The notes below the pieces were generated by a model. It searched no databases, was not told where the DNA came from, and saw only the letters and a list, made by a program, of their open reading frames with translations. Below, in pieces: positions 1 through 64,000 of a stretch of DNA of 64,000 bases; the stretch's first letter is position 1, and each line of letters begins with the position of its first letter. The position numbers and the translations under genes are program-made. This stretch comes from Escherichia phage tuntematon. Where the stretch lies: the sequence record NC_052660.1. One strand, written 5' to 3'.

Positions 1-7
1 AGATATT

Positions 8-475
8 TTGGCATTCACACTGCCACCTGGCAAAGAAGATGCTCCTTTGGGGCATCCTAATGGGAAGTTTTATGTTGCCAGTGCCGAGCAATCATTCTTG
101 CAAATGGAAAAGGATGGCTACGAGTTTATCGCTGGTCATCCCTACATGGCCCTGACACCATGTTACCGCACAGAGGAAGTGTTGGATGATTCTCACTTCA
201 ACATCTTCTTGAAGCTGGAGTTGATTGAGTTCTATCCCAGCTTTGGTGAAGTGAAAGAGTATGCCGAAGAAATGCGATACTTCTTCTGGACCTACTACAA
301 AGTCCAAACAAGAATTGTAGAAACAGAAATAGGGCTTGACGTGGAAGACATGAATGGTTTAGAATTAGGGTCATTCGGAACAAGATTGTCCCCACAAGGT
401 CATCCATATATTTATGCAACAGCCATAGCCGAACCTCGTGCATCTATGGCAATTAACAGGAGGAATCATGATTAA
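8..475 (+). CDS. hypothetical protein, probably 5'-partial
   Basis: Reading frame is open from position 2 to the window edge, so the true start is likely upstream; stop at 473-475. No motif recognised. Confidence 0.4.
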   Translation: MAFTLPPGKEDAPLGHPNGKFYVASAEQSFLQMEKDGYEFIAGHPYMALTPCYRTEEVLDDSHFNIFLKLELIEFYPSFGEVKEYAEEMRYFFWTYYKVQTRIVETEIGLDVEDMNGLELGSFGTRLSPQGHPYIYATAIAEPRASMAINRRNHD

Positions 476-1856
476 TAAATTTGCCCGTAAACAGGAAGTT
501 GCTGAAGCAGCACGTCGCGCTGGTGTGTATGACAAATTGTGTGAAGGTATTGTGAAGGTGTATGGCTGGGAGGGAGAAGATGATCCAACCTGTTCAGGTG
601 ATTTTGCAATGAACGATATGACCTTCCCATATATTTCCTACAATGCCTCCACTGGTGAAATAAACGGTGTAACCAGCACCAGTGTTGATCGTTATCCAGA
701 CGCAGAACAAACCACAGGAGGTTACATGTTAGATCTGATTCTTAAGAAATCAGGGTTATTGGGAATCGAAGACGTTTTCGTAGATGCAGATAGTTTATCA
801 TTAGGAGATGTTGTTAAACTACTGGTAGACTTTAGATTTGCAACAGGTAAAAGCTTCTGGAAGCCAGAAGATGCTGAACGTTTGAAGACAATCGACCCAA
901 GTATGTATGAACTGCCACAATATAAAGATAAACAATTCCGCAAGGTTATCTTCTTTGATCGTCAAGCAGGTTTAGATGCAATGCATATTGAAGTTGGGGA
1001 TTTACCACGCCCACACTCTGCTGCTACTGGTGATCGCAGCCTTGTAGAAGTCACGGCCCAAGAATTTAAAAATATGTTTGCTGCGAAATACGATGAAGCT
1101 GCGCCTGTGCCAAGTATTGAGGAGCAAGAGGAAGAACAGTTTGTAGCGGAAGATACTGCATTTGAATATCTGCCGAACACAGGTGTTATGCCTTCAGAAG
1201 ATTTCGTGCAGGTTCGCTTCAACAATGGTCAAACAGATGTTGCTAAGGGAACAGTATTCACTTGGAATATCGACAATCTGGAAGAGTGGGCGATTAAAGA
1301 ATACTTCATTCTCCCGCGCACGGCAAAATACAACTATAATAATGGTGGACACCGCCCTTGTGGTGGTCACGTAGAAGTTCTCTTTCGTGACGGAACTACG
1401 GATAGTGGATCGGCTACGCATTTCACTTGGGGTCATGTTGGATATGATCGGGATATTGTTGGTTGGCTTCCAACTAACAACCCTAAACCACGTTACCGTA
1501 AGCCTCGTAAGAAGCCGCCAGTAGGTAAGAAGAGTGTTGTTCGTGTCCTTTACACTACACAGCAGACATACACATTTAAAAATGTGGTAGACGTGCAAGT
1601 GACCGAGGAGCGAGTTTATATCCAATATGATCGTGAAGTTACAGAGGGTATTAAAGAATCGGTTACTACCGAAATTGAAAATAAGCTTGTTATGGCAATC
1701 ATTGTTGAAGAAAGTAAAGTAGAGAACGGTAAAGCCTACACTGTTCGTGATAGCTTCTTGCGTAACATTGATGGAACTTGGGATTATAATGGACACGATG
1801 GGACCGCTGTAAAGAACGGTAAGATCATGGGAAGACAATTCCTCTCCAAACGATAA
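468..1856 (+). CDS. hypothetical protein (~462 aa)
   Basis: ATG at 468 preceded by AGGAGG (458-463); long ORF ending just before a strong intrinsic terminator. No motif recognised. Confidence 0.55.
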   Translation: MINKFARKQEVAEAARRAGVYDKLCEGIVKVYGWEGEDDPTCSGDFAMNDMTFPYISYNASTGEINGVTSTSVDRYPDAEQTTGGYMLDLILKKSGLLGIEDVFVDADSLSLGDVVKLLVDFRFATGKSFWKPEDAERLKTIDPSMYELPQYKDKQFRKVIFFDRQAGLDAMHIEVGDLPRPHSAATGDRSLVEVTAQEFKNMFAAKYDEAAPVPSIEEQEEEQFVAEDTAFEYLPNTGVMPSEDFVQVRFNNGQTDVAKGTVFTWNIDNLEEWAIKEYFILPRTAKYNYNNGGHRPCGGHVEVLFRDGTTDSGSATHFTWGHVGYDRDIVGWLPTNNPKPRYRKPRKKPPVGKKSVVRVLYTTQQTYTFKNVVDVQVTEERVYIQYDREVTEGIKESVTTEIENKLVMAIIVEESKVENGKAYTVRDSFLRNIDGTWDYNGHDGTAVKNGKIMGRQFLSKR

Positions 1857-1862
1857 AACTTA

Positions 1863-1886
1863 AAGGCGCACTTTGCGCCTTTTTTG
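1863..1886 (+). terminator. rho-independent terminator
   Basis: GC-rich hairpin AAGGCGCA-ctt-TGCGCCTT followed by TTTTTT, directly after the stop of the 468-1856 ORF. Confidence 0.65.
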
Positions 1887-1956
1887 ATTTTCCTCAAAGC
1901 TTTTTTCGGTTAGAAGAGGTAGAATAATAGTTCTACTCACAAAATAAGGATTAATA

Positions 1957-3771
1957 ATGAAAGATTTGTACCAAGATGTTTTTTCTTTTTTAGATCGCAC
2001 TTCAGAAACATACACTAGAGAGAATGCAAACAAACCTTCCCACCTCGTTAACACGCATAGGGATCTCTTGGCGGGGATTTTAAGCAAACATATGGCAATG
2101 ATACAGATACTGCCAAAAAACTTGTCAGAATGGCATACAGAAGGTTTTGGACATATTCACGACTTGGATTATCTGCTCTCTCCTCTTACAAACTGTTGTC
2201 TTGTTAATTATCAAGATATGTTAGAAAATGGTTTTAAGATCGGTGCTGCACAGATAGAAAAACCAAAATCTATTGGAGTAGCTACCACAGTGCTAACTCA
2301 AATCATCCAAGCTGTTGCCTCCAGTCAGTATGGAGGTCAAACGTGTGCACACATTGATAAAGGGCTTAGTCCTTATGTTGAAGCTAGTTTCCTTAAAAAC
2401 ATGGAGATAACCAAACGTCGCTACGGTTGTTATGCAAGGAAAGAAGCCCTAGAAATGACAGAACAAGATGTATATGATGCTATGCAAACTCTCTTGTATC
2501 AGGTTAATACTTTAATGAGTGTTAATGGACAATCTCCTTTTATTACAATCAGTATGGGTCTGGATACCTCTGTTTTTGGCAGAATGATCACAGCCAACTA
2601 TCTTAAAGTGCATAGTAACGGTCTAGGCAAAGATCATGTAACGCCTGTATTCCCTAAAGTTATTTTCTTTTTACAAGAAGGTGTTAACATGAAACCTAGT
2701 GATCCTAACTATGACCTTAAGCAACAAGCTTTGGCATGTTGTGCTGATCGTATTTATCCAGATTTTATTTCTGTTCCTTTGAACAAAGAAGTTACGGGAT
2801 CAGCAGATGGTACTGTTACGAGTATGGGTTGTCGTTCCTTTTTGTCGTACTATGCCACCGAACAAGGAGAAAAATATGATGGACGATTCAACCTTGGAGT
2901 AGTTTCTATCAACTTGCCTCTGATTGCTGCGGAAGCGAGAAGTAAAGGAGAATCTTTCACCTACCTCCTTAATAAACATATGGAGATAGCCTACGATGCT
3001 CACATGCTACGTGTAAACCGTATTAGACATACCAAAGCATCTGAAAACCCTATTCTTTTCATGGAAGGGGCTTTAGCGCGTTTAAATGCCAATGATGAAA
3101 TTGGTGTTTTGTTTGAAGATGGTTATGCTTCTATTAGTATTGGTTATGTAGGTCTTGCCGAAGCTTTGGAAATCCTTTATCCAGAAGAAAAAGATAAAAA
3201 GGAACTTGGTAAAAGCATTCTGCAACATATGAAAGATGTGTGTGCTGTGTTTAAAGAACGATCTAAGCTGGCGTTTAGTCTCTATGGAACTCCAGCAGAA
3301 TCCTTGTGCTATAAGTTTGCAACAGCTTTAAATAAAAAATACCCAGGTTTGGTAGAAAGAGACTATCTTACTAACTCTTTTCATCAACCTGTATGGTTGG
3401 TAACAAATCCTTTTGAAAAATGGGATTATGAAGCAGGTTTTGCACAGATTAGTAATGGTGGTAACATAAGTTATGTCGAAACACCAAACTTAAAGAATAA
3501 CTTAGAAGCTTTGGAGACTTTAGTAGACTACGCTTATGAACATATTCACTATTTTGGTATTAATCAGCCCGTGGATCAATGCTTTAAGTGTGGTTTTCAT
3601 GGAGAATTTAAGGCAACGGCTAAAGGGTTTGAGTGTCCTGATTGTGGCAACCATGAAGAAGAAACTATTTCTGTAGTTAGACGTGTATCAGGGTATCTTT
3701 CTGCCCCTAATTCACGGCCTTACAACAAAGGTAAAATGCAGGAAGTTTTGCAAAGGGAGAAACATCTTTGA
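1957..3771 (+). CDS. nrdD: anaerobic ribonucleoside-triphosphate reductase (class III RNR)
   Basis: 604 aa; C-terminal Cys4 zinc ribbon (CFKCGF...CPDCGN) followed by a glycyl-radical motif (RRVSGYLS), both typical of NrdD. Confidence 0.9.
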   Translation: MKDLYQDVFSFLDRTSETYTRENANKPSHLVNTHRDLLAGILSKHMAMIQILPKNLSEWHTEGFGHIHDLDYLLSPLTNCCLVNYQDMLENGFKIGAAQIEKPKSIGVATTVLTQIIQAVASSQYGGQTCAHIDKGLSPYVEASFLKNMEITKRRYGCYARKEALEMTEQDVYDAMQTLLYQVNTLMSVNGQSPFITISMGLDTSVFGRMITANYLKVHSNGLGKDHVTPVFPKVIFFLQEGVNMKPSDPNYDLKQQALACCADRIYPDFISVPLNKEVTGSADGTVTSMGCRSFLSYYATEQGEKYDGRFNLGVVSINLPLIAAEARSKGESFTYLLNKHMEIAYDAHMLRVNRIRHTKASENPILFMEGALARLNANDEIGVLFEDGYASISIGYVGLAEALEILYPEEKDKKELGKSILQHMKDVCAVFKERSKLAFSLYGTPAESLCYKFATALNKKYPGLVERDYLTNSFHQPVWLVTNPFEKWDYEAGFAQISNGGNISYVETPNLKNNLEALETLVDYAYEHIHYFGINQPVDQCFKCGFHGEFKATAKGFECPDCGNHEEETISVVRRVSGYLSAPNSRPYNKGKMQEVLQREKHL

Positions 3772-4238
3772 ATTTTGCAGGATATGAACCTGTAGATCTT
3801 ATTAATGGTGAGGGAGTTAGGTGCTCCCTCTGGGTTAGTGGTTGTAGCCACGGTTGTCGTGGCTGTTTTAACCAAAAAGCCTGGTCTTATTCTTATGGGA
3901 AACCGTTCACTCACGAAAATGTAGAGCAAGTTTTAAAAGATTTGTCAAGACCGTTTGTAAAAGGTTTAACAATTTTAGGAGGAGAGCCATTAGATCCACA
4001 GAATATTTACAATGTTAAAAACCTTATAGAAAAGGTTAGAGACGTTTATGGGTCAAGCAAAGATATAATGGTGTATACAGGGTATACTTTTGAGGAAGTG
4101 CCTTTGTATATTAAAAATCTTGTTGACATTATTGTAGACGGAAAGTATGAAATAAACAATCCAACTACAAAACCTTTCAGAGGGTCAGATAATCAAAGAT
4201 TATGGACCAAAACGGCAAGTGGTTGGCAATCAGATTAA
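3768..4238 (+). CDS. nrdG: anaerobic RNR activating protein (radical SAM)
   Basis: 156 aa; N-terminal RCSLWVSGCSHGCRGCFNQKAW closely matches the NrdG CxxxCxxC cluster; TTG start overlaps the nrdD stop (TTGA). Confidence 0.9.
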   Translation: MNFAGYEPVDLINGEGVRCSLWVSGCSHGCRGCFNQKAWSYSYGKPFTHENVEQVLKDLSRPFVKGLTILGGEPLDPQNIYNVKNLIEKVRDVYGSSKDIMVYTGYTFEEVPLYIKNLVDIIVDGKYEINNPTTKPFRGSDNQRLWTKTASGWQSD

Positions 4239-4251
4239 CTTAGGAGGTTTC

Positions 4252-4443
4252 ATGGTTACATATTTTGCTGTAGGAGATAGAGTAGGGACGGCAGGAGAAC
4301 TTTTGAAGAACAGTGATCGGGACGTTAAGGACATTCTTGCAACCCTTGTGGATATTTTACAAAGAAAAGAGTTGCTTTCTGATCGAGATGTTGCTAAATT
4401 ACTTGATATCGGAGGAGATGAACTTCAAAGACTTCCATTTTAA
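4252..4443 (+). CDS. hypothetical small protein
   Basis: ATG at 4252 after TAGGAGG; same frame as track ORF 4219-4443. Confidence 0.35.
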   Translation: MVTYFAVGDRVGTAGELLKNSDRDVKDILATLVDILQRKELLSDRDVAKLLDIGGDELQRLPF

Positions 4444-4458
4444 GTGAGGAGATAAGTA

Positions 4459-5064
4459 ATGCAACATAGTGTAGTAGTCAACATGCCGAATAGTGGGGAT
4501 AAATCTTTTGGTGTTCCTGCTAAAAAAGTGTGGAAAGCCCATTTTCATCTTACTTTATCTAACGTTAGTTCTGAAGAGTTGATGAAAGCAGCTAAGATTA
4601 TTGGTGCCAAATGCACAACAATTGATTTACATCGGGATACAAAGTCTCAACGTGATCGTATGTTAACAAAGTATCAAAGCGATCTCGACACTACTTTAAT
4701 GTTGCAGTGTGTAGAAAAACTTGAGAATGCAGGTTTCAATGTTGTTCGTTACAAACTGGAACGAATGTTTAAACATGTTGCCTGTGTTCTTTTCATGGAT
4801 CTAAGTAAAGAAAATTACGGAGAAGTTCACATTAAGACTTCAGCAAGTGATCCCGAAGTAGAAACAAACTTCTTCCGTATTTCTTCTAATGCTGAAGAAA
4901 TTGATTACCGATTTTATAATGCTCGCTTATATTCCGCAGAAGATAAGTTGCGTTTCAATGAAGCGTATGATATGCTCTTGAACAGTGGGATACAGATAAA
5001 AGGCTACCACATAGAACAAGTGGTAGTGGACAGTAATCTTAACTTAGACGCATGGTGGGCTTAA
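4459..5064 (+). CDS. hypothetical protein (single HxTx motif; weak 2H-phosphoesterase resemblance)
   Basis: 201 aa; AHFHLTL contains one H-x-T-x motif; no convincing second motif. Confidence 0.45.
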   Translation: MQHSVVVNMPNSGDKSFGVPAKKVWKAHFHLTLSNVSSEELMKAAKIIGAKCTTIDLHRDTKSQRDRMLTKYQSDLDTTLMLQCVEKLENAGFNVVRYKLERMFKHVACVLFMDLSKENYGEVHIKTSASDPEVETNFFRISSNAEEIDYRFYNARLYSAEDKLRFNEAYDMLLNSGIQIKGYHIEQVVVDSNLNLDAWWA

Positions 5065-5065
5065 T

Positions 5066-5722
5066 ATGACTATTAAACATATCTCTTTTGATGTATGGAA
5101 CACACTGATCACAGCAAACTCCAATTACGCAGACATGCGAGCCTGGACTATCGCAAAATATGGAGATATTACGGAAGTTGAAGCAAGAGCAGCTTATAAA
5201 AAAATCAAAAAGGAACTGGATAATGCAGCACTTCAAGGCAAAGCCGAGTGTGCAGCATACGCCTGGGAAAGACTCGGTTCTGAACTTGGGATAACGCCTT
5301 GGAAGTCTGCAAAGCTTCGTTTCGAGTGTGAACAGTGGTTCCTTAAGTTTCCACCACACGTAGCCGTAGATCTGCCGATGTACTTGCTGTATCTTTCTGG
5401 GCGTTATGATTTGAGTATTAAGAGCAATACCAACTTCATATCAGGGGATATTCTGCGTCGTGCTTGTAAGTTTGATAGTTGGAATTGTTTTGAGTTCACC
5501 CATTTCTCGGATGAAGCTTTACTTTGTAAACCAGATCCGCGATTCTTTGCTCGCACGCTCACGTATTCTCCGATCCCTCTGTTAGGGCACGAAGTATTGC
5601 ACGTAGGCGATAGTGAAGAATATGATGGAAAATGTGTTGACTTAGGATTTAACTTCTGTCATATTAAGAACCCTAACGACTTACTAGAGAAACTTAAAAG
5701 AGGAGAAATTGTAAATGCGTAA
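5066..5722 (+). CDS. HAD-superfamily hydrolase/phosphatase
   Basis: N-terminal ISFDVWNTLI (HAD motif I, haloacid-dehalogenase-like DxxxTL variant), KPDPRFF (motif III lysine) and HVGDSEEYDG (motif IV). Confidence 0.65.
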   Translation: MTIKHISFDVWNTLITANSNYADMRAWTIAKYGDITEVEARAAYKKIKKELDNAALQGKAECAAYAWERLGSELGITPWKSAKLRFECEQWFLKFPPHVAVDLPMYLLYLSGRYDLSIKSNTNFISGDILRRACKFDSWNCFEFTHFSDEALLCKPDPRFFARTLTYSPIPLLGHEVLHVGDSEEYDGKCVDLGFNFCHIKNPNDLLEKLKRGEIVNA

Positions 5723-6542
5723 TCAAACTCAAATTTTTGCAAATAAATTTGATGACCTGGAAACTGCTACTTTTGATATCCAAGATTATTCAAAATTGAA
5801 ATTTGGTAGTAACCAAGCCGCGCGTCGTATGGGTAAAGAATTGGCACTTCAGTTTTTTGCTCAAGTGGCAATGAAACATATTGGGGAACAATTTGTTATC
5901 ATTCCTTCTCCTTACAACCATGTGCATAATGCTGCAACAATGATGACAGATCATTTTATTAATTACTTTAATATGTTGCAAGCACAATATGATCAAGGTC
6001 GTTCAGCAGAACTGGACATTATTCATCGTAAAGTTAGCTATATCAACGATTATGGTTTCTTGGATAAAGCTAGTCGTAAGAAACTTATTGATGGGGATAC
6101 ATTCTACTGTAACAAAGAATTCTGGGGGGATAAGAAGCTTGTATTCATTGATGATGTAAATATCACTGGAACGCATGAAGACAAACTGATTGAGATCCTT
6201 AATGAAAATCAAGTTAAAAATGATGTTTACTTCCTGTATTTTGCAAAATATGAAGGTAATCAAGCAGATACCGAAGCTAAACTGAATTTTAACTACATTA
6301 ATACACCGGAAGCGTTTGTTAAAATGATTAATGAAGAACGTGATGCACAGTGTCTTGTTCGTCCTATTAAGTATCTTATGGGCCAAAATCATGAAGACTT
6401 CAAAATCATTCTTAGCCAATTGCCACATTACTATGTAGAGCAACTTTTCTTTGGATGCTTGGGAGAAGGTTACAACCGAATTTCAAAGTATGCTGAAAAC
6501 TTTGAATTCTTGGATCGTTACACAAAACAACACATTCTGTAA
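5715..6542 (+). CDS. type I phosphoribosyltransferase (PRPP-binding) family protein
   Basis: KLVFIDDVNITGTHE fits the classical PRPP-binding signature (hydrophobic run, DD, then TG-T); start overlaps the upstream stop. Confidence 0.65.
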   Translation: MRNQTQIFANKFDDLETATFDIQDYSKLKFGSNQAARRMGKELALQFFAQVAMKHIGEQFVIIPSPYNHVHNAATMMTDHFINYFNMLQAQYDQGRSAELDIIHRKVSYINDYGFLDKASRKKLIDGDTFYCNKEFWGDKKLVFIDDVNITGTHEDKLIEILNENQVKNDVYFLYFAKYEGNQADTEAKLNFNYINTPEAFVKMINEERDAQCLVRPIKYLMGQNHEDFKIILSQLPHYYVEQLFFGCLGEGYNRISKYAENFEFLDRYTKQHIL

Positions 6543-6555
6543 TAAGGAGCTAAAA

Positions 6556-7029
6556 ATGCTTAAAATGAAAACAGGTAATCTTATTGATGCCGCTAAAGCA
6601 GGTGAAGTAACTGTTATTGCTCATTGTTGCAACTGTATGTGTAATATGGGGGCAGGTATTGCCCCACAAATCAAACGAGCATTTCCTTACGCATATGCAG
6701 CAGACTTAGACACAATGGCTGGTGATCAAAGTAAACTAGGTTGTTTTAGTTTAGGGGTGCCAGACGAACAATCAGACCCTTTGGTATATAATCTATACGG
6801 GCAATACCGTTACGGATACAATGCTAAAGGTCGTCAGTTGGACTATGATGCACTTTACGATGCACTAATAGCTATGGCTAACGATTTGCTTCTCCGTGAC
6901 CAAAAATGTAAGATCGGCTTACCTATGATTGGCGCTGGACATGCTGGAGGTAATTGGGCTATCATCCAAGTGATGATTGAAGAAACTTTAGTAAAAACAG
7001 GTCACGATGTGACTATTTATAAACTTTAA
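6556..7029 (+). CDS. macro domain (ADP-ribose-binding/processing) protein
   Basis: VIAHCCNCMCNMGAGIAPQIKRAFP resembles the macro-domain N-x6-GGGV-x2-AI motif; C-terminal IGLPMIGAGHAGGNW resembles the second glycine-rich phosphate-binding loop; AAGGAG RBS before the ATG at 6556. Confidence 0.6.
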   Translation: MLKMKTGNLIDAAKAGEVTVIAHCCNCMCNMGAGIAPQIKRAFPYAYAADLDTMAGDQSKLGCFSLGVPDEQSDPLVYNLYGQYRYGYNAKGRQLDYDALYDALIAMANDLLLRDQKCKIGLPMIGAGHAGGNWAIIQVMIEETLVKTGHDVTIYKL

Positions 7030-7041
7030 GAGGAGATTAGT

Positions 7042-7263
7042 ATGGGTGTTTTTGCAGGTATTGTTGCAGTGGTAAGCTTTTTTGTTATTGCTTTTATGCT
7101 TAGTTTGATTCCAGCTTGGTTACTGTTGCTGGCTTACAACTATGTTGCTGAAGTTATGGGTCATGCAGATATCACTGTCCCAGTAACCTTCTGGACCGTG
7201 GTTTGTGTTTCGTTTATTCTGGCTGTATTACGAGGAATCTTTTCCTCTCATTCAACAAAATAA
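7042..7263 (+). CDS. small membrane protein (two predicted TM helices)
   Basis: 73 aa, strongly hydrophobic; GAGGAG RBS. Confidence 0.5.
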   Translation: MGVFAGIVAVVSFFVIAFMLSLIPAWLLLLAYNYVAEVMGHADITVPVTFWTVVCVSFILAVLRGIFSSHSTK

Positions 7264-7265
7264 GT

Positions 7266-7293
7266 GTTGACATAGTTCTTAAAAAGAGTAAGA
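7266..7293 (+). promoter_or_regulatory. sigma70-like promoter upstream of the TerC-like gene
   Basis: TTGACA (7266-7271), 16-nt spacer, TAAGAT. Confidence 0.4.
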
Positions 7294-7306
7294 TATATCA
7301 CATGAA

Positions 7307-7325
7307 GCGGGGAATAGTTCCCCGC
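7307..7325 (+). promoter_or_regulatory. 5'-UTR stem-loop upstream of the TerC-like gene
   Basis: GCGGGGA-atagt-TCCCCGC hairpin between the promoter and the RBS; no downstream U-tract. Confidence 0.4.
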
Positions 7326-7342
7326 AAAGAGAGGAGAAAAGA

Positions 7343-8317
7343 ATGCAACTTGGTTTCCCAATTATTGATGTAGTTGTTTTAGTTGGTATTTTAGCATTGT
7401 CTATTGGTATTGATTTCTTTGGTCACAAAGAAAATAAAGAAATTTCATTCAAATCCGCAGTTGGTTGGTCGATCTTTTGGATTGGTGTATCATTAGCTTA
7501 TTATGGTTTTGTATACTTCCAACATGGTGCCGATTTTGCTAACTTGTTTTTAAGTGGATATGTGTTGGAAAAATCTTTGTCGGTAGATAACTTGGTAGTA
7601 TTTGTAGCAGTATTCGCAAGTTTTGGTATTAAAAGCACACACTTGCAGCACAAGATTCTACTTTGGGGTATTGCAGGTGCGATTGTCTTCCGAGGTGTGT
7701 TTGTAGCAGTAGGCACTTACTTGTTAAGTTTGGGCTGGTATGTTAATATCTTCTTCGGTGCGGTCATCCTTTTCTGTGCAGCTAAAATGGTATTTGCTGG
7801 AGATAATGACGCAGAAGTTGATTACTCTAAACACTGGGCTACCCGTATTGTTCGTAAACTGTTCCCTGTATCTAATAAAATGGATGGGGAGAAGTTCTTC
7901 ACAATCGAAAATGGTGTTCGTGTAGCAACTCCAGCTTTGGTTTGCGTATTCGTGATGGAAATGGTGGATGTAATCTTTGCAGTAGATTCGGTTCCAGCGG
8001 TGATCGCAGTGACACAAGAACCCCTGCTTGTATTCTCTTCGATGTTATGTGCAATCTTAGGTCTACGTGCTCTGTTCTTTGTTCTTAGTGTCGCACTGAA
8101 GTATCTGGTTCACTTGGAGAAAGCAGTTATTGTGGTTCTGGTGTTTGTAGGCGTTAAACTGATGTATCACCCGTTTGCAGAAACATTGCATGAGAAAATC
8201 AGTTTCCTGCCAGCACATATTGATCCAACTGTTAGTATGTATATCGTGCTTGGTACTTTGGCCCTTGGTGTTATTGCAAGCTTTATCTTCCCTGAAAAAG
8301 AAGAAGCTACTGTTTAA
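7343..8317 (+). CDS. terC: TerC-family integral membrane protein
   Basis: 324 aa polytopic membrane protein carrying both TerC hallmark motifs: EKSLSVDN and FAVDSVPAVIAVTQEP...AILGLRALFF. Confidence 0.88.
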   Translation: MQLGFPIIDVVVLVGILALSIGIDFFGHKENKEISFKSAVGWSIFWIGVSLAYYGFVYFQHGADFANLFLSGYVLEKSLSVDNLVVFVAVFASFGIKSTHLQHKILLWGIAGAIVFRGVFVAVGTYLLSLGWYVNIFFGAVILFCAAKMVFAGDNDAEVDYSKHWATRIVRKLFPVSNKMDGEKFFTIENGVRVATPALVCVFVMEMVDVIFAVDSVPAVIAVTQEPLLVFSSMLCAILGLRALFFVLSVALKYLVHLEKAVIVVLVFVGVKLMYHPFAETLHEKISFLPAHIDPTVSMYIVLGTLALGVIASFIFPEKEEATV

Positions 8318-8323
8318 TAAATG

Positions 8324-8348
8324 AGCCTCCTTCGGGAGGCTATTTTAT
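8324..8348 (+). terminator. rho-independent terminator after the TerC-like gene
   Basis: AGCCTCC-ttcg-GGAGGCT hairpin followed by ATTTTAT. Confidence 0.6.
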
Positions 8349-8359
8349 AGGAGAGACTT

Positions 8360-8710
8360 ATGAGTAATTTTGATGAAATTCAAGAACTTGTTTGGGATTT
8401 ATCTGGTGATGTGGATTACATTTCAGATTATCTTTCAAAAGTTTACCCTGGGGTAAGCGTTATGATTGTGACCAAAGATCCAATTAATTTGCCTCCTAAT
8501 GTTGTAGCTTGTTGTGGAAGTGGTTCAGGAGAAGTAGAGCCTGTATCTCGTTGGGAATTAACTAAAGCTGTTTCAAAACGAAACGGTGAAGTTTTGAATA
8601 TTGATATTGAGCAAATATGGACTTCTCCAGCAGCCAAATGGAATGATCCAAATGGTTGGGATTTGTTCTTCTGGGATAATGAGACTGATGATGAGGTGTT
8701 TTTAAAATGA
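8360..8710 (+). CDS. hypothetical protein
   Basis: 116 aa ORF after the terminator; no motif recognised. Confidence 0.45.
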   Translation: MSNFDEIQELVWDLSGDVDYISDYLSKVYPGVSVMIVTKDPINLPPNVVACCGSGSGEVEPVSRWELTKAVSKRNGEVLNIDIEQIWTSPAAKWNDPNGWDLFFWDNETDDEVFLK

Positions 8711-8775
8711 AATACTTGTTGGTTGTGTTTGAAAATATCTGTTTTGCAATAGGGTTGTTTGTTGTAATTTTTGTA

Positions 8776-8804
8776 TTGACAAGCGTAATCAACGGCAGTA
8801 AAGT
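8776..8804 (+). promoter_or_regulatory. sigma70-like promoter
   Basis: TTGACA, 17-nt spacer, TAAAGT, about 90 nt upstream of the lipoprotein ORF. Confidence 0.4.
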
Positions 8805-8893
8805 GAGTTTATACCGAGATGGAGAGCAACTTTATTGCTTCTCTGGAGATTTCAAACACAGATGTATTAATAGCCAAAACGAGGAAAGCAAAT

Positions 8894-9331
8894 ATGAAAA
8901 AACTAGCCCTGATTTTAATTGGTTGTATCTTTTTAACAGCTTGCGAGGATGAAACAAATCCTGCACAATACCAACAACCTCCTCAACAATACGCTCAACA
9001 AGGATCTGACGGAGATACAACTATTATCAACAATGGTGGCGGTTCTAGTAGTAGCGGTGTTGGTGAGTTTGCTACAGGTATGTTGTTAGGGCATATGATG
9101 AGTGGCGGTAGTAATCGTAACAGTGGGGATTATAACGATAACAGAACGATTATTAATAAGCATTATAATACACCTAAACCGAAAACTAATTTTTATGGTA
9201 AGCCTAAACAAGAGATAAAAACTTATGAAAAGCCGAGACAAACTTTTAAAACAAATAGTAGCTATACAACTCGTAAATCTTACAATAGCCCTTTAAGTAA
9301 AAAGAGTTCATCTCGTAGCAAGCGACGTTAA
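8894..9331 (+). CDS. putative lipoprotein
   Basis: MKKLALILIGCIFLTAC has a signal peptide with lipobox (LTAC); Gly/Ser-rich and basic KPK repeats follow; GAGGA RBS. Confidence 0.55.
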   Translation: MKKLALILIGCIFLTACEDETNPAQYQQPPQQYAQQGSDGDTTIINNGGGSSSSGVGEFATGMLLGHMMSGGSNRNSGDYNDNRTIINKHYNTPKPKTNFYGKPKQEIKTYEKPRQTFKTNSSYTTRKSYNSPLSKKSSSRSKRR

Positions 9332-9345
9332 TAAGGAGAAAAACA

Positions 9346-9939
9346 ATGACAATTTCTATTCGTACTTCCATCGTAGGTGTTAAAAGGTTGCCTAATGCTT
9401 TGCAAATCACACGCGCTTTGAGGGATACATTCTCTGCTGTGGACGAGCATAAGATGCTTGATAATCTTTCAAATTGGCCCTATTTCCATTATTTTAAAAA
9501 TGAAGATGACGAGTTTATAGACGCTGTTTCTTATGGTTATGATTTCGGTAAGGAGGTTTCTGCTGAAGAATTTGTAGCTATGGTGTTCCCAAACGGTTTG
9601 CCTACTCGCAGTAAACGTAAAAAAGGACCAAAAAACAAGAAACGTGCTACTAATAAAGCTACCATTTTCTTTACTGATGGCACACAATATACGATTAAAG
9701 ATTTTGAAGAGGTATCTTATACAGCAGGTGGGAATCTTTCTTTCTACACCATCAAAAAACAAAACTCTACGTTCAGCCATGTTTCTAACATGATTGAAAT
9801 GTTAGTAGAAGATATTGAAAGCGTAGCTGTGTTAGGTATGCATAAAAGCTTTTTAATTACAAATATTTCAGATTTCAGTGCAAGTTTATCTGGCCCTGAT
9901 TTTGAAGCCACGACCACACATTTCGCTTTTAAGGTGTAA
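9346..9939 (+). CDS. hypothetical protein
   Basis: 197 aa ORF with AGGAG RBS; no motif recognised. Confidence 0.45.
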   Translation: MTISIRTSIVGVKRLPNALQITRALRDTFSAVDEHKMLDNLSNWPYFHYFKNEDDEFIDAVSYGYDFGKEVSAEEFVAMVFPNGLPTRSKRKKGPKNKKRATNKATIFFTDGTQYTIKDFEEVSYTAGGNLSFYTIKKQNSTFSHVSNMIEMLVEDIESVAVLGMHKSFLITNISDFSASLSGPDFEATTTHFAFKV

Positions 9940-9942
9940 GTT

Positions 9943-10533
9943 ATGCATACCGAGAGAGACTTGCAACTCTTGTGGTGGGAAGTGATGCAGGAAATAAAAG
10001 AAGATTTTCCTGTTTACTACAACATGTTACGTGAAGCAGGATATAAAGCTTGTGTTAGAAACAAAGTGAATAACTCTTTCGGTTGGTGCAACTACCGAGA
10101 TAAAATTGTTGTTGTAAATTGGCACTTGCATAAGAACTCCACAAGAGATATGATCGTGGATACAATGAAGCACGAAATTGCTCATGCTATTGATGGTTGT
10201 ATGGGTAAGTTTAGTAGGCACGGTGCTCATTGGCAAAAACTGGCAGCAGAATTAGGGGCTAATCCTAAAGCCACTTCCAAAGAGCCGTTGAACCACGAAT
10301 ATAAATATGTTCTTGTTCTGGTAGATAGGTTTGCGACAAGATGTGTTAGAGGTTATAATCGTAAACCTAATCGCATGTACCCAGGTAAGCAACCTAATAT
10401 GTGGTTGAAATCAGATAAAGAAGGGACCGAAGGAAAATTATGGTTGTATAAATGGGACGATTGGGTTAAAGTAGCTAAAGAGTACGGTGTTTCACCATAT
10501 ATAAGAGATGCAGAAGAGGAGAATGAAGAATGA
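9943..10533 (+). CDS. SprT-like zinc metallopeptidase-domain protein
   Basis: HEIAHAIDG...HGAHWQKLAAELG matches the SprT-like HExxH...HG..W pattern. Confidence 0.6.
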   Translation: MHTERDLQLLWWEVMQEIKEDFPVYYNMLREAGYKACVRNKVNNSFGWCNYRDKIVVVNWHLHKNSTRDMIVDTMKHEIAHAIDGCMGKFSRHGAHWQKLAAELGANPKATSKEPLNHEYKYVLVLVDRFATRCVRGYNRKPNRMYPGKQPNMWLKSDKEGTEGKLWLYKWDDWVKVAKEYGVSPYIRDAEEENEE

Positions 10534-11642
10534 CAAGTCCATTTTTAAAAGCAGCTACTGGTGGTCAGAAGAAGCCTGAAATGAGCGTATTTGCTGCAAC
10601 AACAGATGCAAGTAAATCTGTATTCGCTCCAAGCGTGTTAGATGCCAGTCCTGTTTATGCACCAGCGGCACCGCAAGAAGTTCCAGTTTTGCCTTCTATG
10701 ACCCGACAAGAGATCGAAGAGATTGGGGCAGAGGCAGGAACAACCTTGCGTTCCTTGAATGCCGAGGTATTAAAACATCAACGTAGTAATCAAGGCGATC
10801 AGATGAGTGAACGACTCACAGCTTTGATTAAACAGGCAAAACAACTTGATCCAAACTCTATTAAACAAAGCAAGGGTATTACTAAACTCATTAAAAAAGT
10901 TATGGGTATGAAAGAAGACCTGTTTGGGGAGTTTGATAATGTTAATAACCGTATTGAAGAGTTGGTAAAGAACCTTCAAATGGATATTCGCAAAGAAGAA
11001 GATTCCTTGGTATATCTTGAAAAGCTACATCAAGCTATTGGACAGTATGCTGCAAGTTTGAACCGAGATATGCAGCTTCTAACAGCAACCTATGAAAAAG
11101 AAGAACAAGCTTTGGCTGCTCTTCCAGAAGATGCAGTAGAACAGCGACAAGTGATCCGAGATACTTTGGATCTTCTGGAGATTCGTATTGCAGATTTAAA
11201 AGCATTGCGCCTACTGTGTGTCCAAATGGGACCGCGTGTACAAGGTATGCAAAAAGTTTCTGCAAGCTTAATGCGATCTGCGCGTAACATAGTAAATAAT
11301 GTTATTCCTGCTTACTCTGCTAACTTCTCAATGTATATCGAGAGCTTACGTCAAATGAAAGCAGCAGAGACGCAGAATAACGTTCTTGATGAATTTAACC
11401 TGGCAATTAAACTGGGTAGCGATCTTGCCACACAGAATCAGATCGAAGCAGCAGCACTGGCTAACCGTCAAGTGTTGGATATTGAAACTCTGCGTCACGA
11501 TCAGGAAAACTTGGTTAAGATGTTGGAAGAAACTAACCGCATCAATACGGAAGCCCGTGCTGCTCGTGTTGATTATATTAATGAAGTTCAATCTCTGGAA
11601 GACGGGATGGTAGCTGCTGTGAAACGAGGGCTTGGTAAATGA
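10530..11642 (+). CDS. coiled-coil protein, possible TelA-like (toxic anion resistance) protein
   Basis: 370 aa, largely helical with a low-complexity N-terminus; size and position between TerC and TerD genes fit TelA, but no diagnostic motif could be confirmed by eye. Confidence 0.3.
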   Translation: MTSPFLKAATGGQKKPEMSVFAATTDASKSVFAPSVLDASPVYAPAAPQEVPVLPSMTRQEIEEIGAEAGTTLRSLNAEVLKHQRSNQGDQMSERLTALIKQAKQLDPNSIKQSKGITKLIKKVMGMKEDLFGEFDNVNNRIEELVKNLQMDIRKEEDSLVYLEKLHQAIGQYAASLNRDMQLLTATYEKEEQALAALPEDAVEQRQVIRDTLDLLEIRIADLKALRLLCVQMGPRVQGMQKVSASLMRSARNIVNNVIPAYSANFSMYIESLRQMKAAETQNNVLDEFNLAIKLGSDLATQNQIEAAALANRQVLDIETLRHDQENLVKMLEETNRINTEARAARVDYINEVQSLEDGMVAAVKRGLGK

Positions 11643-11833
11643 GAATCCGTATCTATATAATTGATGAAGACATTGGTGTCCGTTATGATGACGAAAAACG
11701 ATTCGCACCGATGGGAGGTATATATCCCCCAAGTGTTCTAGCAGTTTGTCGTGATTGTTATATTTATGAAGGTTGTCGTAACTTCCGTAAATTCGAACTC
11801 CTTGCAGATATTGACTTCAATGAGGAGGAGTAA
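11639..11833 (+). CDS. hypothetical small Cys-containing protein
   Basis: 64 aa; start overlaps the upstream stop. Confidence 0.35.
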   Translation: MRIRIYIIDEDIGVRYDDEKRFAPMGGIYPPSVLAVCRDCYIYEGCRNFRKFELLADIDFNEEE

Positions 11834-12006
11834 TGAAAATATTACGAGTGAATATTGAAACTGCTTGGTGTGGATGCAATGAGGTTGTGGATATCGAAAT
11901 TGAAGATGATATGTCTCAAGAGGATATAGAAGATCTTGCACACGAAACCTTTCAGGATTATTGTAATTACGGGTTCCATATTTTAGAGGAGGAAGAAGAT
12001 GTATAA
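11833..12006 (+). CDS. hypothetical small acidic protein (57 aa, absent from ORF track)
   Basis: ATG at 11833 after GGAGGAG; fills an otherwise empty gap; its stop overlaps the start of the next ORF. Confidence 0.3.
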   Translation: MKILRVNIETAWCGCNEVVDIEIEDDMSQEDIEDLAHETFQDYCNYGFHILEEEEDV

Positions 12007-12397
12007 TCCAACAGGTATTCTTTTAAAACTTACAGTAACAGACCCTACTCTTTTCACCAAGTTAGCAAGTGGTGAAGTTTATGAAGTAATGAAAGATGAT
12101 GACGGTTGGTGTTATCTTTGTGGCTACTTCCTCTGTGATGCAGAAGAGTTAGAATCCATTGTAACTAAAGGTTTTTATGAAGAACCAGGGTTCCGTGTGG
12201 AAACTACGCAGAAACCTGATACCATTACGTTGACTCGACAGGAACTGATCACAATCATTGAAGATGCTTTTATTGATGGCTGGAATACACAAGATAATGA
12301 CTGGGGTGGACCCGAAGCTTTTCTGGAACATCATAAAGCTTATGGAGAATTTTGTGAAACCACTGTAGCTCTTGATAATCTGAAGGAGGGTTTGTAA
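11999..12397 (+). CDS. hypothetical protein
   Basis: 132 aa ORF with GGAGGAAG RBS. Confidence 0.45.
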   Translation: MYNPTGILLKLTVTDPTLFTKLASGEVYEVMKDDDGWCYLCGYFLCDAEELESIVTKGFYEEPGFRVETTQKPDTITLTRQELITIIEDAFIDGWNTQDNDWGGPEAFLEHHKAYGEFCETTVALDNLKEGL

Positions 12398-12960
12398 TGG
12401 GTTGTTTTAGTTTTTTGTGCAAAGAATCGGGCAAAGCTGCCCTTTCTACTTCTTTCGACGGATCGCCTTGCTACCTCTTTCTTTTGAAGGACGGTGTTGT
12501 TATTGAAGAGATGTATGGCAACTATGATAGTTATGGTTGTGTTTTCTCTGGAAAGGAGGATGAAAATGGTGTTCGTGAACGATTTGAATGGGCTATGGAT
12601 TGGAGTAAGGTTTGTGATTTGATGCATTCCTCAAATCCAAGGGACGGTATCGCTATGGTGCTGGAAGAGTACTTTACAGGTGAAATCCCTACAGAACAAT
12701 CTGACGGAGATCCTAACCAAGGTTGGGGTGATGGTGAAGAAGATCCAGATTGTTTTTTCAGCACAGAAAAGAATAAGTTTAAACGTGTTGACAACCCTTA
12801 TCACAAAGTGCATAATACTCTCATTGAAACAGAAGATGACAAGATGGAAATTGAAGAAGATGATCCTCTTGTAACACTTCCTATAAGTGAGTTACAAAAG
12901 ATCACTAAGGAAGCTTACGATTTGGGCTTCAAAATTGGTAGAGGAGGTATGCGTGTTTAG
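12397..12960 (+). CDS. hypothetical protein
   Basis: 187 aa ORF; acidic C-terminal half. Confidence 0.45.
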   Translation: MGCFSFLCKESGKAALSTSFDGSPCYLFLLKDGVVIEEMYGNYDSYGCVFSGKEDENGVRERFEWAMDWSKVCDLMHSSNPRDGIAMVLEEYFTGEIPTEQSDGDPNQGWGDGEEDPDCFFSTEKNKFKRVDNPYHKVHNTLIETEDDKMEIEEDDPLVTLPISELQKITKEAYDLGFKIGRGGMRV

Positions 12961-13231
12961 ATTCAATATTCAAGAAGAAAAAAGTCAGGATTTACCTATT
13001 GCTTTCGAAGATCTTGACGTAGGGGCCACATTCATGTATTATGATGCCTATGAAGACGCAGGGTTGGATACCTACCGTAACTTGGTGTTCATTAAAAATT
13101 CCACAAACAGTGCGATCTGTATTAATGGATCACTAGCACAACGAGGCTATACTCATTGCATCCCACCAGATACAAATATGGTGGAAGTAGATTTAGAAGT
13201 TACCAATATTACACTTAAGAAGGAGAAATAA
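12953..13231 (+). CDS. small protein, paralog of 14253-14522
   Basis: GTG at 12953 after GGAGG; shares DLDVGxTF...GLD and a C-terminal LEVTxITLKK with the ORF at 14253. Confidence 0.45.
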   Translation: MFRFNIQEEKSQDLPIAFEDLDVGATFMYYDAYEDAGLDTYRNLVFIKNSTNSAICINGSLAQRGYTHCIPPDTNMVEVDLEVTNITLKKEK

Positions 13232-13232
13232 T

Positions 13233-14027
13233 ATGTCCGAGAAAATCAGCCTGAAAAAACGTCAAGAAAACCTTGCTTTCTCTCTGAAAAAGAATAAGAA
13301 CCTGAATGAAGGTAAGATTGTTCTTCGTGTAGCATGTGCTCTAGATATTTCTGGTAGTATGCATGGTCTATATTCTAGTGGGGTAGTGAGTGATTTTGTA
13401 GGTAAACTGCTTCCTTTTGGTATGCTGTTCGACGATAATCAACAAATTGATATGTGGGCCTTCAATACGAGTTCCCAAGAGCTTACTCCAGCAACAGCAG
13501 ATGTTTACGATGACTATGTTGGTAAATGTATGCGTAATGTTCGTATCGGAGGTGGAACAAATTACGCCCCTGTAATGGCAGATATCTACGATGAGTATTT
13601 TGGCACTGTTACCAAATATATTACCACTAAACAAGTGGTACAAGAGGAGGCTCCAAAGAAAGGCTTCTTTAATCGTCTGCTTGGTAAAACTGAAACAGTA
13701 TCTGTAGAGCGTGAAAAGGTTGTAGCTGTATCTGAACCAGGTGCTGACGTTACCCCTGGTGTTGTATTCTTCCAGACAGACGGTGAGAATGGTGATCCTA
13801 GTGCTGTTCGTCGTCTTATTGAAGAGAATAAGAATAAACCTATTTATTGGTTCATGGTTGGCGTTGGTAATGAGAAGTTTGGCTTCCTGAAAGAACTGGC
13901 AAATGCTTATGATAATGTTGGTTTTATTGGCATTAAAGATTTAGACTTGACAGATTCAGAGCTTTATGACAAACTCTTATCTGAAGAGTTCGGAGAGTGG
14001 GTTGTTAAAGTAGGTGCTAAAAAATGA
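13233..14027 (+). CDS. von Willebrand factor A domain protein (TerF/TerY-like)
   Basis: MIDAS motif VACALDISGSM and FFQTDGENGD; N-terminus MSEKISLKK...FSLKK resembles TerD-family N-termini. Confidence 0.75.
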   Translation: MSEKISLKKRQENLAFSLKKNKNLNEGKIVLRVACALDISGSMHGLYSSGVVSDFVGKLLPFGMLFDDNQQIDMWAFNTSSQELTPATADVYDDYVGKCMRNVRIGGGTNYAPVMADIYDEYFGTVTKYITTKQVVQEEAPKKGFFNRLLGKTETVSVEREKVVAVSEPGADVTPGVVFFQTDGENGDPSAVRRLIEENKNKPIYWFMVGVGNEKFGFLKELANAYDNVGFIGIKDLDLTDSELYDKLLSEEFGEWVVKVGAKK

Positions 14028-14272
14028 TCGACGAGCTTGCCTCTCAAGTCATAGAAAATTATTGGCGCGAGAGAGAAGCTTTCATTATGCGCAGTCTCAA
14101 AGAGTATTTCATTGGGACTGTGCGAATGGAAGATATTGTAAGTAGAGTAGAGATTCATGTATGGCCCGATTATGAAGAATGGGTTGACAAAGAAAATGAA
14201 AATGCTATAATTCTTCGTATATACAAACCGGAGATAACATTAGGAGGAAGAAGTGTTAAACTTCGAAATTGA
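14024..14272 (+). CDS. hypothetical small protein
   Basis: 82 aa ORF; start overlaps the upstream stop. Confidence 0.4.
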   Translation: MIDELASQVIENYWREREAFIMRSLKEYFIGTVRMEDIVSRVEIHVWPDYEEWVDKENENAIILRIYKPEITLGGRSVKLRN

Positions 14273-14522
14273 TGAGCAAAAAGTAAATAAACGATGCCTT
14301 ACCATTAAAGATTTGGATGTAGGAGATACTTTCGTCTATGAAAATGCATTTGACGAAAATGGTTTAGACCTTAGTGAAATCATTGTTTATTTAAAAGTAG
14401 ATGATGGGGAAAATGATTATTCTGCTGTAGAACTAAACCATCATGCACAATTAGTATCAATCCAAAACACATCTAAGCTTTTGGAAGTAGAATTGACTGT
14501 AACTGGTATTACACTTAAATAA
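14253..14522 (+). CDS. small protein, paralog of 12953-13231
   Basis: GTG at 14253 after AGGAGG; same conserved blocks as the ORF at 12953. Confidence 0.45.
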   Translation: MLNFEIDEQKVNKRCLTIKDLDVGDTFVYENAFDENGLDLSEIIVYLKVDDGENDYSAVELNHHAQLVSIQNTSKLLEVELTVTGITLK

Positions 14523-14537
14523 TAGAGGAGACAAAAG

Positions 14538-15140
14538 ATGACTGATAAAATTTCCCTGAAAAAAGGCTCTAGCGAAAAAATTTCCCTGAAGAAGGTTGCT
14601 CCGGCTCTGAAAGAACTGCGCCTGGAATTCTCTTGGAAGTCTGATTCTAAACTGGATCTGGATGTAAGTGCACTGGTTTGTCGTCACAATGCCGCTGGCA
14701 ATCCTGAAATGCTGTCTGCACGTCATCTTGTTTGCTATGCTAACAAGTTTGATCCTGAACGTTCTACCTTCGCTGGTGACGATGTTCGTGATGGCACTGG
14801 CAGCATGGAGCAGATTGATATTACTCTGGCTAAAATCTCTCCTGATGCACAAGAGATTGCCTTTGTTCTGACCATTGATGATGATACAGGTCTGAAACGT
14901 TTTGGTCATGCTTCTGAAGGTATGCTTAAAATCTTCGACTCCGAGCGCAATGTGGAAATTCTGGATTTTGACTTCCTGGCTCCTGAAGTAGCTGGTAACA
15001 CAATCTGCCACGTGGCTTCCTTGGTTCGTGAAGATGGAGAATGGAAGCTGAAAGCATATGGTGTAGGTAAAGCTGGTCTGGATATTTGTGATGTGGTGAT
15101 GGCCTTCGGTGGTAAAAAAGAATGGTATGAATGTCCGTAA
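14538..15140 (+). CDS. terD: TerD-family stress protein
   Basis: 200 aa; N-terminal duplicated KISLKKG..KISLKK and acidic GDDVRDGTGSMEQIDITLAKISPDAQEIAFVLTI segment match the TerD domain. Confidence 0.85.
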   Translation: MTDKISLKKGSSEKISLKKVAPALKELRLEFSWKSDSKLDLDVSALVCRHNAAGNPEMLSARHLVCYANKFDPERSTFAGDDVRDGTGSMEQIDITLAKISPDAQEIAFVLTIDDDTGLKRFGHASEGMLKIFDSERNVEILDFDFLAPEVAGNTICHVASLVREDGEWKLKAYGVGKAGLDICDVVMAFGGKKEWYECP

Positions 15141-15158
15141 TAATTAACAAATGATTTT

Positions 15159-15178
15159 GAGGGGGAGAAATCCCCCTC
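15159..15178 (+). terminator. stem-loop after the TerD-like gene (terminator-like, weak U-tract)
   Basis: GAGGGGGA-gaaa-TCCCCCTC perfect 8-bp hairpin immediately after the stop. Confidence 0.45.
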
Positions 15179-15207
15179 TTGCAATAAAGCCTCTATCGTG
15201 TTATACT
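15179..15207 (+). promoter_or_regulatory. sigma70-like promoter
   Basis: TTGCAA, 17-nt spacer, TATACT, followed by AGGAGG RBS. Confidence 0.5.
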
Positions 15208-15239
15208 AGAAATTCGTTAACTTAAAAAGGAGGCAAAAT

Positions 15240-15761
15240 TTGCTGATAAAAAACTTTGTAACAGTTGCGTTACTATCCTTAACTGCTTTTACATTTACAC
15301 CTGTTGTGGCGAAAGCCGAAGCTGCAAACGTAAAAACCGCTAAAGTAGTTCACAAATGTACAAAGCAATATAATGATAAAATTCTATTAGCTTGTGCAAT
15401 TTACGCAGAAGGTCGCGGTCTGGGTAAAAAAGGAATGAATGCCGTTGGGAATGTGGTAATCAACAGAAGAAATGATACCTACTTCCCTAACACAGTCAGA
15501 GGAGTCTTGTTCCAGAAAGGGCAATTCTCATATGCGAAAACTTTTAACGTAACAGAGAAAGATAAGTGGCAGGAAGCAAAAGCAATAGCGGAGCGTTTAC
15601 TTTATTTAGAGAAACATTTTCCTGAATTGCGGTCTGTTTTAGATGTTACTAAAGGTGCTCTATACTTCAAGAAACGGAATATAAGAACACACTGGGAACG
15701 TGATATGCGTCTTGTTTATCGAGATAAAGTGCATGGTTTCTATCTACCAAAGGGGAGTTAA
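15240..15761 (+). CDS. secreted cell-wall hydrolase (SleB/CwlJ-like Hydrolase_2 family)
   Basis: TTG start after AGGAGG; N-terminal signal peptide; CAIYAEGRG...NVVINRR...FQKGQFSY resembles the SleB-type domain. Confidence 0.5.
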   Translation: MLIKNFVTVALLSLTAFTFTPVVAKAEAANVKTAKVVHKCTKQYNDKILLACAIYAEGRGLGKKGMNAVGNVVINRRNDTYFPNTVRGVLFQKGQFSYAKTFNVTEKDKWQEAKAIAERLLYLEKHFPELRSVLDVTKGALYFKKRNIRTHWERDMRLVYRDKVHGFYLPKGS

Positions 15762-15762
15762 A

Positions 15763-16047
15763 ATGCAAGAAGATAATACTGTTGTTGTAGCAAGTTACCT
15801 GGTTGTCGGTCTTACTGAAGAGGATGTATACTACACCCGTAAGCATTTAGAAGCATACGCTACTTTGTTTATGGAAGATGAAAAGGATGTAGATAAATAT
15901 AGCATTGACATGATCAACGACAGTATTTATCCTTGTATGGTTCTTAAAGTAGATGCTGTGTTGTGGGAGCGTTTTGCAAGGACTCATGATGCTGTAGAAT
16001 GCTCCGCAGTAATGTCTCAAAACAACATTTTAGGGGAGATTCACTGA
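15763..16047 (+). CDS. hypothetical protein
   Basis: ATG at 15763 after AGGGGAG; same frame as track ORF 15700-16047. Confidence 0.4.
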   Translation: MQEDNTVVVASYLVVGLTEEDVYYTRKHLEAYATLFMEDEKDVDKYSIDMINDSIYPCMVLKVDAVLWERFARTHDAVECSAVMSQNNILGEIH

Positions 16048-16277
16048 TGGGAGAAGTCATTGAAGTCAATTTTCGCACTAAACAGAAAGTGCAAAAATAT
16101 GTCGTTATTAAAAACATTTGCGTTGTCTGCTTCAATACAGTAATATACGACTCACGACGCGGAGAAAACGAAAATGAACCTTACATTGAAATTTCTAAGA
16201 ACAAAGGTCAATGTATTTGTAAGAACTGTGCAGTAGCTATTAAGGAGGTTGTAAATGAAAACGCTTGGGACCAATGA
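16047..16277 (+). CDS. hypothetical small protein with CxxC...CxxC (zinc-ribbon-like)
   Basis: ATG at 16047 overlaps the upstream stop (TGATG); two Cys pairs. Confidence 0.4.
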   Translation: MGEVIEVNFRTKQKVQKYVVIKNICVVCFNTVIYDSRRGENENEPYIEISKNKGQCICKNCAVAIKEVVNENAWDQ

Positions 16278-16446
16278 AACTGGCGAGATCTCTCTTCAAG
16301 AAGTGACAAACGACAAACTGATTAAACTACGGGACGTAGCCCGTGACCATCTCCAAGAATCTTTTAAAGAATATATGGAAGCACGAGATCGTGTGATCCA
16401 AATCCAACAAGAAATGATTAAACGTGGGATTGTAGCCGACAGTTAA
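16255..16446 (+). CDS. hypothetical small protein
   Basis: 63 aa ORF overlapping the upstream 3' end. Confidence 0.35.
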   Translation: MKTLGTNETGEISLQEVTNDKLIKLRDVARDHLQESFKEYMEARDRVIQIQQEMIKRGIVADS

Positions 16447-16462
16447 TATAACGGAGGGGAGA

Positions 16463-17026
16463 ATGATTTATTATATTACTCCCTATCTGACAGGAAATAT
16501 CGGCAAGGCTATCAATGAAGCCATTGCCGTTCTTCCAGATGATAGTTGGGTGTGTTTAAGAGATACCGATACAATGTTCCTCCTACCTGATCAACCATCT
16601 ATGCTTGAAGAGCTTGTTATGTCAAACCCGCCTTTTGATGTAATAGGTGCAACTTGTAACAGGTTAGGCAGTGGTTATCAGCTTTTCTCTAACCAAATTA
16701 ACGATGATCCAGATATTCTAAACCATATAGAATATGCTAAGATTGCAAGAGAATATCATAAAGTAAATGTTGAAGAAGTTCCTTTCGGAACACCTCTGGC
16801 AGGTTTCTTTTTGCTTTTTAGAAAATCATTGTGGAATGAAATTCCTTTTGAAGAAAAATCTATCCAATTCGACTTAATTTTCTCTCGCACTTTACATGAA
16901 AAAGGAAAGAGGTTAGGATTGATGCGGGGAATGTATCTGTTTCACATTTACAGATTAGGTCAAACAAATCCTCAACGGTCTATACATCATTTATTACACT
17001 GTCATGATCACAGTAAAACTATTTAG
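16463..17026 (+). CDS. hypothetical protein, possibly GT-A-like glycosyltransferase
   Basis: 187 aa; CLRDTD could be a DxD-type motif; weak. Confidence 0.3.
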   Translation: MIYYITPYLTGNIGKAINEAIAVLPDDSWVCLRDTDTMFLLPDQPSMLEELVMSNPPFDVIGATCNRLGSGYQLFSNQINDDPDILNHIEYAKIAREYHKVNVEEVPFGTPLAGFFLLFRKSLWNEIPFEEKSIQFDLIFSRTLHEKGKRLGLMRGMYLFHIYRLGQTNPQRSIHHLLHCHDHSKTI

Positions 17027-17034
17027 GAGAGAAA

Positions 17035-17718
17035 ATGGAAAATATTAAAATCGGAGTGGGTGTTATCACTGTAGGTGTCCGTCCACTTAAAGACTACCTT
17101 GTAACAGATCCACGTGCAGATTTTCGAGTATTCAACGATCCAGATCGTAAAGGTGTAGCTTATGCCAGGAATGAACTTATGCACCAGTTTTATGAAGAAG
17201 GTTATGATTATTGGTTTATTTTTGACGACGATTGCTACCCAGTCATGGAGGGATGGGAAACATATTTTGTAGATCAAGCTGTCTCTGGAGGATGGGATTT
17301 CTTTGGTATGCCGGAGTACTTCAAAGATAAAGTTGTTGGAAGCAAAGGAGAAGTTATTCTCTGGGAACTTGCAATGTGTCAATTTGCAATGTATTCTCGT
17401 GCTGTTGTTGAGAAGATGGGTTATTTCCGTCCTTACACTCACGGTTATGGTTTTGAAGATGCTGAATGGGGACACCGTTTGCAAGCTGCTGGTTTGAATC
17501 ATGGTATTCAGGCAACACCTTGTCCACTTCGTATCATGGCTTATATCCACCCAGACGATGTTTTTGGAAACAATCCTATGCCTTTTGCTAACCTGACAAA
17601 AGAAGAGAAAGAGGCTGCTATTGGGATTAACTGGGAAGAATATAAAGCATCTTTAGAGGATATTAAAAATGGGAAAATCCGAATTTCCTATGAGGAGGCA
17701 CTAGCACATGTCAAATAA
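17035..17718 (+). CDS. glycosyltransferase (GT-A fold, DxD type)
   Basis: WFIFDDDCYP and later YGFEDAEWGHRL are typical of family-2-like nucleotide-sugar transferases. Confidence 0.55.
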   Translation: MENIKIGVGVITVGVRPLKDYLVTDPRADFRVFNDPDRKGVAYARNELMHQFYEEGYDYWFIFDDDCYPVMEGWETYFVDQAVSGGWDFFGMPEYFKDKVVGSKGEVILWELAMCQFAMYSRAVVEKMGYFRPYTHGYGFEDAEWGHRLQAAGLNHGIQATPCPLRIMAYIHPDDVFGNNPMPFANLTKEEKEAAIGINWEEYKASLEDIKNGKIRISYEEALAHVK

Positions 17719-18655
17719 AAAATGGTCTAAACTAAAAATTGATGCAAAACCTCACAGCGGTTGTGACTATCATCGTATTGTTATACCATTTAACAACAAT
17801 AATATTCAACCTAAGAAAGATGTTGTTGTGTTTAACCGTATCCACTCTAAAGGTGCAGAATACGTTTTATCTTTGAAACGTCAAGGTGTTAAGGTTGTTG
17901 TAGACTTAGATGATTTTTACCAACTTAATCCAGAACATTATTTAGCAAGCCTATACGAGTCAAACACTCATGCTATTGTAGCTATGGTTAAGCTTGCTGA
18001 TGTGGTTATTGTGACTACGGAATATTTGGCATATAAGATCCGTCACTTAAATAGGAATGTTGTTGTGATCCGAAATGCACTTCCTTTTGATAGCGGACAA
18101 TTCACTTTGTCAAATGATCGTTCATCCGGTACCCCTGTTGTATGGGCTGGCGGTGCTAGTCACGAACCAGACTTACGACTAGTCTCTAATACTTTCGATG
18201 ATGAACTTCTTACTATTGCGGGATATGAAGCATCACAAAGCATCACGGGACAAGAGTGGATTAAGATTCGCAGAAATTTACCAAATGCCAAATATAAAGC
18301 CGCTGTAAAAGATTTAGATAATTACATGAGTGTTTACGAAAGTCATGCTATTGCTATAGCTCCTTTGGTAGATAATGATTTTAATAATTGTAAAAGTAAT
18401 CTCAAAATCCTGGAAGCTGGAGCAAAAGGTATTCCAATTGTTTGTTCTAAGGTATTACCTTATTTTAACCCTGTAGATGCTCGCGCTGTTGCTTACGCAG
18501 AGAATAAAGCAGAATGGCATTACGAAATTGTTAAGCTTCTTCGCAATCCAAACTATCGGGAAGATCGTGGCTTGTTCTTGGCTGAACATGTTCGAACACA
18601 TTATAATCTGGCAGATGCAAACGAGTTGCGACGCCAGGTTATTGAAAGTTTGTAG
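17708..18655 (+). CDS. glycosyltransferase-like protein (GT-B-like), tandem paralog A
   Basis: 315 aa; C-terminal KSNLKILEAGAKGIPIV resembles the GT1 E-x7-E region; clear similarity to the next ORF. Confidence 0.5.
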   Translation: MSNKKWSKLKIDAKPHSGCDYHRIVIPFNNNNIQPKKDVVVFNRIHSKGAEYVLSLKRQGVKVVVDLDDFYQLNPEHYLASLYESNTHAIVAMVKLADVVIVTTEYLAYKIRHLNRNVVVIRNALPFDSGQFTLSNDRSSGTPVVWAGGASHEPDLRLVSNTFDDELLTIAGYEASQSITGQEWIKIRRNLPNAKYKAAVKDLDNYMSVYESHAIAIAPLVDNDFNNCKSNLKILEAGAKGIPIVCSKVLPYFNPVDARAVAYAENKAEWHYEIVKLLRNPNYREDRGLFLAEHVRTHYNLADANELRRQVIESL

Positions 18656-18662
18656 GTGAAGT

Positions 18663-19607
18663 ATGGGACAAATAATTCTTGACAATCGTAACGGAATCAA
18701 TTATAGTGTCTGCGATTTCCATAGGGTAGTGCTGCCTTACTCAAGGCAGTTCTCTTCACAACCTAAACACAACGTTTTCGTTTTTAACGGAGTGCCAACA
18801 AAAGGTAAAGAGGGCTTTTTAGCCCTTAAAAACCTAGGCTTTAAAATGGTTATGGATTTGGATGACTCTTTAGTTATTCCAAAAGGACACATGTTAGAAG
18901 GTATTTTTGAATCAGGTATTCGTGAACATTTAAAATGGTTTTTAGAGCACAGCGATCTTGTTACAACTACGACACCTGCTTTGCAAGTTGAACTTTCACA
19001 ATACAATGATAATGTGCACATAATCCCTAATGGTCTTCCTTACGATGAAGGTCAATTTGTGTTGACCCGTGATCGCTACTCCAAAACTCCATTAGTCTGG
19101 GCTGGAAGTGAAACACATAAACAAGATTTGGCTATCTTGCCCGATTTTGGTAAAAATCTTACAATATGTGGTTTTCGTAGGGATTCTGAAGTTTTAAGTA
19201 GTCGTGAATGGTCTGTGATCAGAGAAAATGTAGCACCAACTTGTGTTTATGAAGGTGTAAGACCATATGCCAACTACATGGAATCTTACGATGGTCATCA
19301 AATCAGTCTTGCGCCATTGCTTGATAACGTGTTTAATAATGCAAAAAGCAATCTTAAAATTCTTGAGGCAGGTGCTAAGGGTTTACCTTTGATCTGTTCT
19401 CCTCGTGAGAATTATCATACACAAGAGTTTAAAGATTTGTTATTCTTTGCTGAAACACCTTCCGAGTGGAAAGATATTACGGAATACTTATTAAGTGCTC
19501 CCGATGTTTGCATGGAGAAAGGATTAGCATTAGCTAAGTATGTCAGGACTCATTATCACATTGATGTGTTGAATGAGCGTCGTAGACTTTTATTTGAGGA
19601 GCTATAA
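18663..19607 (+). CDS. glycosyltransferase-like protein (GT-B-like), tandem paralog B
   Basis: 314 aa; shares CDFHRVVLP, VMDLDD, PLVWAG and NNAKSNLKILEAGAKGLPLICS blocks with the preceding ORF. Confidence 0.5.
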   Translation: MGQIILDNRNGINYSVCDFHRVVLPYSRQFSSQPKHNVFVFNGVPTKGKEGFLALKNLGFKMVMDLDDSLVIPKGHMLEGIFESGIREHLKWFLEHSDLVTTTTPALQVELSQYNDNVHIIPNGLPYDEGQFVLTRDRYSKTPLVWAGSETHKQDLAILPDFGKNLTICGFRRDSEVLSSREWSVIRENVAPTCVYEGVRPYANYMESYDGHQISLAPLLDNVFNNAKSNLKILEAGAKGLPLICSPRENYHTQEFKDLLFFAETPSEWKDITEYLLSAPDVCMEKGLALAKYVRTHYHIDVLNERRRLLFEEL

Positions 19608-19885
19608 TGATTAACACTTTTGATTTTGAATACACCACTCGTAACGGGAAAGCCTTAGTCGTGGAGGTGGATTACTATTATGAAGAGCCTAACCCGCTTT
19701 CTCGTGAAAGTGATTGGGATTACCACGGAGGGCTTTTAATCGACGGTATTCGTTTTTATGAAGGCTCTACAGAAGTTTTTGAAAAAGATTTAAATGTAAC
19801 TGTAGCAGAAATTGCTTTCCAATTTAGAAAGCACATGGAAGAACTAGAAGCAGAATATATGATGGAGACTAACGAACCATTTTAA
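19607..19885 (+). CDS. hypothetical protein
   Basis: 92 aa ORF; start overlaps the upstream stop (TAATG). Confidence 0.4.
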   Translation: MINTFDFEYTTRNGKALVVEVDYYYEEPNPLSRESDWDYHGGLLIDGIRFYEGSTEVFEKDLNVTVAEIAFQFRKHMEELEAEYMMETNEPF

Positions 19886-19897
19886 CAGGAGAACAAA

Positions 19898-21676
19898 GTG
19901 TCGCACATTATAACTAAATATGGATTTGATGTTGATCTTAGCAAGGAAGGGCATACAGGTTGTCCGCGCTGCATGAAAAATGGCAAGGATCGCTCTCGTA
20001 ATAACCTGATGGTTTATGGATTAGATTCTAATGGAGAGCATAAAGGTGCTAAGTGCTTTGCGTGTGAATACACTATTCCTAGCGTAGAATGGTTACGAGA
20101 AAATGGTGAAGTTTTAGAAGAAGAGGAGGAGATTGTGGGTTCGGAATTTAATAAACAGATTCATCGTAAAATTGTTCAAGAAACATCAACCAACCCACGT
20201 GGTTATCGAGGCATTAAAGAAAAAGTTTCATCTTTCTATGGTGTTCGTTATGAATACCGTCAGGAAGGGGATCAGATGGTAGTAGAAAGTTGTTTATATC
20301 CAACTACTATCGGTAAAGAGTTGGTTGGTTTTAAGCGTCGTATTCATCCTAAAGATTTCAGTAAACCTATTGGTCAAGTAGGTAAAGATGTAGATCTTTT
20401 TGGACAAATTCGTTTTGCAGACCGTTCTCATACTGTGGTAATTACAGGTGGTGAACACGATGCTCTGGCAGCTTATCAAATGCTGTCTGAAAACTTGGAC
20501 AACAAATATGAACTTCCAGCAGTAGTTAGTGGCACAACTGGTGAAACCAGTATGTATAAACAAGTTCAGGCACAATATCCTTTCTTTGAAAAATTTAAGA
20601 AGATTATTGTTTGCATGGATAATGACAAAGCTGGTAATGAGGCATTTGAAAATATTGTTAAGGTGCTGCCTCGTAACAAAGTCTACCGTATGCAGATGGA
20701 TCTTAAGGATGCCAATCAGTATCTGGAAGAAGGTCGTGCAAAAGATTTCGTAAAAGCTTTTTGGAGTGCTCGTCTATACACCCCAGCAGGTGTTTATGCT
20801 TCTAATGTCTTGTATGAAGCTGCATTAGAATGCTTGGAATCCAAGATGATTACCTTGCCTCCTTTTATGCGTGTTGCTGCAAATATGCTGGGTGGTGGTT
20901 TAGTAGAGGAAGAGATTACAGTTATCCTGGCAAAGACCAGTATCGGTAAAACTTTGATGGTGAACGAGATCACCAAACATATTATTGTTGCGCACCCAGA
21001 ACATACCCTAGGTATTCTGTCCTTGGAAGCAACTTATAAGAAATATTCTCGTAACCTGTTGTCCTCGTTCCTGCATATTCCTCTACACAGGAAAACACCG
21101 GAAGAGAAATTTCAAATCTTGGAAGAGAATAAAGAAAAAATCCTAGATTTTTACGAAAGAGAAGATGGATCACCACGTTTTTATGTGTGTGATGATCGTG
21201 GAGCAGATGTGGAGTCTATCAAAGAAAAAGTTTTGGAGATGATCATCTATTTTGGAGTAACAATTCTTGTTATCGACCCTTATTCTGATTTGCTTTCTGG
21301 TATGGATGTTCAAGCCCAGGAAGAGTTAGCAACATGGTTGAAGCGCATCATGAAAGAGTATGCTATAACCATTATCGTCATCTCACACGTTAAGAAGTCG
21401 GCTAATGGTGGCAATGAACACTTAACAGAGGACGATGCAATGGGTAGTAGTTTCTTGGCTAAAGGTGCTGGTATTACCTTGGCTTTGGAACGAGATAAAG
21501 CCGCTGAAGACCCTGTAGAACGCAATACGACTCATTGCTTTATCCTAAAAAACCGTGAGTTCTCGGAAACTGGTCCGGCAGGGCAGTTTTACTATGACAT
21601 TAGAACTGCAACTCTGCATGACAAAGAGCAGTATTTCAACAATCCTGCTAATTTGCCTACGGATAGCAACTATTAA
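19898..21676 (+). CDS. bifunctional primase-helicase (T7 gp4-like)
   Basis: GTG start after AGGAG; N-terminal Cys4 zinc ribbon (CPRC...CFAC), central TOPRIM-like region, C-terminal DnaB-like helicase with Walker A (AKTSIGKT) and Walker B (ILVIDPYSD). Confidence 0.85.
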   Translation: MSHIITKYGFDVDLSKEGHTGCPRCMKNGKDRSRNNLMVYGLDSNGEHKGAKCFACEYTIPSVEWLRENGEVLEEEEEIVGSEFNKQIHRKIVQETSTNPRGYRGIKEKVSSFYGVRYEYRQEGDQMVVESCLYPTTIGKELVGFKRRIHPKDFSKPIGQVGKDVDLFGQIRFADRSHTVVITGGEHDALAAYQMLSENLDNKYELPAVVSGTTGETSMYKQVQAQYPFFEKFKKIIVCMDNDKAGNEAFENIVKVLPRNKVYRMQMDLKDANQYLEEGRAKDFVKAFWSARLYTPAGVYASNVLYEAALECLESKMITLPPFMRVAANMLGGGLVEEEITVILAKTSIGKTLMVNEITKHIIVAHPEHTLGILSLEATYKKYSRNLLSSFLHIPLHRKTPEEKFQILEENKEKILDFYEREDGSPRFYVCDDRGADVESIKEKVLEMIIYFGVTILVIDPYSDLLSGMDVQAQEELATWLKRIMKEYAITIIVISHVKKSANGGNEHLTEDDAMGSSFLAKGAGITLALERDKAAEDPVERNTTHCFILKNREFSETGPAGQFYYDIRTATLHDKEQYFNNPANLPTDSNY

Positions 21677-21697
21677 GGGCTTCGGCCCTTTTATTAA
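21675..21697 (+). terminator. rho-independent terminator after the primase-helicase gene
   Basis: GGGCTTCGGCCC hairpin followed by TTTTATT. Confidence 0.6.
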
Positions 21698-21706
21698 AAA
21701 TACCTG

Positions 21707-21735
21707 TTGACAACTTTACGGAAGGGACTTATACT
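21707..21735 (+). promoter_or_regulatory. strong sigma70-like promoter
   Basis: TTGACA (21707-21712), 17-nt spacer, TATACT (21730-21735). Confidence 0.55.
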
Positions 21736-21768
21736 TGTCTCATCAACCAAACAAGAGGAGAAGTAAAA

Positions 21769-22200
21769 ATGCGTATGACAATCGATCTGAATGCAAAAGT
21801 TAAAGCTGCTGGTGCTCTGGGTGCTGGTGTTATTAAACACAAACAAGCGTTGGCATTTGCCATCCCACATATGATTGTTGAGGATCATCCTGAAGAGTTT
21901 GCTGTAAAAGTTGTTGAGAACAATGTCTCTGTTATTGAACATCTTCCAACTGGACGTTCTTACCGTGTTGTTTCTTCTAAAGGTTTCCGTTTCGATGTAA
22001 GCCCTTCTTTCACAAAAGGTGCTGGTCGTAGTAAAGTGGGTATTCTTTCTTACAAATATTATATCGATAAAGTTGCAGATGGTGTCGCATTCTGTCGTGT
22101 AAGTGAAGGTAAAGTAGATATCATCTTTAAAAATACCAAAAACATGGTTATTTCTGACGATGGTAAAGTTGACCTCACTATTGAGTTCGCTAACAACTAA
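21769..22200 (+). CDS. hypothetical protein (own promoter)
   Basis: 143 aa ORF with AGGAGAAG RBS; no motif recognised. Confidence 0.5.
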   Translation: MRMTIDLNAKVKAAGALGAGVIKHKQALAFAIPHMIVEDHPEEFAVKVVENNVSVIEHLPTGRSYRVVSSKGFRFDVSPSFTKGAGRSKVGILSYKYYIDKVADGVAFCRVSEGKVDIIFKNTKNMVISDDGKVDLTIEFANN

Positions 22201-22209
22201 GGAGGACTA

Positions 22210-23004
22210 TTGAGCAAGTTGAATACACTTGATCAATATTACACTAACCCCGCTTATGCGGGGTTCTTATGTGATAAGATCAAAGAAATTTTTGGAGAGG
22301 AAGCTAACTACGTAGAACCATCTGCGGGAGAAGGAGCTTTCTCTTTTTGTTTTAAAAACATAACTTCTTTTGATATTGACCCTAAGTTTGAAGATTGTAT
22401 TGAGGCAGATTTTTTAGCTCAATCTGTTGAGTCTGTTGGCAGTGTAACTGCTTTTGTCGGTAATCCTCCGTTTGGAAAAAATGCCAGTCTTGCCATTAAG
22501 TTCTTTAACCATTGTGCTGAAATGTTGGATAACGAAGGTGGTATTTGTTTTATCTTGCCTCGCACATTTCAAAAAATCTTTTTTGCACACAAACTAAATC
22601 CCCACATGCATCTTCTTTACGAAGAAGAATGTCCAAAAGGATCTTTTATTCTTCATGGAGAACCTTGGGATGTTCCTTGTGTATTCCAGATATGGATTAA
22701 ACGCAACGAGAAGCGTTCTCCCGTTGTTTTAGGAGAGAATCGACTGTTCGTATTAGGTAACAGTAAAGACTACGATATAGCCGTTAGGAGAGCGGGAGCA
22801 AGTGCAGGTAAAGTGTTATCAGAAGAAGATTCTTTATCTGAAGCATCTACCTACTTTTTAAAAGCCTTGACTTCTGATCTTAAAACACGTATCATTGAGG
22901 CTTACCCGTTACTTAAAGCTGAAGCTAGTAAAACTGCGGGAGTAAGAAGTTTAAGTTTAAAAGAACTTCAGTGGGTTCTGGAGAACATTAGAAAGGAGGA
23001 ATAG
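22210..23004 (+). CDS. N6-adenine DNA methyltransferase
   Basis: TTG start after AAGGAGG; motif I (VEPSAGEGAF) followed by catalytic NPPF (VGNPPFG). Confidence 0.8.
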   Translation: MSKLNTLDQYYTNPAYAGFLCDKIKEIFGEEANYVEPSAGEGAFSFCFKNITSFDIDPKFEDCIEADFLAQSVESVGSVTAFVGNPPFGKNASLAIKFFNHCAEMLDNEGGICFILPRTFQKIFFAHKLNPHMHLLYEEECPKGSFILHGEPWDVPCVFQIWIKRNEKRSPVVLGENRLFVLGNSKDYDIAVRRAGASAGKVLSEEDSLSEASTYFLKALTSDLKTRIIEAYPLLKAEASKTAGVRSLSLKELQWVLENIRKEE

Positions 23005-25601
23005 TGAGTAAGTTTACATGGGATATTGAAGCAAACGGATTGTTGAATAATGACACTATTGATTATTTAGCTAGTCCTTATCGTCTCAAAGACACATTTC
23101 AAATGCACTGTATTGTCTTAGAGAACCATGAAACAGGAGAAATAGTAGCTTTCCACGATGGCCCTAAATACATCTTTGATGGGCGTCCTTATGAAGAGTC
23201 AGATGGTAAATACACATATGTTCTTAAAGAGTATGTGGCGCAAGATTACACACATTTTCAACTAAAAGATTTCCCAGATTTTATTAATCATGAAGGTTAT
23301 TTTAAAGACAAGCCTGAATATCTGGTTGAAATGGCTGTGGCTCACAACGGTATCAACTACGACTGGTTGGCTACAAAACTGTTTTATGGATTAGATTACA
23401 GTGTTAAATATAATACGTGGGGCAAAAATAAGGTAAAACTTATTGACTCCTTGATTTTGAGTAAAGTGTTAAACCCAGATCGAAAGATTGAGGGCAAATC
23501 AGGACATAGCTTGGCAGCACTTTCTCGAAAAGCAGGTGGTGATGTAAAAATAGATTTCCGTAAAGAGATTCCAGAAGAAGATCGATTTAAGACTTTTGCT
23601 GCGGATATGCTTTATTACTGTATCTATGACAACAAAGCCAATACGAGCGTATATAATTACCTTATGGAAGAATGGGGTGATTATGATAAATGGGAAGGTC
23701 CATTTGAACTTGAACAACGTGTAGCAGACATTATTACACGTCAGGAACACCGTGGATTTGCTTTTAACATGAAACAAGCAGAAGAGAACCTTGCTTTTTT
23801 GGATGCAGAAATGGAGCGTCTTCGTTTACTCGTTGAGCCTATTTTGCCACCTAAACCAGCAACAAAAGGTTATCTTAAGGCTTTTATTCCACCTAAGTTG
23901 CAAATTAAAAAGAACTTAGAGCCAACTAACCATATGATCAATTTTGCTAAGAAACATGATGGTCATTTGGAAGAGAGGGATGGCGATTGGTGGTTAGTTA
24001 TGTTGGGGAAAGAGTGGAAACTGCCAGTTGCAGCAGATGAACCTCTATGTGATCCTAACATTCCTGCAACATTGAACGATACAACCCATATTAAAAACTG
24101 GCTTGTAGGATTAGGTTGGGTACCATCTGAATATAAAGATAAAGACTTGACTCTTAAATCTGGCACCAAGATTAAAAAGAGCGAGGAAGAACTTCAGAAA
24201 GGTATTCGAGCTTACGTTGAGCAAACTCTATCTTCTAATTTTTGTCAGGATCGTTGTGATCATCTGGAGTGCACACCGGAAACCCTGGAAAGGAAGATTC
24301 AAGAGCGTATAGCAAAAGGTAAAGGTCGCGGTCTTAAAGTATTGACTAACCCATGTTTTACCAAAGGTCAGGAAAAAGAAATTTGTCCTAACCTGCAAGC
24401 TTTGGGTGAGAAGTTTCCTTATGCTACACAGATTGTAGAATACTTAACGTATAAGCATCGTAGGAACTCTATTTTAGGTGGCGGTGCTGATTGGGAAGAA
24501 GATGAAGAAGATCAAGAATACGATAAAGGTTTCTTAGCCGCAGTAAGGGCGGATGGGCGTATTCCTACCCCAGCCGCTACATGTGATGCTGCAACCTCTC
24601 GTATGAAGCATAGATCTGTAGCTAATATTCCTCGTGTCACATCTTTGTTTGGATGGGAGATGCGTAACTTGTTTGGTGTAGAGGTTCCTAAATACTTCCA
24701 GATCGGCTACGATTTCGACTCTTTGGAAGCAAAAATTGAATCACACTACTGTTGGCGGTACGAGCCGGAGCCACACGAATATTGTAACGCTCTGTTGTTA
24801 GAGAAACCTAACGATGTTCACACAATGATGGCAAAACGTATCACTGAAACTATTGGACGTAAATTTGAACGTAGTCCTGCTAAATCTGTTAAGTATGGTA
24901 TTACCTATGGTGCACAAGCCGACAAGGTTGCTAAAACAATTGGTAGCGATAAGTTTACAGGTCAATTGGTGTTTGATGCTTTCTGGGAAGCTGCATTCCC
25001 ATTGGCGCGTCTTAAAGAACGTTTAAACGATTTCTGGGTTAAGACTGGTAAACAATATGTTTTGGGTATTGACGGTCGTAAGGTTCCTACTCGTTCTGCT
25101 CACGCGATTCTTAACTCTCTATTCCAAAGCGGCGGGGTTATCTGTGCTAAACGTGCAATGGTTATTTATGACGACATGATCGAAGAAGAAGGGCTAAGTG
25201 TTGACTTCTTTAAAGATGACTGGAAGAATAAAGACTTCGTGCAACAAATGATCGCATATCACGATGAAGCCCAGCTTGAAGTTTCTCGTAACCTTGTAGA
25301 ATTTAAATGGTTTTCACCTGAATCATTAGGTTGGAAGAAAGTAGACGATCCTGAAGAACAAAAGAAAATTGATAAAGAATGCCTTGCTAAAGTTGAAGAA
25401 TGGAAGCATAATAAGGAAAAAGAGACGGGACAAATTTGGGCTAACATTCATGAATCTCCCAAAGGTGGATGGTTTACAGCCTATAGTCGGGCAGGTGAAC
25501 TTGCTGCTTTAGCTGTTACTAAGGCTGGAGAATTTTACAATCTTAATGTTCAGCTTACTGCCGGATATGATGTGGGTAACTCCTGGGCGTCCTGTCACTA
25601 G
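23004..25601 (+). CDS. DNA polymerase, family A, with 3'-5' exonuclease domain
   Basis: 865 aa; Exo I (FTWDIEANGL); Pol A motif A-like (DFDSLEAKI), motif B (RSPAKSVKYGITYGA) and motif C (AYHDEAQLEV). Confidence 0.88.
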   Translation: MSKFTWDIEANGLLNNDTIDYLASPYRLKDTFQMHCIVLENHETGEIVAFHDGPKYIFDGRPYEESDGKYTYVLKEYVAQDYTHFQLKDFPDFINHEGYFKDKPEYLVEMAVAHNGINYDWLATKLFYGLDYSVKYNTWGKNKVKLIDSLILSKVLNPDRKIEGKSGHSLAALSRKAGGDVKIDFRKEIPEEDRFKTFAADMLYYCIYDNKANTSVYNYLMEEWGDYDKWEGPFELEQRVADIITRQEHRGFAFNMKQAEENLAFLDAEMERLRLLVEPILPPKPATKGYLKAFIPPKLQIKKNLEPTNHMINFAKKHDGHLEERDGDWWLVMLGKEWKLPVAADEPLCDPNIPATLNDTTHIKNWLVGLGWVPSEYKDKDLTLKSGTKIKKSEEELQKGIRAYVEQTLSSNFCQDRCDHLECTPETLERKIQERIAKGKGRGLKVLTNPCFTKGQEKEICPNLQALGEKFPYATQIVEYLTYKHRRNSILGGGADWEEDEEDQEYDKGFLAAVRADGRIPTPAATCDAATSRMKHRSVANIPRVTSLFGWEMRNLFGVEVPKYFQIGYDFDSLEAKIESHYCWRYEPEPHEYCNALLLEKPNDVHTMMAKRITETIGRKFERSPAKSVKYGITYGAQADKVAKTIGSDKFTGQLVFDAFWEAAFPLARLKERLNDFWVKTGKQYVLGIDGRKVPTRSAHAILNSLFQSGGVICAKRAMVIYDDMIEEEGLSVDFFKDDWKNKDFVQQMIAYHDEAQLEVSRNLVEFKWFSPESLGWKKVDDPEEQKKIDKECLAKVEEWKHNKEKETGQIWANIHESPKGGWFTAYSRAGELAALAVTKAGEFYNLNVQLTAGYDVGNSWASCH

Positions 25602-25618
25602 TTAACTCATTGTTTTAT

Positions 25619-25640
25619 AAGGGGCTTCTGCCCCTTTATA
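25619..25640 (+). terminator. terminator-like hairpin after the DNA polymerase gene
   Basis: AAGGGGC-ttct-GCCCCTT followed by TATA; U-tract weak. Confidence 0.45.
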
Positions 25641-25649
25641 GGAGGAGAT

Positions 25650-25841
25650 ATGCATTACGATTTAGATTGTCTTGGTATGCCTTACCTACCAGATGAATTT
25701 GAAGGTGAAGAAGAACGTGAATGGGACGATGGGGATATCCGTTGTTGGTCTTGTGGTAAAGATATGTCTTATGAACAACATATGCACAATGATGGTTTCT
25801 GCATACATTGTTATAATGAAATTGATCTGGAGGAAGATTAA
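25650..25841 (+). CDS. hypothetical small Cys/His-rich protein
   Basis: 63 aa with CWSC...CIHC; AGGAGGAG RBS. Confidence 0.4.
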   Translation: MHYDLDCLGMPYLPDEFEGEEEREWDDGDIRCWSCGKDMSYEQHMHNDGFCIHCYNEIDLEED

Positions 25842-26008
25842 TGGGAAATGGTATCATGATTTGCTATAAAATTGTGCGTATTGTCGGAGACGAAGTTACC
25901 ACTCGGTATTTTATGATAGAGTCTCAAGCCGATGAGGTTTACAATGACTGGCTTGAAAAAGGTGGATACGATTTTGTATCTAAAGAAACTTTCCGTTTAG
26001 AGGTATAA
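25841..26008 (+). CDS. hypothetical small protein (55 aa, absent from ORF track)
   Basis: ATG at 25841 overlaps the upstream stop (TAATG) and follows GGAGGAAG; fills the gap to 26019. Confidence 0.3.
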   Translation: MGNGIMICYKIVRIVGDEVTTRYFMIESQADEVYNDWLEKGGYDFVSKETFRLEV

Positions 26009-26018
26009 GGAGAAAACA

Positions 26019-26237
26019 ATGCGTAAACTAGTGAGCTTTAATGTTTCAATTCTTATTGATGAACAAAATGAAGATGTTATTAAAGGTCTTGCAAATAAGA
26101 TTGCAGGTGGAATGACGGAAGCTGAAGTGTGGGAAGAATGTGCTCGACTTTATGAGGAAGGTGTTATTGAGGTCTTGGGGGATGAGATTAATATGGACGA
26201 TGTTGTAAAAGTAACTGTGGAGCGTATCAATGACTAA
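26019..26237 (+). CDS. hypothetical small acidic protein
   Basis: 72 aa ORF with AAGGAG RBS. Confidence 0.4.
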   Translation: MRKLVSFNVSILIDEQNEDVIKGLANKIAGGMTEAEVWEECARLYEEGVIEVLGDEINMDDVVKVTVERIND

Positions 26238-26823
26238 ATCAAAACAAATCAATATTGCCAAAGAAATTCTTACCGTATTAAAGATCGCTGATCCTAATTC
26301 TGTCTTGGCTGGCGGTGCTGTTCGTGATTGGCGTATTCTTGATATTGCTGGACGTGATCTGGATTTCTATACATCCCTTCCTGCACATCGGACTGAAGAA
26401 CAAATACAAGGATTAATTGCATCTGCTTTAATGGGAACCAATATTCGTAAACTAGGAAACAAAGAGGCTTCTGACAATTATGAAGGTGTTACTGGTCTTA
26501 AACACGTTTTTGAGTTTGAACGTGATGGTCAGCTTTGCAACCTTATGATTATGGAACCAAGCGTAATGACAACCTTTCTAAATGAGTTCGATCTGTCCAT
26601 CTGCCAGGCTGCATTTGATGGGAAGGACTGTTATTATTCTAAAGATTTTGAAACAACCTTGGAAACAGGGATCTGCTTCTTGCACAAAGATGTTAGAGAA
26701 GATGCCAAACACGTTATTAAAATTGCTACACGTTTCCCATATCTTCGTTTTGTGAAAGAGGTTAAGGTTCCACGTCCACCTCAAGTAGATACCAGATTGG
26801 AAGAAGATGATATTCCTTGGTAA
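26230..26823 (+). CDS. pol-beta superfamily nucleotidyltransferase (tRNA CCA-adding / poly(A) polymerase head-domain-like)
   Basis: LAGGAVRDWRILDIAGRDLDFY matches the GGAVRD...DxD signature of tRNA nucleotidyltransferase head domains; only 197 aa (no HD domain); C-terminus EEDDIPW. Confidence 0.55.
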   Translation: MTKSKQINIAKEILTVLKIADPNSVLAGGAVRDWRILDIAGRDLDFYTSLPAHRTEEQIQGLIASALMGTNIRKLGNKEASDNYEGVTGLKHVFEFERDGQLCNLMIMEPSVMTTFLNEFDLSICQAAFDGKDCYYSKDFETTLETGICFLHKDVREDAKHVIKIATRFPYLRFVKEVKVPRPPQVDTRLEEDDIPW

Positions 26824-26868
26824 TTAAAGCTTGACAATATTAAACATTTTATGATAGGATAGCATTCA

Positions 26869-27261
26869 ATGACTGAACGTTCTAAGATAGCTGTTGAAAC
26901 TGTTTATGGAAACTATACCAGTTTGACACTAGTTGAGAAAAATGTTGTAGGTCTTGACAACTCTTTTTATTTTCAAATTTTGGTTATTCAAGGTGGAAAC
27001 AAGAAGCTAACTGCTCGTGTTGAAACATCTGAAATAATTGAAACCACTGTTACAAACAAAGAATTCATTTCACTGCAAGATACAATCCGAAACGTTATAG
27101 ACGAAGAAGGCAAAGCTGCCACAATTAAACTCGGAGGTTTCCCAGTGCAAATAGTTCATTTTCCTAATGGTGAAATTGGAGTTGGAATAGGTAAAGGTAA
27201 ATACCTGTTAGAGCAAGATGATATGGAAAGACTCCGCTCTTTCTGTGCAAAATTAATGTAA
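26869..27261 (+). CDS. hypothetical protein
   Basis: 130 aa ORF after a TTGACA-containing promoter-like stretch (26831-26860). Confidence 0.45.
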   Translation: MTERSKIAVETVYGNYTSLTLVEKNVVGLDNSFYFQILVIQGGNKKLTARVETSEIIETTVTNKEFISLQDTIRNVIDEEGKAATIKLGGFPVQIVHFPNGEIGVGIGKGKYLLEQDDMERLRSFCAKLM

Positions 27262-27277
27262 TGTAGAGGAGATAATA

Positions 27278-28165
27278 ATGTCCGTAATTAATACTGAAAC
27301 TGATCGTAAAGGCAAAACTGTAACTTATGCAACTGGTATCGTAGACTACGTTAAACTGGATAAATTCGCTGAACCTAAAACTTTTCATTGGGAAGGAAAA
27401 ACGATTGTTTCAACTCACCGAGCTTCTCTTGTTCTGAAAGAGAAAGGTGCTAAACCAGATGAGAAAGGTGTTTGGATTTCTCTTGGTGACATTGAACTGA
27501 AAGAAGGTTATGAAAACCTACAAGTCAAAGAAGGTGATAACTGGATCACTATTGAAAAAGGTGTAGAAGTAAGTATTGATATTGATCGCGTTGATAATAA
27601 AGGCGGTAAAACTTACTACAATACTAAAAAATCTCGTATTACAGTATTGTCTACCGATGGTGTTCAGAAGTCTAACAAATCTTCTGGCAATAAGGGGTCC
27701 AACGATGCGGCTCCTAAACAATCCTATAAAAAACGTGATACTGTAGGTCTGGAAACTGGTCACGCAGTAAATGGTGCACTGGAACTGATTCGTAATGGTG
27801 TTAAAGGTGATGCTTTCGATATCGCTGGGGTTGTTCAATCTGCAACTGTCACACTGAAATCGGAAATTGCTGAATCTCGTGGCGTTGATATTAATGATTA
27901 TGATCTTGGGGCATCTGTTGGTCACGCTATCCTCAATGCTTGTAAAGACCATACCATTAAGACTGTATCTGTAGAAGATCTGATTGATTCTGCTCGTAAA
28001 GTTCTGGCTCTGTCTGATAAAGTTGCTGCTGCCATTCGTGGTTCCGCAGAACAACCTAAGAAAGAAGAGAAGAAAGAAGTTAAGAAACCTGAACCACAAC
28101 CAGAACCAACTCCAAGTAATCAAGAAGAACCTCCAATGGACTTCGACGATGATATTCCATTCTGA
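27278..28165 (+). CDS. single-stranded DNA-binding protein-like, with SSB-type acidic C-terminal tip
   Basis: Last residues EEPPMDFDDDIPF reproduce the canonical bacterial SSB tip (PPMDFDDDIPF); Pro/Glu/Lys-rich linker precedes it; N-terminal domain not recognisable by eye. Confidence 0.6.
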   Translation: MSVINTETDRKGKTVTYATGIVDYVKLDKFAEPKTFHWEGKTIVSTHRASLVLKEKGAKPDEKGVWISLGDIELKEGYENLQVKEGDNWITIEKGVEVSIDIDRVDNKGGKTYYNTKKSRITVLSTDGVQKSNKSSGNKGSNDAAPKQSYKKRDTVGLETGHAVNGALELIRNGVKGDAFDIAGVVQSATVTLKSEIAESRGVDINDYDLGASVGHAILNACKDHTIKTVSVEDLIDSARKVLALSDKVAAAIRGSAEQPKKEEKKEVKKPEPQPEPTPSNQEEPPMDFDDDIPF

Positions 28166-28189
28166 TCTTATTGATTTATAAAGAGTTTT

Positions 28190-28228
28190 TATAAAAGAAA
28201 GGAGCCATTTGGCTCCTTTTCTTATTTA
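28190..28228. terminator. bidirectional rho-independent terminator at the convergence of the two arms
   Basis: AAAGGAGCC-attt-GGCTCCTTT hairpin flanked by T-runs on both strands, between the + strand SSB-like gene and the - strand fibre gene. Confidence 0.7.
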
Positions 28229-30894
28229 TAATTGGAAGGAATGTTGTTATAATCTGAAAGTTTTGTGCAATACCTGAATAGGTAACTATTAGCTACTCCG
28301 CCTAATGTATTTGTTAATGTTGTTCCTGTTCCTGTAAGATTTGTGCATCCACTAAAGAAAGAAGATAATGCTCCACGTTTACCACAAACAGTTAACCCTG
28401 GGTTGTCATTAAAGATTTTATTAAAATCTGTAAGTGCTAAACAACCTTGGAATGTAGCTGTTAAAGAGGTCACTTTCGTTGGAATATTATCAAACATTCC
28501 TGCTGGAACTTCTGCAAGAGAGGTGCAATCTTTAAAGGTGTAAGAATATCTTGTAACTTTTGATAGATTCTTAAATAAATCTGAAGGAATAGATGTTAAA
28601 GATGTACAACCTTCAAACGTGCTTGACATTGTTGTCAGCGAAGGAAATAAAGCATCACTGAATAATCCTTCAGGGATAGCTGTCAAACTTGTACAGCCAG
28701 AGAAGATACCACTTATAGATGTTCCGGTGTAAGATGTGTTACTAAAACAATCAGAAGTTATTCGTCTTAAGTTAGCACAACCTTTTAAGAATTGTGAGGC
28801 TGGGCTTGTAGAATAACCAATTCTGTTGCCGCCCCATAATTCTAAAAGATTTGGATTTGCTTCCATAGACACATCAACACTATTCACTACTGAAGCACTT
28901 GCAAATTCAATAGCCAGTCTATATTCTCCTGTTGGATAACTATCCACTGTAGAGAAAGCTTTATTTCTAAATATTACTTTATTTGAAGGTATTACAACGT
29001 CATCCACCTTAACTACAAAGTTAGCTGGTGTGACAGTACCCGATAAAATTGGGAACGTAATTGCCCCATCTGCCGAGTGGTTGAAATATCCGTTTAGAAC
29101 CGTTAAGCTACTACTAGGAGATGGAGCTAACTCCTTTCCCGCAACAGCATTCACCGTTAAATAAGAACTATCAGAAGCGGTAACAACACCTTGATACGTA
29201 GCTGTGCAACCAATCCTACAACCACCATCACCAACACCAGTTATTACACCAGTTGTAGGATCTACTGTAGCAACATTAGGATCTGTAGTTGTATACTCAA
29301 CAACCATACCAGGTAAGCTTGCTGCCCCTGTTGGCGTTATTTCTGCTACCATTGTTTGTGTTGTTCCTACATCCATTGCAGATAAGCTAGGGGTGTAAAC
29401 GCTCAATGTTGAAGCATATCCTCCAGAGGTATCTGATAAAGTTGTTCCTTCAGCGTTTAAGGCTGTCATACCTGCATCAAAACCACCTTCTGCATGGAAA
29501 GTCATTAAACCAGTAGATGATATTGTCATGTTTGCAGGGGCAGAAGAAGTGTATTTAATATCGAAAAGTTTACCTCCTTCTGGGCTAACAGAATGTGTCA
29601 ACTGTTTAGTTCCACCTACAATACAAATTCCTAAAGAATCTGTAGTTAAGCCAGTTGCCAGAATATCACCCGTAATCACGGAGCTTGCTATTGGTGTGAA
29701 TTTATTATAGTTTAGACCACTATTGAACAGATACGAGGCTTTCCCATCTTTCCAAATACCGGAATAATACATATCTCCATTATAAACGAAAAAGGTTCCT
29801 TGATAACCTAATTGGTTAGTAACATCCATATTCAGCGTATGAACGCTTGTGAGCTTGTTTATATCCCAAGAACCCACTCCTTCAGGTTTAACTGGTTTCC
29901 CCACTTGGAGTGGATCTCCGCTCGCAGAATCATACCCCAAACCTAAGTTTGCAGTGTAGTTCTTACCAATAGCCCACAAGGAATTATTGATCCCAACGAA
30001 AAAAGAGTGGCGGCTTGGTGGAAACTTCCATGTTGAGAAACCTGCTGCAAAGGTATCCAGTTTAGTGTAGGTTGTTTCTGTATTAGATCTAACATATAAG
30101 TAGTTTACTGTACCCGTGCCACCGGAGGTATCTCCTACAACTATTGTCTGGGAAACTGTATTGATGTAATCTTTGACATACACTGTTTCAGTAGCGGATA
30201 TCTTGGCATTGACAAAAGCTGTTGTTGTGTTATTATTACCTGCTAAACCTTTACTAGCTCCACAAACACGCAAGGTTCCCACATTGTTGACATAAGAGCA
30301 TTGGTTGTAACCTGCATCAAAAGCAACTGCTGCACTTGTTATCTGACGAGGAGTAGAAACTTCGTTAGTAGTACTTGCACCTAAACTACCTACTGTGTTT
30401 TGACCTGATCCATAAAGAACACCACTATTCATTAACCAGAGAGTGTTATTATATCCTCCCTTAACCTCTTTAAGATTAGCTAAAGAGATAGTCCCTGTTA
30501 TTACAGATGGAAAGCTGGTCCAAGTAGTTACACATGCGTCCGTACCACCTGCTGCTATAGATCCTACCAATCCTGCTGTCAATCCTGAATATTGCCATCC
30601 ACCACTGTTAGTTTTAATAACAAAACAACGATCTGCGGTAAACACATCCGCTACTACAGTAGAAGCTAAGTGGAAATTATTGAATCGTGCACTACGAGTT
30701 CCATCTGCAATCTCACCAAAGAGGTTTGCGCCTTGAGTAAACAATCTACCATCATTAAGCAAAATTGCTAAACTGCTGTTAGAATTACCAGCATTATCTG
30801 GGTAATCTAAAGCGATTACTTTTTTAACAATACCTGCTGGCAGAGGAACGACACCAGTGCTGGTCATAATAGTAAATATTGGAATTGGAAACAT
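28222..30894 (-). CDS. tail fibre/spike protein with C-terminal BspA-type leucine-rich repeats
   Basis: 890 aa; C-terminal repeats FSGCTSLTAIPEGLF / FEGCTSLTSIPSDLF / FKDCTSLAEVPAGMF / FQGCLALTDF / FSGCTNLTG; Gly/Thr/Ser-rich N-terminal part. Confidence 0.55.
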   Translation of the reverse strand: MFPIPIFTIMTSTGVVPLPAGIVKKVIALDYPDNAGNSNSSLAILLNDGRLFTQGANLFGEIADGTRSARFNNFHLASTVVADVFTADRCFVIKTNSGGWQYSGLTAGLVGSIAAGGTDACVTTWTSFPSVITGTISLANLKEVKGGYNNTLWLMNSGVLYGSGQNTVGSLGASTTNEVSTPRQITSAAVAFDAGYNQCSYVNNVGTLRVCGASKGLAGNNNTTTAFVNAKISATETVYVKDYINTVSQTIVVGDTSGGTGTVNYLYVRSNTETTYTKLDTFAAGFSTWKFPPSRHSFFVGINNSLWAIGKNYTANLGLGYDSASGDPLQVGKPVKPEGVGSWDINKLTSVHTLNMDVTNQLGYQGTFFVYNGDMYYSGIWKDGKASYLFNSGLNYNKFTPIASSVITGDILATGLTTDSLGICIVGGTKQLTHSVSPEGGKLFDIKYTSSAPANMTISSTGLMTFHAEGGFDAGMTALNAEGTTLSDTSGGYASTLSVYTPSLSAMDVGTTQTMVAEITPTGAASLPGMVVEYTTTDPNVATVDPTTGVITGVGDGGCRIGCTATYQGVVTASDSSYLTVNAVAGKELAPSPSSSLTVLNGYFNHSADGAITFPILSGTVTPANFVVKVDDVVIPSNKVIFRNKAFSTVDSYPTGEYRLAIEFASASVVNSVDVSMEANPNLLELWGGNRIGYSTSPASQFLKGCANLRRITSDCFSNTSYTGTSISGIFSGCTSLTAIPEGLFSDALFPSLTTMSSTFEGCTSLTSIPSDLFKNLSKVTRYSYTFKDCTSLAEVPAGMFDNIPTKVTSLTATFQGCLALTDFNKIFNDNPGLTVCGKRGALSSFFSGCTNLTGTGTTLTNTLGGVANSYLFRYCTKLSDYNNIPSNYK

Positions 30895-30904
30895 TTAAAC
30901 CCTC

Positions 30905-30932
30905 CATAAAAAGAAAGCCCCTTTCGGGGCTT
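30905..30932 (-). terminator. rho-independent terminator (- strand)
   Basis: On the - strand, GAAGCCCCGAAAGGGGCTTTC hairpin followed by TTTCTTTTTAT. Confidence 0.6.
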
Positions 30933-30935
30933 CTG

Positions 30936-32960
30936 TTATCGTGTTACAACAACCATGTCCACGATATCACCCACACCAGGATACGTTAATTGCAAAATTG
31001 TTACTGCGTTAGCAGTAGTTGCTATTTCTGTATCATTTAGTGCTCCATAAGACGCATCTAGTGTAACCGTGTGTCCCGTTGTATCTTGAATCAAATAAAT
31101 CATTGCTGAAAACGCTTTAGGTTTTGTAGAGCCAGTGACACCAGGCCATGCTCCAACTGTCAGAGCGTCAGTTACTGTAACAACATACATATTGGAAGTT
31201 CCAGAAGGAGTCCAAGATGCTCCAGAGTTGGCAGTAGTTGTTTCAAGTTCCATGAAACCTGCTGTAACTTTAGTTGGTGTTATAGCTTCCGTAGGATCTG
31301 ATCCTGATATTTCGATCCAGTTTCCATCAGAACGACCATACGTCAAGCCGTCTTGAGGGGCTTCTGGTATACTAGGAAGAGTTCCTATAAGTGTCCACGT
31401 AGAAGAATCTGTTTTCTTAAACACTGCTCCAGTGGTAGTATTGAAGGCGTAATCATTGATAACACCGTCTCCTGCGACTGGATTAGTTGTTGCTACAAAC
31501 CATTGTGCGCCGTCCTTACCGTTGGTCCCATTAGTACCATTGGTTCCGTTTGCTCCTGGATCACCTTTCTCACCTTTATCTCCCTTCTCGCCTTTGTCAC
31601 CTTTAATACTCCCCATGTCAACAAAAGATGCGGAATTGGTGTCTTGATCATAAGTATAGATGTAAAGATTACTGGTGTCTTCAGTTAAATAAGCATCGCC
31701 ATAGTTATTATAAACGGGGAGAGCTTCTCCATTTGCAACATGACCTTTAGCTGTAATAGATCTACCACCCAAACTACCCACATTGAGCCACGTTTGATTG
31801 TCGTCGATCCACACGTAAAGGTCATTTTTTACAATGTAGGCATCACCAACCTCCGCTACAGACGGTAGTTCTGAAACATCTGACAATTCGCCATTTACAG
31901 AAAGACCTGCACCAACCGGACCTTGGATACCTTGAACACCCTGTTCACCTTGTGGACCAGGATCTCCCTTATCTCCTTTGTCCCCCTTCTCTCCTTTTAA
32001 GGAAGCAACAAAATCTACTTCTGTCCCTTCATTACCAGCATCCAGCCAACTTTGATATGCAGATTTCCCTTCGTCTCCATCTGTTCCATCTAGACCGTCT
32101 TTACCTGCCTCACCTTGTGGACCTTGAGGACCAACAATATTACCCATGTTGACCCAAGCTGTCCCATTAGAGACATAAAGATTGCCATTGATAGAATAAG
32201 CTTGGCTTACGTTTTCAGAGTTAGGTTGTGGTAAGTTACTTGTAGAAGGCAAATCCCCACGATAATCAAAACCGTTGGCGTTAACACCAGGTGCTCCCTG
32301 TGGCCCTGTAGGACCAACATCGCCTTTATCGCCTTTTATAGAGGTAAGAAAATCATAAACAGACCCTGTATTACCATCTGCCAACCATACCTCGTAAGCT
32401 GATTTACCTTCTGGCCCAAGAGAAGAAATAAGTTTCCAAACAGAACCATCCCAAGCGTAAATCACATCACCTACAATATAACCATCCCCTGCAACGTTAC
32501 CTGTAGATGGTAGTTCACTAGTGCTTGCTAATGATCCTTTAATATTAAGTTGAGCACCAGTATCCCCTTTCAAAGAGGCAAGCCATTGTGCTTCTGTTCC
32601 AACAAAACCATTATCAAGTGCGATCTGATAAGCCGATTTACCAGCTTCAGGTATTGTTTCCGACAGATCATCAATCTGTTGCTGCACTGCCGTAAACTTG
32701 GCATTGATAATTGCTATATCATCAGCGGTCCCAACACTTTGCCATGCAAGGGAAGAAATACCACCTGTGGTGGCTGGCGTAGAGTTTGCTGGAACTACTT
32801 TAGGAAAAGTTCCTTTCCATTGGTAATAATTCCCTTCTGCTGCTAACAGCAAAACTTCACGGGAATTACGTAATGTAAAACCTGCCTCAAAGCTGCGACG
32901 TTTTCGATAAGTAGCTTCTACCAGATCGGCTATCGCACTATTAGGTCTTGTTAAATTCAT
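30936..32960 (-). CDS. tail fibre protein with collagen-like G-X-Y blocks and phage tail-fibre repeats
   Basis: 674 aa; several G-X-Y runs (e.g. GEKGDKGDKGDPGPQGEQGVQGIQGPVG) interleaved with three copies of a KSAY[QE]xWL..GN.G....F..S.KG module typical of phage tail-fibre repeats. Confidence 0.7.
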   Translation of the reverse strand: MNLTRPNSAIADLVEATYRKRRSFEAGFTLRNSREVLLLAAEGNYYQWKGTFPKVVPANSTPATTGGISSLAWQSVGTADDIAIINAKFTAVQQQIDDLSETIPEAGKSAYQIALDNGFVGTEAQWLASLKGDTGAQLNIKGSLASTSELPSTGNVAGDGYIVGDVIYAWDGSVWKLISSLGPEGKSAYEVWLADGNTGSVYDFLTSIKGDKGDVGPTGPQGAPGVNANGFDYRGDLPSTSNLPQPNSENVSQAYSINGNLYVSNGTAWVNMGNIVGPQGPQGEAGKDGLDGTDGDEGKSAYQSWLDAGNEGTEVDFVASLKGEKGDKGDKGDPGPQGEQGVQGIQGPVGAGLSVNGELSDVSELPSVAEVGDAYIVKNDLYVWIDDNQTWLNVGSLGGRSITAKGHVANGEALPVYNNYGDAYLTEDTSNLYIYTYDQDTNSASFVDMGSIKGDKGEKGDKGEKGDPGANGTNGTNGTNGKDGAQWFVATTNPVAGDGVINDYAFNTTTGAVFKKTDSSTWTLIGTLPSIPEAPQDGLTYGRSDGNWIEISGSDPTEAITPTKVTAGFMELETTTANSGASWTPSGTSNMYVVTVTDALTVGAWPGVTGSTKPKAFSAMIYLIQDTTGHTVTLDASYGALNDTEIATTANAVTILQLTYPGVGDIVDMVVVTR
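31510..32350 (-). repeat. collagen-like triplet-repeat coding blocks (four G-X-Y runs)
   Basis: Nucleotide-level 9-bp periodic repeats encoding G-X-Y triplets at roughly 31510-31610, 31915-32000, 32070-32150 and 32285-32350. Confidence 0.6.
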
Positions 32961-32996
32961 TTATCTCTCCTATCATTAGACCATTCTATTGGAAGA

Positions 32997-33016
32997 AGAG
33001 GGGGGAATCCCCCTCT
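32997..33016 (-). terminator. GC-rich stem-loop (terminator-like, weak U-tract)
   Basis: AGAGGGGG-gaat-CCCCCTCT perfect hairpin between the two fibre genes. Confidence 0.35.
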
Positions 33017-33022
33017 ATTCCA

Positions 33023-36000
33023 TTAGGTTGTTGGCACATCTACTACTGGCGTTGGGCGAATAACCGCAGTATTACCTACAGAAACATTACTGGAATCATT
33101 AGGTATGGTTTTAATTCTAACTCCAGCACTTGTAGGCGTTACAATTGGATCTGCAATGTCTATTTTAACTGGGTTAGTCCACGTATCATTATCTTGATAA
33201 GGTGCACGAGTAATAACTGTGTCCAAATCTGCTCCACCTACGCCAGCACCAGGAATACGGATACGTGTCCCTGCTGATAGAGGGTAATGATACAACCAAG
33301 AAGCATTTGTTGCTGTCCCGTTAGGAGTCAAGTTCTGTGTCAGGAAGGTATCTCCTGCCTGTGTAGCTCGAATACCGAAAGCTGGGATATCTGGAATATA
33401 TGCCCCACTTGTTGTTACAAGGAAGAACGTATTATCCGCCTTGACTATCATATCACCTTTGTCAAACTCTTTCCCTGTTGGGAAATGCATTCCATCAATG
33501 TTTCGACTAGGATTAGGCTCTAAGTAATAAACTTTGCCCGTTGTCCCTACAATAGCTCCAATACCACCTGCGATATTGGTATACATATTAGCTTCAACAT
33601 TACAGTTGACACGATGAATATCCGAGTAACGGCAACGGCTCCACTGTGGACGACCAGTAACCATCGTCTTGCCATCTGGGTAACAGTTTACGTTAACCAT
33701 TTCAAGAACAGATTTTTCTCTACGGAAGAATCCATCATAAAATGTCCCTGGACCAGATTCAGGTTGACCAACACAATCGAAGATATTACAGGTGATGTTA
33801 GACATTGAAAGCCAAGAAGCTATACCGAACAACTGCAATGCAGCGCAACGAATATTTTCAAAGCTAACTCTGTTTTCATAACCTGGCCCAGCGGAAACTC
33901 CTGCAAAAACACGCCCAGTTTTGGTGTGAATGTTACGAACAGAATAGTTAAAGCATGGGTTTGAAGGTCTACCCTGTGCCGGAACTACCGGATTACCCTC
34001 TTCGTCCAGAACTGCGTTAGTTCCCCACTCCAAATAAATCATACGGATATTACTTGCAAGTGTGCTACCGTCTGTTTTAGGTTCTCCATAAACACCGTCA
34101 ATCGTAAAATCTTTACTTCCATACATTACAACTGCGCCAGTTGCCAAACCTGTTCCAACAGATACGGTTTGATCTGGATCGCCATGAATGTTTTCGATAG
34201 AAATATTACGACCAACTTCTACGTGGACAATCTGACGGCAACGTTTTGCAAAAACGTTACGAATTGTAATATTCTTGCAATATTGATCATCAGAGATTCC
34301 GTAACCATATGGTCCTTTACCAGCTACACCGATACCGATACCCCAGTTGGACAGAGGAATAGGAGCGTTAGTCCCATCGATATTAGACAGGTAAATATTC
34401 TCAATCACACAACCATCGTCATAATGTTTATTGATGACGTTCAGTTCTATTGCATCACCTTGCATGTCCATGAAGGTAAGGTTACGGAAGACACCGCGTG
34501 TTACTGGCTCCCCTGTCCCTTGTTGAAGGATGCCATATAACCCGTTTTTAAAAGTACAATTATCAATTTCAAAAGTACCTGATATTGGGTTGCCTTGGAA
34601 TACCAAGCTACCAACTTGACCTGCGCGAGGAGCACCGTCCCACAAACAATCGAACATGCGCACAGCACCACCCCAATACATAACACGAGAGTTACGGAAA
34701 GTTGTGCCTTCTACTGTAGCATTCTGCACACGATAGTCGCGTTGACCACGGAACACACCCCCACGCAAAGTGATACCTTGAATATCAAAAGAGCTTGTCG
34801 TGAAAGTCATATCGCAACCGTAAGCATCGAGAATCTTACTTTTCGAAGCTTTTGCTGCTAACAGTGCCGCCTGGAAAGCTGCTTCTGGTGTGGTATAGGT
34901 GGTTGTATTGTTAGCAAATTCTGACAAGTAGACAACATCGAATAAATCATTGTATGTTCCACCGCGAGGGGTTAACAGTCCTTCTGTATTAGTTAGAACC
35001 CATGCGTTTGGACCTAATCCACCGCTTGTCTCCAATGTGTCAGAGGCCAAAATACTTTTTGGTAAACTCCCCGCCCAACGATAACGACCAGCACCACGTC
35101 CAATCGTCTGATTTTTAGCTGTCAGAGTTACATTATTACCAAAGCTTGTAGGCAAATGAACAAACTGTCCACGTTCAACAGCCAGTGCAGAAAGATCTAC
35201 AGATCCCCCAGAGTAAGTCATTACTCCAGAAACAGACAGGGATGTTAAAGTTCCTGTAATGTTAGGAGGTAGTGTGTAGGAAGACTGTGCTACCGGATCA
35301 TATAGGGCTTTAATACCTGTTAAAGACTGTCCTGCTGTAGCATAAGCTACCTCATCATCTAACAAACCATACTTACGAGCAATGGTTTGCAGCGGAACTT
35401 TATCCATGCTTTCTGTCAGTTCTTCAGTTTTTGTTTCTAAACTGACAAGACGGTTCTCTAAGTTAGGATCTGTATCTGCGGAAGCTACAATTTTACCAAT
35501 GTAAGCAAAAAGCTTGTTTGGTAATCCTGTTGCAGGATCATGCCCCAAAGGTTCAGATAAAATGATTTTACTATCTTCTATGCGGAAAGCTTCTCCCAAA
35601 ACCTGAATAACACCATTGATCGTAACAATAGCACTATCAAAGATGTAGGGTGGACTGATTACTGTTTCATAACCAGTTGCACCAGAATATACCCAAGGGG
35701 TGACTTCTGTTGCCAATTGTTCTGTCTTCAGTCCCCACAATACCCAGTTGTTATCTCCTACTGGAGTCCCTTGCATAGGGATTGGGTTAACCAATGTAGC
35801 GTTAGGAGCATAGTAATAACCGCTCAATACCCCATTCTGGAAATAACGAAGTTGGTTAAAAACTGTTTCGTTTGTGCCTTGCGCCCAATCTAATGGGCTT
35901 TTAAAGAAAAAGTTGTCAACAAGGGCTTTTCTCAGGGTTGGTATCAACCCTGATTCTGTTTCAATACTCTCTGTAGCACTTCCATTAATAACATCATGGA

Positions 36001-36076
36001 GTTGGTTAGATGAGAAAATAACCAGGTCTACGCCCTGTTCGAGAGACGTTGCTGGATATGTTGGGAATGTTGCCAT
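33023..36076 (-). CDS. tailspike/tail-fibre protein, possible beta-helix depolymerase domain
   Basis: 1017 aa; central region has recurring short N/G/I/V-rich strand-like segments (e.g. NITIRNVFAKRCRQIVHVEVGRNISIENIHG) suggestive of a parallel beta-helix. Confidence 0.4.
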   Translation of the reverse strand: MATFPTYPATSLEQGVDLVIFSSNQLHDVINGSATESIETESGLIPTLRKALVDNFFFKSPLDWAQGTNETVFNQLRYFQNGVLSGYYYAPNATLVNPIPMQGTPVGDNNWVLWGLKTEQLATEVTPWVYSGATGYETVISPPYIFDSAIVTINGVIQVLGEAFRIEDSKIILSEPLGHDPATGLPNKLFAYIGKIVASADTDPNLENRLVSLETKTEELTESMDKVPLQTIARKYGLLDDEVAYATAGQSLTGIKALYDPVAQSSYTLPPNITGTLTSLSVSGVMTYSGGSVDLSALAVERGQFVHLPTSFGNNVTLTAKNQTIGRGAGRYRWAGSLPKSILASDTLETSGGLGPNAWVLTNTEGLLTPRGGTYNDLFDVVYLSEFANNTTTYTTPEAAFQAALLAAKASKSKILDAYGCDMTFTTSSFDIQGITLRGGVFRGQRDYRVQNATVEGTTFRNSRVMYWGGAVRMFDCLWDGAPRAGQVGSLVFQGNPISGTFEIDNCTFKNGLYGILQQGTGEPVTRGVFRNLTFMDMQGDAIELNVINKHYDDGCVIENIYLSNIDGTNAPIPLSNWGIGIGVAGKGPYGYGISDDQYCKNITIRNVFAKRCRQIVHVEVGRNISIENIHGDPDQTVSVGTGLATGAVVMYGSKDFTIDGVYGEPKTDGSTLASNIRMIYLEWGTNAVLDEEGNPVVPAQGRPSNPCFNYSVRNIHTKTGRVFAGVSAGPGYENRVSFENIRCAALQLFGIASWLSMSNITCNIFDCVGQPESGPGTFYDGFFRREKSVLEMVNVNCYPDGKTMVTGRPQWSRCRYSDIHRVNCNVEANMYTNIAGGIGAIVGTTGKVYYLEPNPSRNIDGMHFPTGKEFDKGDMIVKADNTFFLVTTSGAYIPDIPAFGIRATQAGDTFLTQNLTPNGTATNASWLYHYPLSAGTRIRIPGAGVGGADLDTVITRAPYQDNDTWTNPVKIDIADPIVTPTSAGVRIKTIPNDSSNVSVGNTAVIRPTPVVDVPTT

Positions 36077-36079
36077 TAA

Positions 36080-36415
36080 TTACCCCTTATTCTGTGTACG
36101 TTTAACTATGTCATCTAGCATCATTTGGATAGTCGCATTCTTGAGATCCATAATCTTTTCAATTTTTTGCTCAAGGGTGTTGTTATTTGCCATTAATGTA
36201 GAGTTAATTTGATTTAGCATCTGGGTAAGTTCGGCTTTAGTTGCGTAAGTTGATTCAACAAAGACCAACTTCTTCTCTAGCTCTCGACTTTTCTCCTCCA
36301 TTTCCTCAAGATCAGAGCCGAATTTATCCATTTTTTGTTTGAAAAAGAACCAGATGACTCCGATTAAAGGGATAATTGCATCCTTGGCAAGTCCCCATGC
36401 TTCTTGAAATTCCAT
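36080..36415 (-). CDS. hypothetical protein with N-terminal TM segment and coiled coil
   Basis: 111 aa; hydrophobic IIPLIGVIWFFF followed by a charged helical region. Confidence 0.35.
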   Translation of the reverse strand: MEFQEAWGLAKDAIIPLIGVIWFFFKQKMDKFGSDLEEMEEKSRELEKKLVFVESTYATKAELTQMLNQINSTLMANNNTLEQKIEKIMDLKNATIQMMLDDIVKRTQNKG

Positions 36416-36425
36416 ACTGTATCCC

Positions 36426-36965
36426 TTACTGAGTAGGTCTATCAGGCCACTGAATGTTGTTCAAGTCTTTCAGATCTAATAGAACTAAAGATGCTCGGTA
36501 TAACTTAACAGCTTTTAACCATTTTTCTTGTTCCTCTGACAAACCTTGCAACTCCTGCAAATCTGTCAAAGCACCTATTTGGTTTCCAGCCCACGTCAAT
36601 TCTGTCTCTAGTGTAGTATCCACGTCTTCTTGTGTCCAAGTATTGTGTTTTTCAAAAGTTGTTCCGTTATATCTCCATTGTCTTGGATATTCGGTCATAC
36701 CTTTTGGAACACTATCTGTAACAACAACACGCATATTGTGGGGGAATAATCCTACCGCATCTTCCCCTACACCTAAAACTAAATTATCAGTATTCAAACT
36801 AACAAAATATGCATCAGGATACTTAGCATCCAACTCTTTCGACAAATCGTACCAATCCCTGCCAGACGAATCTCTTAAAAATCCTACCCCTAAACCAATT
36901 AAAAAGAGCGTATCTTCATTAGGTTCTGGAGTATATAGTTCAAAACCATCGTAAACAATGTTCAT
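36426..36965 (-). CDS. hypothetical protein (tail-fibre region)
   Basis: 179 aa ORF between fibre-like genes. Confidence 0.35.
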   Translation of the reverse strand: MNIVYDGFELYTPEPNEDTLFLIGLGVGFLRDSSGRDWYDLSKELDAKYPDAYFVSLNTDNLVLGVGEDAVGLFPHNMRVVVTDSVPKGMTEYPRQWRYNGTTFEKHNTWTQEDVDTTLETELTWAGNQIGALTDLQELQGLSEEQEKWLKAVKLYRASLVLLDLKDLNNIQWPDRPTQ

Positions 36966-36980
36966 TATTTATTCTCCTAC

Positions 36981-38012
36981 TTAGTAGCTTACTGTTACCC
37001 ATCCACCATTTACATAGTACTGCAATGGCCCAGACCAATAAGAAGCACCACGAAGTTCTTTCTTATTACCGAAAGCCCAACCAGTCATAACGTGACCAGC
37101 ATAGTAAGGGGATTCTGATACACCTAACTGAATACGTCCATTAATACGAACTGCCGTTACACGTGCATTCACTTGACTTTGAAGGGAGTTTATTTGATTT
37201 TGTAAGCTGTTTTGCAAATTATCAATACGAGAATTTAAATTGCTATTAACATTATTCAAATTGTTTTGAACACTGTTAATGTTTGTTTGTAATGTATTTT
37301 GAAGAGAGCTTAAACGAGAGTTCAAATAATCTAAGCGGACCAAAGCATTTCCATTTGAAGTGTCTTGTCCATTGTTTGATCTTGGATTATCGATTAGAAC
37401 ATAACCCGCATCATATAAACGAACGCCAGCAGCTACACTACCTGTGCTAGGATTTCTACGATAAATGTAAAGCTGACCACCGCTTTGATACTCAGCAGAA
37501 ATCTCACCATTTGTTTGTCCTGCAAAGTTTTTGAAGAATAGAGTTGCAGGATCTGTTGTGGAAGTGCCATTAACATAGATATCTCCGCCGTAAATAGCAC
37601 CACCTGCGTCACGTTTTACCAATACATTTGGTGTTACTATGGAACTAGTAGCATCTGTAATATTTGCCGACAAGTGATTATGACTGTTATCTAGAACTTG
37701 AATAGATAAAGTAACTTCTTTATCACCATTCCAAGTAGCCTCACCAGTAGCATCACCTGCCATTGTAATCTTAGTTCCAACTAAAGGTAAGTAAGTATTA
37801 GGTAAAGTTGGAAGAAAGTCATCTACCAAATAGCGAATCCATAAACCGATATTATTAAGAATCCAGTTCATTTCTTCGCAAGTCATGATTTGACCATAAT
37901 CCATACCAACTGTGCGGATGGTTTCTTTAGGTCTAATTTTGTTTGTGTTTAAAGTTCCTGGGAGCGTTACAGTTTGTGTAGCCCAGTCAGGATAATATAT
38001 TGGCTTCGCCAT
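36981..38012 (-). CDS. tail fibre-like protein with Asn/Gln-rich heptad repeats
   Basis: 343 aa; LSSLQNTLQTNINSVQNNLNNVNSNLNSRIDNLQNSLQNQINSLQSQVN repeat block. Confidence 0.4.
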   Translation of the reverse strand: MAKPIYYPDWATQTVTLPGTLNTNKIRPKETIRTVGMDYGQIMTCEEMNWILNNIGLWIRYLVDDFLPTLPNTYLPLVGTKITMAGDATGEATWNGDKEVTLSIQVLDNSHNHLSANITDATSSIVTPNVLVKRDAGGAIYGGDIYVNGTSTTDPATLFFKNFAGQTNGEISAEYQSGGQLYIYRRNPSTGSVAAGVRLYDAGYVLIDNPRSNNGQDTSNGNALVRLDYLNSRLSSLQNTLQTNINSVQNNLNNVNSNLNSRIDNLQNSLQNQINSLQSQVNARVTAVRINGRIQLGVSESPYYAGHVMTGWAFGNKKELRGASYWSGPLQYYVNGGWVTVSY

Positions 38013-38021
38013 TTAAACTCC

Positions 38022-38651
38022 TTAATCTATTTGCTTGAGAAGCGTACACATGCGTCCTGTTTCATCCCCAGTAGATTCCATATACAGGGAACCTAAACCA
38101 CCAATACCATGAGGCGGTTTGGTAGCATAATAAGAACTAAAACCAAAAGCTGATCCTGCTTTTGCTCCAAGACGGTAGCTACTAATGATAGGGAAAACAC
38201 TTAGCAACTGTTCTAAAGCTTGATCAGATTGAAGACACAGGTTGTAGAAAAACACATCAAAGGTTTTATTCAAACCTACGTAAGTATTAAGCGTTTCACG
38301 CTCTGTTCCTGTGAAACGGGCGAAGATATCAATTATGTCACCACGAGTCCCCGATGAGGCTACGCGGTAAGCCCTGATTTTTAATATTGTTCTATACTCT
38401 TCATCATCAGAGCCATTACGTTCGATCCCCATTTCTTCTCCTAAGATATCTAGGTATTTGCCTGTGGCTGTGGAGATCAAGCGGTGTTTAGCAAGATAGA
38501 TCATTGCCTGATCTATCTTTTGCTTTTCACTGGATACGATGTAGAGGAGCTTGACAATGTTAGGAGAAGATTTAAAATCTTCAATCAGAAGGTTTTTAAC
38601 GTCTTCATTGATACTGGCCCAAGTTGTTACATGGTCAACACTCACTGCCAT
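38022..38651 (-). CDS. hypothetical structural protein
   Basis: 209 aa ORF in the late operon. Confidence 0.3.
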   Translation of the reverse strand: MAVSVDHVTTWASINEDVKNLLIEDFKSSPNIVKLLYIVSSEKQKIDQAMIYLAKHRLISTATGKYLDILGEEMGIERNGSDDEEYRTILKIRAYRVASSGTRGDIIDIFARFTGTERETLNTYVGLNKTFDVFFYNLCLQSDQALEQLLSVFPIISSYRLGAKAGSAFGFSSYYATKPPHGIGGLGSLYMESTGDETGRMCTLLKQID

Positions 38652-38653
38652 TT

Positions 38654-40141
38654 TTACACTCCATACTCGTAAGAAATGTTATCAAGGTCAAAAGAAGGGA
38701 CAACATTATAAGCAGGAACTATATTATTCTCTGTATATTTACTGTCATCCTCAGTATTAAGTTTAACATAAACACGAAGAGAAGTCAAGCGTCCAAAAGC
38801 AAGTGCTGCATAAATAACACCTTTGATTTGATCGTTCGTTACTGAAGAACCTAATTCAAAGTAAGCTTGCAGGTTTTGTAAAGCTTCTACGATGTTTTGT
38901 TTTTCTGTTCCACTTAAAGTTGTTCCGTTGACAGTTTGATAAACAAGTTTTACAGAATACATAGCAGAAGCACCAGGGGAGAAGCGAATAATTTCTTGTC
39001 CTCCATCTTCTGTTGTAACTGTTATGTTAGTTGTTCCGTGTGTCAAAGTGTTGATTGGTTTGGTTTTATAGATAACATTTGCAATTTCTTCAGCACTCCC
39101 TCCATAAACTATAGTCTGGAAAGTCATAGCTGGAGCATGTTCTTGATCATGTAACGTAGGGTTATCATAAATCTTCACCTTAGTAACACCATCTGTAAGT
39201 AACAGAGCTTTCACAATAGCTGCTCGTGTCCCTGCGTTAGCTTCGTCAACGTTGTCATTGAAACGAGAGCGGAATTCTGCGTCTGTCTCAACATCTCGAC
39301 CAGGGGAAAATGAATAGAAGTTACCACTATCAAGATAACCTGTAAAGGTAGAAGATATCCCTGTAATAGACTCCACACCAACAGGATTGTATCCTTTCTC
39401 TGCTGCAACTACCGGAATCTCACTCCACTTGGTTCCAACCGGAACACTAGCATAAAATTTAATAGGAGTTACCAGCCCCACTGGAGTATCACTGGTTAAA
39501 GAAGTAAAACCAATTGATAAGTTACCTGAATCAGAAAATACAAGACTACGATCAGCTTCTGTTAAATTCGCCTTGATAAAAGTTTCAAGATCGGTTATAA
39601 ATGTAGAAGAACCAGGTGCAAGTGTTTTACTGTTTAGTCCTCCATCCACCGCACTTTGTGCATAAAAAGTAATATTTGGAACACCTGTAGCAGTTGCATT
39701 AGCACGAGAGATTTGATAAGCTGCAATCTTAGCATTCAACATAGTTGGTGTGCTAACATAGTAGTTCATATCACTATCAGAGTTGAAGTAAATATCCGTG
39801 CCTAACTCATAAGTCCAAGCTGCTTTGTTATTACTCTTAACATAGGCATAACCTGTACTTGCTGCTGCCCCTGCTCGATAGAAACCGCGTTTAGAAAAGA
39901 TTTCGTCAAGATAAATACCTTCTGCACCATCCAGTGTTTGAGTATTATAAACACCTTGCATACCTTCCCACAATGTGTAATCTGTGTACGCAATTATTCT
40001 AAACAGTTGTCCGATCACAGTATCTTCCGAAGTGGCTGCATCTGCACCAAATGTGTTTTTTACTGCTGTCATATAATTGTTTAGAACATCGTCAAAAGTC
40101 GGGATTACAAATCCCGCATCTGTCAAACCATATTCGTCCAT
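38654..40141 (-). CDS. hypothetical structural protein (baseplate/tail region)
   Basis: 495 aa ORF in the late operon. Confidence 0.35.
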   Translation of the reverse strand: MDEYGLTDAGFVIPTFDDVLNNYMTAVKNTFGADAATSEDTVIGQLFRIIAYTDYTLWEGMQGVYNTQTLDGAEGIYLDEIFSKRGFYRAGAAASTGYAYVKSNNKAAWTYELGTDIYFNSDSDMNYYVSTPTMLNAKIAAYQISRANATATGVPNITFYAQSAVDGGLNSKTLAPGSSTFITDLETFIKANLTEADRSLVFSDSGNLSIGFTSLTSDTPVGLVTPIKFYASVPVGTKWSEIPVVAAEKGYNPVGVESITGISSTFTGYLDSGNFYSFSPGRDVETDAEFRSRFNDNVDEANAGTRAAIVKALLLTDGVTKVKIYDNPTLHDQEHAPAMTFQTIVYGGSAEEIANVIYKTKPINTLTHGTTNITVTTEDGGQEIIRFSPGASAMYSVKLVYQTVNGTTLSGTEKQNIVEALQNLQAYFELGSSVTNDQIKGVIYAALAFGRLTSLRVYVKLNTEDDSKYTENNIVPAYNVVPSFDLDNISYEYGV

Positions 40142-40383
40142 TAGTCATCCTCTTTGGTAGATTGTGATCTGCCCCAACGTAAATCAATAAGATTTTTCAT
40201 GAGGCGAGAAGGGGTTATCATGAAAACAAAAGCCCAACCCATCCATTCAGGAATTTCTTTTTCTATTCCTAAAAAGATAAACATGCCTGTCATAACCGAC
40301 ATGCCTACAGCGTTCCAGACTTTAGTAGAACTGACTTTATTATCAGGATATGTACAGAACATACCTATTAAAAATTTTCTCAT
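40141..40383 (-). CDS. small membrane protein (holin-like topology)
   Basis: 80 aa with two hydrophobic segments and a charged C-terminus. Confidence 0.3.
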   Translation of the reverse strand: MRKFLIGMFCTYPDNKVSSTKVWNAVGMSVMTGMFIFLGIEKEIPEWMGWAFVFMITPSRLMKNLIDLRWGRSQSTKEDD

Positions 40384-40688
40384 AGTGCGTTCTCATTACT
40401 TTTTAAATCACGAGATACAACTAATTCCCCAAGGTCTACAGAACCCGCTGAATGCACAAATACAGCAGCACTAAGACTAATGGCAGTAGTACCTGGGGCA
40501 ATATCAGCAGGTAGGGAATACGCCCTTTGCGTCTCCTTATCATAGATAACCTTATACCCACCCAAATCCACACCAACTGAGAAGTAAACAACCTCAGATT
40601 GTTTAACTCCAAAGTGACGGGCTACTGCTTGTTTATTGGTTAAGATTCCGGTTGAACCTTTACCACCTTGTGAGAACATTTCGTTCAT
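40380..40688 (-). CDS. hypothetical protein
   Basis: 102 aa ORF; start overlaps the next gene's stop. Confidence 0.35.
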   Translation of the reverse strand: MNEMFSQGGKGSTGILTNKQAVARHFGVKQSEVVYFSVGVDLGGYKVIYDKETQRAYSLPADIAPGTTAISLSAAVFVHSAGSVDLGELVVSRDLKSNENAL

Positions 40689-40700
40689 AACGACCTCTTT

Positions 40701-40731
40701 GTTTTTCTAAAAAACCCCTCCGAAGAGGGGT
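40701..40731 (-). terminator. rho-independent terminator (- strand)
   Basis: On the - strand, CCCCTCTTCGGAGGGG hairpin followed by TTTTTTAGAAAAAC. Confidence 0.65.
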
Positions 40732-40761
40732 GCTTATTAATACTAACAATAGTCGATGTTT

Positions 40762-41043
40762 TCAACAGTCAATACTAGTTGCTGCGTAAGGAGGCGCTAA
40801 TTTTGTGGGAACGTGACGCTGTTCGAAAGCAACGCACGCAGCGGCATACAGTGCATCTATTGCAGGCAACGGAAACATCGACAGTGCACAGGCGTCACGA
40901 AACTCGTTCAGATCAGGCTTATTCCCATAGACTTTAACGGCAATATTTGGTTTAAGGTAAAAACCAGCACTCCACCCATCACCCCGTACTTCAAGAATGG
41001 CAACGCCAACCGCTGTAAATTTTTCAAATTTCATCTTAAACAT
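40762..41043 (-). CDS. hypothetical protein
   Basis: 93 aa ORF. Confidence 0.35.
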   Translation of the reverse strand: MFKMKFEKFTAVGVAILEVRGDGWSAGFYLKPNIAVKVYGNKPDLNEFRDACALSMFPLPAIDALYAAACVAFEQRHVPTKLAPPYAATSIDC

Positions 41044-41194
41044 TCTCCATAGATTCGTTGTTATGAGCAGAATTTTCTCGGTCTAACTCTGTCTGTAATG
41101 CATTCATCGCTACAGTAAAGGCAGGAACTTCCTGCCCAGTTAAATTAACTCTCAGCATAAACTGCATGATATTTTGAATAGTTTGCTTATCCAT
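41036..41194 (-). CDS. hypothetical small protein (52 aa, absent from ORF track)
   Basis: ATG at 41194 (- strand); its stop overlaps the ATG of the downstream gene in an ATGxxTAA arrangement; fills the 41043-41235 gap. Confidence 0.25.
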   Translation of the reverse strand: MDKQTIQNIMQFMLRVNLTGQEVPAFTVAMNALQTELDRENSAHNNESMENV

Positions 41195-41234
41195 GATTAT
41201 TCCTATTAAGTTGGGCCAATAAGACCGTGTGTGA

Positions 41235-42593
41235 TTAGAGCATCAGATAATTTTTTACATATCTGGCCAATTCTACCAGCGTCATTGTTTCGGTATTTTT
41301 GACCGTGCCATCCGCTGTTCCACCTAGCTGGAAAATTCCAGTTTGTCTGACTGAAAGAACTTTAGTGCTGTTTATAGATATGTTCATATTTCTGAAGTTA
41401 AATGCACCTGTCGCATCTTCGTAACCAATCCACTTCGTTACTCCGGCGACCGGACCCCAGTAAATCCTATGGTCTATATCTAAGTTTATTGCATTACTTT
41501 CTTGAAATCTCGCACCAAGAGTGTTCAGACCATATGTGAAGTTGATTCCAGTTCCGTCAGCCCGTGGACCAAGTTTTATTCCTCCATAACGATGAAGGTT
41601 AGACACTGACCCTTCGATTTTCAGCTGTTGAGTATCTTCCAAATAAGCATTTTTCCAATCTCCGGAAGGGAGCACACCACCCCTTCTAAGCCTCATGCCT
41701 ATCCACCAGCCAGACTCTCCTACTGGACGGTTTGAGCCATCTCCAACGTCAATTCCAATACCACAAGCTGAACCACCGTCCGCAGTAGTAACGATAAGAC
41801 CTCGATAAGGCCCCTCCCCTGTGGGAAGGTTTTCCGGATGAGGCTGAGATGAGAATGAATTCACCAGATTTAATTCACATCCGACTAACTGAGAAGAGCG
41901 CACTCCAGAGCCATCATTACCATTCCCTGCCTGACCCCAAAGACCCCAAACCCTCCCGTTTCGTCCTATAGCTTTACCAGAACCATGTACGCCTATAGCG
42001 TCAACTGATTTTCCAGAGGTTAATACATCACCAGCCGAAGATCTTACATAGCCCGAGACACCAATCCCAAAGGCTGACGCCTCCGGTTCAAGGGTTATCG
42101 TTCCCTGCATAGCAACATCAAACCATTTTGTGCCCCCCTCTTCCCTTTTCATCTTGGAGGTTTTTTCTGCCCAGATTAATGGGTAAGGGTTTTCGGCTCC
42201 GGCTCCGGGTAAACCGCGCTTTAATTTGAACCCACCAGAATAGTTCCTAAACGAAGGATATATATTAAACGTTGCATCAACAGTATTGGGCCAATACCCT
42301 TCTGGGACAAGGTAGGTAAGGCCCGTGTTGTTCGCGGCAGTAATAGCTACCGTATTGGATTCGGAATCCCCTTTGGCTCCGCCAGCGAACCCACCCCACG
42401 TAATTGGTTTTGGAATATCACCAATAAGACCAGCCCCACCTGAATCTTTCAACTGGGTGGCTAAAACCACCCCAGTGTCAGTAAGAAAGTTGGAAACTGT
42501 GCTTTTAACAGTCTTATCAGGTTGATCTAAAACCAGGTAATCTGAACCATTAACTTTTGATGTTTCGGGTAAATTAGTAATTGTAGTTGACAT
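41235..42593 (-). CDS. hypothetical structural protein (Gly-rich, fibre/baseplate region)
   Basis: 452 aa ORF in the late operon. Confidence 0.4.
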   Translation of the reverse strand: MSTTITNLPETSKVNGSDYLVLDQPDKTVKSTVSNFLTDTGVVLATQLKDSGGAGLIGDIPKPITWGGFAGGAKGDSESNTVAITAANNTGLTYLVPEGYWPNTVDATFNIYPSFRNYSGGFKLKRGLPGAGAENPYPLIWAEKTSKMKREEGGTKWFDVAMQGTITLEPEASAFGIGVSGYVRSSAGDVLTSGKSVDAIGVHGSGKAIGRNGRVWGLWGQAGNGNDGSGVRSSQLVGCELNLVNSFSSQPHPENLPTGEGPYRGLIVTTADGGSACGIGIDVGDGSNRPVGESGWWIGMRLRRGGVLPSGDWKNAYLEDTQQLKIEGSVSNLHRYGGIKLGPRADGTGINFTYGLNTLGARFQESNAINLDIDHRIYWGPVAGVTKWIGYEDATGAFNFRNMNISINSTKVLSVRQTGIFQLGGTADGTVKNTETMTLVELARYVKNYLML

Positions 42594-42601
42594 TTTTACT
42601 C

Positions 42602-44755
42602 CTATATATAAAATTTTTGTGTTGTTACTAAATCTTCTCCAGATTTAGTGGCTAATGTAATTCCACTTATGGTGGCAATCTCAACATTTACCTGTTTAAG
42701 AGTGATATCCTGTAAATAAACGTTCAAAGGCACGTTACCCATATAGAAAACTTGGGATTGAGAATTAACTACTGTGATAGAATCATGCATTATTTGAGGA
42801 TAGGCCCATATATATTGTGTAAGTCCGTCAAACTTATTGGCGTTCAACACTATGTTACCTATAATCATCTTCCAAAGATATGTGCGGTAGTTTGATTTAG
42901 GATCAAAGCCATACAAAGGTGCAAGAGTAGCATCTGGAACAAAACCTGAAAGGTAGTGAATATCAGAATATTCAAAACCTAATTTTTCATGTGGTATAGT
43001 AATTGCATCAAATGCTTTCATCATCTTACCTTCCAGAAGCCAGTCATAACACTCTGAACAGTAAAAATCAAAAGCTTCAGGAATGTAGTAATCAGACGGG
43101 AAGTTAACTTTCTCCATCAAACCGTTGCCGATAATTGATGGCAAGAACGGAAGCAATGTTACCTTGGCTCCTGGGTAAGTTGCTCTAGTATCTGTTGCAA
43201 ACTTTGTAACTCTTAATCCTAGTTTACGAGACAAAAATGCATAGTATTCGTCAAACGGCGTTCCTGTTTTATAATTATCTATTGTTCCTGCATCTTGTGC
43301 AAATAAACCTGTTTCTGTGTTGAATGCCAGTTTGGTAGTGTAATCATATATGCAAGGCATTTTACTTGCTGTATTATACCACCACCAAGGCTCACCAATT
43401 TGAATGACAACTGGAATATTATTAGCTTGCGAAATAGATGCTATTTTATTAATAACATTTTGCAAATATTCCATACCTTCGTCAATAGTTGGAGACAACA
43501 CATAACTAGGAGGTTTATACCCTGTTGCTGCAAGAGCATCGTTCCAATCATGCTGAACCCATTCTACAGGACAAACTGTGCTCATCAATTCAAAACTTAA
43601 AGAGTTCATTATTGTGTAGCCCTTCTCGTTTGCTATAGAATGGAAGCTGTTAAGCCAAGCTTCTGTAGCCGGATTCAGGAAAACAGATTTATTTAAAGCC
43701 CAAGATGTTCCATTCCATGAGAACTCATAATAGTGAGACATTCCGTTATAATGGTTAATCATCCCACGATAACCTAGTGCATATGTATTATAAATAACTC
43801 TCTCTGGAGTCAGGTTATACATATCATCATAAGATGTGCACATGCGAATATCATGTTCAGGCTGGACAAGGTTGCTGACTTTCATCATACTGTAACCAGA
43901 GGTAGGTTCAAGAAGAGTGAAAGTAAACCAAGCCTCTTGACTGTCAATAGGTACAACCTCTTCTATTTCTTCGTACCTTGCTGTAATCAAAGAGAAGAAA
44001 ATATTATCTACAGCACTCATATCCAAAGGAATATCATTATTAGGGCCAGAAAAGATATTACCAAAATCTAACTTGATTGTAGCTGTTTTACCATCTTCTG
44101 AAATATCTAAAGCGTAGAATCCTAAACTGACATAATGAACACTTTTATCCAGGAGAGTTACAGTCAAAGTCGGCACCAAAGGTTCTTCTTTAAAACCTGG
44201 CATGTTTTGACTAATTTCCATTTTAAACCAAAGTTTCTCTGAACTTAAATCTGTGTGGGGTAAATACCCAACACCTTTATGGTCATATTTGTCAACTGTG
44301 CTCCAGATAACCCCTGCCAAACCTGCTGTTGTTCTGTTTACAAATCTTGCAGTAAAAGAGTCTCCATGAGATACAATAGAACAACTTTCCGTTGCTTGAG
44401 AATCTATTGTCCAATACATAGGAGAGAACATTTTAACGTCTTTTGTAGTCCAAGTTATTGGAGTAGTATTTTCTTGGATAGTAGTTATAATACAATTGAT
44501 GGTTGTTTCAACCATCATATTATTTTGACTAATCCCTGAAACTTGGAGGGAGAAGTTAAGATCTATTGAGTTCTTTGGTCGTTCAAATACTTCAACCACA
44601 ATAGTAGCAGAATCAGCATCATCAGGGAACACAAGTGTTCCCGATTTTGCAATATAATCTCTACCAGCGACTGCTGTTCCGTCAACAGTCGTGTAGTTAA
44701 ATGAACTCGCATTTACTCTCTTGTCTCGCGTGACAGTAAATATAGCTTGTTTCAT
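42602..44755 (-). CDS. hypothetical large structural protein
   Basis: 717 aa ORF. Confidence 0.4.
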   Translation of the reverse strand: MKQAIFTVTRDKRVNASSFNYTTVDGTAVAGRDYIAKSGTLVFPDDADSATIVVEVFERPKNSIDLNFSLQVSGISQNNMMVETTINCIITTIQENTTPITWTTKDVKMFSPMYWTIDSQATESCSIVSHGDSFTARFVNRTTAGLAGVIWSTVDKYDHKGVGYLPHTDLSSEKLWFKMEISQNMPGFKEEPLVPTLTVTLLDKSVHYVSLGFYALDISEDGKTATIKLDFGNIFSGPNNDIPLDMSAVDNIFFSLITARYEEIEEVVPIDSQEAWFTFTLLEPTSGYSMMKVSNLVQPEHDIRMCTSYDDMYNLTPERVIYNTYALGYRGMINHYNGMSHYYEFSWNGTSWALNKSVFLNPATEAWLNSFHSIANEKGYTIMNSLSFELMSTVCPVEWVQHDWNDALAATGYKPPSYVLSPTIDEGMEYLQNVINKIASISQANNIPVVIQIGEPWWWYNTASKMPCIYDYTTKLAFNTETGLFAQDAGTIDNYKTGTPFDEYYAFLSRKLGLRVTKFATDTRATYPGAKVTLLPFLPSIIGNGLMEKVNFPSDYYIPEAFDFYCSECYDWLLEGKMMKAFDAITIPHEKLGFEYSDIHYLSGFVPDATLAPLYGFDPKSNYRTYLWKMIIGNIVLNANKFDGLTQYIWAYPQIMHDSITVVNSQSQVFYMGNVPLNVYLQDITLKQVNVEIATISGITLATKSGEDLVTTQKFYI

Positions 44756-44763
44756 TTTACCCC

Positions 44764-47640
44764 TTACTCGGTAACGTCCACACTAATGTTTGCCATTGTC
44801 AAAACAGTAAGTGCAGGAATATTGCTCGAATCCAAAACAGGTAATGCATTTTGGGGATTAAGTTTTTTGTATAAAGCATACAACCCAAAACCACGTAACA
44901 ACTCTCCAGCGTGGAAGCCAAAGAAGACTCCGTTATCACTGTCTGGTCTAGGAGCAGCACTCCAACAACCATTCATAACGTGATTAGGACCAAGAACAAT
45001 ATAGTTTTCCTGAATAAGTTCAAAACAGCGGTCTGCTACTATTTTAATGTTAGGAATTTCTGAATCATATCCAGCCATCCCCATTATAGCACATCCCGCC
45101 ATAAAGAGCGCAGACATGTGACTTGTAAAGTCATCTACAGGCGCAGCCACTTCTCCGTTGGGATAAAATATTGTTGGTGTTCTTCCTTCGTTGTTATCTT
45201 GGAACCACTTCAGGTAGTTGATCCAGTTTTTACAAACTGTTAAAAGTTTTTCAGGAACTTCGGCTCCTCGTCGCTTTAGTTCGTATACCGTATGACACGC
45301 ACAGAAGAATGCTCGTGCTTCATAACCATCCCAAGCTTTATCGTTCCAATGATACATTGTGAACTCATTTTTGTTTCCATATTTATGAGCATCCCAACGA
45401 TCCCAAACATAAGCTTGTGCCATTGGCCCAGGCATTACAGGGGCAAACTTATTATAAAACCACATTTGTGAATCATATAAAAAGTCTATACTGTTGTTCA
45501 TACGAACCCAGTCAATATCTCTCCCTTTAAAACAATATAAGGATGGGTATTGATAACCTGGGTAAGGAATACCACGCCAACCGTCATATAATGCTGTGTT
45601 AGGATCACTAATATTGGAAAATGGAATGATTCCTGGAGTATAATTCAAACTGTCAAGTTTGTAGTCCAGTATTGTACAATCTCCAAGTTTTGCTGTATAA
45701 GGATTTTCAGATGAAACTGTAACCCTGAAATACATTGTGTAATCATCGCCAGCGGCTGAAGAATACAAAGATGGGATATCGTTAACGCAATAAAAGTCGA
45801 TTGCCCCTGTCAAGCCATTTGCAGGTTCAGAATCCAATGCAATATTGATCTGATCAACAGCAGTCAGGTTTATTGACGAAGGTTTTGCCTCTGTGTCTTC
45901 GTGATTAGGTTGCCAAGTACTTAATTTGAAATCGGCAGGACTTAAAGCTTTAGTAACCCATGCAGAATTTGTTTTTTCTAACATGGCCCACCATCTCCAA
46001 CCTGCGGAATCCGTAATAGTGATGTTAAAATCATCTGCGTATGAACGATACGTAATAGATTTTAAATTGGCTGTTTTAGTTGGTGTTAACCAAAACCCAA
46101 CAGTAAAACCACCATCTGAATCCATATTAGCAGAAACTATCTGATCACTATTTGTCCCAGCAATACCAGTTGCATATTTATATTGTATCACAGTATTGCT
46201 TCCCCAGTCAACAATAATTCTGGGTTCAGCAATAATATATACACCACCTCCAGGAGGTTCGGTGCGCATAAAACTAGATAAAGGTATATCCATCTTAGTC
46301 ATATTAGCTGCACCAAGAGGTAAGCCACAACGATATGTCACTGTGTCTGTTTCACTCTTAGTCTTGCTTAATTCTAACTCTGGACGGAAAAGAACACCTT
46401 CCCCTGCATCATCTACACCTTGAAACTCAATACGCAGTTTTGAATTCTGATCCACTCTGAACCAAACTGCCTGTTGTTCTAGAGTTGTTTGTGCTGAAAC
46501 ATCTTGGCGAATTACTGTGTATCCTAATTCGTCACGAGAATATTTAGGTATTGCTGTAGATGGGTATGAGTAATCATACGAGATACCATCTGTAAAAGGA
46601 ATTATTGCTGTCGTAGATCTACGGAAGAATTTATCAAACATATCGATGTTTGAGTAGTCTTGACACAACAATAAAGAAGATTGCCAGCAAAGCCAGTATT
46701 TTCTCTCTCCTGTGATCTGATACATCAAGTAGTTTGCATCACACCACCACGTTTCAGCATCGGAAGCATTATCTTGATAGCCTAACTCTACCGGAACGTT
46801 CACAGGACGGTTATGCCACATCTCATTACGCTTAAGCAGATATCCACCGTGTTCTACAGGATTGCATGTAGCGTAGTTGAATTTATAGTCCCCGTTCACA
46901 GAAGCATTTTTAAGTTGCACTGTTCCATATTCTGCGAAGCTGTGACCTGTAGATAAAATGTTACCATCCCAATCAACTTTACGTCCTAGACGATCTATAA
47001 TCCATTCAACGTCCCACTGATCTCCATATTCTTTCCAGTTGGTTGAACCATCTGGGTTAGTTGCATACACTGTTGCGTTAACAGAGTTCCAACCAAGATT
47101 ACCATTGAAAGCAAACCAAGCTTTATCTAAGTATTCTCCCCAGTGTGGCGCACCTTTAGGAATAATAGTCCTTCCGTTAATCCAAGTCATCATGCTACCT
47201 TTGAACCCACCGTGCGTAGGATACCCATCATCTGTGAGAGGGTAATGTGCTAAACGTGGTTCTTTACCATTGATGATCCAGTTGGGACGATATTTAGCCG
47301 GAGGATCAGGAATAGGTTGGCCCCCGAAGAAGTGATCTATATAGGCTTGCCAATACTTCTCGGCAGATTCAAGATATTTTTTATCCCCTGTAGCCAAATA
47401 TGCATAAGCAAAACCAGTGATAAGCACAGATTGACCTTCGGTAGTAGCGTCACCGTTTGGTTGCCCTTCCTGCGCTGTCCAGTTAATAAAGTGTCTGTTG
47501 TTCGCCAATACGTTTTGTGGGTTGATAATGTAATGCTGAACCGTAGGATCTATGGTAAGCCCAGTATTTCTTTCCAAAAACTGAACCAACCCTTCAATCA
47601 ACTGAAACGTGTTGTCAATATTGTGCTTAACTCTTGACAT
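44764..47640 (-). CDS. large structural protein, possible polysaccharide-degrading (alpha/alpha toroid-like) domain
   Basis: 958 aa; Trp/Tyr-rich segments (e.g. ITGFAYAYLATGDKKYLESAEKYWQAY) reminiscent of alpha/alpha-toroid glycoside hydrolases/lyases; tentative. Confidence 0.35.
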   Translation of the reverse strand: MSRVKHNIDNTFQLIEGLVQFLERNTGLTIDPTVQHYIINPQNVLANNRHFINWTAQEGQPNGDATTEGQSVLITGFAYAYLATGDKKYLESAEKYWQAYIDHFFGGQPIPDPPAKYRPNWIINGKEPRLAHYPLTDDGYPTHGGFKGSMMTWINGRTIIPKGAPHWGEYLDKAWFAFNGNLGWNSVNATVYATNPDGSTNWKEYGDQWDVEWIIDRLGRKVDWDGNILSTGHSFAEYGTVQLKNASVNGDYKFNYATCNPVEHGGYLLKRNEMWHNRPVNVPVELGYQDNASDAETWWCDANYLMYQITGERKYWLCWQSSLLLCQDYSNIDMFDKFFRRSTTAIIPFTDGISYDYSYPSTAIPKYSRDELGYTVIRQDVSAQTTLEQQAVWFRVDQNSKLRIEFQGVDDAGEGVLFRPELELSKTKSETDTVTYRCGLPLGAANMTKMDIPLSSFMRTEPPGGGVYIIAEPRIIVDWGSNTVIQYKYATGIAGTNSDQIVSANMDSDGGFTVGFWLTPTKTANLKSITYRSYADDFNITITDSAGWRWWAMLEKTNSAWVTKALSPADFKLSTWQPNHEDTEAKPSSINLTAVDQINIALDSEPANGLTGAIDFYCVNDIPSLYSSAAGDDYTMYFRVTVSSENPYTAKLGDCTILDYKLDSLNYTPGIIPFSNISDPNTALYDGWRGIPYPGYQYPSLYCFKGRDIDWVRMNNSIDFLYDSQMWFYNKFAPVMPGPMAQAYVWDRWDAHKYGNKNEFTMYHWNDKAWDGYEARAFFCACHTVYELKRRGAEVPEKLLTVCKNWINYLKWFQDNNEGRTPTIFYPNGEVAAPVDDFTSHMSALFMAGCAIMGMAGYDSEIPNIKIVADRCFELIQENYIVLGPNHVMNGCWSAAPRPDSDNGVFFGFHAGELLRGFGLYALYKKLNPQNALPVLDSSNIPALTVLTMANISVDVTE

Positions 47641-48113
47641 TAAATAACTCCTGCTAAAACTAAGCTACCTGTCCAAGTTGCACCATTATCATAACTGATA
47701 AACTCAAAAGTGTCTGTTGCACCTTGACGATAACTCAAAACTGGGGGACGACCAAAACTCCATTTTACAGAAGAAGGCCATACGACTTTATTTGCACCAC
47801 TTCCTTGACGCAAAGCTAAAGTAAAGTTTAAAACTGCATTTGTTGCTACTGGAATATTAGTAAAACTAATTGTGCACGTTGCAGAAGATAAAGTTGCAGA
47901 AAAATATTCTGCTGAACTAATATCTAATGCCAAGGTGCTGGTTACTGTTCCCCGTGCATTCAGACGGTTTCTAGTTACCCCTGCACCACTCAACAGCACT
48001 TTCAAAGAAGTTTTCTTTGTTATTCCAGCCTGATCTGTTACAAAGAAATCTGTATCAGACACAGAGGTTGTTTGTGTAAGATCAGAAATTTTGATCGTAG
48101 TTAAATCTGCCAT
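47640..48113 (-). CDS. hypothetical structural protein
   Basis: 157 aa ORF; start overlaps the next gene's stop. Confidence 0.35.
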   Translation of the reverse strand: MADLTTIKISDLTQTTSVSDTDFFVTDQAGITKKTSLKVLLSGAGVTRNRLNARGTVTSTLALDISSAEYFSATLSSATCTISFTNIPVATNAVLNFTLALRQGSGANKVVWPSSVKWSFGRPPVLSYRQGATDTFEFISYDNGATWTGSLVLAGVI

Positions 48114-48739
48114 TACTCTTCTACTCCTGTCATAGCTGTTATACCGAAATTATTGTTTGTAGTTAATGCATCACCTTTTTCGTTAACCATGATTCTTTCC
48201 ACTGCTGACTCTGTAGACCATTCATTCCACCAAGTAGAGTAGGTATCACGTGGCAAACCAACAAAGTTGATAAAGCGATAAAGTCTATTCGAATTCTCAA
48301 CAATACTGTAAGCTTCACAAATGATCGCTGCATTGTCTTCACCAGCTTCAGGGTAAATAAACTCTTCAGAAGGTTGAGTATTGAATATAGATGTTACTGT
48401 ATCTGCTCCTACTGTGACCATAACTGTCATTGAGTAATAACGTTGATCCATGTCATAAGCAGATTTATAACTGTTTATTGTATCTATGTAAACGTTTTTG
48501 GCAATCTCTGCTAAAAATATTCTGTCTACAATATCTTTCTTTCTAGCAACACCAATAATCTCTTGTAAGTAAGGAACACCGAAGTTAGTATTTAAAAACC
48601 ACTCCCCACGATACGTGTTCAGAGTTATCCCAAGAGTTTGTGCTGCAATTTCTGTTCTGGTTGTAGTGAGGACCAAATCCCCATCATCCATGATGAGGTC
48701 GTTGTTTGGTCCAAGTTTTAAGTCAAAAGGGATTCCCAT
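48113..48739 (-). CDS. hypothetical baseplate-region protein
   Basis: 208 aa ORF. Confidence 0.35.
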   Translation of the reverse strand: MGIPFDLKLGPNNDLIMDDGDLVLTTTRTEIAAQTLGITLNTYRGEWFLNTNFGVPYLQEIIGVARKKDIVDRIFLAEIAKNVYIDTINSYKSAYDMDQRYYSMTVMVTVGADTVTSIFNTQPSEEFIYPEAGEDNAAIICEAYSIVENSNRLYRFINFVGLPRDTYSTWWNEWSTESAVERIMVNEKGDALTTNNNFGITAMTGVEE

Positions 48740-48740
48740 G

Positions 48741-49475
48741 TTAGGCTCCTGTTGGTTTTAAGGACTCGGCACTTGAGCTACCGCTCTGAATGTTACGAAC
48801 CGTGTGCGTGTGAGTATGGAATCCGATGCCATTACCATCTGTCATCAAACCGTTCTGATCTATTTTAAGACCATTGATATCTGCCACGCCGCCTTTGAAA
48901 GTTAAATTACCACCTTTTAGATCCAAAGTCCCTGTGCCATCTGTAATAGTAATACCGGAGGTAGTAATATCTATTTTCATCCCTTGACTATTCCATATTG
49001 AAATATTACCTGTAGGGTCGAAAGAAGCGTACGTGTTTTTGTTATTAGAAATAACTACCTTTTCAGAATCTACAGCTTCTGTTGAATCTGTTCCTGTAGC
49101 TATTTTGGGAATAAAACAAATAGGGTATAATCCACAAGGCTGCATAAAAGTGGATGATGAAGAGGTTTCTCCACTAGTTTGCAGTGCATTAGAAGGATCT
49201 CTTTCAGAAAATATAACAGTTCCTAAATCGCCAGCTTTAATAGGGAATGAGATTCTTCCTGTCCCACCCCCATTAACCATAAAAGGAACATCTTCAAAAG
49301 TAGGGTAATCTATTTCATCTTCACTAGATCGTGTGTTTTTAACAATAGATTCTAAAGTGACAGTTTTAGCACCATAATTAACGCCAGTCACACGGACTGG
49401 CAGGGCTGTATGGACTTCTGCTAATTGTTCTGTCATTAAGCCACGCATTGCTGTGACAAAATTTAATGCATCCAT
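48741..49475 (-). CDS. hypothetical baseplate-region protein
   Basis: 244 aa ORF. Confidence 0.35.
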   Translation of the reverse strand: MDALNFVTAMRGLMTEQLAEVHTALPVRVTGVNYGAKTVTLESIVKNTRSSEDEIDYPTFEDVPFMVNGGGTGRISFPIKAGDLGTVIFSERDPSNALQTSGETSSSSTFMQPCGLYPICFIPKIATGTDSTEAVDSEKVVISNNKNTYASFDPTGNISIWNSQGMKIDITTSGITITDGTGTLDLKGGNLTFKGGVADINGLKIDQNGLMTDGNGIGFHTHTHTVRNIQSGSSSAESLKPTGA

Positions 49476-50485
49476 TATTTCTCCTTAGTCATTATTTCAG
49501 ACACGGATACACACTCCACTTCAGTAACCCACTCTTTACCCTCTTTATCACCATTGTGAGAAACAGAAACAACTTTAAATGGACCATCATAATCTCGGCT
49601 TTTTAACCAGATTGTTTTTTCTGGTAATATTGCACCATTCATTTGGCATTTGAATTTAACACCATCTGTAGGTTTCTTTGCCTTCTTAGATGACTTGGTA
49701 ACTTTTTTAGTAGGTTTTATATCGTTGTGGAATGGTTCTGGACTTCCTATCAGACCAGTTTCAGGGCTAATGTAGGCGCTACGTGCACTAGACATTTGTG
49801 AACGAGGAGTGACATAAACAGATCCATCTTGTATTGACACATTGTGATCAATACTTTTACAAATATGTTCTAGGTAATGTGAAGTGTTTCCACACATAGC
49901 TGTTGCTGAGGATAAGGTTTGATCATTATCTACGTGTATATTACCTTCTGTAGTTCCTAAATCCTTTACCAAATCTGTCACAACACGTTTGATTTTAGTT
50001 CCTTTTGGATAACTGCGGCTTGTTCTTGCTTCTGCAATGTTAATACCGCCATCCAAACAGTGTAAAGTGGTTTTCCTGTCTACCGAGTCAAAAGTATCAC
50101 TAACCCACTGGATAGTTCCTTTGAAGACCATAACCAACTCTTCACCTTCGTATCCTACCGCTAAAGCAACAGCCAAGTTATTTCGGATACCACGGTTTAT
50201 ATAGTTAACAGTATCATCCGAAAGGTTATAAACTACAATCTCTGCTTGGTTAGGATCTTTGTTATTATCTTTCTTAATACTGAAGGTTATTTGATGGTCT
50301 TGCAACAAATACAAATTAGAAGAGGATTTTTCTGTTGTTCCTAACTTGGTATCCAAATCTACTGTAGATTTAAATGCCGAGTTCTTAGTTCTCTTCTGTA
50401 TTGTGTTTGTGGCAGAACCAATTAATAGTTTGTATGCCCTGTTTAAATTAGGGGCAGGAGCTTTTGTATACTCTCTTTCTGCCAT
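49475..50485 (-). CDS. hypothetical baseplate-region protein
   Basis: 336 aa ORF. Confidence 0.35.
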   Translation of the reverse strand: MAEREYTKAPAPNLNRAYKLLIGSATNTIQKRTKNSAFKSTVDLDTKLGTTEKSSSNLYLLQDHQITFSIKKDNNKDPNQAEIVVYNLSDDTVNYINRGIRNNLAVALAVGYEGEELVMVFKGTIQWVSDTFDSVDRKTTLHCLDGGINIAEARTSRSYPKGTKIKRVVTDLVKDLGTTEGNIHVDNDQTLSSATAMCGNTSHYLEHICKSIDHNVSIQDGSVYVTPRSQMSSARSAYISPETGLIGSPEPFHNDIKPTKKVTKSSKKAKKPTDGVKFKCQMNGAILPEKTIWLKSRDYDGPFKVVSVSHNGDKEGKEWVTEVECVSVSEIMTKEK

Positions 50486-50494
50486 ATTATCTCC

Positions 50495-50908
50495 TTACGC
50501 CTGATTAGGTTTGTTATCAATATAAACCAATACAAAACGTTTATCTCGACCTGTAGTTGTATACCCAGGACGACCATTAATCTTAACTGTATCTACTATA
50601 TACAATTGACCATCTGGCACACTTTCAAGATATTTATAAGGTTTAAGAAGATCTAAACCATTTGTAACTTTGAAACTTATACTTGGATCATCTCCAGATA
50701 ATCCAATCTGACATTGCCAAGACTCGTCCCTAGTGTTCCACCTTAAACGAATGTCATAATCAACCCCATCCAATGTAACTGTATATGTTTGATCAGGATA
50801 CTCTTCAGTTTTCAGATACCATGCAAAATAAGTAGAATGGTCCTCTAGATAAACTGCACTGTAGCCTGTATTACTTGTAGACCTTGTTGTTTTAGAATAA
50901 GTTGTCAC
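50495..50908 (-). CDS. hypothetical tail protein
   Basis: 137 aa ORF. Confidence 0.35.
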   Translation of the reverse strand: MTTYSKTTRSTSNTGYSAVYLEDHSTYFAWYLKTEEYPDQTYTVTLDGVDYDIRLRWNTRDESWQCQIGLSGDDPSISFKVTNGLDLLKPYKYLESVPDGQLYIVDTVKINGRPGYTTTGRDKRFVLVYIDNKPNQA

Positions 50909-50910
50909 TA

Positions 50911-51612
50911 TTAACCTCCGTTGTTTGTTGGGGTATTAGTAGCTTCAGCAGTTCTTACTGTAATATCTGACTTAGGACCATTCGAAGCAACTTGACCTTT
51001 CACATCACCACCAGTCGATTTATTTGGTGCTGTTTTTACAGCAATAGCATTAGTAGTGGCCTTAGAAACGAGACGGATTTGTTCAAACTCTAAATCAAAT
51101 TGCATAGCAAATTCAGATTTATAATCATAAGAGTAGCCTTTGAGAATAACATTTTCAAAAGTCCTATGTTCTGTCAAAAGAACTATTGGTTGTCTTGACT
51201 CAAATATTTGATCTAAATATTCTATTGCTTGAGAAATCCTTGCCCCATTTACACCTGCACTGTATAATTGATCTCGCATAAGCCGAATTGGTGTTTCGGT
51301 AATTATACCTGAAAGTTTAAATCTGTTGTTTTTTATTTGAACGTGGTCACTTACATCCGATCCTGATTCTACTGGAAAACTTGTAACATCTGCCTCACGA
51401 GTTACACCTACTTCAGGGACCGAATCGAAAGTAATTGCTTTAAAGTTTTGAATGTATTGATCACTTGAACTATTATAAACACTTGCTAAAATGCAGAAAC
51501 CATTATCACCCTTTACAGTAGATGCCGAGGTATTTTTATTCTCGGTAGAGTTGATTTCCTGTTCTGCCTTATAGACGGCTCTCACCGACTGTTGTGGAGT
51601 CATTGCTGCCAT
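50911..51612 (-). CDS. hypothetical tail protein
   Basis: 233 aa ORF with its own upstream promoter-like element. Confidence 0.35.
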   Translation of the reverse strand: MAAMTPQQSVRAVYKAEQEINSTENKNTSASTVKGDNGFCILASVYNSSSDQYIQNFKAITFDSVPEVGVTREADVTSFPVESGSDVSDHVQIKNNRFKLSGIITETPIRLMRDQLYSAGVNGARISQAIEYLDQIFESRQPIVLLTEHRTFENVILKGYSYDYKSEFAMQFDLEFEQIRLVSKATTNAIAVKTAPNKSTGGDVKGQVASNGPKSDITVRTAEATNTPTNNGG

Positions 51613-51671
51613 GATAACCTCGTAGTAATGATAATGCCAAAAGGAAGATGCAAGATCTTCCCATATTGATT

Positions 51672-51701
51672 ATTGTAACACATATAGAAACTTCGTGTCA
51701 A
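51672..51701 (-). promoter_or_regulatory. sigma70-like promoter (- strand)
   Basis: On the - strand, TTGACA (51701-51696), 18-nt spacer, TACAAT. Confidence 0.45.
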
Positions 51702-51702
51702 G

Positions 51703-51731
51703 GGAAACGAAAAAACCCCGCCGAAGCGAGG
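51703..51731 (-). terminator. terminator-like hairpin after the tape-measure gene (- strand)
   Basis: Imperfect CCTCGC/GCGGGG stem with CGAA/UUCG-type loop, followed on the - strand by TTTTTTCGTTT. Confidence 0.45.
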
Positions 51732-51738
51732 TATTTTA

Positions 51739-53727
51739 TTAACCACCAGTGTTAGATTGTCCACTTAGAGTTGAAAGAGACAAACGTTGGAAAATGCTAT
51801 TTCCGCTATTTTGAATTCTTGCATCAAGAATATTTCCAAACTCTGAAGAAGGGCTGATCGTAACTTTGATAAGATCACTTGGTATTGCTACCGTATTCTC
51901 AACAACAGGTTGATTACGAGCCAAACTTACGTTAGGTGTATAAGCTGATTCACGTAAATCTTCAAGAGGATTACCAAATCCAAAAGCACGTGTCCTTGTT
52001 TGTTCTCCTCTCCACATACGACCAATATCTTGTGTATCAATACCTGTTAAATTGTACAACCAATCTGCTACAGGATTGCTGTCTCCACTTTGCGTTGCCT
52101 CGTATGCTTTTTGTGCTATAGATTTATTAGGATCTGTGTTGTCTCCGAATGTATCTGGGAATGTTTCTTTAAGCCAATTGGTAAAAGATCCGAAACCATC
52201 TCCCAATTCTTTAGCAAAACCTCCTAATTGAACTGTTGTCTTACCGAGTTCTTCACCTAAATCTTTGGCAAACTGGTCTAGCACTTTAACGTTATCCAAC
52301 CAAGAATCATCTTTAGGTAAGGCTTTCACAAAACCCTCTAAGAAGTGGTTCTGCATACCTTGACCTACAAGCTGAACTGTTGCAGCAAAACGAGTAAACT
52401 CTTTAGAAGCATCTATTTGTTCTTGAGTTAATGTTGCACCTGTTCTTTGAAGCATTTTCAATACTTCATTATACCCTTCGCCGTTTTTACTAAACATACG
52501 TTGGTAGTGCATAAGGTCATCACCAAGGTTTTCAAGAAGTCGCCCGATTTGAGCAGAGTTCATACCTCGACGCTCACCTTCATTAACAGTAGCCTGAATA
52601 AAAGCTAAAGGATCGTTCTGTAAAGGTTTAAGCTGTTCTGGATTCCATCCAAACAAGTTCATAATGTCATTTATGCCATTATCACCGCCTTTCCACTTCC
52701 CTTCTTTCTCATTCCATTTTGAGGCTAAAACTGTATTACCAAGACGTTCACGAACGTCTTTAATATTATCTATTGACTTAATAATATTTGCAGAGTCTAC
52801 ACCGTTCTGTTCACCCCAAGCTGTCATTGCCAAAATAGCGTTGGCGTTTGTCTGAACGTTTTCAGCACCACGACTTACAAGTTTAATTCTTTCGTTAGTA
52901 TTCATCAACGTGTTACCAACTACAGAACCACCTGCAAACAGCCCAGCACCTATTAAAGAGGATGCAATCATGCGTGGATTAAGACCTGCTGCACCTTCTT
53001 TTAATTGTCCATATCGACGATCACGATCACGTTTTTGTTGAGCTAATTCACGCTTACGGTTGCGTTCTATATCTCTAAGTTCACGATTTCGCATACGTAT
53101 ACGCATTTTAGCTTCTGCTTCTAGCTCTCTACGAATACGGCGACGACCGCGAACCTCGTCTTCTATTTCGGCATTCTTTTCACGATGAGATCTGCGTAAG
53201 GCATCTAACTGGTGAGCAAGAGCTTGGTTCATACGTTGAAGAGTTATTTCACCCTTTTTGTATTGCTCTACAGCTTTACCCATAACGTCCCTAGCTTCTT
53301 GCATAGCACCAGGACTGGCTTTACTAAATGCTCTTGCTCTGTAGTTAAAGTTCTGCAAACGAAGATTACCTAAATCTTCCCTACGTGCTGCTGCTTTAGC
53401 TTCGCGTTCAGCAGCTTTACGAGCTTTTTCTTCTTCTCTTCCTTGCGGGGTTTTAGGAGTTCTAGGTCTACCAGATCCTCCTACAGGAGCACCCGCTCCA
53501 GCGTGAGTAGGTGCTCGCATAGGTTTTTGACTTTGAGTTTGAGCTTTCTTAAGTTCACGCTCAATCTCTTTCATTTGTTGTCTAAACTTGGTCATGTTCA
53601 TAGTGGGTTGCATTTTATTTGCAAACTTCTGAACACTCAACACGGCATCTTTTGCTTCCTTGAGACTGTTCTTGTCCACCTTAAACGTAACCACGTTACT
53701 AATTTTGGAGGCGTTAATTTCTAACAA
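51739..53727 (-). CDS. tail tape measure protein (putative)
   Basis: 662 aa; highly charged Arg/Glu-rich helical block, Gly-rich hydrophobic segment (LIGAGLFAGG); sits directly downstream of the chaperone pair. Confidence 0.5.
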   Translation of the reverse strand: MLEINASKISNVVTFKVDKNSLKEAKDAVLSVQKFANKMQPTMNMTKFRQQMKEIERELKKAQTQSQKPMRAPTHAGAGAPVGGSGRPRTPKTPQGREEEKARKAAEREAKAAARREDLGNLRLQNFNYRARAFSKASPGAMQEARDVMGKAVEQYKKGEITLQRMNQALAHQLDALRRSHREKNAEIEDEVRGRRRIRRELEAEAKMRIRMRNRELRDIERNRKRELAQQKRDRDRRYGQLKEGAAGLNPRMIASSLIGAGLFAGGSVVGNTLMNTNERIKLVSRGAENVQTNANAILAMTAWGEQNGVDSANIIKSIDNIKDVRERLGNTVLASKWNEKEGKWKGGDNGINDIMNLFGWNPEQLKPLQNDPLAFIQATVNEGERRGMNSAQIGRLLENLGDDLMHYQRMFSKNGEGYNEVLKMLQRTGATLTQEQIDASKEFTRFAATVQLVGQGMQNHFLEGFVKALPKDDSWLDNVKVLDQFAKDLGEELGKTTVQLGGFAKELGDGFGSFTNWLKETFPDTFGDNTDPNKSIAQKAYEATQSGDSNPVADWLYNLTGIDTQDIGRMWRGEQTRTRAFGFGNPLEDLRESAYTPNVSLARNQPVVENTVAIPSDLIKVTISPSSEFGNILDARIQNSGNSIFQRLSLSTLSGQSNTGG

Positions 53728-53747
53728 AGTATGTTCCTCGTGTTGGA

Positions 53748-53966
53748 TTAAACAAGTTTCTTAAACAAATCTGACATTTTATTTGTCTGGTTTTGATGTT
53801 TTCTCTTTATTGAAGTGTCTTTAACATACATGGCTTCAACATACTCTTCGTATGTTAAATACTCATATAGTTTTAAAAGATAATCTACACCGTAGTTATC
53901 CAATGTTTTCAGTGTTTCCGAGGTATCTTTAACGACTTTGCAAAGAATAACCTCATACCACTTCAA
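53748..53966 (-). CDS. tail assembly chaperone, frameshift extension (GT-like distal ORF)
   Basis: 72 aa ORF whose frame is open upstream and is the -1 frame relative to the 3' end of the 54014-54496 ORF. Confidence 0.4.
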   Translation of the reverse strand: MKWYEVILCKVVKDTSETLKTLDNYGVDYLLKLYEYLTYEEYVEAMYVKDTSIKRKHQNQTNKMSDLFKKLV

Positions 53967-54013
53967 AGTAAGGGTTTTCGTTGCTGTGTCGATAGCATGT
54001 TCAATCGCAGGTG

Positions 54014-54496
54014 TTAATTTGCTGCTAAACTCGTCATCGCCTGAAGCTGTGTGAACAGTTTTCCGAAACCTCGTTTGAAAAAAGGGCCGTAGTTTACCTC
54101 CAGAACTTTAGCAGTAAGATCTAACACTAGTTCTGGGTGAGCCATAAATAATTCATCAAAATTTTCTGCAACGTTATAACCGTCTTGAGTATAAACCTCA
54201 TCTAAAATTTTACGCAAAAAGACCGTTAAATTCTTTTCTTCCAAACCTGCAAAAAGTTGGATCAGTGCCATAGCAATACGTGACTCAAGGTCTTCGTCTG
54301 CGGACATTGTTGCTGTGCTATACATAGTCATAGGAACAACCAGAACACTACCCAATTCTGGAATCCTGTCAAACACTTTAGATGGACTCCACTTCATAAT
54401 ACGGAAAGTAACAGATCTGTTTCCATCTAACGGAATCTCAACTACTTCTTCTGGTCGAGCATATTTTTGAATTGTGTTATCTTGTTCTTGTGACAT
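54014..54496 (-). CDS. tail assembly chaperone (G-like)
   Basis: 160 aa ORF between tube and tape measure; slippery heptamer near its 3' end. Confidence 0.5.
   Translation of the reverse strand: MSQEQDNTIQKYARPEEVVEIPLDGNRSVTFRIMKWSPSKVFDRIPELGSVLVVPMTMYSTATMSADEDLESRIAMALIQLFAGLEEKNLTVFLRKILDEVYTQDGYNVAENFDELFMAHPELVLDLTAKVLEVNYGPFFKRGFGKLFTQLQAMTSLAAN
54077..54083 (-). other. candidate -1 programmed ribosomal frameshift slippery site
   Basis: On the - strand the zero-frame reads CC[T TTT TTC] (heptamer T_TTT_TTC); the -1 frame from here runs without stops into the 53748-53966 ORF. Confidence 0.45.
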
Positions 54497-54507
54497 ATTT
54501 TCCTCTC

Positions 54508-54536
54508 TAATGATAAAAAGGGCATTTCTGCCCTTT
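54508..54536 (-). terminator. rho-independent terminator after the putative tube gene
   Basis: AAGGGCA-gaaa-TGCCCTT hairpin followed on the - strand by TTTTTATCATT. Confidence 0.6.
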
Positions 54537-54541
54537 ATTTA

Positions 54542-55021
54542 TTATTGAATTGTCAGAGCAGAGATTGAGTTAAGGGTGCTCAAACCTACACCAACTTCAT
54601 TACGCAGAAGACTTGCATCTTTAAGACCAATAACCCATTGGTTCTCTGTAATCATTTCGCCAATAGTATCTTCAGGCTGACTTTGAATCCATCCAATCGT
54701 GCTAATGTAATAGCCACGTGGGTCTTCCAAGTAAACACTGAACGCTACTTGACGAGTAGAATACATTGTTTGTGCATATGTTGCAAGCACTTCGTTAGCT
54801 GGAGATGTGCGTTGCAAAGACATTGTGAGTGTTCCCAAACGGTTACGACTCAAAGCTAGTGAAACGTCGCCATCAGTCCCTGAATAAGGGTTGATAATAT
54901 CGTTAGATTTAGCAATAACGATTTTAGTATCAGCCGCAAAACCCCACGGTTCCCAACCACCTAATGAAAGGATAACTTGAGATGGGTCGTAGGCCATTAC
55001 GCCAGTAAGCATTTTATCCAT
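54542..55021 (-). CDS. tail tube protein (putative)
   Basis: 159 aa ORF immediately downstream of the putative sheath gene and upstream of the chaperone/tape-measure genes; assignment by gene order. Confidence 0.45.
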   Translation of the reverse strand: MDKMLTGVMAYDPSQVILSLGGWEPWGFAADTKIVIAKSNDIINPYSGTDGDVSLALSRNRLGTLTMSLQRTSPANEVLATYAQTMYSTRQVAFSVYLEDPRGYYISTIGWIQSQPEDTIGEMITENQWVIGLKDASLLRNEVGVGLSTLNSISALTIQ

Positions 55022-55067
55022 TATAGATCCTCTTTATTTTGATAACGGGGGCTTAACCCCCGCCATA

Positions 55068-56441
55068 TTAGTTTGCAGTACGGTTAGTCAGGACGTTGAC
55101 CTGAACTTTAACGTAATGGAAGAAGCCAGCGTAAACATATTCAATCTTCATCCCATCGACCAGACGAGCATTGATTTGCGCATCAGTCATATCGGCACGA
55201 GAAGGAATATAAACAATAGGTTTCAGATCGACACGCAAACCAGTCTCTTCAGAAGTAACAACTTCATTAGCGATGGAACCGTTGAGGATACCTACTTGGA
55301 TCGGGTTAGCCAGAACAGCTTGTCGAATCAAAGCCAGACCGTTTGAAGTAGCACGAACACCACCACCCAGCATAGACTGTTGTTTAAACAGTGTAAACAG
55401 TGATTCTTCTGTGCGAGCTTTAAACCACAAAGCATGAACAACATAGTCAACAAAGAAACCGCTAACCATCAATCCATCACGATAGAACAGAGTTCCATGC
55501 TCTTTACGATAGATGTTACCGTTCTGTTGAACAATATTGTTTTCCGAAGTCTGATCCAGTTTCTCGATCTCTACACCTACCAGTGTTTTACCGTGAAGAG
55601 TAGTTAAACCAGGTTGACGAGAACAGATTGCACCAACAACTGCTGCTTCTGGGAATACAGAATCTGCATCGGTCATCCACAAAGCAAAGCAAGTGTTATT
55701 ATAACCGAGGTCATTCAGTCGTTCCAGAACGTTATCTTCTGCTTTCGTTTTAATTCCAGGTTCAGAGCTAGAGAAGAAGTAAACTTTATCATTCTCTTCT
55801 ACCCATGCAGCCAAAGCTAGAACATCTTCTGTTTCATGGGAATCTGAAAGGGTCCAGAACCAGCTACTATCAATATCATGCAGAGCAGCGATATCTTCCG
55901 TAATAGCATTAGCATAGACAGTTTCTTGAGTGAAACCTGTGCTGTCAATAGAACCAAACTTACCTTCTACTGGAGTGAAAGTCATTGCAGCGCCGTTGTT
56001 AGCTACTGTAAACAGTGGGCCATAAACAAGATCTGCATTGATCATTTCAGTCAGACCAACTACAATCTCTTGTGCAGTTGCAGTGTCATCAGCAATGAAT
56101 TTAAATTCTTTTTTCTTGGTACCATTTTTGATGGTAATTGTGTAAGTTGCACTATCTTCTACGATTGGAGTTAGAGTAAAGTTTGTAACTTCACGCTTAC
56201 CAACCATGACTTGATCTGGTGGGAACAAACCGTTAAACAGTTTGACTGCCATAATATACGCTGGATCATTTAATCCATAACCTGCTTCCAAAAGTGCATC
56301 GGAAGAAGAGTAATATTGAATCGCTTCGCCAGTTACGTTCTGACCTGTAAGGATCAGGGGAATATCGAACTGGGTTTCACGAATTGATGTAGCACCATAC
56401 AGTAAAGTTACGGTTGCTACCTTTTCACGAAAAGTTGCCAT
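55068..56441 (-). CDS. tail sheath protein (putative)
   Basis: 457 aa ORF preceding the tube gene; size and position typical of contractile-tail sheath; no motif verified. Confidence 0.45.
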   Translation of the reverse strand: MATFREKVATVTLLYGATSIRETQFDIPLILTGQNVTGEAIQYYSSSDALLEAGYGLNDPAYIMAVKLFNGLFPPDQVMVGKREVTNFTLTPIVEDSATYTITIKNGTKKKEFKFIADDTATAQEIVVGLTEMINADLVYGPLFTVANNGAAMTFTPVEGKFGSIDSTGFTQETVYANAITEDIAALHDIDSSWFWTLSDSHETEDVLALAAWVEENDKVYFFSSSEPGIKTKAEDNVLERLNDLGYNNTCFALWMTDADSVFPEAAVVGAICSRQPGLTTLHGKTLVGVEIEKLDQTSENNIVQQNGNIYRKEHGTLFYRDGLMVSGFFVDYVVHALWFKARTEESLFTLFKQQSMLGGGVRATSNGLALIRQAVLANPIQVGILNGSIANEVVTSEETGLRVDLKPIVYIPSRADMTDAQINARLVDGMKIEYVYAGFFHYVKVQVNVLTNRTAN

Positions 56442-56475
56442 TTATGCTCCTGTTAGAAACTTAATTCCAATGAGT

Positions 56476-57135
56476 TTATTCGGTAGGGTTGTTAAATAAT
56501 GATCCATTTTGATTGACTGACGAGTATTCGCCTGGAACCAAAGTAATTGCATAAACCCTGTTTAGAATTAAATCTAAAGGGATAGGATCATTGTAACTAT
56601 CTCTGAATGAACGGATGTGCATGTTGATTGCTTCTATTGGTGTAGTAGCAATATCTTCAATACTCATACGAGTGTTGAACGTCATAACCATACGCGCTCT
56701 TAATTCAGTCTTATCTCCGTCTACAATTGTATTGGCTTGAGCTATATTGGAGGCTCCTAAAAAACCAAGACCTTTAGAATAGAGATGTTTGTATTTTAAT
56801 TCCTCTGCACCACGGAGAGCAGCCAGAACATAGCTCATCAAAGTGGTAGGTCTTCCACGATAGGCTACAAGTTCAATCTCGTAGGTATTATCCATCTCGT
56901 AGGAATACATATCATTTTGAATAGAGCTTCGGTAAGACCAACCTCCAGAATCGCTGGAAGTGATAATATGTAGTGCTAGGTAAGGAGTATCCGGTTTAAT
57001 GAATGGCTTATCCATAACATAGACTGGCAACCCCACTAATTCTTGAAGGAAGCCACCTATATTTAAGTAGATGGCATTTTCGTATGCTTCTATTTGTTGG
57101 TAAATATTAGCCAAAGTTTCCTCCTTCTGTTCCAT
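56476..57135 (-). CDS. hypothetical head-tail joining region protein
   Basis: 219 aa ORF. Confidence 0.35.
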   Translation of the reverse strand: MEQKEETLANIYQQIEAYENAIYLNIGGFLQELVGLPVYVMDKPFIKPDTPYLALHIITSSDSGGWSYRSSIQNDMYSYEMDNTYEIELVAYRGRPTTLMSYVLAALRGAEELKYKHLYSKGLGFLGASNIAQANTIVDGDKTELRARMVMTFNTRMSIEDIATTPIEAINMHIRSFRDSYNDPIPLDLILNRVYAITLVPGEYSSVNQNGSLFNNPTE

Positions 57136-57556
57136 AAGACCAGGAGTTGTTTTGATCGTCTAATATTGCAACACAGTGATGATGGACTAAGAAAGATGTT
57201 CTGGTCCAATCTTTAAGGGAATAAACAGAATACCATTTACCATCTATCAGTATTTGATCTGATAACTGTTCTGTTCCTTGTTGTAACCCCTTCATTTCTG
57301 TTTTAGTCCAGAAACTATATTGAGCCTTAGATCTGTAACCTTCAGGTAGTGCATTCAGTGTTTTACCAGATATCGGTTGTAAGCTTGCCGCTTCAATGGT
57401 AAATGGTTCATATTCTACACTACTTTCTAAGTTAGCAATAACTGAACCAACTGCCTCTTTGTAGACTCGTCTACGACCTTGGTATTCAGTTAGATCAAGG
57501 AGAGTAAATTGATCTAGTAACACTTGTATCTCCTTTTTAGTATACATCAAAAACAA
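57107..57556 (-). CDS. hypothetical head-tail joining region protein
   Basis: 149 aa ORF; 3' end overlaps the next gene. Confidence 0.35.
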   Translation of the reverse strand: MFLMYTKKEIQVLLDQFTLLDLTEYQGRRRVYKEAVGSVIANLESSVEYEPFTIEAASLQPISGKTLNALPEGYRSKAQYSFWTKTEMKGLQQGTEQLSDQILIDGKWYSVYSLKDWTRTSFLVHHHCVAILDDQNNSWSYGTEGGNFG

Positions 57557-57568
57557 AGTTTATGCAAG

Positions 57569-58057
57569 TTATTTTTTAGACTTGCTTTTTGTGATTTTTG
57601 TTTCGATTGCATTTATCATGTGTGCCGTATCTATTAAGATATGATTAGAATAGTTGCCTTTATCTTGTCGTATCTTAATTGTCACAGGAGATAAAGGACG
57701 ATAACGTTGCATTGCAATCGCTTGAGCTATTCCTTCTCTAGAGGCTCTCGCTATAGGCTCAAAAACAGCTAACCCGACATTATTCAGTAAGTAATTTGCA
57801 AACACCTGCTTCATCTTTTTAGCGATATTGTTCTGTGAGATAACAGCACCATCTGTTATAAAAGGGCGAGCAGGTATGTTATTTGTTTCATTACCATATT
57901 GTTGAATAGCTGCTATTGCAGGAATAGTGAGATCTGATTCAGGATGCCTTTTGTTTGTTAAAAAACCAGCCTCGATTTGAACTTGTTCAAGGTCCATCAT
58001 CTTTTTGATAATGGTTTCCCAATCTGTATCGTCACCTGGTAAGATCTCACTTTCCAT
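57569..58057 (-). CDS. hypothetical head-tail joining region protein
   Basis: 162 aa ORF. Confidence 0.35.
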   Translation of the reverse strand: MESEILPGDDTDWETIIKKMMDLEQVQIEAGFLTNKRHPESDLTIPAIAAIQQYGNETNNIPARPFITDGAVISQNNIAKKMKQVFANYLLNNVGLAVFEPIARASREGIAQAIAMQRYRPLSPVTIKIRQDKGNYSNHILIDTAHMINAIETKITKSKSKK

Positions 58058-58605
58058 TATTTGTCCCTACGATAAAAAGAAACAGGTCCGTAATTTCGCA
58101 AATAATTAACGTTGCGTGTATTACGATCAACACTTGCAACATTACCAAGACCATTCACAGAGTTAGGATCGCTGTTTACTCGATCAATCTCACGAGCATC
58201 CACACCACCAATAAGAACTTTACTGGTTGCTCCTCGTCCTGCCGTGCACCCAGGAATGACCATAAGACCATTTAAATAGTTATGATAAATATCTTCCCAC
58301 GGAGATTTATAAGTGACTTGACCGTTGTTAAATTTAACTTCAACTTCGACTTCACCCATCTTTTCTCTGCGGGACATAGCTCCTCCTGTTTGAGTATTGT
58401 TGTTAAGAACATCGTTGTTCCATAAATACTCTAAAACAGAAATCAAGCTGTTCCACAATACTGCACACTTATCCTTATCTTCATTCCCTATAATATCAAT
58501 CCAAGTTTGGATGATCTGAATCAGCATTGCGTCTGGCAATACTTCTTGAGAAGGGTTATAAACAAGGATTCGGATCAGTGGTGCCAACTCTACCGCATTC
58601 AGCAT
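58057..58605 (-). CDS. hypothetical head-tail joining region protein
   Basis: 182 aa ORF. Confidence 0.35.
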   Translation of the reverse strand: MLNAVELAPLIRILVYNPSQEVLPDAMLIQIIQTWIDIIGNEDKDKCAVLWNSLISVLEYLWNNDVLNNNTQTGGAMSRREKMGEVEVEVKFNNGQVTYKSPWEDIYHNYLNGLMVIPGCTAGRGATSKVLIGGVDAREIDRVNSDPNSVNGLGNVASVDRNTRNVNYLRNYGPVSFYRRDK

Positions 58606-58614
58606 AAGCCCACC

Positions 58615-59013
58615 TTATTTTTTACGAAGGGAACGTTTTTTAGCTGGAGTGTCTACCGCTTCTACTTTTAAAACTTCTTCTTTGATTTTTACAGGCGAAT
58701 AGTCTTCATAACTTACAAGATAGTAACCCATGTGTTCTTCACTTGCAAAAGGATGCACAAGAATACCTGTTTCTTCTCTCAAACGCGTGAGGAAGTGAAT
58801 GAAGTTTCCACCTAATGCAATACGACCATCTTTCAGATAGAAAGACATTGGTGGCGCAGATACTAATGTTTTATCAGCATCAATCAGTGGTGAAAGCGAT
58901 TCGAAATCACGAATCATTTCGTGATAACTAAAGTAACGTTTCAATTCTGGGTTTGACATATCAATCTCCTCATTGTAAACTCTTATTGTAAACAGAAAAG
59001 GCTCGCCCATCAC
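58615..59013 (-). CDS. hypothetical head completion-region protein
   Basis: 132 aa ORF. Confidence 0.35.
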   Translation of the reverse strand: MMGEPFLFTIRVYNEEIDMSNPELKRYFSYHEMIRDFESLSPLIDADKTLVSAPPMSFYLKDGRIALGGNFIHFLTRLREETGILVHPFASEEHMGYYLVSYEDYSPVKIKEEVLKVEAVDTPAKKRSLRKK

Positions 59014-59023
59014 GGACGAGCCT
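58986..59023 (-). terminator. rho-independent terminator after the major capsid gene
   Basis: On the - strand, AGGCTCGTCC...GGCGAGCCT hairpin followed by TTTTCTGTTT. Confidence 0.55.
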
Positions 59024-59043
59024 CTAATATTAACAGAGTTCTA

Positions 59044-60045
59044 TTAAGCCGTAGTCAGTTTAACTACCAGTTCTGGACGGGTGTTAACTGCGAGCAGCGA
59101 GAATTCAGACTGAAGCTGAATAGTGCGGTGCTGGCTGATCATGAAGGTATACAGTTCACGAGCCTGGGTGTTAGCCAGTTCTGGAGTATCCGCAGGAGCG
59201 TAGTGTGCCTGGAACATACCTTCGATACCCATAGGCAGAACATATGCTTCACCAGCAGGGATGTTACCGTGGATATCTTCAATGTAAGTTACACCGTTCC
59301 ATTCGAACACCTGAACATCCATGTTACCGCTAAGGCGGTCACGCAGAAGGTTAGGAGTTCCCTGGAAATACTGATATGCCTGGCGAACAAATGGAGAGTT
59401 AACCAGAGATGCGAAAAACTCACGAGAACACAGAGCTACGATACGGGTAGCGGTAGAGCCATCTTGTTTAGTATCGATGATGTAAGCACGAGCTTCTTGT
59501 TCGATAGTGGCTGCTGGAGAAACAGTGGTAGAAGCAAAGTCTACAGCAACAGATTTCTGGGTAGCACCCCATTCGGTATACCAGTTGTATGCAGAGTTAG
59601 CTGCACCACCTACGCCGTTATAGGCACGACCCATAACTGCTTCTGCAAAGATTTTCTCTTTGGTTTTTGCTACGTCACGCAGAATCTGGGACATATAGCG
59701 GTTAACAACTTCAGCGTCTGTGCGCAGAGAGTCATTGATTCCTGCCATTGCAAAGCTACGGAAAGATTGAATATCTTGAGCTTTGATGTTTTTATCCAGA
59801 GGGAAGAACGGAATGCGGAACGCTTTCAGTTCTGGATTTTTCATGGTCAGGAAGTTACGCTCACCACCACGCTCACGAGCGGAGATCAGAGCATCTTCAG
59901 CTTTTTCTTTACCGATTTCAATAGCGGTAGTTGAATGATAGTCAACACTGAACAGATTCAGGCTGGCAATCAGTGTATCAGGGGAATCCTGAAGTTCGAT
60001 CATAGGGCTGAAATCTACAACCTGATCTAAAATTACTGCTGGCAT
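59044..60045 (-). CDS. major capsid protein (lambda gpE-like family)
   Basis: 333 aa; C-terminal VLPMG...NTQARELYTF resembles the lambda gpE region around NTQARGLRTY; follows scaffold and decoration-like genes; strong AGGAG RBS. Confidence 0.65.
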   Translation of the reverse strand: MPAVILDQVVDFSPMIELQDSPDTLIASLNLFSVDYHSTTAIEIGKEKAEDALISARERGGERNFLTMKNPELKAFRIPFFPLDKNIKAQDIQSFRSFAMAGINDSLRTDAEVVNRYMSQILRDVAKTKEKIFAEAVMGRAYNGVGGAANSAYNWYTEWGATQKSVAVDFASTTVSPAATIEQEARAYIIDTKQDGSTATRIVALCSREFFASLVNSPFVRQAYQYFQGTPNLLRDRLSGNMDVQVFEWNGVTYIEDIHGNIPAGEAYVLPMGIEGMFQAHYAPADTPELANTQARELYTFMISQHRTIQLQSEFSLLAVNTRPELVVKLTTA

Positions 60046-60066
60046 TATATTAATCTCCTATTAAAA

Positions 60067-60465
60067 TTAAGAAGTGAAAACGACTTTTTCGGTCAGTTTC
60101 AGATCATGTGTTTCCAGTGCTGCTACGCCAGCGTCATCTACCAGGGAGCCATCTTTGTAGTATACTGCAAAGCGGTTCAGAGTAAGATCACGTACGCCAA
60201 CAACTGCGGTGAAAGTGTCACCTACTGCTACATCGTCAATACCGAACAGAGCATCAGTCCAAAGCAGAACTTTAGCAGCATCGGCAGCTTCAGCTTTAGC
60301 AGCTTCAGTGTTGTCAGCTTTCAGGATAGAACCAATTTTCATGGTTGCTGTTTTAACCAGGTTAACTTCACGTACACAGTGTCCAAGGTCAGAGCTAAAC
60401 ACTCCACCCAGAACCAGGTGTCCGAATTCCTGGCGAGAGTTAGATAAAGTAATTCCTTTAGCCAT
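60067..60465 (-). CDS. head decoration protein (lambda gpD-like, putative)
   Basis: 132 aa ORF immediately upstream of the major capsid gene; assignment mainly by position and size. Confidence 0.45.
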   Translation of the reverse strand: MAKGITLSNSRQEFGHLVLGGVFSSDLGHCVREVNLVKTATMKIGSILKADNTEAAKAEAADAAKVLLWTDALFGIDDVAVGDTFTAVVGVRDLTLNRFAVYYKDGSLVDDAGVAALETHDLKLTEKVVFTS

Positions 60466-60484
60466 TTAATTTAATCTCCTAAGA

Positions 60485-61600
60485 TTATTGTTTCTGGGCT
60501 TTTTTAAGTTCAGCAGCTTTCTGACTAATCAGTTCAGAAGAAGATTTAGCTACAGGTTGAGTATTGATCACATCAACACCACGTTCTGTTCCAAATTCTT
60601 TCTTAACTGCGTCCACTTCTGCACGTGCTTTTTCGAATGCTTTGACGATAGTTTCAGCGATATCTTTATTGTCTACCAGATATTTAACGAGAGCTTCAAC
60701 TTTGTCTTCTTCTACGAAAGAATAGGATTTAACAACAGTTGTATATTCTTCTTCGATACGAGCTTGTTCAGCTTTACGAAGTTCTTCTGCTTCCTGTTCT
60801 GCCTTAGCGATTTTTTCCTGTGCTTCAAGTTCTGCGGCTGCACGTGCATCTGCTGCTGCTTTTTCTACAGCTTCAGCGATCTGTGCTTTCATCAGTTCTT
60901 GGAATTCAGCAGATTTCAGGAATTCTTCTTTGTTGATATTTTCCAAAGGGGTTTCTCCTTTATTGATTCCAGTTGTGTTTGCAGATTTATCACCTGCGGG
61001 GTTAGCCTCTGCATCCACAGAGTTTGTATTAGCTTTAGCGTGAGCTTTCACTAAATAATCTTTAACTTGACTTTGTTTCAAGGAACTCTTAACGAGATTA
61101 CTCAAAGCATCGTCTAAAACGTCCTCAAAGAAATCAATGGAGATCATTACATCACCATCAACAACTTGATAATCAGTAACACGAACAACAGGTTTAGCAA
61201 CCTCTTCAACTTCAACATTCAGTCCGTCAACTTTAAAGCCAACAGAGAACATACCGTTATCTGAACAGAAAATTGCAACGTTCGCATCGAAGTCAGCATC
61301 AATAACGTAAACCCAATCCCAACCAGCTTCAAATTTTTCACGCACTTTTTCAGAAATGCGATCCATCACTTGTTGAATATAGCTTTTACGTAACTCTGTA
61401 ACATCTTCTCCCATTTTAGTGAGAGCTTCTAACTTTTCAAAAGTTATGTCTGGAGATCCGTCTGACTTAAATAAAAGGGGGGTATTATAACCAGATGCCG
61501 CTCCACCTTGAAAATCAAAAGTGTAAGCAATATGAGCACCTAGTGACTCTTCCGTAGCTTTTCCAGAAAAGTCTACGTTAGTTAAATATGTATTTGCCAC
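60485..61600 (-). CDS. scaffolding protein (putative)
   Basis: 371 aa; strongly helical, charged C-terminal half (AEAVEKAAADARAAAELEAQEKIAKAEQEAEELRKAEQARIEEE); located between portal and capsid genes. Confidence 0.5.
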   Translation of the reverse strand: MANTYLTNVDFSGKATEESLGAHIAYTFDFQGGAASGYNTPLLFKSDGSPDITFEKLEALTKMGEDVTELRKSYIQQVMDRISEKVREKFEAGWDWVYVIDADFDANVAIFCSDNGMFSVGFKVDGLNVEVEEVAKPVVRVTDYQVVDGDVMISIDFFEDVLDDALSNLVKSSLKQSQVKDYLVKAHAKANTNSVDAEANPAGDKSANTTGINKGETPLENINKEEFLKSAEFQELMKAQIAEAVEKAAADARAAAELEAQEKIAKAEQEAEELRKAEQARIEEEYTTVVKSYSFVEEDKVEALVKYLVDNKDIAETIVKAFEKARAEVDAVKKEFGTERGVDVINTQPVAKSSSELISQKAAELKKAQKQ

Positions 61601-61602
61601 GA

Positions 61603-62082
61603 TTAGTCCTTCTTGACTTTAACGCCCATTGCGCCTATACTCAAACCTTTAAGAACGCCGTCTTTACGAGCTTGATATAATTCAGGGTCGTTGAATTGGA
61701 TTTTAACGAGGGGAGTTCCTTCCACAACGAGTTCGTCACCAATGTAACAATCGACTTCATTTACCCAAGCTTTAATTGGAGAAAACTTATCGGTGTTCTT
61801 CATGTGACCAAGATTACCACTAATGTTGGTAATATTCTCATTGAAGTTGTCAACCATCTTCCTGATTTCCAAATCAGACATGCGCTCTCCGTGGAGATCG
61901 TCTTCTTCAGGTGGACAATACAAGACCTCAATAACCTGCATCTTTTCTTCATCAAATTTATTTTGTTTGACTAGAGTTTCAGGTTTTTGAGATGGTATAG
62001 AATCTTGTTGGGATTCAGAATTCTCTTTAAAACCAGCGAAGGTTTTGAAGAGTTCCCACAGTGTATCTTTATTGAGTTCCAT
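61603..62082 (-). CDS. hypothetical head morphogenesis protein
   Basis: 159 aa ORF between portal and scaffold genes. Confidence 0.35.
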   Translation of the reverse strand: MELNKDTLWELFKTFAGFKENSESQQDSIPSQKPETLVKQNKFDEEKMQVIEVLYCPPEEDDLHGERMSDLEIRKMVDNFNENITNISGNLGHMKNTDKFSPIKAWVNEVDCYIGDELVVEGTPLVKIQFNDPELYQARKDGVLKGLSIGAMGVKVKKD

Positions 62083-62118
62083 TTGAAACCTCTTAAAAAC
62101 AGATATCCCATAAATCTT

Positions 62119-62147
62119 AGTCTACAGGATATTTGTTGTTTTGTCAA
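62119..62147 (-). promoter_or_regulatory. sigma70-like promoter (- strand)
   Basis: On the - strand, TTGACA (62147-62142), 17-nt spacer, TAGACT. Confidence 0.4.
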
Positions 62148-62175
62148 TAGAAAAATTAAAAAATATTAAATATTT

Positions 62176-63741
62176 TTAATTCGACAGGTTTTGTGCTGAA
62201 GGATCTAAAGCAGAAACAGTATCAGATGTTCCAGTTCCCGCTGTAGCTAAACCGTCTCCTGATCGTGAAGTTTTGTCAGGCATATAGTTATCCATGAATT
62301 CAAAGAATTTCTCTTTATTGGCAACAATATCGTCAGGGATGCGATATTCAAAACCAATTTTTTCAAGGAACTCGTTAATAACTTCTGGGGTTAAAGGTAT
62401 TGCACCAGAGGCTACCAACTGCTGAATAGCTTTAGCATTTACTTCAATATCAGGATCACCCATTTCACCACTGACAAACTTAGGCATATCTTCATCAGAA
62501 AGGAAGATATTGTTTAGTCGTAGTGTTTGAGGGATCAGTTGAGAGTTTATAGCTTCTACAACAATATCTACATCTCGCTCAATAAAATGAGACAATAGTG
62601 TTTGTTTGTTGTCAGAAAGCGCAAAACTTCCTGCATCACCATCACCCATAATCAACACACCCGCACCAAAGCGGTTATAAATATCTAGCTTGCGTTGTTT
62701 GATTAGTGCTTGAGTGTCAAACTGTTTACCCGTGCCATCAACACCTTGGAATACAAGATCGTATTGACGCATCACTGTGCCTTCATAAACGTCTGAAGGC
62801 AATACCATGTAGGCTTGCTCACCAGAGTGCAGGTTAGCGATGTTGGCTTGGAGAACTCGAAGAGATTGTGCTTCATCCCCAGCAGGATCTAAAGATGCCC
62901 TGTTTAGAATGTCACTTGGAACCTTAAGAACTGGCATACCACCTAAATCTTTAGATACCCCAATAACCTCAAATTCCTGAATAAGAGATTTTTCACGCCA
63001 GCTACGATATACAGCTAAAAGCGGACTAACTCCTAGTGGGTTATTCTCTGTAATGTTGCTACCAACAAATAGAACTTTACTGAAAGGAATTTCTTTAATA
63101 CCAGTTTCTAAAGTTGTATTACCTGGAGCTAACATCGTATTGGTGATATTCTGGTTAACAGATAGAATAGAACGTCCGTCTGCCGAATATGTAAAAGGTT
63201 GAGCCATGTGAAGAGTGTCTTGTGGTCTAAAAGCCAGTTTGGTTAATCGCCAATACCCAAAGTAAGGACTTTTAGGATCTTCATCCAACTCATAAACTTT
63301 CTCTGCGAATGCAAAACCATATTGCTTATATGTCAAAAGTGATCTAACATATTGACGTAGAGGGGCTTGCATATTGCGCAACATGTAATCAATAAACTTA
63401 GCAGCTTTTCTTGACTTTGCCGAGTTTACATTGTATTTTATCTTGAAATCAAAGAATGCTCTATCTACAAAGATATATGTAGCGTCAAGAGCAGTAGCTA
63501 CATCAGGGTCTTCACCCATCTCTTTAAAAGTGCGAATACATTCTGGGAAACGAGTCTCATAAGGTTGCATGAAATTCGTAAATGCTTTGATTGAGTTTAA
63601 TCCGATCGTTCCTATTTCAGGTGACAGGAGTAACGTTTTCTCTTTCTCTGCCTCTTTTGTTGGAGAGAGAGCAGCTTTATTTGCAGCACCTTTGTCCCAG
63701 TATTCTGACTTTTTAGTGTACGTTCTTTTTCCTGTTGACAC
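62176..63741 (-). CDS. portal protein (putative)
   Basis: 521 aa; GTG start preceded by GGAGG; first gene downstream of a strong promoter and followed by scaffold/capsid genes; size typical of portals; no motif verified. Confidence 0.55.
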   Translation of the reverse strand: MSTGKRTYTKKSEYWDKGAANKAALSPTKEAEKEKTLLLSPEIGTIGLNSIKAFTNFMQPYETRFPECIRTFKEMGEDPDVATALDATYIFVDRAFFDFKIKYNVNSAKSRKAAKFIDYMLRNMQAPLRQYVRSLLTYKQYGFAFAEKVYELDEDPKSPYFGYWRLTKLAFRPQDTLHMAQPFTYSADGRSILSVNQNITNTMLAPGNTTLETGIKEIPFSKVLFVGSNITENNPLGVSPLLAVYRSWREKSLIQEFEVIGVSKDLGGMPVLKVPSDILNRASLDPAGDEAQSLRVLQANIANLHSGEQAYMVLPSDVYEGTVMRQYDLVFQGVDGTGKQFDTQALIKQRKLDIYNRFGAGVLIMGDGDAGSFALSDNKQTLLSHFIERDVDIVVEAINSQLIPQTLRLNNIFLSDEDMPKFVSGEMGDPDIEVNAKAIQQLVASGAIPLTPEVINEFLEKIGFEYRIPDDIVANKEKFFEFMDNYMPDKTSRSGDGLATAGTGTSDTVSALDPSAQNLSN

Positions 63742-63810
63742 TTGTTCCTCCAGTCAGGTATAAAATCGTTAAGGCAAGGCTGTATTATATACAACCTCAC
63801 CTATCTAGTT

Positions 63811-63839
63811 ATAATACACTTTAAAGTGACTTTTGTCAA
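63811..63839 (-). promoter_or_regulatory. strong sigma70-like promoter driving the late operon (- strand)
   Basis: On the - strand, TTGACA (63839-63834), 17-nt spacer, TATTAT (63816-63811); a second TATAAT-like box lies at 63789-63784. Confidence 0.55.
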
Positions 63840-63842
63840 CAA

Positions 63843-64000
63843 TTATCTTTTACGGACACTATACGGTTGGTGAAATCCGCTGTTCATTCTACTGTATCCT
63901 GTAGGAGCATTTGTTGTTGTAGGGATAGCTACTGCTTTGAAAGTATTCTCTTTTGACAGAGTATTAAAACAAGAGGCAGCAGCATCGGGAATGTCATCTT
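63843..64000 (-). CDS. 3' end of an upstream - strand gene (5'-partial; terminase large subunit only by position)
   Basis: The - strand frame is open from the window edge to a TAA at 63845-63843; location upstream of the portal gene is the only basis for a terminase guess. Confidence 0.3.
   Translation of the reverse strand, partial: DDIPDAAASCFNTLSKENTFKAVAIPTTTNAPTGYSRMNSGFHQPYSVRKR

Follow-up and report, generated by a model that had tools for sequence, protein, structure and literature searches.

A portable trio of glycosyltransferase genes in phAPEC8-like and other phages, with a possible role in virion-protein glycosylation

Organization of the glycosyltransferase block

The stretch of DNA analyzed here, referred to as the window, comprises 64,000 nucleotides from a Phapecoctavirus, a phAPEC8-like phage of E. 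coli. Positions 16463-19607 hold four co-directional glycosyltransferase genes on the plus strand; two of the products have a GT-A fold, and the other two are GT-B-like paralogues. GT1 (16463..17026) is a minimal GT-A-fold glycosyltransferase of 187 aa with the DxD motif D34-T-D36, orthologous to phAPEC8 gp071. GT2 (17035..17718), the gp072 orthologue, is a GT-A-fold (GT2-like) enzyme of 227 aa with invariant D64-D65-D66 and E141-D142. The open reading frame of GT3 (17708..18655), which overlaps the end of GT2 by 11 nt, encodes a GT-B-like protein of 315 aa with a GT4-type C-terminal domain, orthologous to gp073, and GT4 (18663..19607) is its tandem paralogue of 314 aa, orthologous to gp074. 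The glycosyltransferase identity of the four products is real and is known annotation, gp071-074 being named "glycosyltransferase" in RefSeq already. A preliminary description of the window had proposed four such genes with a tandem pair at 17708-18655 and 18663-19607; GT-A folds and motifs, near-cutoff GT-B-family matches and the RefSeq names bear out the first claim, and 41% identity (E 1e-76) between GT3 and GT4 the second.

The block adjoins genes for a primase-helicase, a DNA methyltransferase and a DNA polymerase, in agreement with the placement beside the first two described earlier, and is closely packed with the primase-helicase gene, with which it is probably co-transcribed. It lies downstream of a cell-wall hydrolase gene and directly 3' of a Ter-like membrane-stress cluster (HAD, PRTase_3, Macro, TerC, TelA, vWA-TerF and TerD); the place behind a Ter-like cluster is shared by two other loci, L006 and L015. 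In the window, the block is not beside structural genes. The phi92-like relatives carry the same block at ~71% identity, and rV5 has the same replication genes with the block absent.

Folds, motifs and profile matches

Structure prediction gave both GT1 and GT2 the Rossmann-like alpha/beta/alpha arrangement of a GT-A fold, with the DxD motif following a predicted core beta-strand in each. The DxD signature noted earlier in GT2 corresponds to D64-D65-D66, invariant in its family, and GT1, previously a weaker candidate, shows D34-x-D36 conserved in at least 90% of its family. Against Pfam Glycos_transf_2 (PF00535), GT2 scored 13.3 bits, below the 23.3 cutoff, and GT1 had no match. GT3 matches phrog_7162 (E 1e-148) and gave sub-threshold scores of 20.4-22.8 bits with Glyco_trans_1_4 and Glyco_trans_1_2 (cutoffs 25-27), while GT4 barely reached the Glyco_trans_1_2 cutoff (25.1 against 25.0 bits). 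Many of the 207 GT3 homologues carry a precomputed PF13524 or PF13692 assignment, and the motif KSNLKxLEAGAKG is conserved. The GT3/GT4 duplication is confined to Stephanstirmvirinae-like phages; a single GT-B is found in the relatives L005, L015, L028 and L029 and in Klebsiella phages. Sequence and profile searches of the PDB returned no glycosyltransferase match for any of the three families, and NCBIfam no match for GT1-GT4. Transmembrane segments were not detected in the four proteins (maximum 19-residue hydropathy at most 1.65).

Donor sugar

Outside the window, phAPEC8 gp166-169 encode RmlB, RmlA, RmlC and RmlD, and all four exceed the NCBIfam equivalog cutoffs: 431 bits for TIGR01181 (cutoff 365), 464 for TIGR01207 (361), 225 for TIGR01221 (156) and 237 for TIGR01214 (224). 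In three loci (L005, L008 and L028) the module itself contains a gene resembling dTDP-glucose-4,6-dehydratase, and rml genes adjoin distant cellular homologues of the GT-B. These data suggest that a 6-deoxyhexose nucleotide probably serves as one or more of the donors, the likeliest candidate being dTDP-L-rhamnose supplied by the phage RmlABCD.

The trio in other viral loci

The comparison took in 42 viral loci whose GT-B shares about 36% identity or more. Of these, 34 have a GT2-like gene next to it and 28 a GT1-like gene, which shows that GT1, GT2 and a GT-B form a portable trio across unrelated phages. The order of the three genes is shuffled (1-2-B, 2-B-1 or B-2), and this variation argues that their linkage is functional and not merely inherited. 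The close GT-B family is overwhelmingly viral: at least 551 viral stretches carry it, as against some 15 loci from 185,579 bacterial species, where the Pseudomonas examples are prophages. In Trinickia, one chromosomal homologue has a gene for an intimin/invasin-type adhesin next to it.

In all 18 loci with recognisable neighbours outside the Stephanstirmvirinae-like lineage, the module lies beside packaging or head genes and never beside replication genes, so that nearness to replication genes is a trait of that lineage only. The module lies directly upstream of TerL in L030, L033, L034, L041, L042 and L058 and in the prophages L007, L008, L013 and L099-L101. In L037, L039, L044, L048, L050 and L051 the head operon contains it, flanked by capsid and head-completion genes. 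By Pfam assignment, L048 reads TerL, portal, S78 protease, Phage_capsid, GT2 homologue, GT-B, GT1 homologue and head-completion genes, followed by HK97-gp10-like, tail tube and tape measure genes; a 66-aa ORF is stop/start-coupled to the GT2 homologue, and a promoter-like site is absent. Pfam assignment of 150 neighbours from ten diverse loci, covering the recurrent families and the first 25 singleton families listed, showed lysis/antitermination genes, terminases, portals, capsids, Mu-F and tape measures to be recurrent, and no DNA-base-modifying family among the recurrent neighbours.

Candidate acceptors other than the virion

Two roles had been put forward in the preliminary description, sugar hypermodification of phage DNA and modification of the host surface; both are poorly supported, and the comparative data favour virion proteins, an acceptor that it did not consider. 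DNA hypermodification, a role that Olsen et al. (2020) had suggested as well, would have the enzymes place rhamnose or other sugars on modified bases to evade restriction. The block's place next to the primase-helicase, DNA methyltransferase and DNA polymerase genes, its apparent co-transcription with them and the position of the dTDP-sugar pathway within the nucleotide-metabolism region of the phage (PMC7552041) speak for it, as do the matches of GT2, in common with T-even and TAGT enzymes a soluble phage GT-A with a similar DxD region and a gene among those of DNA metabolism. GT2 weakly resembles Pfam TAGT (PF20691) in 11/16 family members (best E 1e-4) and matches the PHROG of the T-even beta-glucosyl-HMC-alpha-glucosyltransferase (phrog_842, E 7.6e-6). 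However, these matches span only ~37 residues around the DxD (residues 32-68 for TAGT, 32-70 for phrog_842) and are all below the gathering score; GT2 itself scored 19.5 bits with TAGT against a cutoff of 27.5. A Foldseek search of the viral structures in BFVD with GT2 returned only generic GT-A proteins, many of them without a name, and none was named as a T-even DNA glucosyltransferase. Unlike the T-even and TAGT enzymes, GT2 also has no hydroxymethylase or TET/JBP partner that could be found among the phAPEC8 ORFs scanned. The hydroxymethylating enzyme had been named as a requirement of this role and a search for dCMP/dUMP hydroxymethylase or related genes called for; neither the Thymidylat_synt nor the Tet_JBP domain was present in the scanned non-structural phAPEC8 ORFs of at least 140 aa (those of chunks 4-8, 10-13 and 19, apart from PhoH gp173 and lysozyme gp172, and gp157 of chunk 9), and the thymidylate synthase, gp156, is ThyX (PF02511; TIGR02170) and not of the ThyA fold. 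The lack of any recurrent base-modifying neighbour, the rV5 replication genes without the block, and the trio in head operons of lambdoid/HK97-like temperate phages, with no phage DNA polymerase seen in the fetched ~20 kb, likewise count against a DNA target. Furthermore, the phi92-like phages that carry the block are exceptionally sensitive to type I, II and III restriction-modification in published phenotyping (PMC8594841; noted too in PMC10844046). DNA glycosylation is therefore unlikely, and the least probable of the readings considered here. Protein charge was tried as a proxy for DNA binding (pI 4.7-5.3 for the GT2 family, 5.2-6.6 for GT1 and 5.7-9.4 for GT-B) and discarded, since the phage methyltransferase and primase-helicase are equally acidic and pI or net charge thus says nothing on DNA binding.

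The main rival, which we consider rather unlikely, is a rhamnose-containing glycan built on a host Und-PP primer (e.g. Und-PP-GlcNAc of ECA/O-antigen), which would change a surface receptor or sequester the lipid carrier; in the sequestration version the carrier is tied up and the wall weakened late in infection. The distant cellular relatives are indeed lipid-linked polysaccharide synthases: in bacterial rhamnan and O-polysaccharide synthases (RgpF-, WbsX- and GT2-containing fused proteins), a homologous GT-B domain (25-30% identity) is combined with GT-A modules beside rmlABCD or dTDP-rhamnose genes. In contrast to these, the phage domains are separate small proteins of an almost exclusively viral close family, and they come without machinery for initiation on a lipid carrier or for export: in none of the loci examined does an initiating phosphoglycosyltransferase, flippase, polymerase, ligase or ABC exporter adjoin the module. 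Late expression from a head operon would leave little time for surface remodelling, and adjacency to lysis genes, which any insertion at the lysis/terminase junction would show, is not seen in the head-operon copies of the module. In its classical seroconversion sense the host-surface role lacks support, which leaves the lipid-linked glycan as its surviving form: no GtrA flippase, membrane-anchored GtrB or GtrC was seen among the neighbours, GT1-GT4 have no TM-compatible segment, and sigma-70-like promoters upstream of the prophage copies were at or below chance in a consensus scan. Classical lysogenic conversion was rejected as unlikely on these grounds. The window phage itself has no annotated integrase, the sole candidate being gp216, a putative site-specific recombinase. 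Well-known bacterial toxins include GT-A enzymes acting on host proteins, and the target could instead be a host protein glycosylated to take over the cell. It could also be a small molecule, for instance the nucleoside-like metabolite that has been proposed for Ter-associated PRTase/HAD systems; the window, L006 and L015 encode such systems just ahead of the block. The adhesin beside the Trinickia homologue would also fit such an acceptor. This alternative is improbable: most other phages have the trio without Ter genes, three or four serial transferases suggest an oligosaccharide and not a single regulatory sugar, and no candidate target emerges.

Glycosylation of virion proteins

The best reading of the block, held tentatively and a little short of an even chance, is glycosylation of virion proteins with a rhamnose-containing glycan, and as part of it GT1-GT4 are best explained as soluble cytoplasmic glycosyltransferases of one serial pathway. 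One transferase would add the first sugar to the acceptor and the others would lengthen it into a short oligosaccharide, with dTDP-L-rhamnose from the phage RmlABCD as at least one likely donor. The acceptor would be the phage's own capsid and/or tail proteins, which would receive their sugars in the cytoplasm, prior to assembly or in the course of it. We infer the order of action, the donor and, above all, the acceptor, the last with the mycobacteriophages as a model.

Virion glycosylation has been proven experimentally in mycobacteriophages, where Che8 gp108-110, Corndog gp38 and Myrna are cited as virion-glycosylation cassettes (Freeman 2023, as cited in PMC12363180). Che8 gp108-110 are three glycosyltransferases of 391, 232 and 211 aa whose genes immediately precede an HNH gene at the cos/terminase end, and Corndog gp38 lies between a portal-size gene and the capsid protease. 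Relatives of the trio occupy the same two positions, ahead of the HNH/terminase end in some loci and within the head operon in others, which argues for a virion acceptor. Both sets consist of consecutive soluble glycosyltransferases, one of GT-B size (about 310-390 aa) together with small enzymes of 180-230 aa. No homology to Che8 gp108-110 was detectable (hhalign probabilities 0.1-0.3%), so the parallel is architectural only. The trio differs from the mycobacteriophage cassettes in its Gram-negative hosts, its dedicated dTDP-rhamnose pathway and, in the window, its place beside replication genes. Homologous trios lie in or abut a packaging/head operon in 18 other loci, whereas in the window the block abuts the primase-helicase gene; this placement away from structural genes, the probable co-transcription and the hydrolase and Ter-like cluster upstream all count against a virion role, as does the fact that structural operons can also receive inserted morons. 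The lipid-linked synthases among the distant cellular relatives and the consistent, if sub-threshold, resemblance of GT2 to TAGT weigh in the same direction. More broadly, it is possible, if somewhat more doubtful, that the trio is a mobile virion-glycosylation cassette of Gram-negative phages that places a rhamnose glycan on the capsid and/or tail.

Phapecoctavirus and phi92-like phages are among the coliphages of broadest host range and have repeatedly been proposed for therapy and biocontrol. In the literature searched, statements on glycosyltransferase function in phAPEC8, phi92 and the Stephanstirmvirinae are speculation only; their "rhamnose modification" has been read as a probable modification of the DNA in spite of the phages' sensitivity to restriction, and there is no report of glycosylated virion proteins in them. 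If the virion reading is true, virion glycosylation, so far demonstrated in mycobacteriophages only, would extend to Gram-negative phages, its first case outside actinobacteriophages, and such a cassette would be present in coliphages of therapy cocktails. In mycobacteriophages virion glycosylation shields the particles from antibodies, and a virion role here would bear on the immunogenicity and stability of the particles, on their adhesion to mucus or surfaces and possibly on how capsid-sensing defence systems recognise them. With only three genes, the trio is also a compact marker by which such phages can be sought in metagenomes. In the phage collection, the module occurs among cultured phages only in Stephanstirmvirinae and related Klebsiella phages, and no cultured E217-like Pseudomonas phage, for which cryo-EM maps are published, carries it there. 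Capsid glycosylation is also a feature of chlorovirus PBCV-1, a eukaryotic giant virus, whose A064R and related glycosyltransferases resemble the trio at the level of the fold only.

Gene layout and identification of the glycosyltransferases

Across its 3145 bp, the glycosyltransferase (GT) stretch shares 99.6% identity with Escherichia phages PNJ1809-36 and ASO2A and 99.0% with phAPEC8; in total, 63 phage records match it at 95% or more. These matches place the window in a Phapecoctavirus genome (Stephanstirmvirinae), that of a virulent myovirus of about 150 kb. All four open reading frames claimed at 16463-19607 in the preliminary description were found there in an ORF check: GT1 (16463-17026) and GT2 (17035-17718), of GT-A fold, and the paralogous, GT-B-like GT3 (17708-18655) and GT4 (18663-19607), all on the + strand. 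Along this strand the genes run from an anaerobic ribonucleotide reductase through a Ter-like cluster, a SleB-like hydrolase and GT1-GT4 to a primase-helicase, a DNA methyltransferase and DNA polymerase A; tail and head genes occupy the − strand from about 28.2 kb.

GT1 and GT2 are separated by 8 nt, GT2 and GT3 overlap by 11 nt, and GT3 and GT4 are separated by 7 nt. A 92-aa gene (19607-19885, +) begins within the GT4 stop codon, and the primase-helicase follows 12 nt further on. No promoter-like or terminator-like site was found within the short gaps from GT1 through the primase-helicase; the first strong promoter-like site past the block lies at 21707-21735, 3' of the primase-helicase, where a promoter is annotated in phAPEC8. 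The 92-aa protein is very acidic (pI 4.2; phrog_4240, unknown function). Its position after the GT block and ahead of the primase-helicase is conserved in three other loci (L005, L006, L015), and it may be part of either the GT or the replication module.

PHROG 'glycosyltransferase' families are matched by all four proteins (E 1e-79 to 1e-149), and RefSeq gives the same name to the phAPEC8 orthologues gp071-074, so the identification was public beforehand. Calling the four genes glycosyltransferases was right. Support from curated libraries is much less sure: no NCBIfam model matched any of GT1-GT4, and all Pfam matches fell below the gathering score except that of GT4 to Glyco_trans_1_2 (25.1 vs 25.0). 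The GT module is a member of no curated family.

A portable trio of GT genes

Homologues of GT1 and GT2 (GT1h, GT2h) form small families that lie nearly all on phage-like contigs. The GT-B family is larger (207 matches), its few 'bacterial' members being in prophages. BLAST of neighbours showed that GT1-like, GT2-like and GT-B genes travel together in L005 and L008, as do GT2h and GT-B in Pseudomonas prophages. In L005, a distant 135-kb myovirus, a dTDP-glucose-4,6-dehydratase-like gene lies between GT1h and GT2h. The lambdoid Enterobacter prophage L008 has the order endolysin, GT1h, dehydratase, GT2h, GT-B, HNH, TerS, TerL, capsid, and the Pseudomonas prophages L007, L013 and L014 have holin, GT2h, GT-B, two to three small genes, TerL, portal, capsid.

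A census of 79 IMG/VR loci was carried out using HMMs of the three families, with seed proteins for the neighbours. Of the 42 loci with a GT-B at about 36% identity or more, 34 have GT2h next to it and 28 have GT1h, contig ends truncating several of those that do not; gene order varied (1-2-B, 2-B-1, B-2). Loci below about 35% identity hold lone GT-Bs of another subfamily. Three loci (L021, L022, L023; GT-B ~73% identity) have a GT1-like gene followed directly by two GT-Bs, with no GT2-like gene, so the trio is not obligatory in every lineage.

Genomic context divides the loci sharply: the module lies upstream of primase-helicase and PolA in 14, all Stephanstirmvirinae-like, and with packaging or head genes in 18; ten are unlabelled. 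Replication genes stood beside it in no locus of this census outside the Stephanstirmvirinae-like lineage. One recurrent arrangement places the trio within the head operon. By Pfam, L048 encodes TerL, portal, S78 prohead protease, Phage_capsid, GT2h, GT-B, GT1h and a head-completion protein, followed by HK97-gp10-like, tail tube and tape measure proteins, and the order in L051 is identical. The L048 capsid gene has on its 3' side a GC-rich hairpin and an ORF of 66 aa that ends in an overlap of its stop with the GT2h start codon; no promoter-like site is present. In a Pfam census of neighbours (150 ORFs, ten diverse loci), the best 25 of 81 families included recurrent terminases, portals, capsid proteins, Mu-F, tape measures, antiterminator Q and lysis genes; no DNA-base-modifying family recurred among these 25.

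GT genes 71-99% identical in protein to those of Phapecoctavirus/Justusliebigvirus coliphages also occur in records labelled for Campylobacter (MG065650, MG065645, MG065689, MG065639, MG065656), Acinetobacter (OP562383) and Pseudomonas (OR584014). These labels look doubtful, the sources possibly being contaminant or co-isolated coliphages.

Proposed role in virion glycosylation

The assembled evidence favours a role absent from the preliminary description, the glycosylation of virion proteins. On this reading, the window block would represent the form that a mobile GT-A/GT-A/GT-B cassette takes in Stephanstirmvirinae, where its GT-B is duplicated; the cassette would draw on 6-deoxyhexose nucleotides as sugar donors and have virion proteins as putative acceptors. 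Judged from gene linkage and placement, this role with this donor supply is a plausible proposal, tentatively held.

Olsen et al. described a complete dTDP-rhamnose pathway encoded by phapecoctaviruses and phi92-like phages (PMC7552041). In phAPEC8, gp166-169 score above the curated cutoffs of the RmlB, RmlA, RmlC and RmlD equivalog models. These genes lie ~70 kb from the GT block, outside the window, as rmlB-A-C-D between nrdB and glutaredoxin (NC_020079, 37131-40409). The relative rV5 carries no GT genes in the region that encodes its methyltransferase, primase/helicase and DNA polymerase, and in its genome nrdB and the glutaredoxin gene are direct neighbours (NC_011041, 84286-85656). The rml cluster is therefore an insertion into the nucleotide-metabolism module. 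As rV5 has neither it nor the GT block, both are cargo specific to the lineage and not ancestral components of the replication module. Distant GT-B homologues (25-30%) are domains of fusion proteins (GT2+GT-B, RgpF+GT-B, WbsX+GT-B) with rml genes alongside, as in L116, L118, L121, L123 and L124 (Giesbergeria, Anaerolineaceae, Thauera, Simplicispira), where multidomain GTs of 900-1700 aa lie beside rmlA/B/C/D. These fusions are lipid-linked rhamnan or O-polysaccharide synthases, which supports dTDP-rhamnose as donor and sugar-to-sugar extension.

A passage of PMC12363180 citing Freeman et al. 2023 describes mycobacteriophages as glycosylating capsid and tail-tube proteins by their own GTs, with Che8 gp110 and Corndog gp38 essential for virion glycosylation. 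The Che8 cassette consists of three consecutive GTs (391, 232 and 211 aa). A small gene separates it from an HNH endonuclease gene at the end of the genome, beside cos and terminase, and the trio of the Enterobacter prophage is arranged likewise. Corndog gp38 lies between a portal-size gene and the capsid maturation protease, analogous to the head-operon trio in L048 and L051. Profile comparisons gave no specific homology of the Che8 enzymes to those of the trio. The resemblance is one of architecture and placement, not of family membership, and the GT module is a sequence-unrelated counterpart of the mycobacteriophage system.

Alternative roles

Sugar hypermodification of phage DNA, one of two roles offered in the preliminary description, is quite unlikely. 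It was correctly noted that this role requires a base-hydroxymethylating enzyme elsewhere in the genome. The phAPEC8 genome was pieced together, and non-structural ORFs of at least 140 aa in chunks 4-8, 10-13 and 19, plus gp157, were scanned with Pfam. These ORFs yielded no Thymidylat_synt or Tet_JBP domain, and the sole thymidylate-synthase-like protein among them, gp156, next to a 5'-deoxynucleotidase-like protein, is a ThyX (PF02511, 30.7 vs 24.8; TIGR02170), not of the ThyA fold shared by known dCMP/dUMP hydroxymethylases. A link to DNA is hinted at only by the matches of GT2 to Pfam TAGT and to the PHROG of T-even beta-glucosyl-HMC-alpha-glucosyltransferase; the TAGT match recurs in 11 of 16 GT2 family members, but in every case it spans ~37 residues at the DxD and stays sub-threshold. 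Furthermore, phi92-like relatives from BASEL are reported to be highly RM-sensitive (PMC8594841), and these phages (PaulScherrer, JohannJBalmer and EmilieFrey) carry the same GT block at ~71% protein identity, which makes wholesale base glycosylation unlikely; rare or sequence-specific DNA modification is possible.

The second role, modification of the host surface, is not supported in its classical form, given the lack of membrane segments, partners and an own promoter, and is possible only in a non-classical form. A lipid-linked product that would, for example, sequester the carrier or alter ECA/LPS receptors is doubtful, with some chance of being correct. Cellular cousins of the GT-B act on undecaprenyl-linked acceptors, the window block lies 3' of the SleB-like cell-wall hydrolase and the Ter-like membrane-stress cluster, and the module lies 3' of lysis genes in class-B prophages, all of which leave room for such a product. 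However, neither an initiating transferase nor a flippase, polymerase, ligase or exporter was seen in the loci examined, the GT proteins have no membrane segments, prophage copies have no promoter of their own in a sigma-70-like consensus scan, and late expression would give the surface little time to be remodelled. Bacterial genomes seldom carry the close GT-B family, with ~15 loci at 34% identity or more across 185,579 species.

Additional observations

A chromosomal GT-B homologue (~42% identity) with no phage genes near it occurs in Trinickia symbiotica (L012/L104; PYUC01000018). Beside it are genes for an adhesin of the intimin/invasin type (1128 aa; IAT_beta, Invasin_D3, Big_1) and for a 555-aa protein without a Pfam match, and the locus may represent an adhesin-glycosylation context.

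At least four DNA methyltransferase genes are annotated, one in the window (22210-23004, +) and gp117, gp177 and gp194 in phAPEC8. The former has an NPPF motif, and relatives are nonetheless reported as highly RM-sensitive (PMC8594841). The SleB-type cell-wall hydrolase (15240-15761, +; Pfam Hydrolase_2, E 1.9e-17; annotated 'endolysin') belongs to the early/middle block and lies shortly before the GT genes. In phAPEC8, gp172, a T4-like lysozyme, is also encoded near the terminase, as is an Rz-like spanin, giving two lysin-like enzymes in separate modules.

The Ter-like stress-response set of this virulent phage spans 5066-15140 on the + strand, with a HAD-like hydrolase (5066-5722), a PRTase_3/ComF-like phosphoribosyltransferase (5715-6542; E 4.5e-42), a Macro domain (6556-7029), TerC (7343-8317), SprT-like (9943-10533), TelA (10530-11642), vWA-TerF-like (13233-14027) and TerD (14538-15140) proteins. 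In L006 and L015 this same cluster is likewise found ahead of the GT block. Finally, a 295-aa protein (27278-28165, +; phAPEC8 orthologue gp085), with no Pfam match, may from its sequence features be a divergent single-stranded-DNA-binding protein: the C-terminus of gp085 is a low-complexity tail rich in Lys, Glu and Pro, closed by an acidic tip (...MDFDDDIPF), and a tip of this type is the hallmark C-terminus of bacterial-type SSB proteins.

Follow-up and report, generated by a model that had tools for sequence, protein, structure and literature searches.

Replication, head and contractile-tail genes of a phAPEC8-like phage genome segment follow the standard layout of the rV5/phi92/phAPEC8 group

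Results

Placement among known phages

The DNA analyzed here, 64,000 nt from Escherichia phage tuntematon (NC_052660.1; hereafter the window; 64 kb of a ~150-kb genome), is almost certainly a segment of a Phapecoctavirus (phAPEC8-like) E. coli myovirus that has Escherichia phage nieznany as its nearest relative and the standard layout of its group. The original prediction was that the span 19898-63741 joins a T7-like replisome, a lambda-like capsid module and a contractile-tail module, and that this combination may mark an under-described lineage. Domain and fold matches largely bear out the module types; the conclusion of a new lineage falls, as the group is a known one. The combination is real but is the long-described layout of the rV5/phi92/phAPEC8 group, and is already known. 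The window and nieznany, whose record is assigned to subfamily Stephanstirmvirinae, genus Phapecoctavirus, are 98-100% identical; calculated for the whole window, identity is ~98.3% across ~98% of its length, and positions 29144-64000 align at 99.8% identity with zero gaps. The type phage of the genus, phAPEC8, is 97.4-99.0% identical to the window. The results show close similarity to a known genus, and the suggestion of an under-described lineage is withdrawn.

Comparison with phi92, a related phage from a sister genus of Phapecoctavirus, extends the correspondence to proteins. For phi92, cryo-EM structures of the virion exist for both the extended and the contracted state, with protein roles assigned. 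Within the span 19898-63741, 37 of the 40 ORFs compared have phi92 homologues, in conserved order and at 42-92% identity (one nucleotidyltransferase, at 37%, lies below the range of the other ORFs). Correspondence is full-length from portal through inner baseplate, and also for the wedge and fibre III, and solved phi92 structures are matched by the portal, capsid, cement and sheath proteins; four receptor-binding proteins match phi92 only partly. A 2013 paper on rV5 describes the same mix of replisome, capsid, tail and promoters in the rV5/phi92/phAPEC8 group, namely a helicase of gp4d type that has homologues in podoviruses, Pol A, a capsid protein with its decoration protein, a sheath with its tube, and sigma70 promoters scattered genome-wide, and reports the same modules in rV5 and PVP-SE1.

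The span, which runs from the start of the primase-helicase ORF (19898) to the start of the minus-strand portal ORF (63741), is best explained as the place where two transcription arms of a lytic, ~150-kb E. coli myovirus converge. The last genes of the rightward arm are replication genes (gp4-type primase-helicase, family A polymerase, nucleotidyltransferase and OB-fold SSB-like protein), and a bidirectional terminator-like hairpin near 28.2 kb closes the arm. The late arm, read leftward, starts with the portal (Mu type), the protease (XkdF type), the scaffold candidate, the cement protein (beta-tulip) and the E-family HK97-fold capsid protein, continues with the neck, contractile sheath and tube, -1 frameshift chaperone pair and tape measure, and finishes with a simple P2/Mu/Pam3-like baseplate followed by several tail fibres and tailspikes, which determine host range. 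On this reading the architecture is ancient and stably inherited in the whole rV5/phi92/phAPEC8 supergroup, and neither a recent nor an unusual mosaic.

Replication genes

The T7-like character predicted for the replication genes is borne out by domain matches and by the fact that the only PDB relatives of the two central proteins are T7 gp4 and T7 gp5. The first gene (19898-21676, plus strand) encodes a 592-aa bifunctional primase-helicase of T7 gp4 type (Pfam Toprim_2 and DnaB_C), with an N-terminal Cys4 zinc motif (CPRC...CFAC, a CxxC...CxxC arrangement), a Toprim primase domain and a DnaB-like helicase domain with Walker A motif AKTSIGKT. It matches phrog_239 (DNA primase/helicase, E 2e-164), is 71% identical to phi92 gp161, and in the PDB matches T7 gp4 only (5ikn, 6n7i, 1q57; E about 1e-24, best 7e-25). 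The family A DNA polymerase (23004-25601, plus strand; 865 aa; PF00476; phrog_17, E 3e-111) has T7 gp5 as all four of its PDB matches (E 1e-22, covering part of the polymerase) and over residues 1-583 is 75% identical to phi92 gp159; the phi92 GenBank record labels its own polymerase 'Similar to DNA polymerase from T7-like phages'. The window polymerase is uninterrupted and intein-less; that of nieznany is interrupted, after the position matching window residue 632, by a 324-aa insert whose boundaries are of intein type (Cys first, Asn last, Cys at +1).

Between these genes, at 22210-23004 on the plus strand, lies a 264-aa putative DNA N6-adenine methyltransferase-like protein (phrog_5172; annotation of nieznany gp204), with a weak match to phrog_799 DNA methyltransferase and zero matches in a Pfam search. 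Downstream on the same strand are a 197-aa nucleotidyltransferase (26230-26823; phrog_10174, E 6e-63; phi92 gp158 homologue) and a 295-aa OB-fold protein, a putative SSB (27278-28165), with an N-terminal OB domain, a four-helix domain and a disordered acidic tail that ends in EPPMDFDDDIPF. This C-terminal tip is exactly that of E. coli SSB. A terminator-like hairpin at 28197-28220, with 9-10 pairs followed by a T run and the form of a bidirectional intrinsic terminator on both strands, sits at the border between the rightward replication arm and the leftward structural arm, and the sign of GC skew flips at ~28 kb. Elsewhere in the window, nrdD is intact.

Head genes

All head and tail genes are on the minus strand. 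The portal (62176-63741; 521 aa) belongs to PF06074 Portal_Mu (E 1e-18) and is 83% identical to phi92 gp120 (PDB 21vl_H, E 2e-294). It is followed by a 159-aa XkdF-type prohead protease (61603-62082; PF14550 Peptidase_S78_2, E 1e-11; phrog_3017, head maturation protease) and by a 371-aa scaffold candidate (60485-61600), which has an Ala/Glu/Lys-rich C-terminal half and is 74% identical to phi92 gp122, annotated as 'potential scaffold protein'. The cement/decoration protein (60067-60465; 132 aa; phrog_2680 head decoration; PDB 21uy_E, E 1e-71) is 89% identical to phi92 gp123, which in the phi92 structure is a trimeric beta-tulip at the 3-fold axes, 'similar to the CPs of T1, lambda and TW1'. 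The major capsid protein (59044-60045; 333 aa; HK97 fold) belongs to PF03864 Phage_cap_E, the lambda gpE family (E 1e-36), and is 90% identical to phi92 gp124 (PDB 21uy_N, E 1e-201).

The likeness to lambda is confined to capsid protein family, cement protein fold and gene order. A gpE-like major capsid protein and a D-like decoration protein, both predicted, are present. By analogy with phi92, from whose structure the fold is taken, the cement protein is gpD-like in fold only; a search that admitted E values up to 10 gave zero matches to the Pfam family of lambda gpD. The predicted lambda-like portal is instead of Mu type, and the protease is XkdF/S78_2, in contrast to the gpC/S49 protease of lambda. 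BLASTP and phmmer comparisons with lambda B, C, Nu3, D and E gave, as the sole match, 37 capsid residues to gpE (E 0.014). The lambda capsid is T=7. The homologous phi92 capsid, in contrast, is T=13 by cryo-EM. Tail contractility, the T=13 value and the place of the cement protein on the capsid are known from relatives, through published structures and microscopy; the sequence identities, the domain and fold assignments, and the conservation of slippery site and promoter elements come from the present analysis.

Five neck proteins follow the capsid gene, with roles known from the phi92 structure: the homologue of gp125 (58615-59013), the adaptor (gp126; 58057-58605), the homologue of gp127 (57569-58057), the stopper (gp128; 57107-57556) and the tail terminator (gp129; 56476-57135). 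They are 65-76% identical to their phi92 counterparts, with Pfam matches to Phage_tail_terminator_9 and Phage_HCP. The neck ORFs are given as maximal, and the true starts probably lie a few codons downstream.

Tail genes

The predicted sheath, tube, tape measure and baseplate genes were all identified by phi92, Pfam or phrog matches. The contractile sheath (55068-56441; 457 aa) is 77% identical to phi92 gp130 and matches phrog_205 tail sheath (E 3e-100) and PDB 21vm/21wl (E 2e-235), and the tube (54542-55021; 159 aa) is 92% identical to phi92 gp131. The tail assembly chaperone pair (53748-54496; PF21822 Phage_TAC_15, E 1e-23) comprises a G-like ORF (54014-54496) with a slippery site, CCCTTTTTTC, inside it at 54086-54077. 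The site consists of two overlapping in-frame X XXY YYZ heptamers, and the -1 frame is open, such that a -1 slip would carry reading to the stop at 53748 and yield a GT-like product. The same slippery site, at the same codon and with an open -1 frame, is present in phi92 gp132/gp133. From these features we infer -1 frameshifting, consistent with the predicted G/GT-type pair.

The tape measure (51739-53727; 662 aa; phrog_16051, 1244 bits) is 42% identical to phi92 gp134. The inner baseplate (48113-51612), with roles assigned in the solved phi92 baseplate, comprises the tube initiator (gp135 homologue; 50911-51612), plug (gp136; 50495-50908), hub (gp137; 49475-50485), central spike (homologous to the phi92 central spike protein; 48741-49475) and sheath initiator (gp139; 48113-48739), at 70-83% identity to their phi92 counterparts and with Pfam matches to Dit_like, Pam3_gp18, E217_GP41 and both spike domains. 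The two baseplate wedge heterotrimer subunits (38022-40141; 209 and 495 aa) correspond to phi92 gp146 (87% identity) and gp145 (80%), the proteins that build the wedge of the phi92 baseplate structure.

Three peripheral tail proteins (42602-48113) of 717, 958 and 157 aa are homologues of phi92 gp142, gp141 and gp140 (77%, 83% and 83% identity), with Pfam matches to PF23845, PF23844 and Calx-beta; the 717-aa protein has Calx-beta plus a TIM barrel. We rejected it as a candidate sheath: 'non-contractile tail sheath', the name of its family, is no more than a label, and the protein is a gp142 homologue. Fibre III (36981-38012) is 72% identical to phi92 gp147, identified as fibre III by cryo-EM, and is accompanied by a tail-fibre assembly protein (36426-36965; gp148, 46%) and a lipoprotein (36080-36415; gp149, 76%). 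Two tailspikes match phi92 at the N terminus only: a 1017-aa receptor-binding, colanidase-type tailspike (33023-36076; 215 aa, 75% to gp150), annotated in nieznany with 'colanic acid degradation', and a 452-aa tailspike (41235-42593; 86 aa, 62% to the endosialidase gp143), whose N-terminal anchor is of gp143 type and whose distal domain differs, and which is annotated 'tail spike protein' in nieznany. A receptor-binding, gp151-like tail fibre (30936-32960) is 59% identical to gp151 over its full length. An 890-aa tail protein with a variable distal end (28222-30894) matches gp152 over residues 411-584 (66%), and its 3' end, within 28161-29144, is unalignable to nieznany.

Alternative readings

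That the module combination marks an under-described lineage is extremely improbable. T7-type replication, an E-family capsid and a contractile tail are truly combined, and many ORFs of the group are still annotated 'hypothetical', but the reading fails because more than 60 deposited genomes match at >=95% identity (~63 records for each half of the span 19898-63741); moreover, Phapecoctavirus and Stephanstirmvirinae are ICTV taxa, 90 papers in the literature collection name the genus or its type phage, whole-virion cryo-EM exists for the sister genus, and the architecture was published in 2013. We give next to no credence to a recent chimera, formed by joining the replication block of a T7-like podovirus and the head block of a lambdoid phage to a myovirus backbone. 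In its favour, solved structures related to the primase-helicase and polymerase come from T7 alone, and Pfam places the capsid protein in the family of lambda gpE; however, the T7 similarity is remote (E about 1e-22 to 1e-25, the polymerase only partly covered), lambda similarity is undetectable by BLASTP and phmmer save the 37 capsid residues, portal and protease are not lambda-type, and GC content is uniform across the arms (0.37-0.43 over the window). Phage phi92 carries the same modules, ordered alike and 70-90% identical at the protein level, and the rV5 paper reports them from rV5 and PVP-SE1; being common to these phages, the combination is older than the split of their genera. A non-contractile tail, suggested by the label on the 717-aa protein (42602-44755), is likewise vanishingly unlikely. 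PF23845, PF23844, several GenBank records and PDB chain 9lc0_I bear that name, but the protein lies among fibre genes and its phi92 homologue is annotated as a potential tail fibre protein; the true sheath is at 55068-56441, with a homologue solved both extended and contracted; and the window also encodes the sheath and tube initiators, the hub, the spike and the wedge. Electron microscopy published for Phapecoctavirus and Stephanstirmvirinae members shows contractile-tailed myoviruses, in agreement with the predicted morphology.

Placement in Phapecoctavirus is supplemented, not replaced, by a reading of mosaicism within the genus. Zero single records in the phage collection (August 2025 release) match the window end to end, such that the isolate may be missing from the collection or may be a within-genus recombinant. 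We lean modestly toward a recombinant of nieznany-, SKA64- and ETEC-TG-like parents with a different mobile-element load. The best match shifts from SKA64 (99.1%, 1-20000) to ETEC-TG (a single 98.5% piece, 24500-29300) to nieznany (100.0%, 44000-64000), identity to nieznany drops to 93.7% at 2839-12006, and the intein, nrdD insert and two endonuclease genes of nieznany are absent from the window; the shifts could also come from uneven divergence plus incomplete sampling, rather than from discrete recombination.

Transcription signals

Within the Phapecoctavirus segment, transcription most likely relies on the sigma70 RNA polymerase of the host and starts at intergenic promoters whose use is predicted from their sequences and positions. 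In total, sigma70-like sites are no more numerous than expected from shuffled sequence (52 against 50.7, and 46 against 52.5). Nine of the 30 strongest sites are intergenic on the coding strand, where ~1.2 are expected (p about 1.5e-6), and six of these nine lie within 19898-63741, on both arms, in agreement with the original prediction. The part of the nieznany record inspected, positions 1-139,500 (all but its final 5.5 kb), carries no annotated RNA polymerase. On the plus strand, a sigma70-like promoter with TTGACA, a 17-nt spacer and TATACT lies in the gap after the primase-helicase gene (21707-21735), and the sequence scan gave a second at 26831-26860. On the minus strand, the gap between the tape-measure and tube-initiator genes contains a terminator hairpin and, after it, a sigma70-like promoter with TTGACA, an 18-nt spacer and a TG-extended TACAAT (51672-51732); phi92 keeps the hairpin, TTGACA box and TGnTAnAAT, and the flanking bases differ. 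A minus-strand sigma70-like promoter upstream of the portal gene (63811-63839; TTGACA, 17-nt spacer, TATTAT) has its -35 box kept in phi92 and its -10 element less so, and one upstream of the protease gene (62119-62147; TTGACA, 17-nt spacer, TAGACT) is identical in phi92, in a highly conserved surrounding spacer.

The architecture is that of an established genus

The original prediction was that a T7-like replisome, a lambda-like capsid, a contractile tail and sigma70-like promoters, brought together within positions 19898-63741, may mark an under-described lineage. The coordinates are exact and the observation is largely accurate; the proposed lineage is refuted, as far as 64 kb shows, by near-identity to well-characterised genomes of the genus Phapecoctavirus. 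Megablast searches of the span against 50,697 phage records indicate that the best match to 19898-44000 is Escherichia phage nieznany (98.8% identity over 96% of the query; 63 records at 95% identity or above), and that 44000-64000 is 100.0% identical to nieznany over 100% of the query and 99.0% identical to phAPEC8, the type phage of Phapecoctavirus (again 63 records at 95% or above). Local BLAST against nieznany gives 99.8% identity, gap-free, across 29144-64000 and 93.7-98.6% identity across the left arm; arithmetic from these alignments yields an overall identity of about 98.3% across about 98% of the 64 kb. phAPEC8 aligns to 100% of 1-20000 (97.4%) and to 100% of 44000-64000 (99.0%).

Nieznany (MN850598 / NC_052659) and phAPEC8 (JX561091) match the window in gene order and gene content throughout, share its host genus and have a GC content near 39%. 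RefSeq places nieznany in Caudoviricetes; Stephanstirmvirinae; Phapecoctavirus. The ICTV genus threshold is nucleotide identity of at least about 70% over genome length and, judged on 64 kb of about 150 kb, high identity and collinearity with phAPEC8 and other members place the window in Phapecoctavirus. The original prediction had itself named close whole-genome similarity to a known genus as a reason to abandon the idea of a new lineage, and matches of at least 95% to a characterised genus are, within 64 kb, similarity of that kind.

We conclude that the architecture is already known: it is the standard layout on record for E. coli myoviruses of the phAPEC8/phi92/rV5 group. The publication of phAPEC8 dates from 2012 and the proposal of the genus Phapecoctavirus from 2019; nieznany came from Danish wastewater by isolation on MG1655. 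The subfamily Stephanstirmvirinae comprises Phapecoctavirus and Justusliebigvirus (phi92-like phages), all with myovirus morphology. The 2013 description of rV5 names phAPEC8 and phi92 as relatives. In this supergroup it reports a polymerase of the Pol A type, a gp4d-domain helicase with homologues among podovirus primase/helicases, a major capsid protein together with a decoration protein, sheath and tube proteins, several tail fibres, and sigma70-consensus promoters scattered across the genome (PMC3606486). Going by that description, rV5 and its relatives (Vequintavirinae) have the same overall architecture as the window, although rV5 belongs to another subfamily and its sequences are more distant. 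Escherichia phage phi92 (NC_023693) is collinear with the window from portal gene to primase-helicase gene, its proteins being 42-92% identical. The complete phi92 virion has been determined by cryo-EM in extended and contracted states (PMC13450770, 2026; PDB 21uy, 21vl, 21vm, 21wl), and this structure gives a structure-based role to most structural ORFs of the window, from portal to fibre III. The group has been studied chiefly as therapy candidates and for its multivalent tail-fibre sets, and the architecture as such has little discovery value. Scans of the window for tRNA genes and Rfam families found none.

Replication genes are T7-like by remote homology

The replication genes bear out the T7-like assignment. 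The 592-aa primase-helicase carries, in one polypeptide, the zinc motif, Toprim domain and DnaB-like helicase that define the T7 gp4 type: an N-terminal Cys4 motif CPRC...CFAC (CxxC at residues 22-25 and 53-56), Toprim_2 at residues 182-276 and DnaB_C at residues 333-554 (Pfam). Its residues 146-574 align to T7 gp4 with an E-value of 7e-25, T7 gp4 chains are its sole solved relatives in the PDB, and it is 71% identical to the phi92 primase-helicase. The 865-aa polymerase has the palm and fingers of family A (PF00476, 51 bits vs a cut-off of 34.3), and all four PDB sequences that it matches at E < 0.001 are T7 gp5 (E 1e-22); the GenBank record of phi92 labels the polymerase of that phage 'Similar to DNA polymerase from T7-like phages'. 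We conclude that 'T7-like' is a fair term for the primase-helicase and the polymerase, but that the homology to the T7 replisome is remote. A further difference from T7 is that nieznany, the nearest genome, has no annotated phage RNA polymerase in positions 1-139,500.

The capsid module resembles lambda in gene order, in one protein family and in one fold

The original prediction also described the capsid as resembling that of lambda. This holds for gene order, which is portal-protease-scaffold-decoration-major capsid in both, for the family of the major capsid protein and for the fold of the decoration protein; it is overstated for the portal, the protease and the scaffold. The major capsid protein matches the full-length profile of the lambda gpE family (PF03864, E 1e-36, 127 bits vs a cut-off of 22.9, residues 14-331 of 333), although its pairwise similarity to gpE is marginal: in BLASTP and phmmer comparisons with lambda B, C, Nu3, D and E, the sole match is of the capsid protein to gpE, over 37 residues at E 0.014. 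It is 90% identical to phi92 gp124 and matches PDB 21uy.

For the 132-aa cement protein, membership of the gpD sequence family was considered and rejected: Pfam gives no match to the family even at E up to 10, gpD is absent from the PDB sequence matches, and BLASTP and phmmer against lambda D find nothing. The likeness is in fold only. The cement protein is 89% identical to phi92 gp123, a trimeric beta-tulip at the 3-fold and quasi-3-fold axes of the capsid (PMC13450770), which would place it in the gpD-like beta-tulip fold class; by this homology, 'D-like' is correct as regards fold and position.

The portal is of Mu type (PF06074, Portal_Mu; 83% identical to the phi92 portal) and the protease of XkdF/S78_2 type (PF14550), rather than a lambda-type gpB portal and an S49 protease with nested scaffold (gpC/Nu3). 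Portal, protease and scaffold show no similarity to lambda B, C and Nu3 by BLASTP or phmmer. The scaffold candidate, of 371 aa and enriched in Ala, Glu and Lys in its C-terminal half, is encoded by a separate gene; its only PHROG match is a function-unknown family, and its phi92 homologue, gp122, bears the annotation 'potential scaffold protein'. The likeness to lambda thus extends to gene order, a single protein family and a single fold, and the capsid module is not lambda-derived. The lambda capsid has T=7 symmetry. The phi92 capsid has T=13 symmetry (PMC13450770).

In RefSeq, the gene at 61603-62082 (-) is named 'DNA methyltransferase' for both nieznany and phi92, a name that its best PHROG also has. 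The label is probably wrong: the product matches the Pfam family Peptidase_S78_2 (XkdF prohead protease) at E 1e-11 and also head-maturation-protease PHROGs, and the gene lies between the portal and scaffold genes.

The tail is predicted to be contractile, with probable exchange of receptor-binding domains

Every element of the contractile-tail module named in the original prediction is found, and each is assigned through a phi92 homologue whose place in the virion structure is known. The sheath (77% identical to its phi92 homologue; PDB 21vm/21wl, E 2e-235), tube (92%), sheath initiator (73%), tube initiator (70%), hub (83%), central spike (73%, to the phi92 protein between gp137 and gp139) and wedge pair (80% and 87%) together span 70-92% identity to structurally assigned phi92 proteins; the plug (74%), fibre III (72%) and the tape measure (42%) also have phi92 homologues. 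Independent Pfam matches, to Dit_like, Pam3_gp18, the E217 hub and both spike domains, are all to families from contractile-tailed phages, and the literature on Phapecoctavirus members describes contractile tails. A possible argument against a contractile tail comes from the 717-aa protein encoded at 42602-44755 (-), which matches Pfam families named 'non-contractile tail sheath protein'. We rejected this argument: the protein has Calx-beta and TIM-barrel domains, is 77% identical to phi92 gp142 and is encoded among the fibre genes, and the family name is misleading here.

The chaperone gene likewise agrees with the original prediction of a G/GT-type pair with a frameshift. The chaperone ORF (PF21822) lies just upstream of the tape-measure gene; near its end, the slippery sequence CCCTTTTTTC at 54086-54077 contains two overlapping, in-frame heptamers of the form X XXY YYZ, CCCTTTT (54086) and TTTTTTC (54083), and the -1 frame is open from the slippery site to 53748. 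In phi92 the same slippery run lies at the same codon, and the -1 frame is open through the separately annotated gp133. A -1 frameshift at the chaperone pair is thus a well-supported prediction, to which the conservation in phi92 adds support; database records annotate the products as two separate genes or miss the frameshift.

The receptor-binding domains differ between phi92 and the window. The tailspike encoded at 33023-36076 (-) has only its N-terminal 215 aa in common with the phi92 colanidase gp150, the tailspike encoded at 41235-42593 (-) has only its N-terminal 86 aa in common with the phi92 endosialidase gp143, and the window encodes no endosialidase. Retention of N-terminal anchors with divergent distal domains fits modular exchange of host-range domains. 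In the 890-aa tail protein encoded at 28222-30894, the 3' (distal) end, within 28161-29144, cannot be aligned to nieznany, which suggests that the receptor-binding tip has been swapped relative to that phage.

Promoter placement is consistent with use of host RNA polymerase

The original prediction placed sigma70-like promoters on both arms, implying reliance on host RNA polymerase. An overall excess of sigma70-like sites was rejected, the total count being at the level of chance in comparison with shuffled sequences; the one departure from chance is in where the strongest sites fall. Of the top 30 in the window, 9 occupy intergenic gaps in the coding orientation, vs about 1.2 expected (binomial p ~1.5e-6), and six of these nine lie within 19898-63741, on both arms. 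Predicted -10 elements have coordinates ending at 21735, 26860, 51672, 62119 and 63811. The gap that separates the tape-measure gene from the tube-initiator gene holds a terminator hairpin, a TTGACA box and a -10 element with a TG extension, all three of which are kept in phi92 while the neighbouring bases differ.

T4-late-type promoters were considered and rejected. A T4-late-like motif has been reported upstream of late genes in rV5, but in the window the motif TATAAATA is not enriched (7 occurrences vs 4.6 expected) and no occurrence lies upstream of a late gene. Given the promoter placement, the conservation in phi92, the lack of T4-late enrichment and the lack of an annotated RNA polymerase in nieznany positions 1-139,500, it is reasonable to infer that the phage would depend on the host sigma70 polymerase, as has likewise been proposed for rV5 (PMC3606486).

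A perfect hairpin at 28197-28220, which scores as a terminator on both strands, lies exactly where the rightward and leftward arms converge, which is also where the sign of the GC skew changes.

Deep mosaicism is old, and recombination appears to occur within the genus

The term 'mosaic' stands in the deep sense that applies to all tailed phages, the nearest characterised relatives of the modules being found in different model phages; it does not stand in the sense of a recent chimera. The GC content is uniform across the window (0.37-0.43), similarity is remote to T7 and near zero to lambda, and the modules have the same order in phi92 and, according to the literature, in rV5 and PVP-SE1 (PMC3606486). 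We conclude from these three observations that the combination is old and stably inherited.

At the scale of the genus, a shallow mosaic is seen. The best match shifts along the window, from SKA64 across 1-20000 (99.1%) to nieznany across 44000-64000 (100.0%), with identity to nieznany falling to 93.7% across 2839-12006 and with an ETEC-TG-like layout across 24500-29300, in one piece at 98.5%. No record in the August 2025 phage collection matches the whole window end to end. The shifting best match suggests recombination within the genus.

Nieznany differs from the window by four insertions: an intein-like insert in Pol A, an ORF that splits nrdD, gp206 and gp213. The Pol A gene at 23004-25601 is uninterrupted in the window, whereas that of nieznany has a 324-aa in-frame insert at ~24899-24903, and the phi92 polymerase is likewise interrupted there, by about 294 aa. 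The nieznany insert starts with Cys, ends with Asn and is followed at +1 by Cys where the window has Ile. Pfam detects no Hint/intein domain in it at E up to 0.01; we describe it as intein-like on the basis of its boundary residues and in-frame insertion. The nrdD gene at 1957-3771 (+), for anaerobic ribonucleotide reductase, is an intact single ORF of 604 aa in the window, whereas the nieznany record gives two CDSs for it, with a 169-aa ORF carrying HNH and I-HmuI-like domains between them; this arrangement suggests an insertion of the homing-endonuclease (intron-like) kind, missing from the window. The HNH gene gp206 and the endonuclease gene gp213 of nieznany are missing from the window at 25622-25638 and 28161-29144, and ETEC-TG has the window's layout.

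A predicted OB-fold protein ends in the C-terminal tip of host SSB

The 295-aa protein encoded at 27278-28165 (+) ends in EPPMDFDDDIPF, the same 12 residues that end E. coli SSB. It has no Pfam domain; structure prediction gives it an OB-fold domain, a domain of four helices and an acidic, disordered tail, the last of which is kept across 65 homologues. An SSB of the T7 gp2.5 type is defined by a gp2.5-like OB fold and an acidic C-terminal tail ending in Phe. The protein is probably the phage SSB, and it may engage host SSB-interacting proteins as well.

We tentatively raise a compound proposal, which we consider rather unlikely to hold in all its parts: that the isolate, lying outside the August 2025 phage collection, is a within-genus Phapecoctavirus recombinant whose replication arm has neither the intein nor the homing-endonuclease insertions that its nearest relative carries, and that its OB-fold protein couples the T7-type primase-helicase and polymerase to host SSB-interacting proteins, or competes with host SSB for these proteins. 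If so, the replisome would be only half T7-like. Phage SSBs with host-type SSB tails are already known in general, so the coupling, even if real, would be a modest addition.

Four consecutive genes at 16463-19607 (+), closely preceding the primase-helicase gene, are annotated as glycosyltransferases; the literature describes a complete dTDP-rhamnose pathway elsewhere in Phapecoctavirus-type genomes and speculates on DNA glycosylation.

What the first reader, a model, noticed from the sequence alone, without database searches (positions are those of the whole stretch)
26230..28165. Two phage proteins end in bacterial SSB-type C-terminal tips (PPMDFDDDIPF and EEDDIPW)
The 295-aa protein at 27278-28165 ends with EEPPMDFDDDIPF; its last eleven residues match the canonical bacterial SSB tip that recruits many host DNA-metabolism proteins, while its N-terminal domain is not host-SSB-like. 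The nucleotidyltransferase-like protein at 26230-26823 ends with a similar acidic/aromatic tip (LEEDDIPW). Inference: the phage SSB may hijack the host SSB interactome, and the second protein may use an SSB-tip mimic to dock onto the same partners or compete for them. The exact match to the host-type tip also points to a host whose SSB ends in DDDIPF.
Basis: partly seen in the sequence, partly recalled or inferred. Interest (0 to 1): 0.6.

Follow-up and report, generated by a model that had tools for sequence, protein, structure and literature searches.

The report
Phage SSB and nucleotidyltransferase share SSB tip
An E. coli phage's own single-stranded-DNA-binding protein ends in the host SSB's docking peptide, and a neighbouring small nucleotidyltransferase carries a near-copy of it, so both probably plug into the same partner proteins; the first part has already been proposed for a related phage, the second appears to be new.

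Summary
The window is a Phapecoctavirus, a phAPEC8-like E. coli myovirus.

**SSB-like protein (27278-28165).** It belongs to an uncharacterised phage family, phrog_4477.
- Predicted architecture: OB fold, four-helix domain, disordered linker, and a tail whose last 12 residues (EPPMDFDDDIPF) are identical to E. coli SSB.
- All 120 family representatives, down to about 30% identity, keep the tip.
- It is the only SSB candidate in the genome.
- A homologue, Bas52_0087, was described in an April 2026 preprint as an SSB-like trigger of the DRT10 defence system. That preprint noted the same tip and a link to ExoI/SbcB, so this half is largely anticipated but still untested biochemically.

**Nucleotidyltransferase (26230-26823).** It is a small Pol-beta-type enzyme with an intact catalytic signature. 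Relatives match Pfam "Gad2" (anti-Gabija).
- Its ...DDIPW tail is kept in 10 of 11 members of its clade (59-98% identity to the window protein; one has DDSFPW) while the linker varies.
- The tail is absent from more distant relatives. It looks like a lineage-specific docking motif, and I found no prior description.

Only these two ORFs in a 146-kb genome carry the motif (about 0.01 expected by chance). Which partners they bind, host or phage, is inferred and not shown.

**Noticed in passing.** Many phage SSBs, including canonical ones, carry a conserved 13-17-residue "cap" after DDDIPF, which would bury the terminal Phe.

The parts
27278..28165 (+). Gene for the 295-aa SSB-like protein (phrog_4477 / Bas52_0087 family)
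   Evidence: ORF and translation. phrog_4477 E=2.7e-97. 137 homologues. BLASTP to Bas52_0087 gives E=9e-16 and 8e-13. Annotated 'single-stranded DNA-binding protein' in a few relatives.
27278..27661 (+). N-terminal all-beta domain (aa 1-128), a predicted OB fold and the presumed ssDNA-binding domain
27737..28039 (+). Four-helix domain (aa 154-254), the most conserved globular part and a putative oligomerisation module
   Evidence: AF2 helices 156-172, 179-201, 208-223 and 232-253, pLDDT above 90. Near-invariant D154, G157, G161, H162, A163, T190, K194, G211, V214, G215, A217. The DRT10 escape substitutions of Bas52_0087, D252V and Y351C, align to D154 and A250.
28040..28129 (+). Disordered K/E/P-rich linker (aa 255-284)
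   Evidence: pLDDT 41-68. Lowest conservation in the family.
28130..28162 (+). SSB-Ct-type tip PPMDFDDDIPF, followed directly by the stop codon (28163-28165), so the tip is uncapped
   Evidence: 12 C-terminal residues identical to E. coli SSB. This is the most conserved block of the family, mean column identity 0.91. Present in 120 of 120 representatives.
26230..26823 (+). Gene for the 197-aa small Pol-beta-type nucleotidyltransferase
26308..26367 (+). NTase catalytic signature AGGAVRDWRILDIAGRDLDF (aa 27-46)
   Evidence: Matches hG[GS]x9-13Dh[DE]h. A27, G28, G29, R32, W34, D43 and D45 are invariant in 34 diverse family members.
26803..26820 (+). NTase C-terminal SSB-tip-like motif EDDIPW
   Evidence: DDIPW is kept in 10 of 11 clade members (the window protein plus homologues at 59-98% identity; one has DDSFPW) while the preceding linker varies in length and sequence. 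Absent in relatives at or below 38% identity.
26869..27261 (+). Conserved 130-aa protein of unknown function between the NTase and the SSB. Part of the syntenic cassette polA-(HNH)-NTase-130aa-SSB.
   Evidence: phrog_16560 E=1.1e-76, no Pfam hit. Same position in KP2025, EmilieFrey, L007 and L008.
28197..28220 (.). Bidirectional intrinsic-terminator-like hairpin between the SSB gene and the convergent tail gene
   Evidence: Sequence GAAAGGAGCCATTTGGCTCCTTTT followed by a T-rich tract on both strands.
23004..25601 (+). Context: family-A DNA polymerase of the phage replication module, a candidate phage partner for the tips
   Evidence: PF00476 E=1.4e-13, phrog_17 E=2.7e-111. A primase/helicase lies upstream at 19898-21676 by synteny with SF1-1 gp235.

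Best explanation
[quoted passage not shown] It has one OB fold for ssDNA, a four-helix domain that probably mediates oligomerisation, and a flexible linker. It ends in a free C-terminal peptide identical to the host SSB's protein-docking tip. On ssDNA at phage replication forks it would display many copies of this tip. Those copies could recruit or titrate proteins with an SSB-Ct pocket: host enzymes such as exonuclease I, and possibly the phage's own T7-like replisome proteins. The neighbouring 197-aa protein is a catalytically competent minimal Pol-beta-type nucleotidyltransferase. In the Phapecoctavirus lineage it has acquired a tethered near-copy of that tip (DDIPW) on a short flexible tail. 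This short linear motif most likely lets the enzyme occupy the same docking pockets as the SSB tip. That would bring its nucleotidyl-transfer activity to, or let it compete at, sites of ssDNA processing. Shown here: sequence features, conservation, predicted folds, synteny, and homology to Bas52_0087. Inferred: ssDNA binding, the oligomerisation role, the identity of the tip partners, and the NTase substrate.
For: - Exact ORFs and tails.
- The motif occurs in only these 2 of 1,445 ORFs of a complete relative genome, against 0.011 expected.
- The tip is present in 120 of 120 family representatives and is the most conserved block.
- 12 residues are identical to E. coli SSB, but the DNA is only 78-86% identical over 43-48 nt. 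The identity is therefore maintained by selection and is not a recent transfer.
- A confident AF2 model gives an OB fold matching SSB, RPA and PriB.
- There is no other SSB in the genome. An E. coli-type SSB query hits only this gene's tail.
- The gene lies in the replication module downstream of primase/helicase and PolA.
- The homologue Bas52_0087 is required to trigger DRT10, a system restrained by the SSB-Ct-binding exonuclease SbcB. Its escape mutations map to the helical domain.
- NTase: invariant catalytic signature, Pol-beta NTase fold, DDIPW conserved behind a variable linker, and recurrent acidic/aromatic tails elsewhere in the family such as ...NDFPW...PDDIPW and ...EEFEF.
- Precedent: the T7 gp2.5 and gp4 tails share one site on the T7 polymerase.
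Against: - No experiment on any family member has tested ssDNA binding or the tip. The preprint tested neither.
- 17 of 120 family members, including the whole sister genus Justusliebigvirus, bury the tip under a conserved extension. That is hard to reconcile with canonical pocket binding, which needs the free Phe carboxylate.
- The NTase tip ends in Trp, not Phe. Its fit to SSB-Ct pockets is unknown.
- The NTase model has low confidence outside the core (pLDDT 61.9).
- The NTase tip is missing in sister lineages that keep the same gene cassette, so it is not essential to the enzyme's core function.
Confidence: 0.55

Rival explanations
1. The tips work only inside the phage replisome, as in T7. 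The SSB tail couples the SSB to the phage PolA and primase-helicase. The NTase tail docks the enzyme on the same phage protein. Host SSB-interacting proteins are irrelevant.
For: The phage encodes a T7-like set (family-A polymerase and gp4-like primase/helicase) immediately upstream. In T7 the tails of gp2.5 and gp4 bind the same polymerase site. Tails in the wider NTase family are of the generic acidic/aromatic kind (...EEFEF...ASFDF), not host-like.
Against: If only co-evolving phage partners were involved, the tail would be free to drift, as in T7. Instead 12 host-identical residues are held across a family that has diverged to about 30% identity. The homologue is genetically linked to a host pathway controlled by the SSB-Ct binder ExoI.
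Confidence: 0.25
2. The NTase is a Gad2-type anti-defence enzyme. The SSB-like tip targets it to a host immune sensor or effector that monitors SSB or ssDNA, for example helicase-nuclease systems. It may instead let it compete with the phage SSB tip so that SSB-sensing defences are not triggered.
For: Relatives of the NTase carry precomputed Pfam PF26128 'Gad2' hits: P0129 at 60% identity, the Justusliebigvirus orthologue, and 16 of 58 profile hits. Gad2 is a predicted NTase that blocks Gabija by an unknown mechanism. Several defence systems sense phage SSBs, and the homologous SSB triggers DRT10. The tip is lineage-specific, as expected for an arms-race adaptation.
Against: The window protein itself could not be scored against PF26128, because the local Pfam copy returns no such model. 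tblastn finds no SPbeta-type Gad2. Gad2 is about 400 aa and this protein is 197 aa. The gene's position inside a conserved replication cassette suggests a housekeeping replication or repair role. No functional data exist.
Confidence: 0.15
3. The acidic tips act mainly as ssDNA mimics. They fold back onto the OB-fold DNA-binding cleft of the phage SSB (autoinhibition). The NTase tip binds that same cleft, so the NTase rides on or regulates free SSB and does not share external partners with it.
For: This behaviour is established for the E. coli SSB and T7 gp2.5 tails (background knowledge; the AF2 gp2.5 model in the paper read has the tail bound in the positive groove). The tails are strongly acidic: net charge -4 for the last 11 residues.
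Against: Charge mimicry would not require the exact I-P-[FW] terminus, or 12 host-identical residues, to be conserved. The OB domain here is near neutral.
Confidence: 0.1
4. The NTase tail is a fortuitous or neutral resemblance with no docking function.
For: It is only 5-6 residues long, ends in W rather than F, and is absent from relatives at or below 38% identity that keep the same cassette.
Against: Chance expectation is about 0.01 per genome, and the protein lies 454 nt upstream of the SSB gene. DDIPW is retained in 10 of 11 clade members (59-98% identity to the window protein; one DDSFPW) while the linker before it changes length and sequence. Independent ...PDDIPW and ...NDFPW tails occur in distant family members.
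Confidence: 0.07

Closest known systems
Bas52_0087 of Escherichia phage RudolfGeigy (Bas52, Vequintavirinae), the SSB-like trigger of the DRT10/UG17 defence system (bioRxiv 10.64898/2026.04.29.721553)
   Same: It is homologous: BLASTP E=8e-13 for the OB domain and 9e-16 for the helical domain plus tail. It has the same order of OB fold, helical domain, disordered region and ...FDDDIPF tip. The same hypothesis was voiced by its authors, that the tip engages host SSB partners such as SbcB. DRT10 also restricts Stephanstirmvirinae, this phage's subfamily.
   Different: Bas52_0087 has 408 aa with a second OB-like domain of about 90-100 residues that the window protein lacks. Overall identity is only about 30%. 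Triggering of DRT10 by the window protein is untested. The preprint does not report a neighbouring NTase with a tip.
E. coli SSB and canonical phage or plasmid SSBs (Pfam PF00436; for example P1 SSB and lambdoid SSBs) with the SSB-Ct tip
   Same: OB fold, disordered linker and acidic tip. The last 12 residues are identical to E. coli SSB. Many phage SSBs carry the same 11-residue tip.
   Different: There is no detectable sequence similarity outside the tail: no PF00436 hit, and the PDB profile search aligns the tail only. There is an additional four-helix domain. The linker is K/E/P-rich rather than G/Q/P-rich. The oligomeric state is unknown.
Bacteriophage T7 gp2.5 (SSB) and gp4 (helicase-primase) acidic C-terminal tails ending in Phe
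   Same: Two different phage replication proteins carry similar acidic, aromatic-terminated tails that bind one site on a common partner, the T7 DNA polymerase (and background knowledge of Richardson-lab work). This is the best precedent for an SSB plus a second protein sharing a tip.
Gad2 (Gabija anti-defence 2; Pfam PF26128), a predicted nucleotidyltransferase of SPbeta-like phages
   Same: Phage-encoded Pol-beta-type NTase domain. Relatives of the window NTase carry precomputed PF26128 hits. The substrate and mechanism are unknown for both.
   Different: Gad2 is about 400 aa and from Bacillus phages. The window protein is 197 aa, sits in a replication cassette and has an SSB-like tip. No direct sequence hit to SPbeta phages. 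Anti-Gabija activity is untested.
MenT-type and class II CCA-adding / poly(A) polymerase head-domain nucleotidyltransferases
   Different: PF01743 scores 13.9 bits against a cutoff of 23. The neck, body and tail domains needed for tRNA binding are absent. No antitoxin relationship has been shown.

Membership tests
Phage SSB-like family phrog_4477 / Bas52_0087 | Significant sequence homology over the OB and helical domains | tested here: met
   phrog_4477 E=2.7e-97. BLASTP to Bas52_0087 E=8e-13 and 9e-16. 137 homologues.
Phage SSB-like family phrog_4477 / Bas52_0087 | C-terminal disordered region ending in the (F)DDDIPF tip | tested here: met
   (120 of 120 representatives).
Phage SSB-like family phrog_4477 / Bas52_0087 | Two OB-fold domains, as described for Bas52_0087 | tested here: not met
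   The window protein has one beta domain. The 90-100-residue middle domain of the 370-425-aa members is absent. It is a short-form member.
Phage SSB-like family phrog_4477 / Bas52_0087 | Triggers the DRT10 defence system during infection | not testable with these tools
   Only the literature statement that DRT10 restricts Stephanstirmvirinae is available.
Canonical bacterial SSB (Pfam PF00436) | Sequence match of the OB domain to the SSB profile | tested here: not met
   No PF00436 hit at E<=0.1. The PDB profile search and tblastn with an E. coli-type SSB align only the tail.
Canonical bacterial SSB (Pfam PF00436) | OB fold | tested here: met
Canonical bacterial SSB (Pfam PF00436) | ssDNA binding and homotetramer formation | not testable with these tools
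   No assay is available. The extra helical domain suggests a different oligomerisation mode.
SSB-Ct docking motif (acidic residues + I/L-P-F with a free C-terminal carboxylate) | D-D-D-I-P-F at the very C-terminus | tested here: met
   For the SSB-like protein, the stop codon directly follows F295.
SSB-Ct docking motif (acidic residues + I/L-P-F with a free C-terminal carboxylate) | The same motif on the NTase | tested here: inconclusive
   E-D-D-I-P-W: acidic run, I-P and a terminal aromatic are present, but Trp replaces Phe. Pocket compatibility is unknown.
SSB-Ct docking motif (acidic residues + I/L-P-F with a free C-terminal carboxylate) | Binding to SSB-Ct pockets of partner proteins | not testable with these tools
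   No complex prediction or binding assay is available.
Pol-beta superfamily nucleotidyltransferase | Signature hG[GS]x9-13Dh[DE]h with conserved carboxylates | tested here: met
   AGGAVRDWRILDIAGRDLDF at aa 27-46. G28, G29, D43 and D45 are invariant in 34 members.
Pol-beta superfamily nucleotidyltransferase | Alpha/beta NTase core fold | tested here: met
Class II CCA-adding enzyme / poly(A) polymerase (PF01743) | Head-domain profile match above the gathering threshold, plus neck/body/tail domains | tested here: not met
   PF01743 gives 13.9 bits against a cutoff of 23, E=0.07. The protein has only 197 aa and no further domains.
Gad2 (PF26128) | Profile match to PF26128 | tested here: inconclusive
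   Precomputed hits exist for relatives: P0129 at 60% identity, the L007 orthologue, and 16 of 58 profile hits. The local Pfam copy returned no such model for the window protein. tblastn found no SPbeta Gad2.
Gad2 (PF26128) | Inhibits Gabija defence | not testable with these tools
   Requires infection assays.

The most novel reading that the evidence does not exclude
The DDIPW-tipped nucleotidyltransferase is an enzymatic effector that uses mimicry of the SSB docking tip to reach the hubs of the host SSB interactome, or SSB-sensing immune complexes. There it modifies a nucleic-acid end or a protein, for example to blunt exonuclease or defence activity. This would be the first case of an enzyme delivered by SSB-tip mimicry, and a possible clue to the unknown mechanism of Gad2-family anti-defence NTases. 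In the same vein, the conserved 13-17-residue cap found after DDDIPF in many phage SSBs would be a switch that hides the tip from host partners or sensors.
Probability: 0.15. Interest if true: 0.8.

Novelty: new variant of a known kind. Interest (0 to 1): 0.55.

Why it matters
The SSB C-terminal tip is the central docking hub of bacterial DNA metabolism, and several anti-phage systems sense phage SSBs.

- A phage SSB of an unrelated sequence family holds 12 host-identical residues over deep divergence. This argues that host partners, not only phage ones, constrain it. It also gives a defined handle (tip deletion) for testing how DRT10-type systems are triggered.
- A second, enzymatic protein with a conserved near-copy of the tip suggests that the motif is a transferable address label that phages can attach to other activities. 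If confirmed, it extends the SSB interactome concept to phage effectors. It could also help with the Gad2-family NTases, whose mechanism is unknown.
- The capped tips noticed in passing are present in about 5% of complete E. coli genomes. They question the assumption that every annotated phage or prophage SSB exposes a functional SSB-Ct.

Tried and rejected
1. **Recent capture of the tail from the host ssb gene: rejected.** The 3' end is only 78-86% identical over 43-48 nt to E. coli, plasmid or prophage ssb genes (E 0.02-1), and the tip is ancient in the family.
2. **Membership of the canonical SSB family: rejected on sequence**.
3. **NTase as a bona fide CCA-adding enzyme: rejected.** The score is below the Pfam threshold and the tRNA-binding domains are missing.
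4. **The post-DDDIPF extension in relatives as simple read-through into an inserted HNH gene.** This was my first reading and I rejected it. The extension occurs without any HNH gene in L007/EmilieFrey, L010, mEpX2, CP-1639 and K290. Its codons also differ synonymously between loci.
5. **The extension as a beta-clamp-binding or PIP-like motif.** Inspection by eye finds no fit to QL[SD]LF / Qxx[LIM]xx[FY][FY]. I did not pursue this further.
6. **Direct test of Gad2 membership: failed.** The local Pfam copy has no PF26128 hit for any of 13 members. The paper gives no accession for phage SPbetaL7. tblastn does not reach SPbeta phages.
8. **A third candidate tip.** The ORF ending at window 4443 (...DELQRLPF) lacks the acidic run and is compatible with chance.
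9. **Literature search for phage proteins that mimic the SSB-Ct: nothing relevant found**.
Full report
**1. The observation**

ORF 27278-28165 (+) encodes 295 aa ending ...PSNQEEPPMDFDDDIPF*. ORF 26230-26823 (+) encodes 197 aa ending ...DTRLEEDDIPW*. A profile of the 295-aa family, searched against all PDB sequences, aligns only its tail, to E. coli SSB (1eqq ...SNEPPMDFDDDIPF). The identical C-terminal stretch is 12 residues, EPPMDFDDDIPF.

I scanned every stop-to-stop ORF of at least 40 aa. That is 572 in the window and 1,445 in the complete genome of the 98.7%-identical Shigella phage SF1-1. Only these two end in acidic-acidic-[ILV]-P-[FW]. Amino-acid frequencies predict about 0.011 such ORFs per genome. 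The start of the SSB-like gene is 454 nt downstream of the NTase stop codon.

**2. What the window is**

The region is 95-99% identical to about 63 phAPEC8-like phages (genus Phapecoctavirus, subfamily Stephanstirmvirinae) that infect E. coli and Shigella. The two genes close a long plus-strand block of nucleotide-metabolism and replication genes. The order is primase/helicase, methyltransferase, family-A DNA polymerase, three small ORFs, NTase, a conserved 130-aa protein, and the SSB-like protein. A bidirectional terminator follows, then convergent tail-fibre genes. The cassette polA-(HNH/AP2)-NTase-130aa-SSB is conserved in related genera and metagenomic relatives.

**3. The 295-aa protein**

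- *Sequence classification.* It has no Pfam domain and belongs to PHROG 4477, 'unknown function' (E=2.7e-97). Only its last ~45 residues match SSB PHROGs.
- *Predicted structure.* With a 68-sequence alignment, AlphaFold2 gives a confident model (mean pLDDT 82.8). It has an all-beta domain (aa 1-125), a disordered basic linker, a four-helix domain (156-253) and a disordered tail.
- *Only SSB candidate.* An E. coli-type SSB query finds nothing else in the phage genome. A few GenBank records already label the gene 'single-stranded DNA-binding protein'.
- *Tip conservation.* Across 120 cluster representatives, down to about 30% identity, every one carries the tip: 103 at the very C-terminus and 17 followed by an extension (see section 7). 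The tip is the most conserved block of the protein (mean column identity 0.91), while the linker before it is the least conserved.
- *Not a recent transfer.* The tip-coding DNA is only 78-86% identical over 43-48 nt to E. coli, plasmid or prophage ssb genes. The identity is therefore maintained by selection on the peptide.

**4. Prior knowledge on this family**

A bioRxiv preprint of 30 April 2026 (10.64898/2026.04.29.721553) identified Bas52_0087 of the Vequintavirinae phage Bas52 as the factor needed to trigger the DRT10 (UG17) reverse-transcriptase defence system. From AlphaFold and Phold, the authors describe it as SSB-like, with two OB folds and a disordered C-terminus ending in FDDDIPF.

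They note that host exonuclease SbcB/ExoI, a classical SSB-tip partner, restrains DRT10. They propose that the phage protein competes with SbcB. They did not test ssDNA binding or the tip.

I located bas52_0087 (MZ501102) and confirmed that it is homologous to the window protein: E=8e-13 for the OB domain and 9e-16 for the helical domain plus tail. Bas52_0087 has an extra middle domain of about 90-100 residues that the window protein lacks. The two published escape substitutions map to the helical domain. D252 aligns with D154, which is near-invariant in the family. Y351 aligns with A250 in the last helix. This fits the authors' idea of an oligomerisation interface.

DRT10 also restricts Stephanstirmvirinae. 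It remains unproven.

**5. The 197-aa protein**

- *Enzyme class.* It carries the Pol-beta NTase signature (AGGAVRDWRILDIAGRDLDF). G28, G29, D43 and D45 are invariant in 34 diverse relatives, so it is probably an active enzyme.
- *Not a CCA-adding enzyme.* PF01743 scores 13.9 bits against a cutoff of 23, and there are no tRNA-binding domains.
- *Family size.* An exhaustive profile search finds 3,856 representatives, mostly standalone proteins of 190-220 aa.
- *Gad2 link.* Several relatives carry a precomputed Pfam PF26128 'Gad2' hit. They include one at 60% identity and the Justusliebigvirus orthologue. Gad2 is a predicted NTase that neutralises the Gabija defence by an unknown mechanism. I could not score the window protein itself against that model, so membership is open.

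**6. The NTase tail**

In the 11 members of the Phapecoctavirus-type clade (the window protein plus homologues at 59-98% identity to it), the last residues are DDIPW in 10 and DDSFPW in one. The 10-15 residues before them vary in sequence and length. This is the pattern of a functional short linear motif on a flexible tether.

The tail is absent from more distant orthologues that occupy the same cassette: Justusliebigvirus ...NSEEFKI, Klebsiella phage KP2025 ...NAWDDL, and Vibrio phages.

Elsewhere in the family, acidic/aromatic ends recur sporadically...NFPDDIPW...SNDFPW...EEFEF...ASFDF. About 10 of the top 150 representatives have one. The tip is therefore a lineage-specific acquisition, and tails of this general kind have arisen repeatedly on this enzyme.

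**7. Mechanism, and what is inferred**

*Shown:* the sequences, their conservation, the predicted folds, synteny and homology.

*Inferred:*
- (a) The 295-aa protein coats ssDNA at phage forks and oligomerises through its helical domain.
- (b) Its tips recruit or titrate proteins with SSB-Ct pockets.
- (c) The NTase tail occupies the same pockets, which brings or competes an enzymatic activity there.

The argument for host partners is that 12 host-identical residues are held constant across a family that has otherwise diverged to 30% identity. That is expected if the constraint comes from proteins that do not co-evolve with the phage.

The argument for phage partners is the T7 precedent. In T7, the acidic Phe-terminated tails of gp2.5 and gp4 use one site on the polymerase (plus background knowledge). 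This phage has an analogous PolA and primase-helicase next door. The two are not exclusive. For the NTase I cannot discriminate between them.

The Trp terminus, invariant in the clade, may indicate a preference for a particular pocket.

**8. A complication noticed on the way: capped tips**

Seventeen of the 120 family representatives continue after ...DDDIPF with a 13-17-residue extension. Examples are APIGLQYGRNFLHCF, APVGLQYARHAISALYA and APIGLQYRELLYAM. They include the entire sister genus Justusliebigvirus (for example BASEL phage Bas61), some Phapecoctavirus, and some Vequintavirus (Bas49, CM1).

In a 99%-identical relative, an HNH endonuclease gene begins inside the extension. I first took the extension for read-through into a mobile element. 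That reading fails for three reasons:
- The extension also occurs with no HNH gene nearby.
- Its codons differ at synonymous positions between loci while the peptide is kept.
- It also follows the tip of canonical E. coli-type SSBs of unrelated phages: lambdoid mEpX2 ...DDDIPFAPVTLPFPRHAIHAI, CP-1639, and Vibrio phage K290 ...DDDIPFAPIGLQYPAIVHCM.

220 phage records cover at least 80% of a 26-aa tip-plus-cap query. The mEpX2-type capped ssb 3' end is present in 299 of 5,426 complete E. coli genomes.

From background knowledge, canonical SSB-Ct recognition uses the free carboxylate of the terminal Phe. A cap should therefore mask or alter docking. I found no description of this feature. Its function is unknown, and I did not test any of these ideas: a regulated or hidden tip, a different partner, a degron-like end, or a link with homing of one HNH family at the conserved tip-coding DNA. 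The window's own gene is uncapped, because the stop codon directly follows F295.

**9. Verdict**

The SSB half is a new, short-form member of a family whose SSB-like nature and host-type tip were pointed out in a 2026 preprint. Host-type tips on phage SSBs are in any case common.

The NTase half, a conserved and lineage-specific near-copy of the SSB tip on a small Gad2-family-like nucleotidyltransferase encoded next to the SSB, appears to be undescribed. It is the more interesting part. Its closest precedent is the shared tails of T7 gp2.5 and gp4.

Overall this is a new variant of a known kind, of moderate interest, with clear experiments that could raise or sink it.

Noticed in passing
Related loci: L002 4886-4933; L007 3401-3448; L008, L009, L010 (3' ends of the SSB-like genes); L012 3526-4473 (Bas61 EmilieFrey bas61_0038); L015 1375-1881 (mEpX2 SSB); L016 1315-1878 (Vibrio phage K290 SSB); L017 1369-1881 (CP-1639 SSB); L018 601-1872 (CM1); L022 301-1572 (Bas49). 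Not present in the window (stop at 28163-28165).: A 'capped' SSB tip. A conserved 13-17-aa extension, AP[IV][GT]L[QP][YF]...H-x-[ILFMV], directly follows ...DDDIPF in 17 of 120 members of this family and also in canonical E. coli-type SSBs of lambdoid and Vibrio phages. Codons differ synonymously between loci, so the peptide is under purifying selection. 220 phage records and 299 of 5,426 complete E. coli genomes carry it. It would bury the terminal Phe carboxylate. I found no description in the literature searched.
   Followed up: partly
L002 4905-5399; L008 3468-3896; L009 3671-4213; L018 1844-2467 (CM1 'endonuclease VII'); L022 1544-> (bas49_0090 'putative homing endonuclease'); L021 1536-> (bas58_0089): One family of HNH homing endonucleases (N-terminus ...C-x-KCG-x-x-K-x-L-x-EFYKH...DGH-x-NKCKEC) sits immediately after, or overlapping, the 3' end of the SSB-like gene in several lineages. 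It usually occurs together with the capped tip, but once follows an uncapped one (Bas58). The identical 15-aa cap in a Phapecoctavirus (L002) and in Justusliebigvirus, whose SSB bodies are only 64% identical, suggests exchange of the 3' end. One possible route is homing at the conserved tip-coding DNA.
   Followed up: partly
window 25602-25649, compared with L001 5064-5642 (SF1-1 gp239): The close relative SF1-1 has a 579-nt HNH endonuclease gene inserted between polA and the next small ORF. The window has only a 48-nt spacer there. This is another presence/absence polymorphism of a homing endonuclease in the replication module.
   Followed up: no
window 26869-27261: A conserved 130-aa protein of unknown function (phrog_16560, no Pfam hit) always lies between the NTase and the SSB-like gene across genera. 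The NTase's best structural match is the toxin MenT1, and Gad2 of SPbetaL7 was reported as toxic. The small neighbour could therefore be a partner or regulator of the NTase, but this was not tested.
   Followed up: no
window ~4250-4443 (+), equal to SF1-1 gp204: A small ORF after the anaerobic ribonucleotide reductase genes ends in ...GGDELQRLPF. It has an L-P-F terminus without the acidic run. About 0.6 such x-P-[FWY] ends are expected by chance in the window, so it is probably fortuitous.
   Followed up: partly
window 26831-26860 (+): A sigma-70-like promoter match (TTGACA-18-TAGGAT with a TG extension, 10 of 12) lies in the 45-nt gap between the NTase and the 130-aa gene. The total number of such matches in the region is not above the shuffled expectation.
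   Followed up: no
Database records seen: Near-identical Phapecoctavirus or Justusliebigvirus genomes are deposited as 'Campylobacter phage B15/A150', 'Acinetobacter phage vB_AbaM_ABPW7' and 'Pseudomonas phage PsgM04F'. One family member (P0063) is labelled 'Cystoviridae sp.' in NCBI. These host and taxon labels are probably wrong (contaminant or mis-binned sequences).
   Followed up: no
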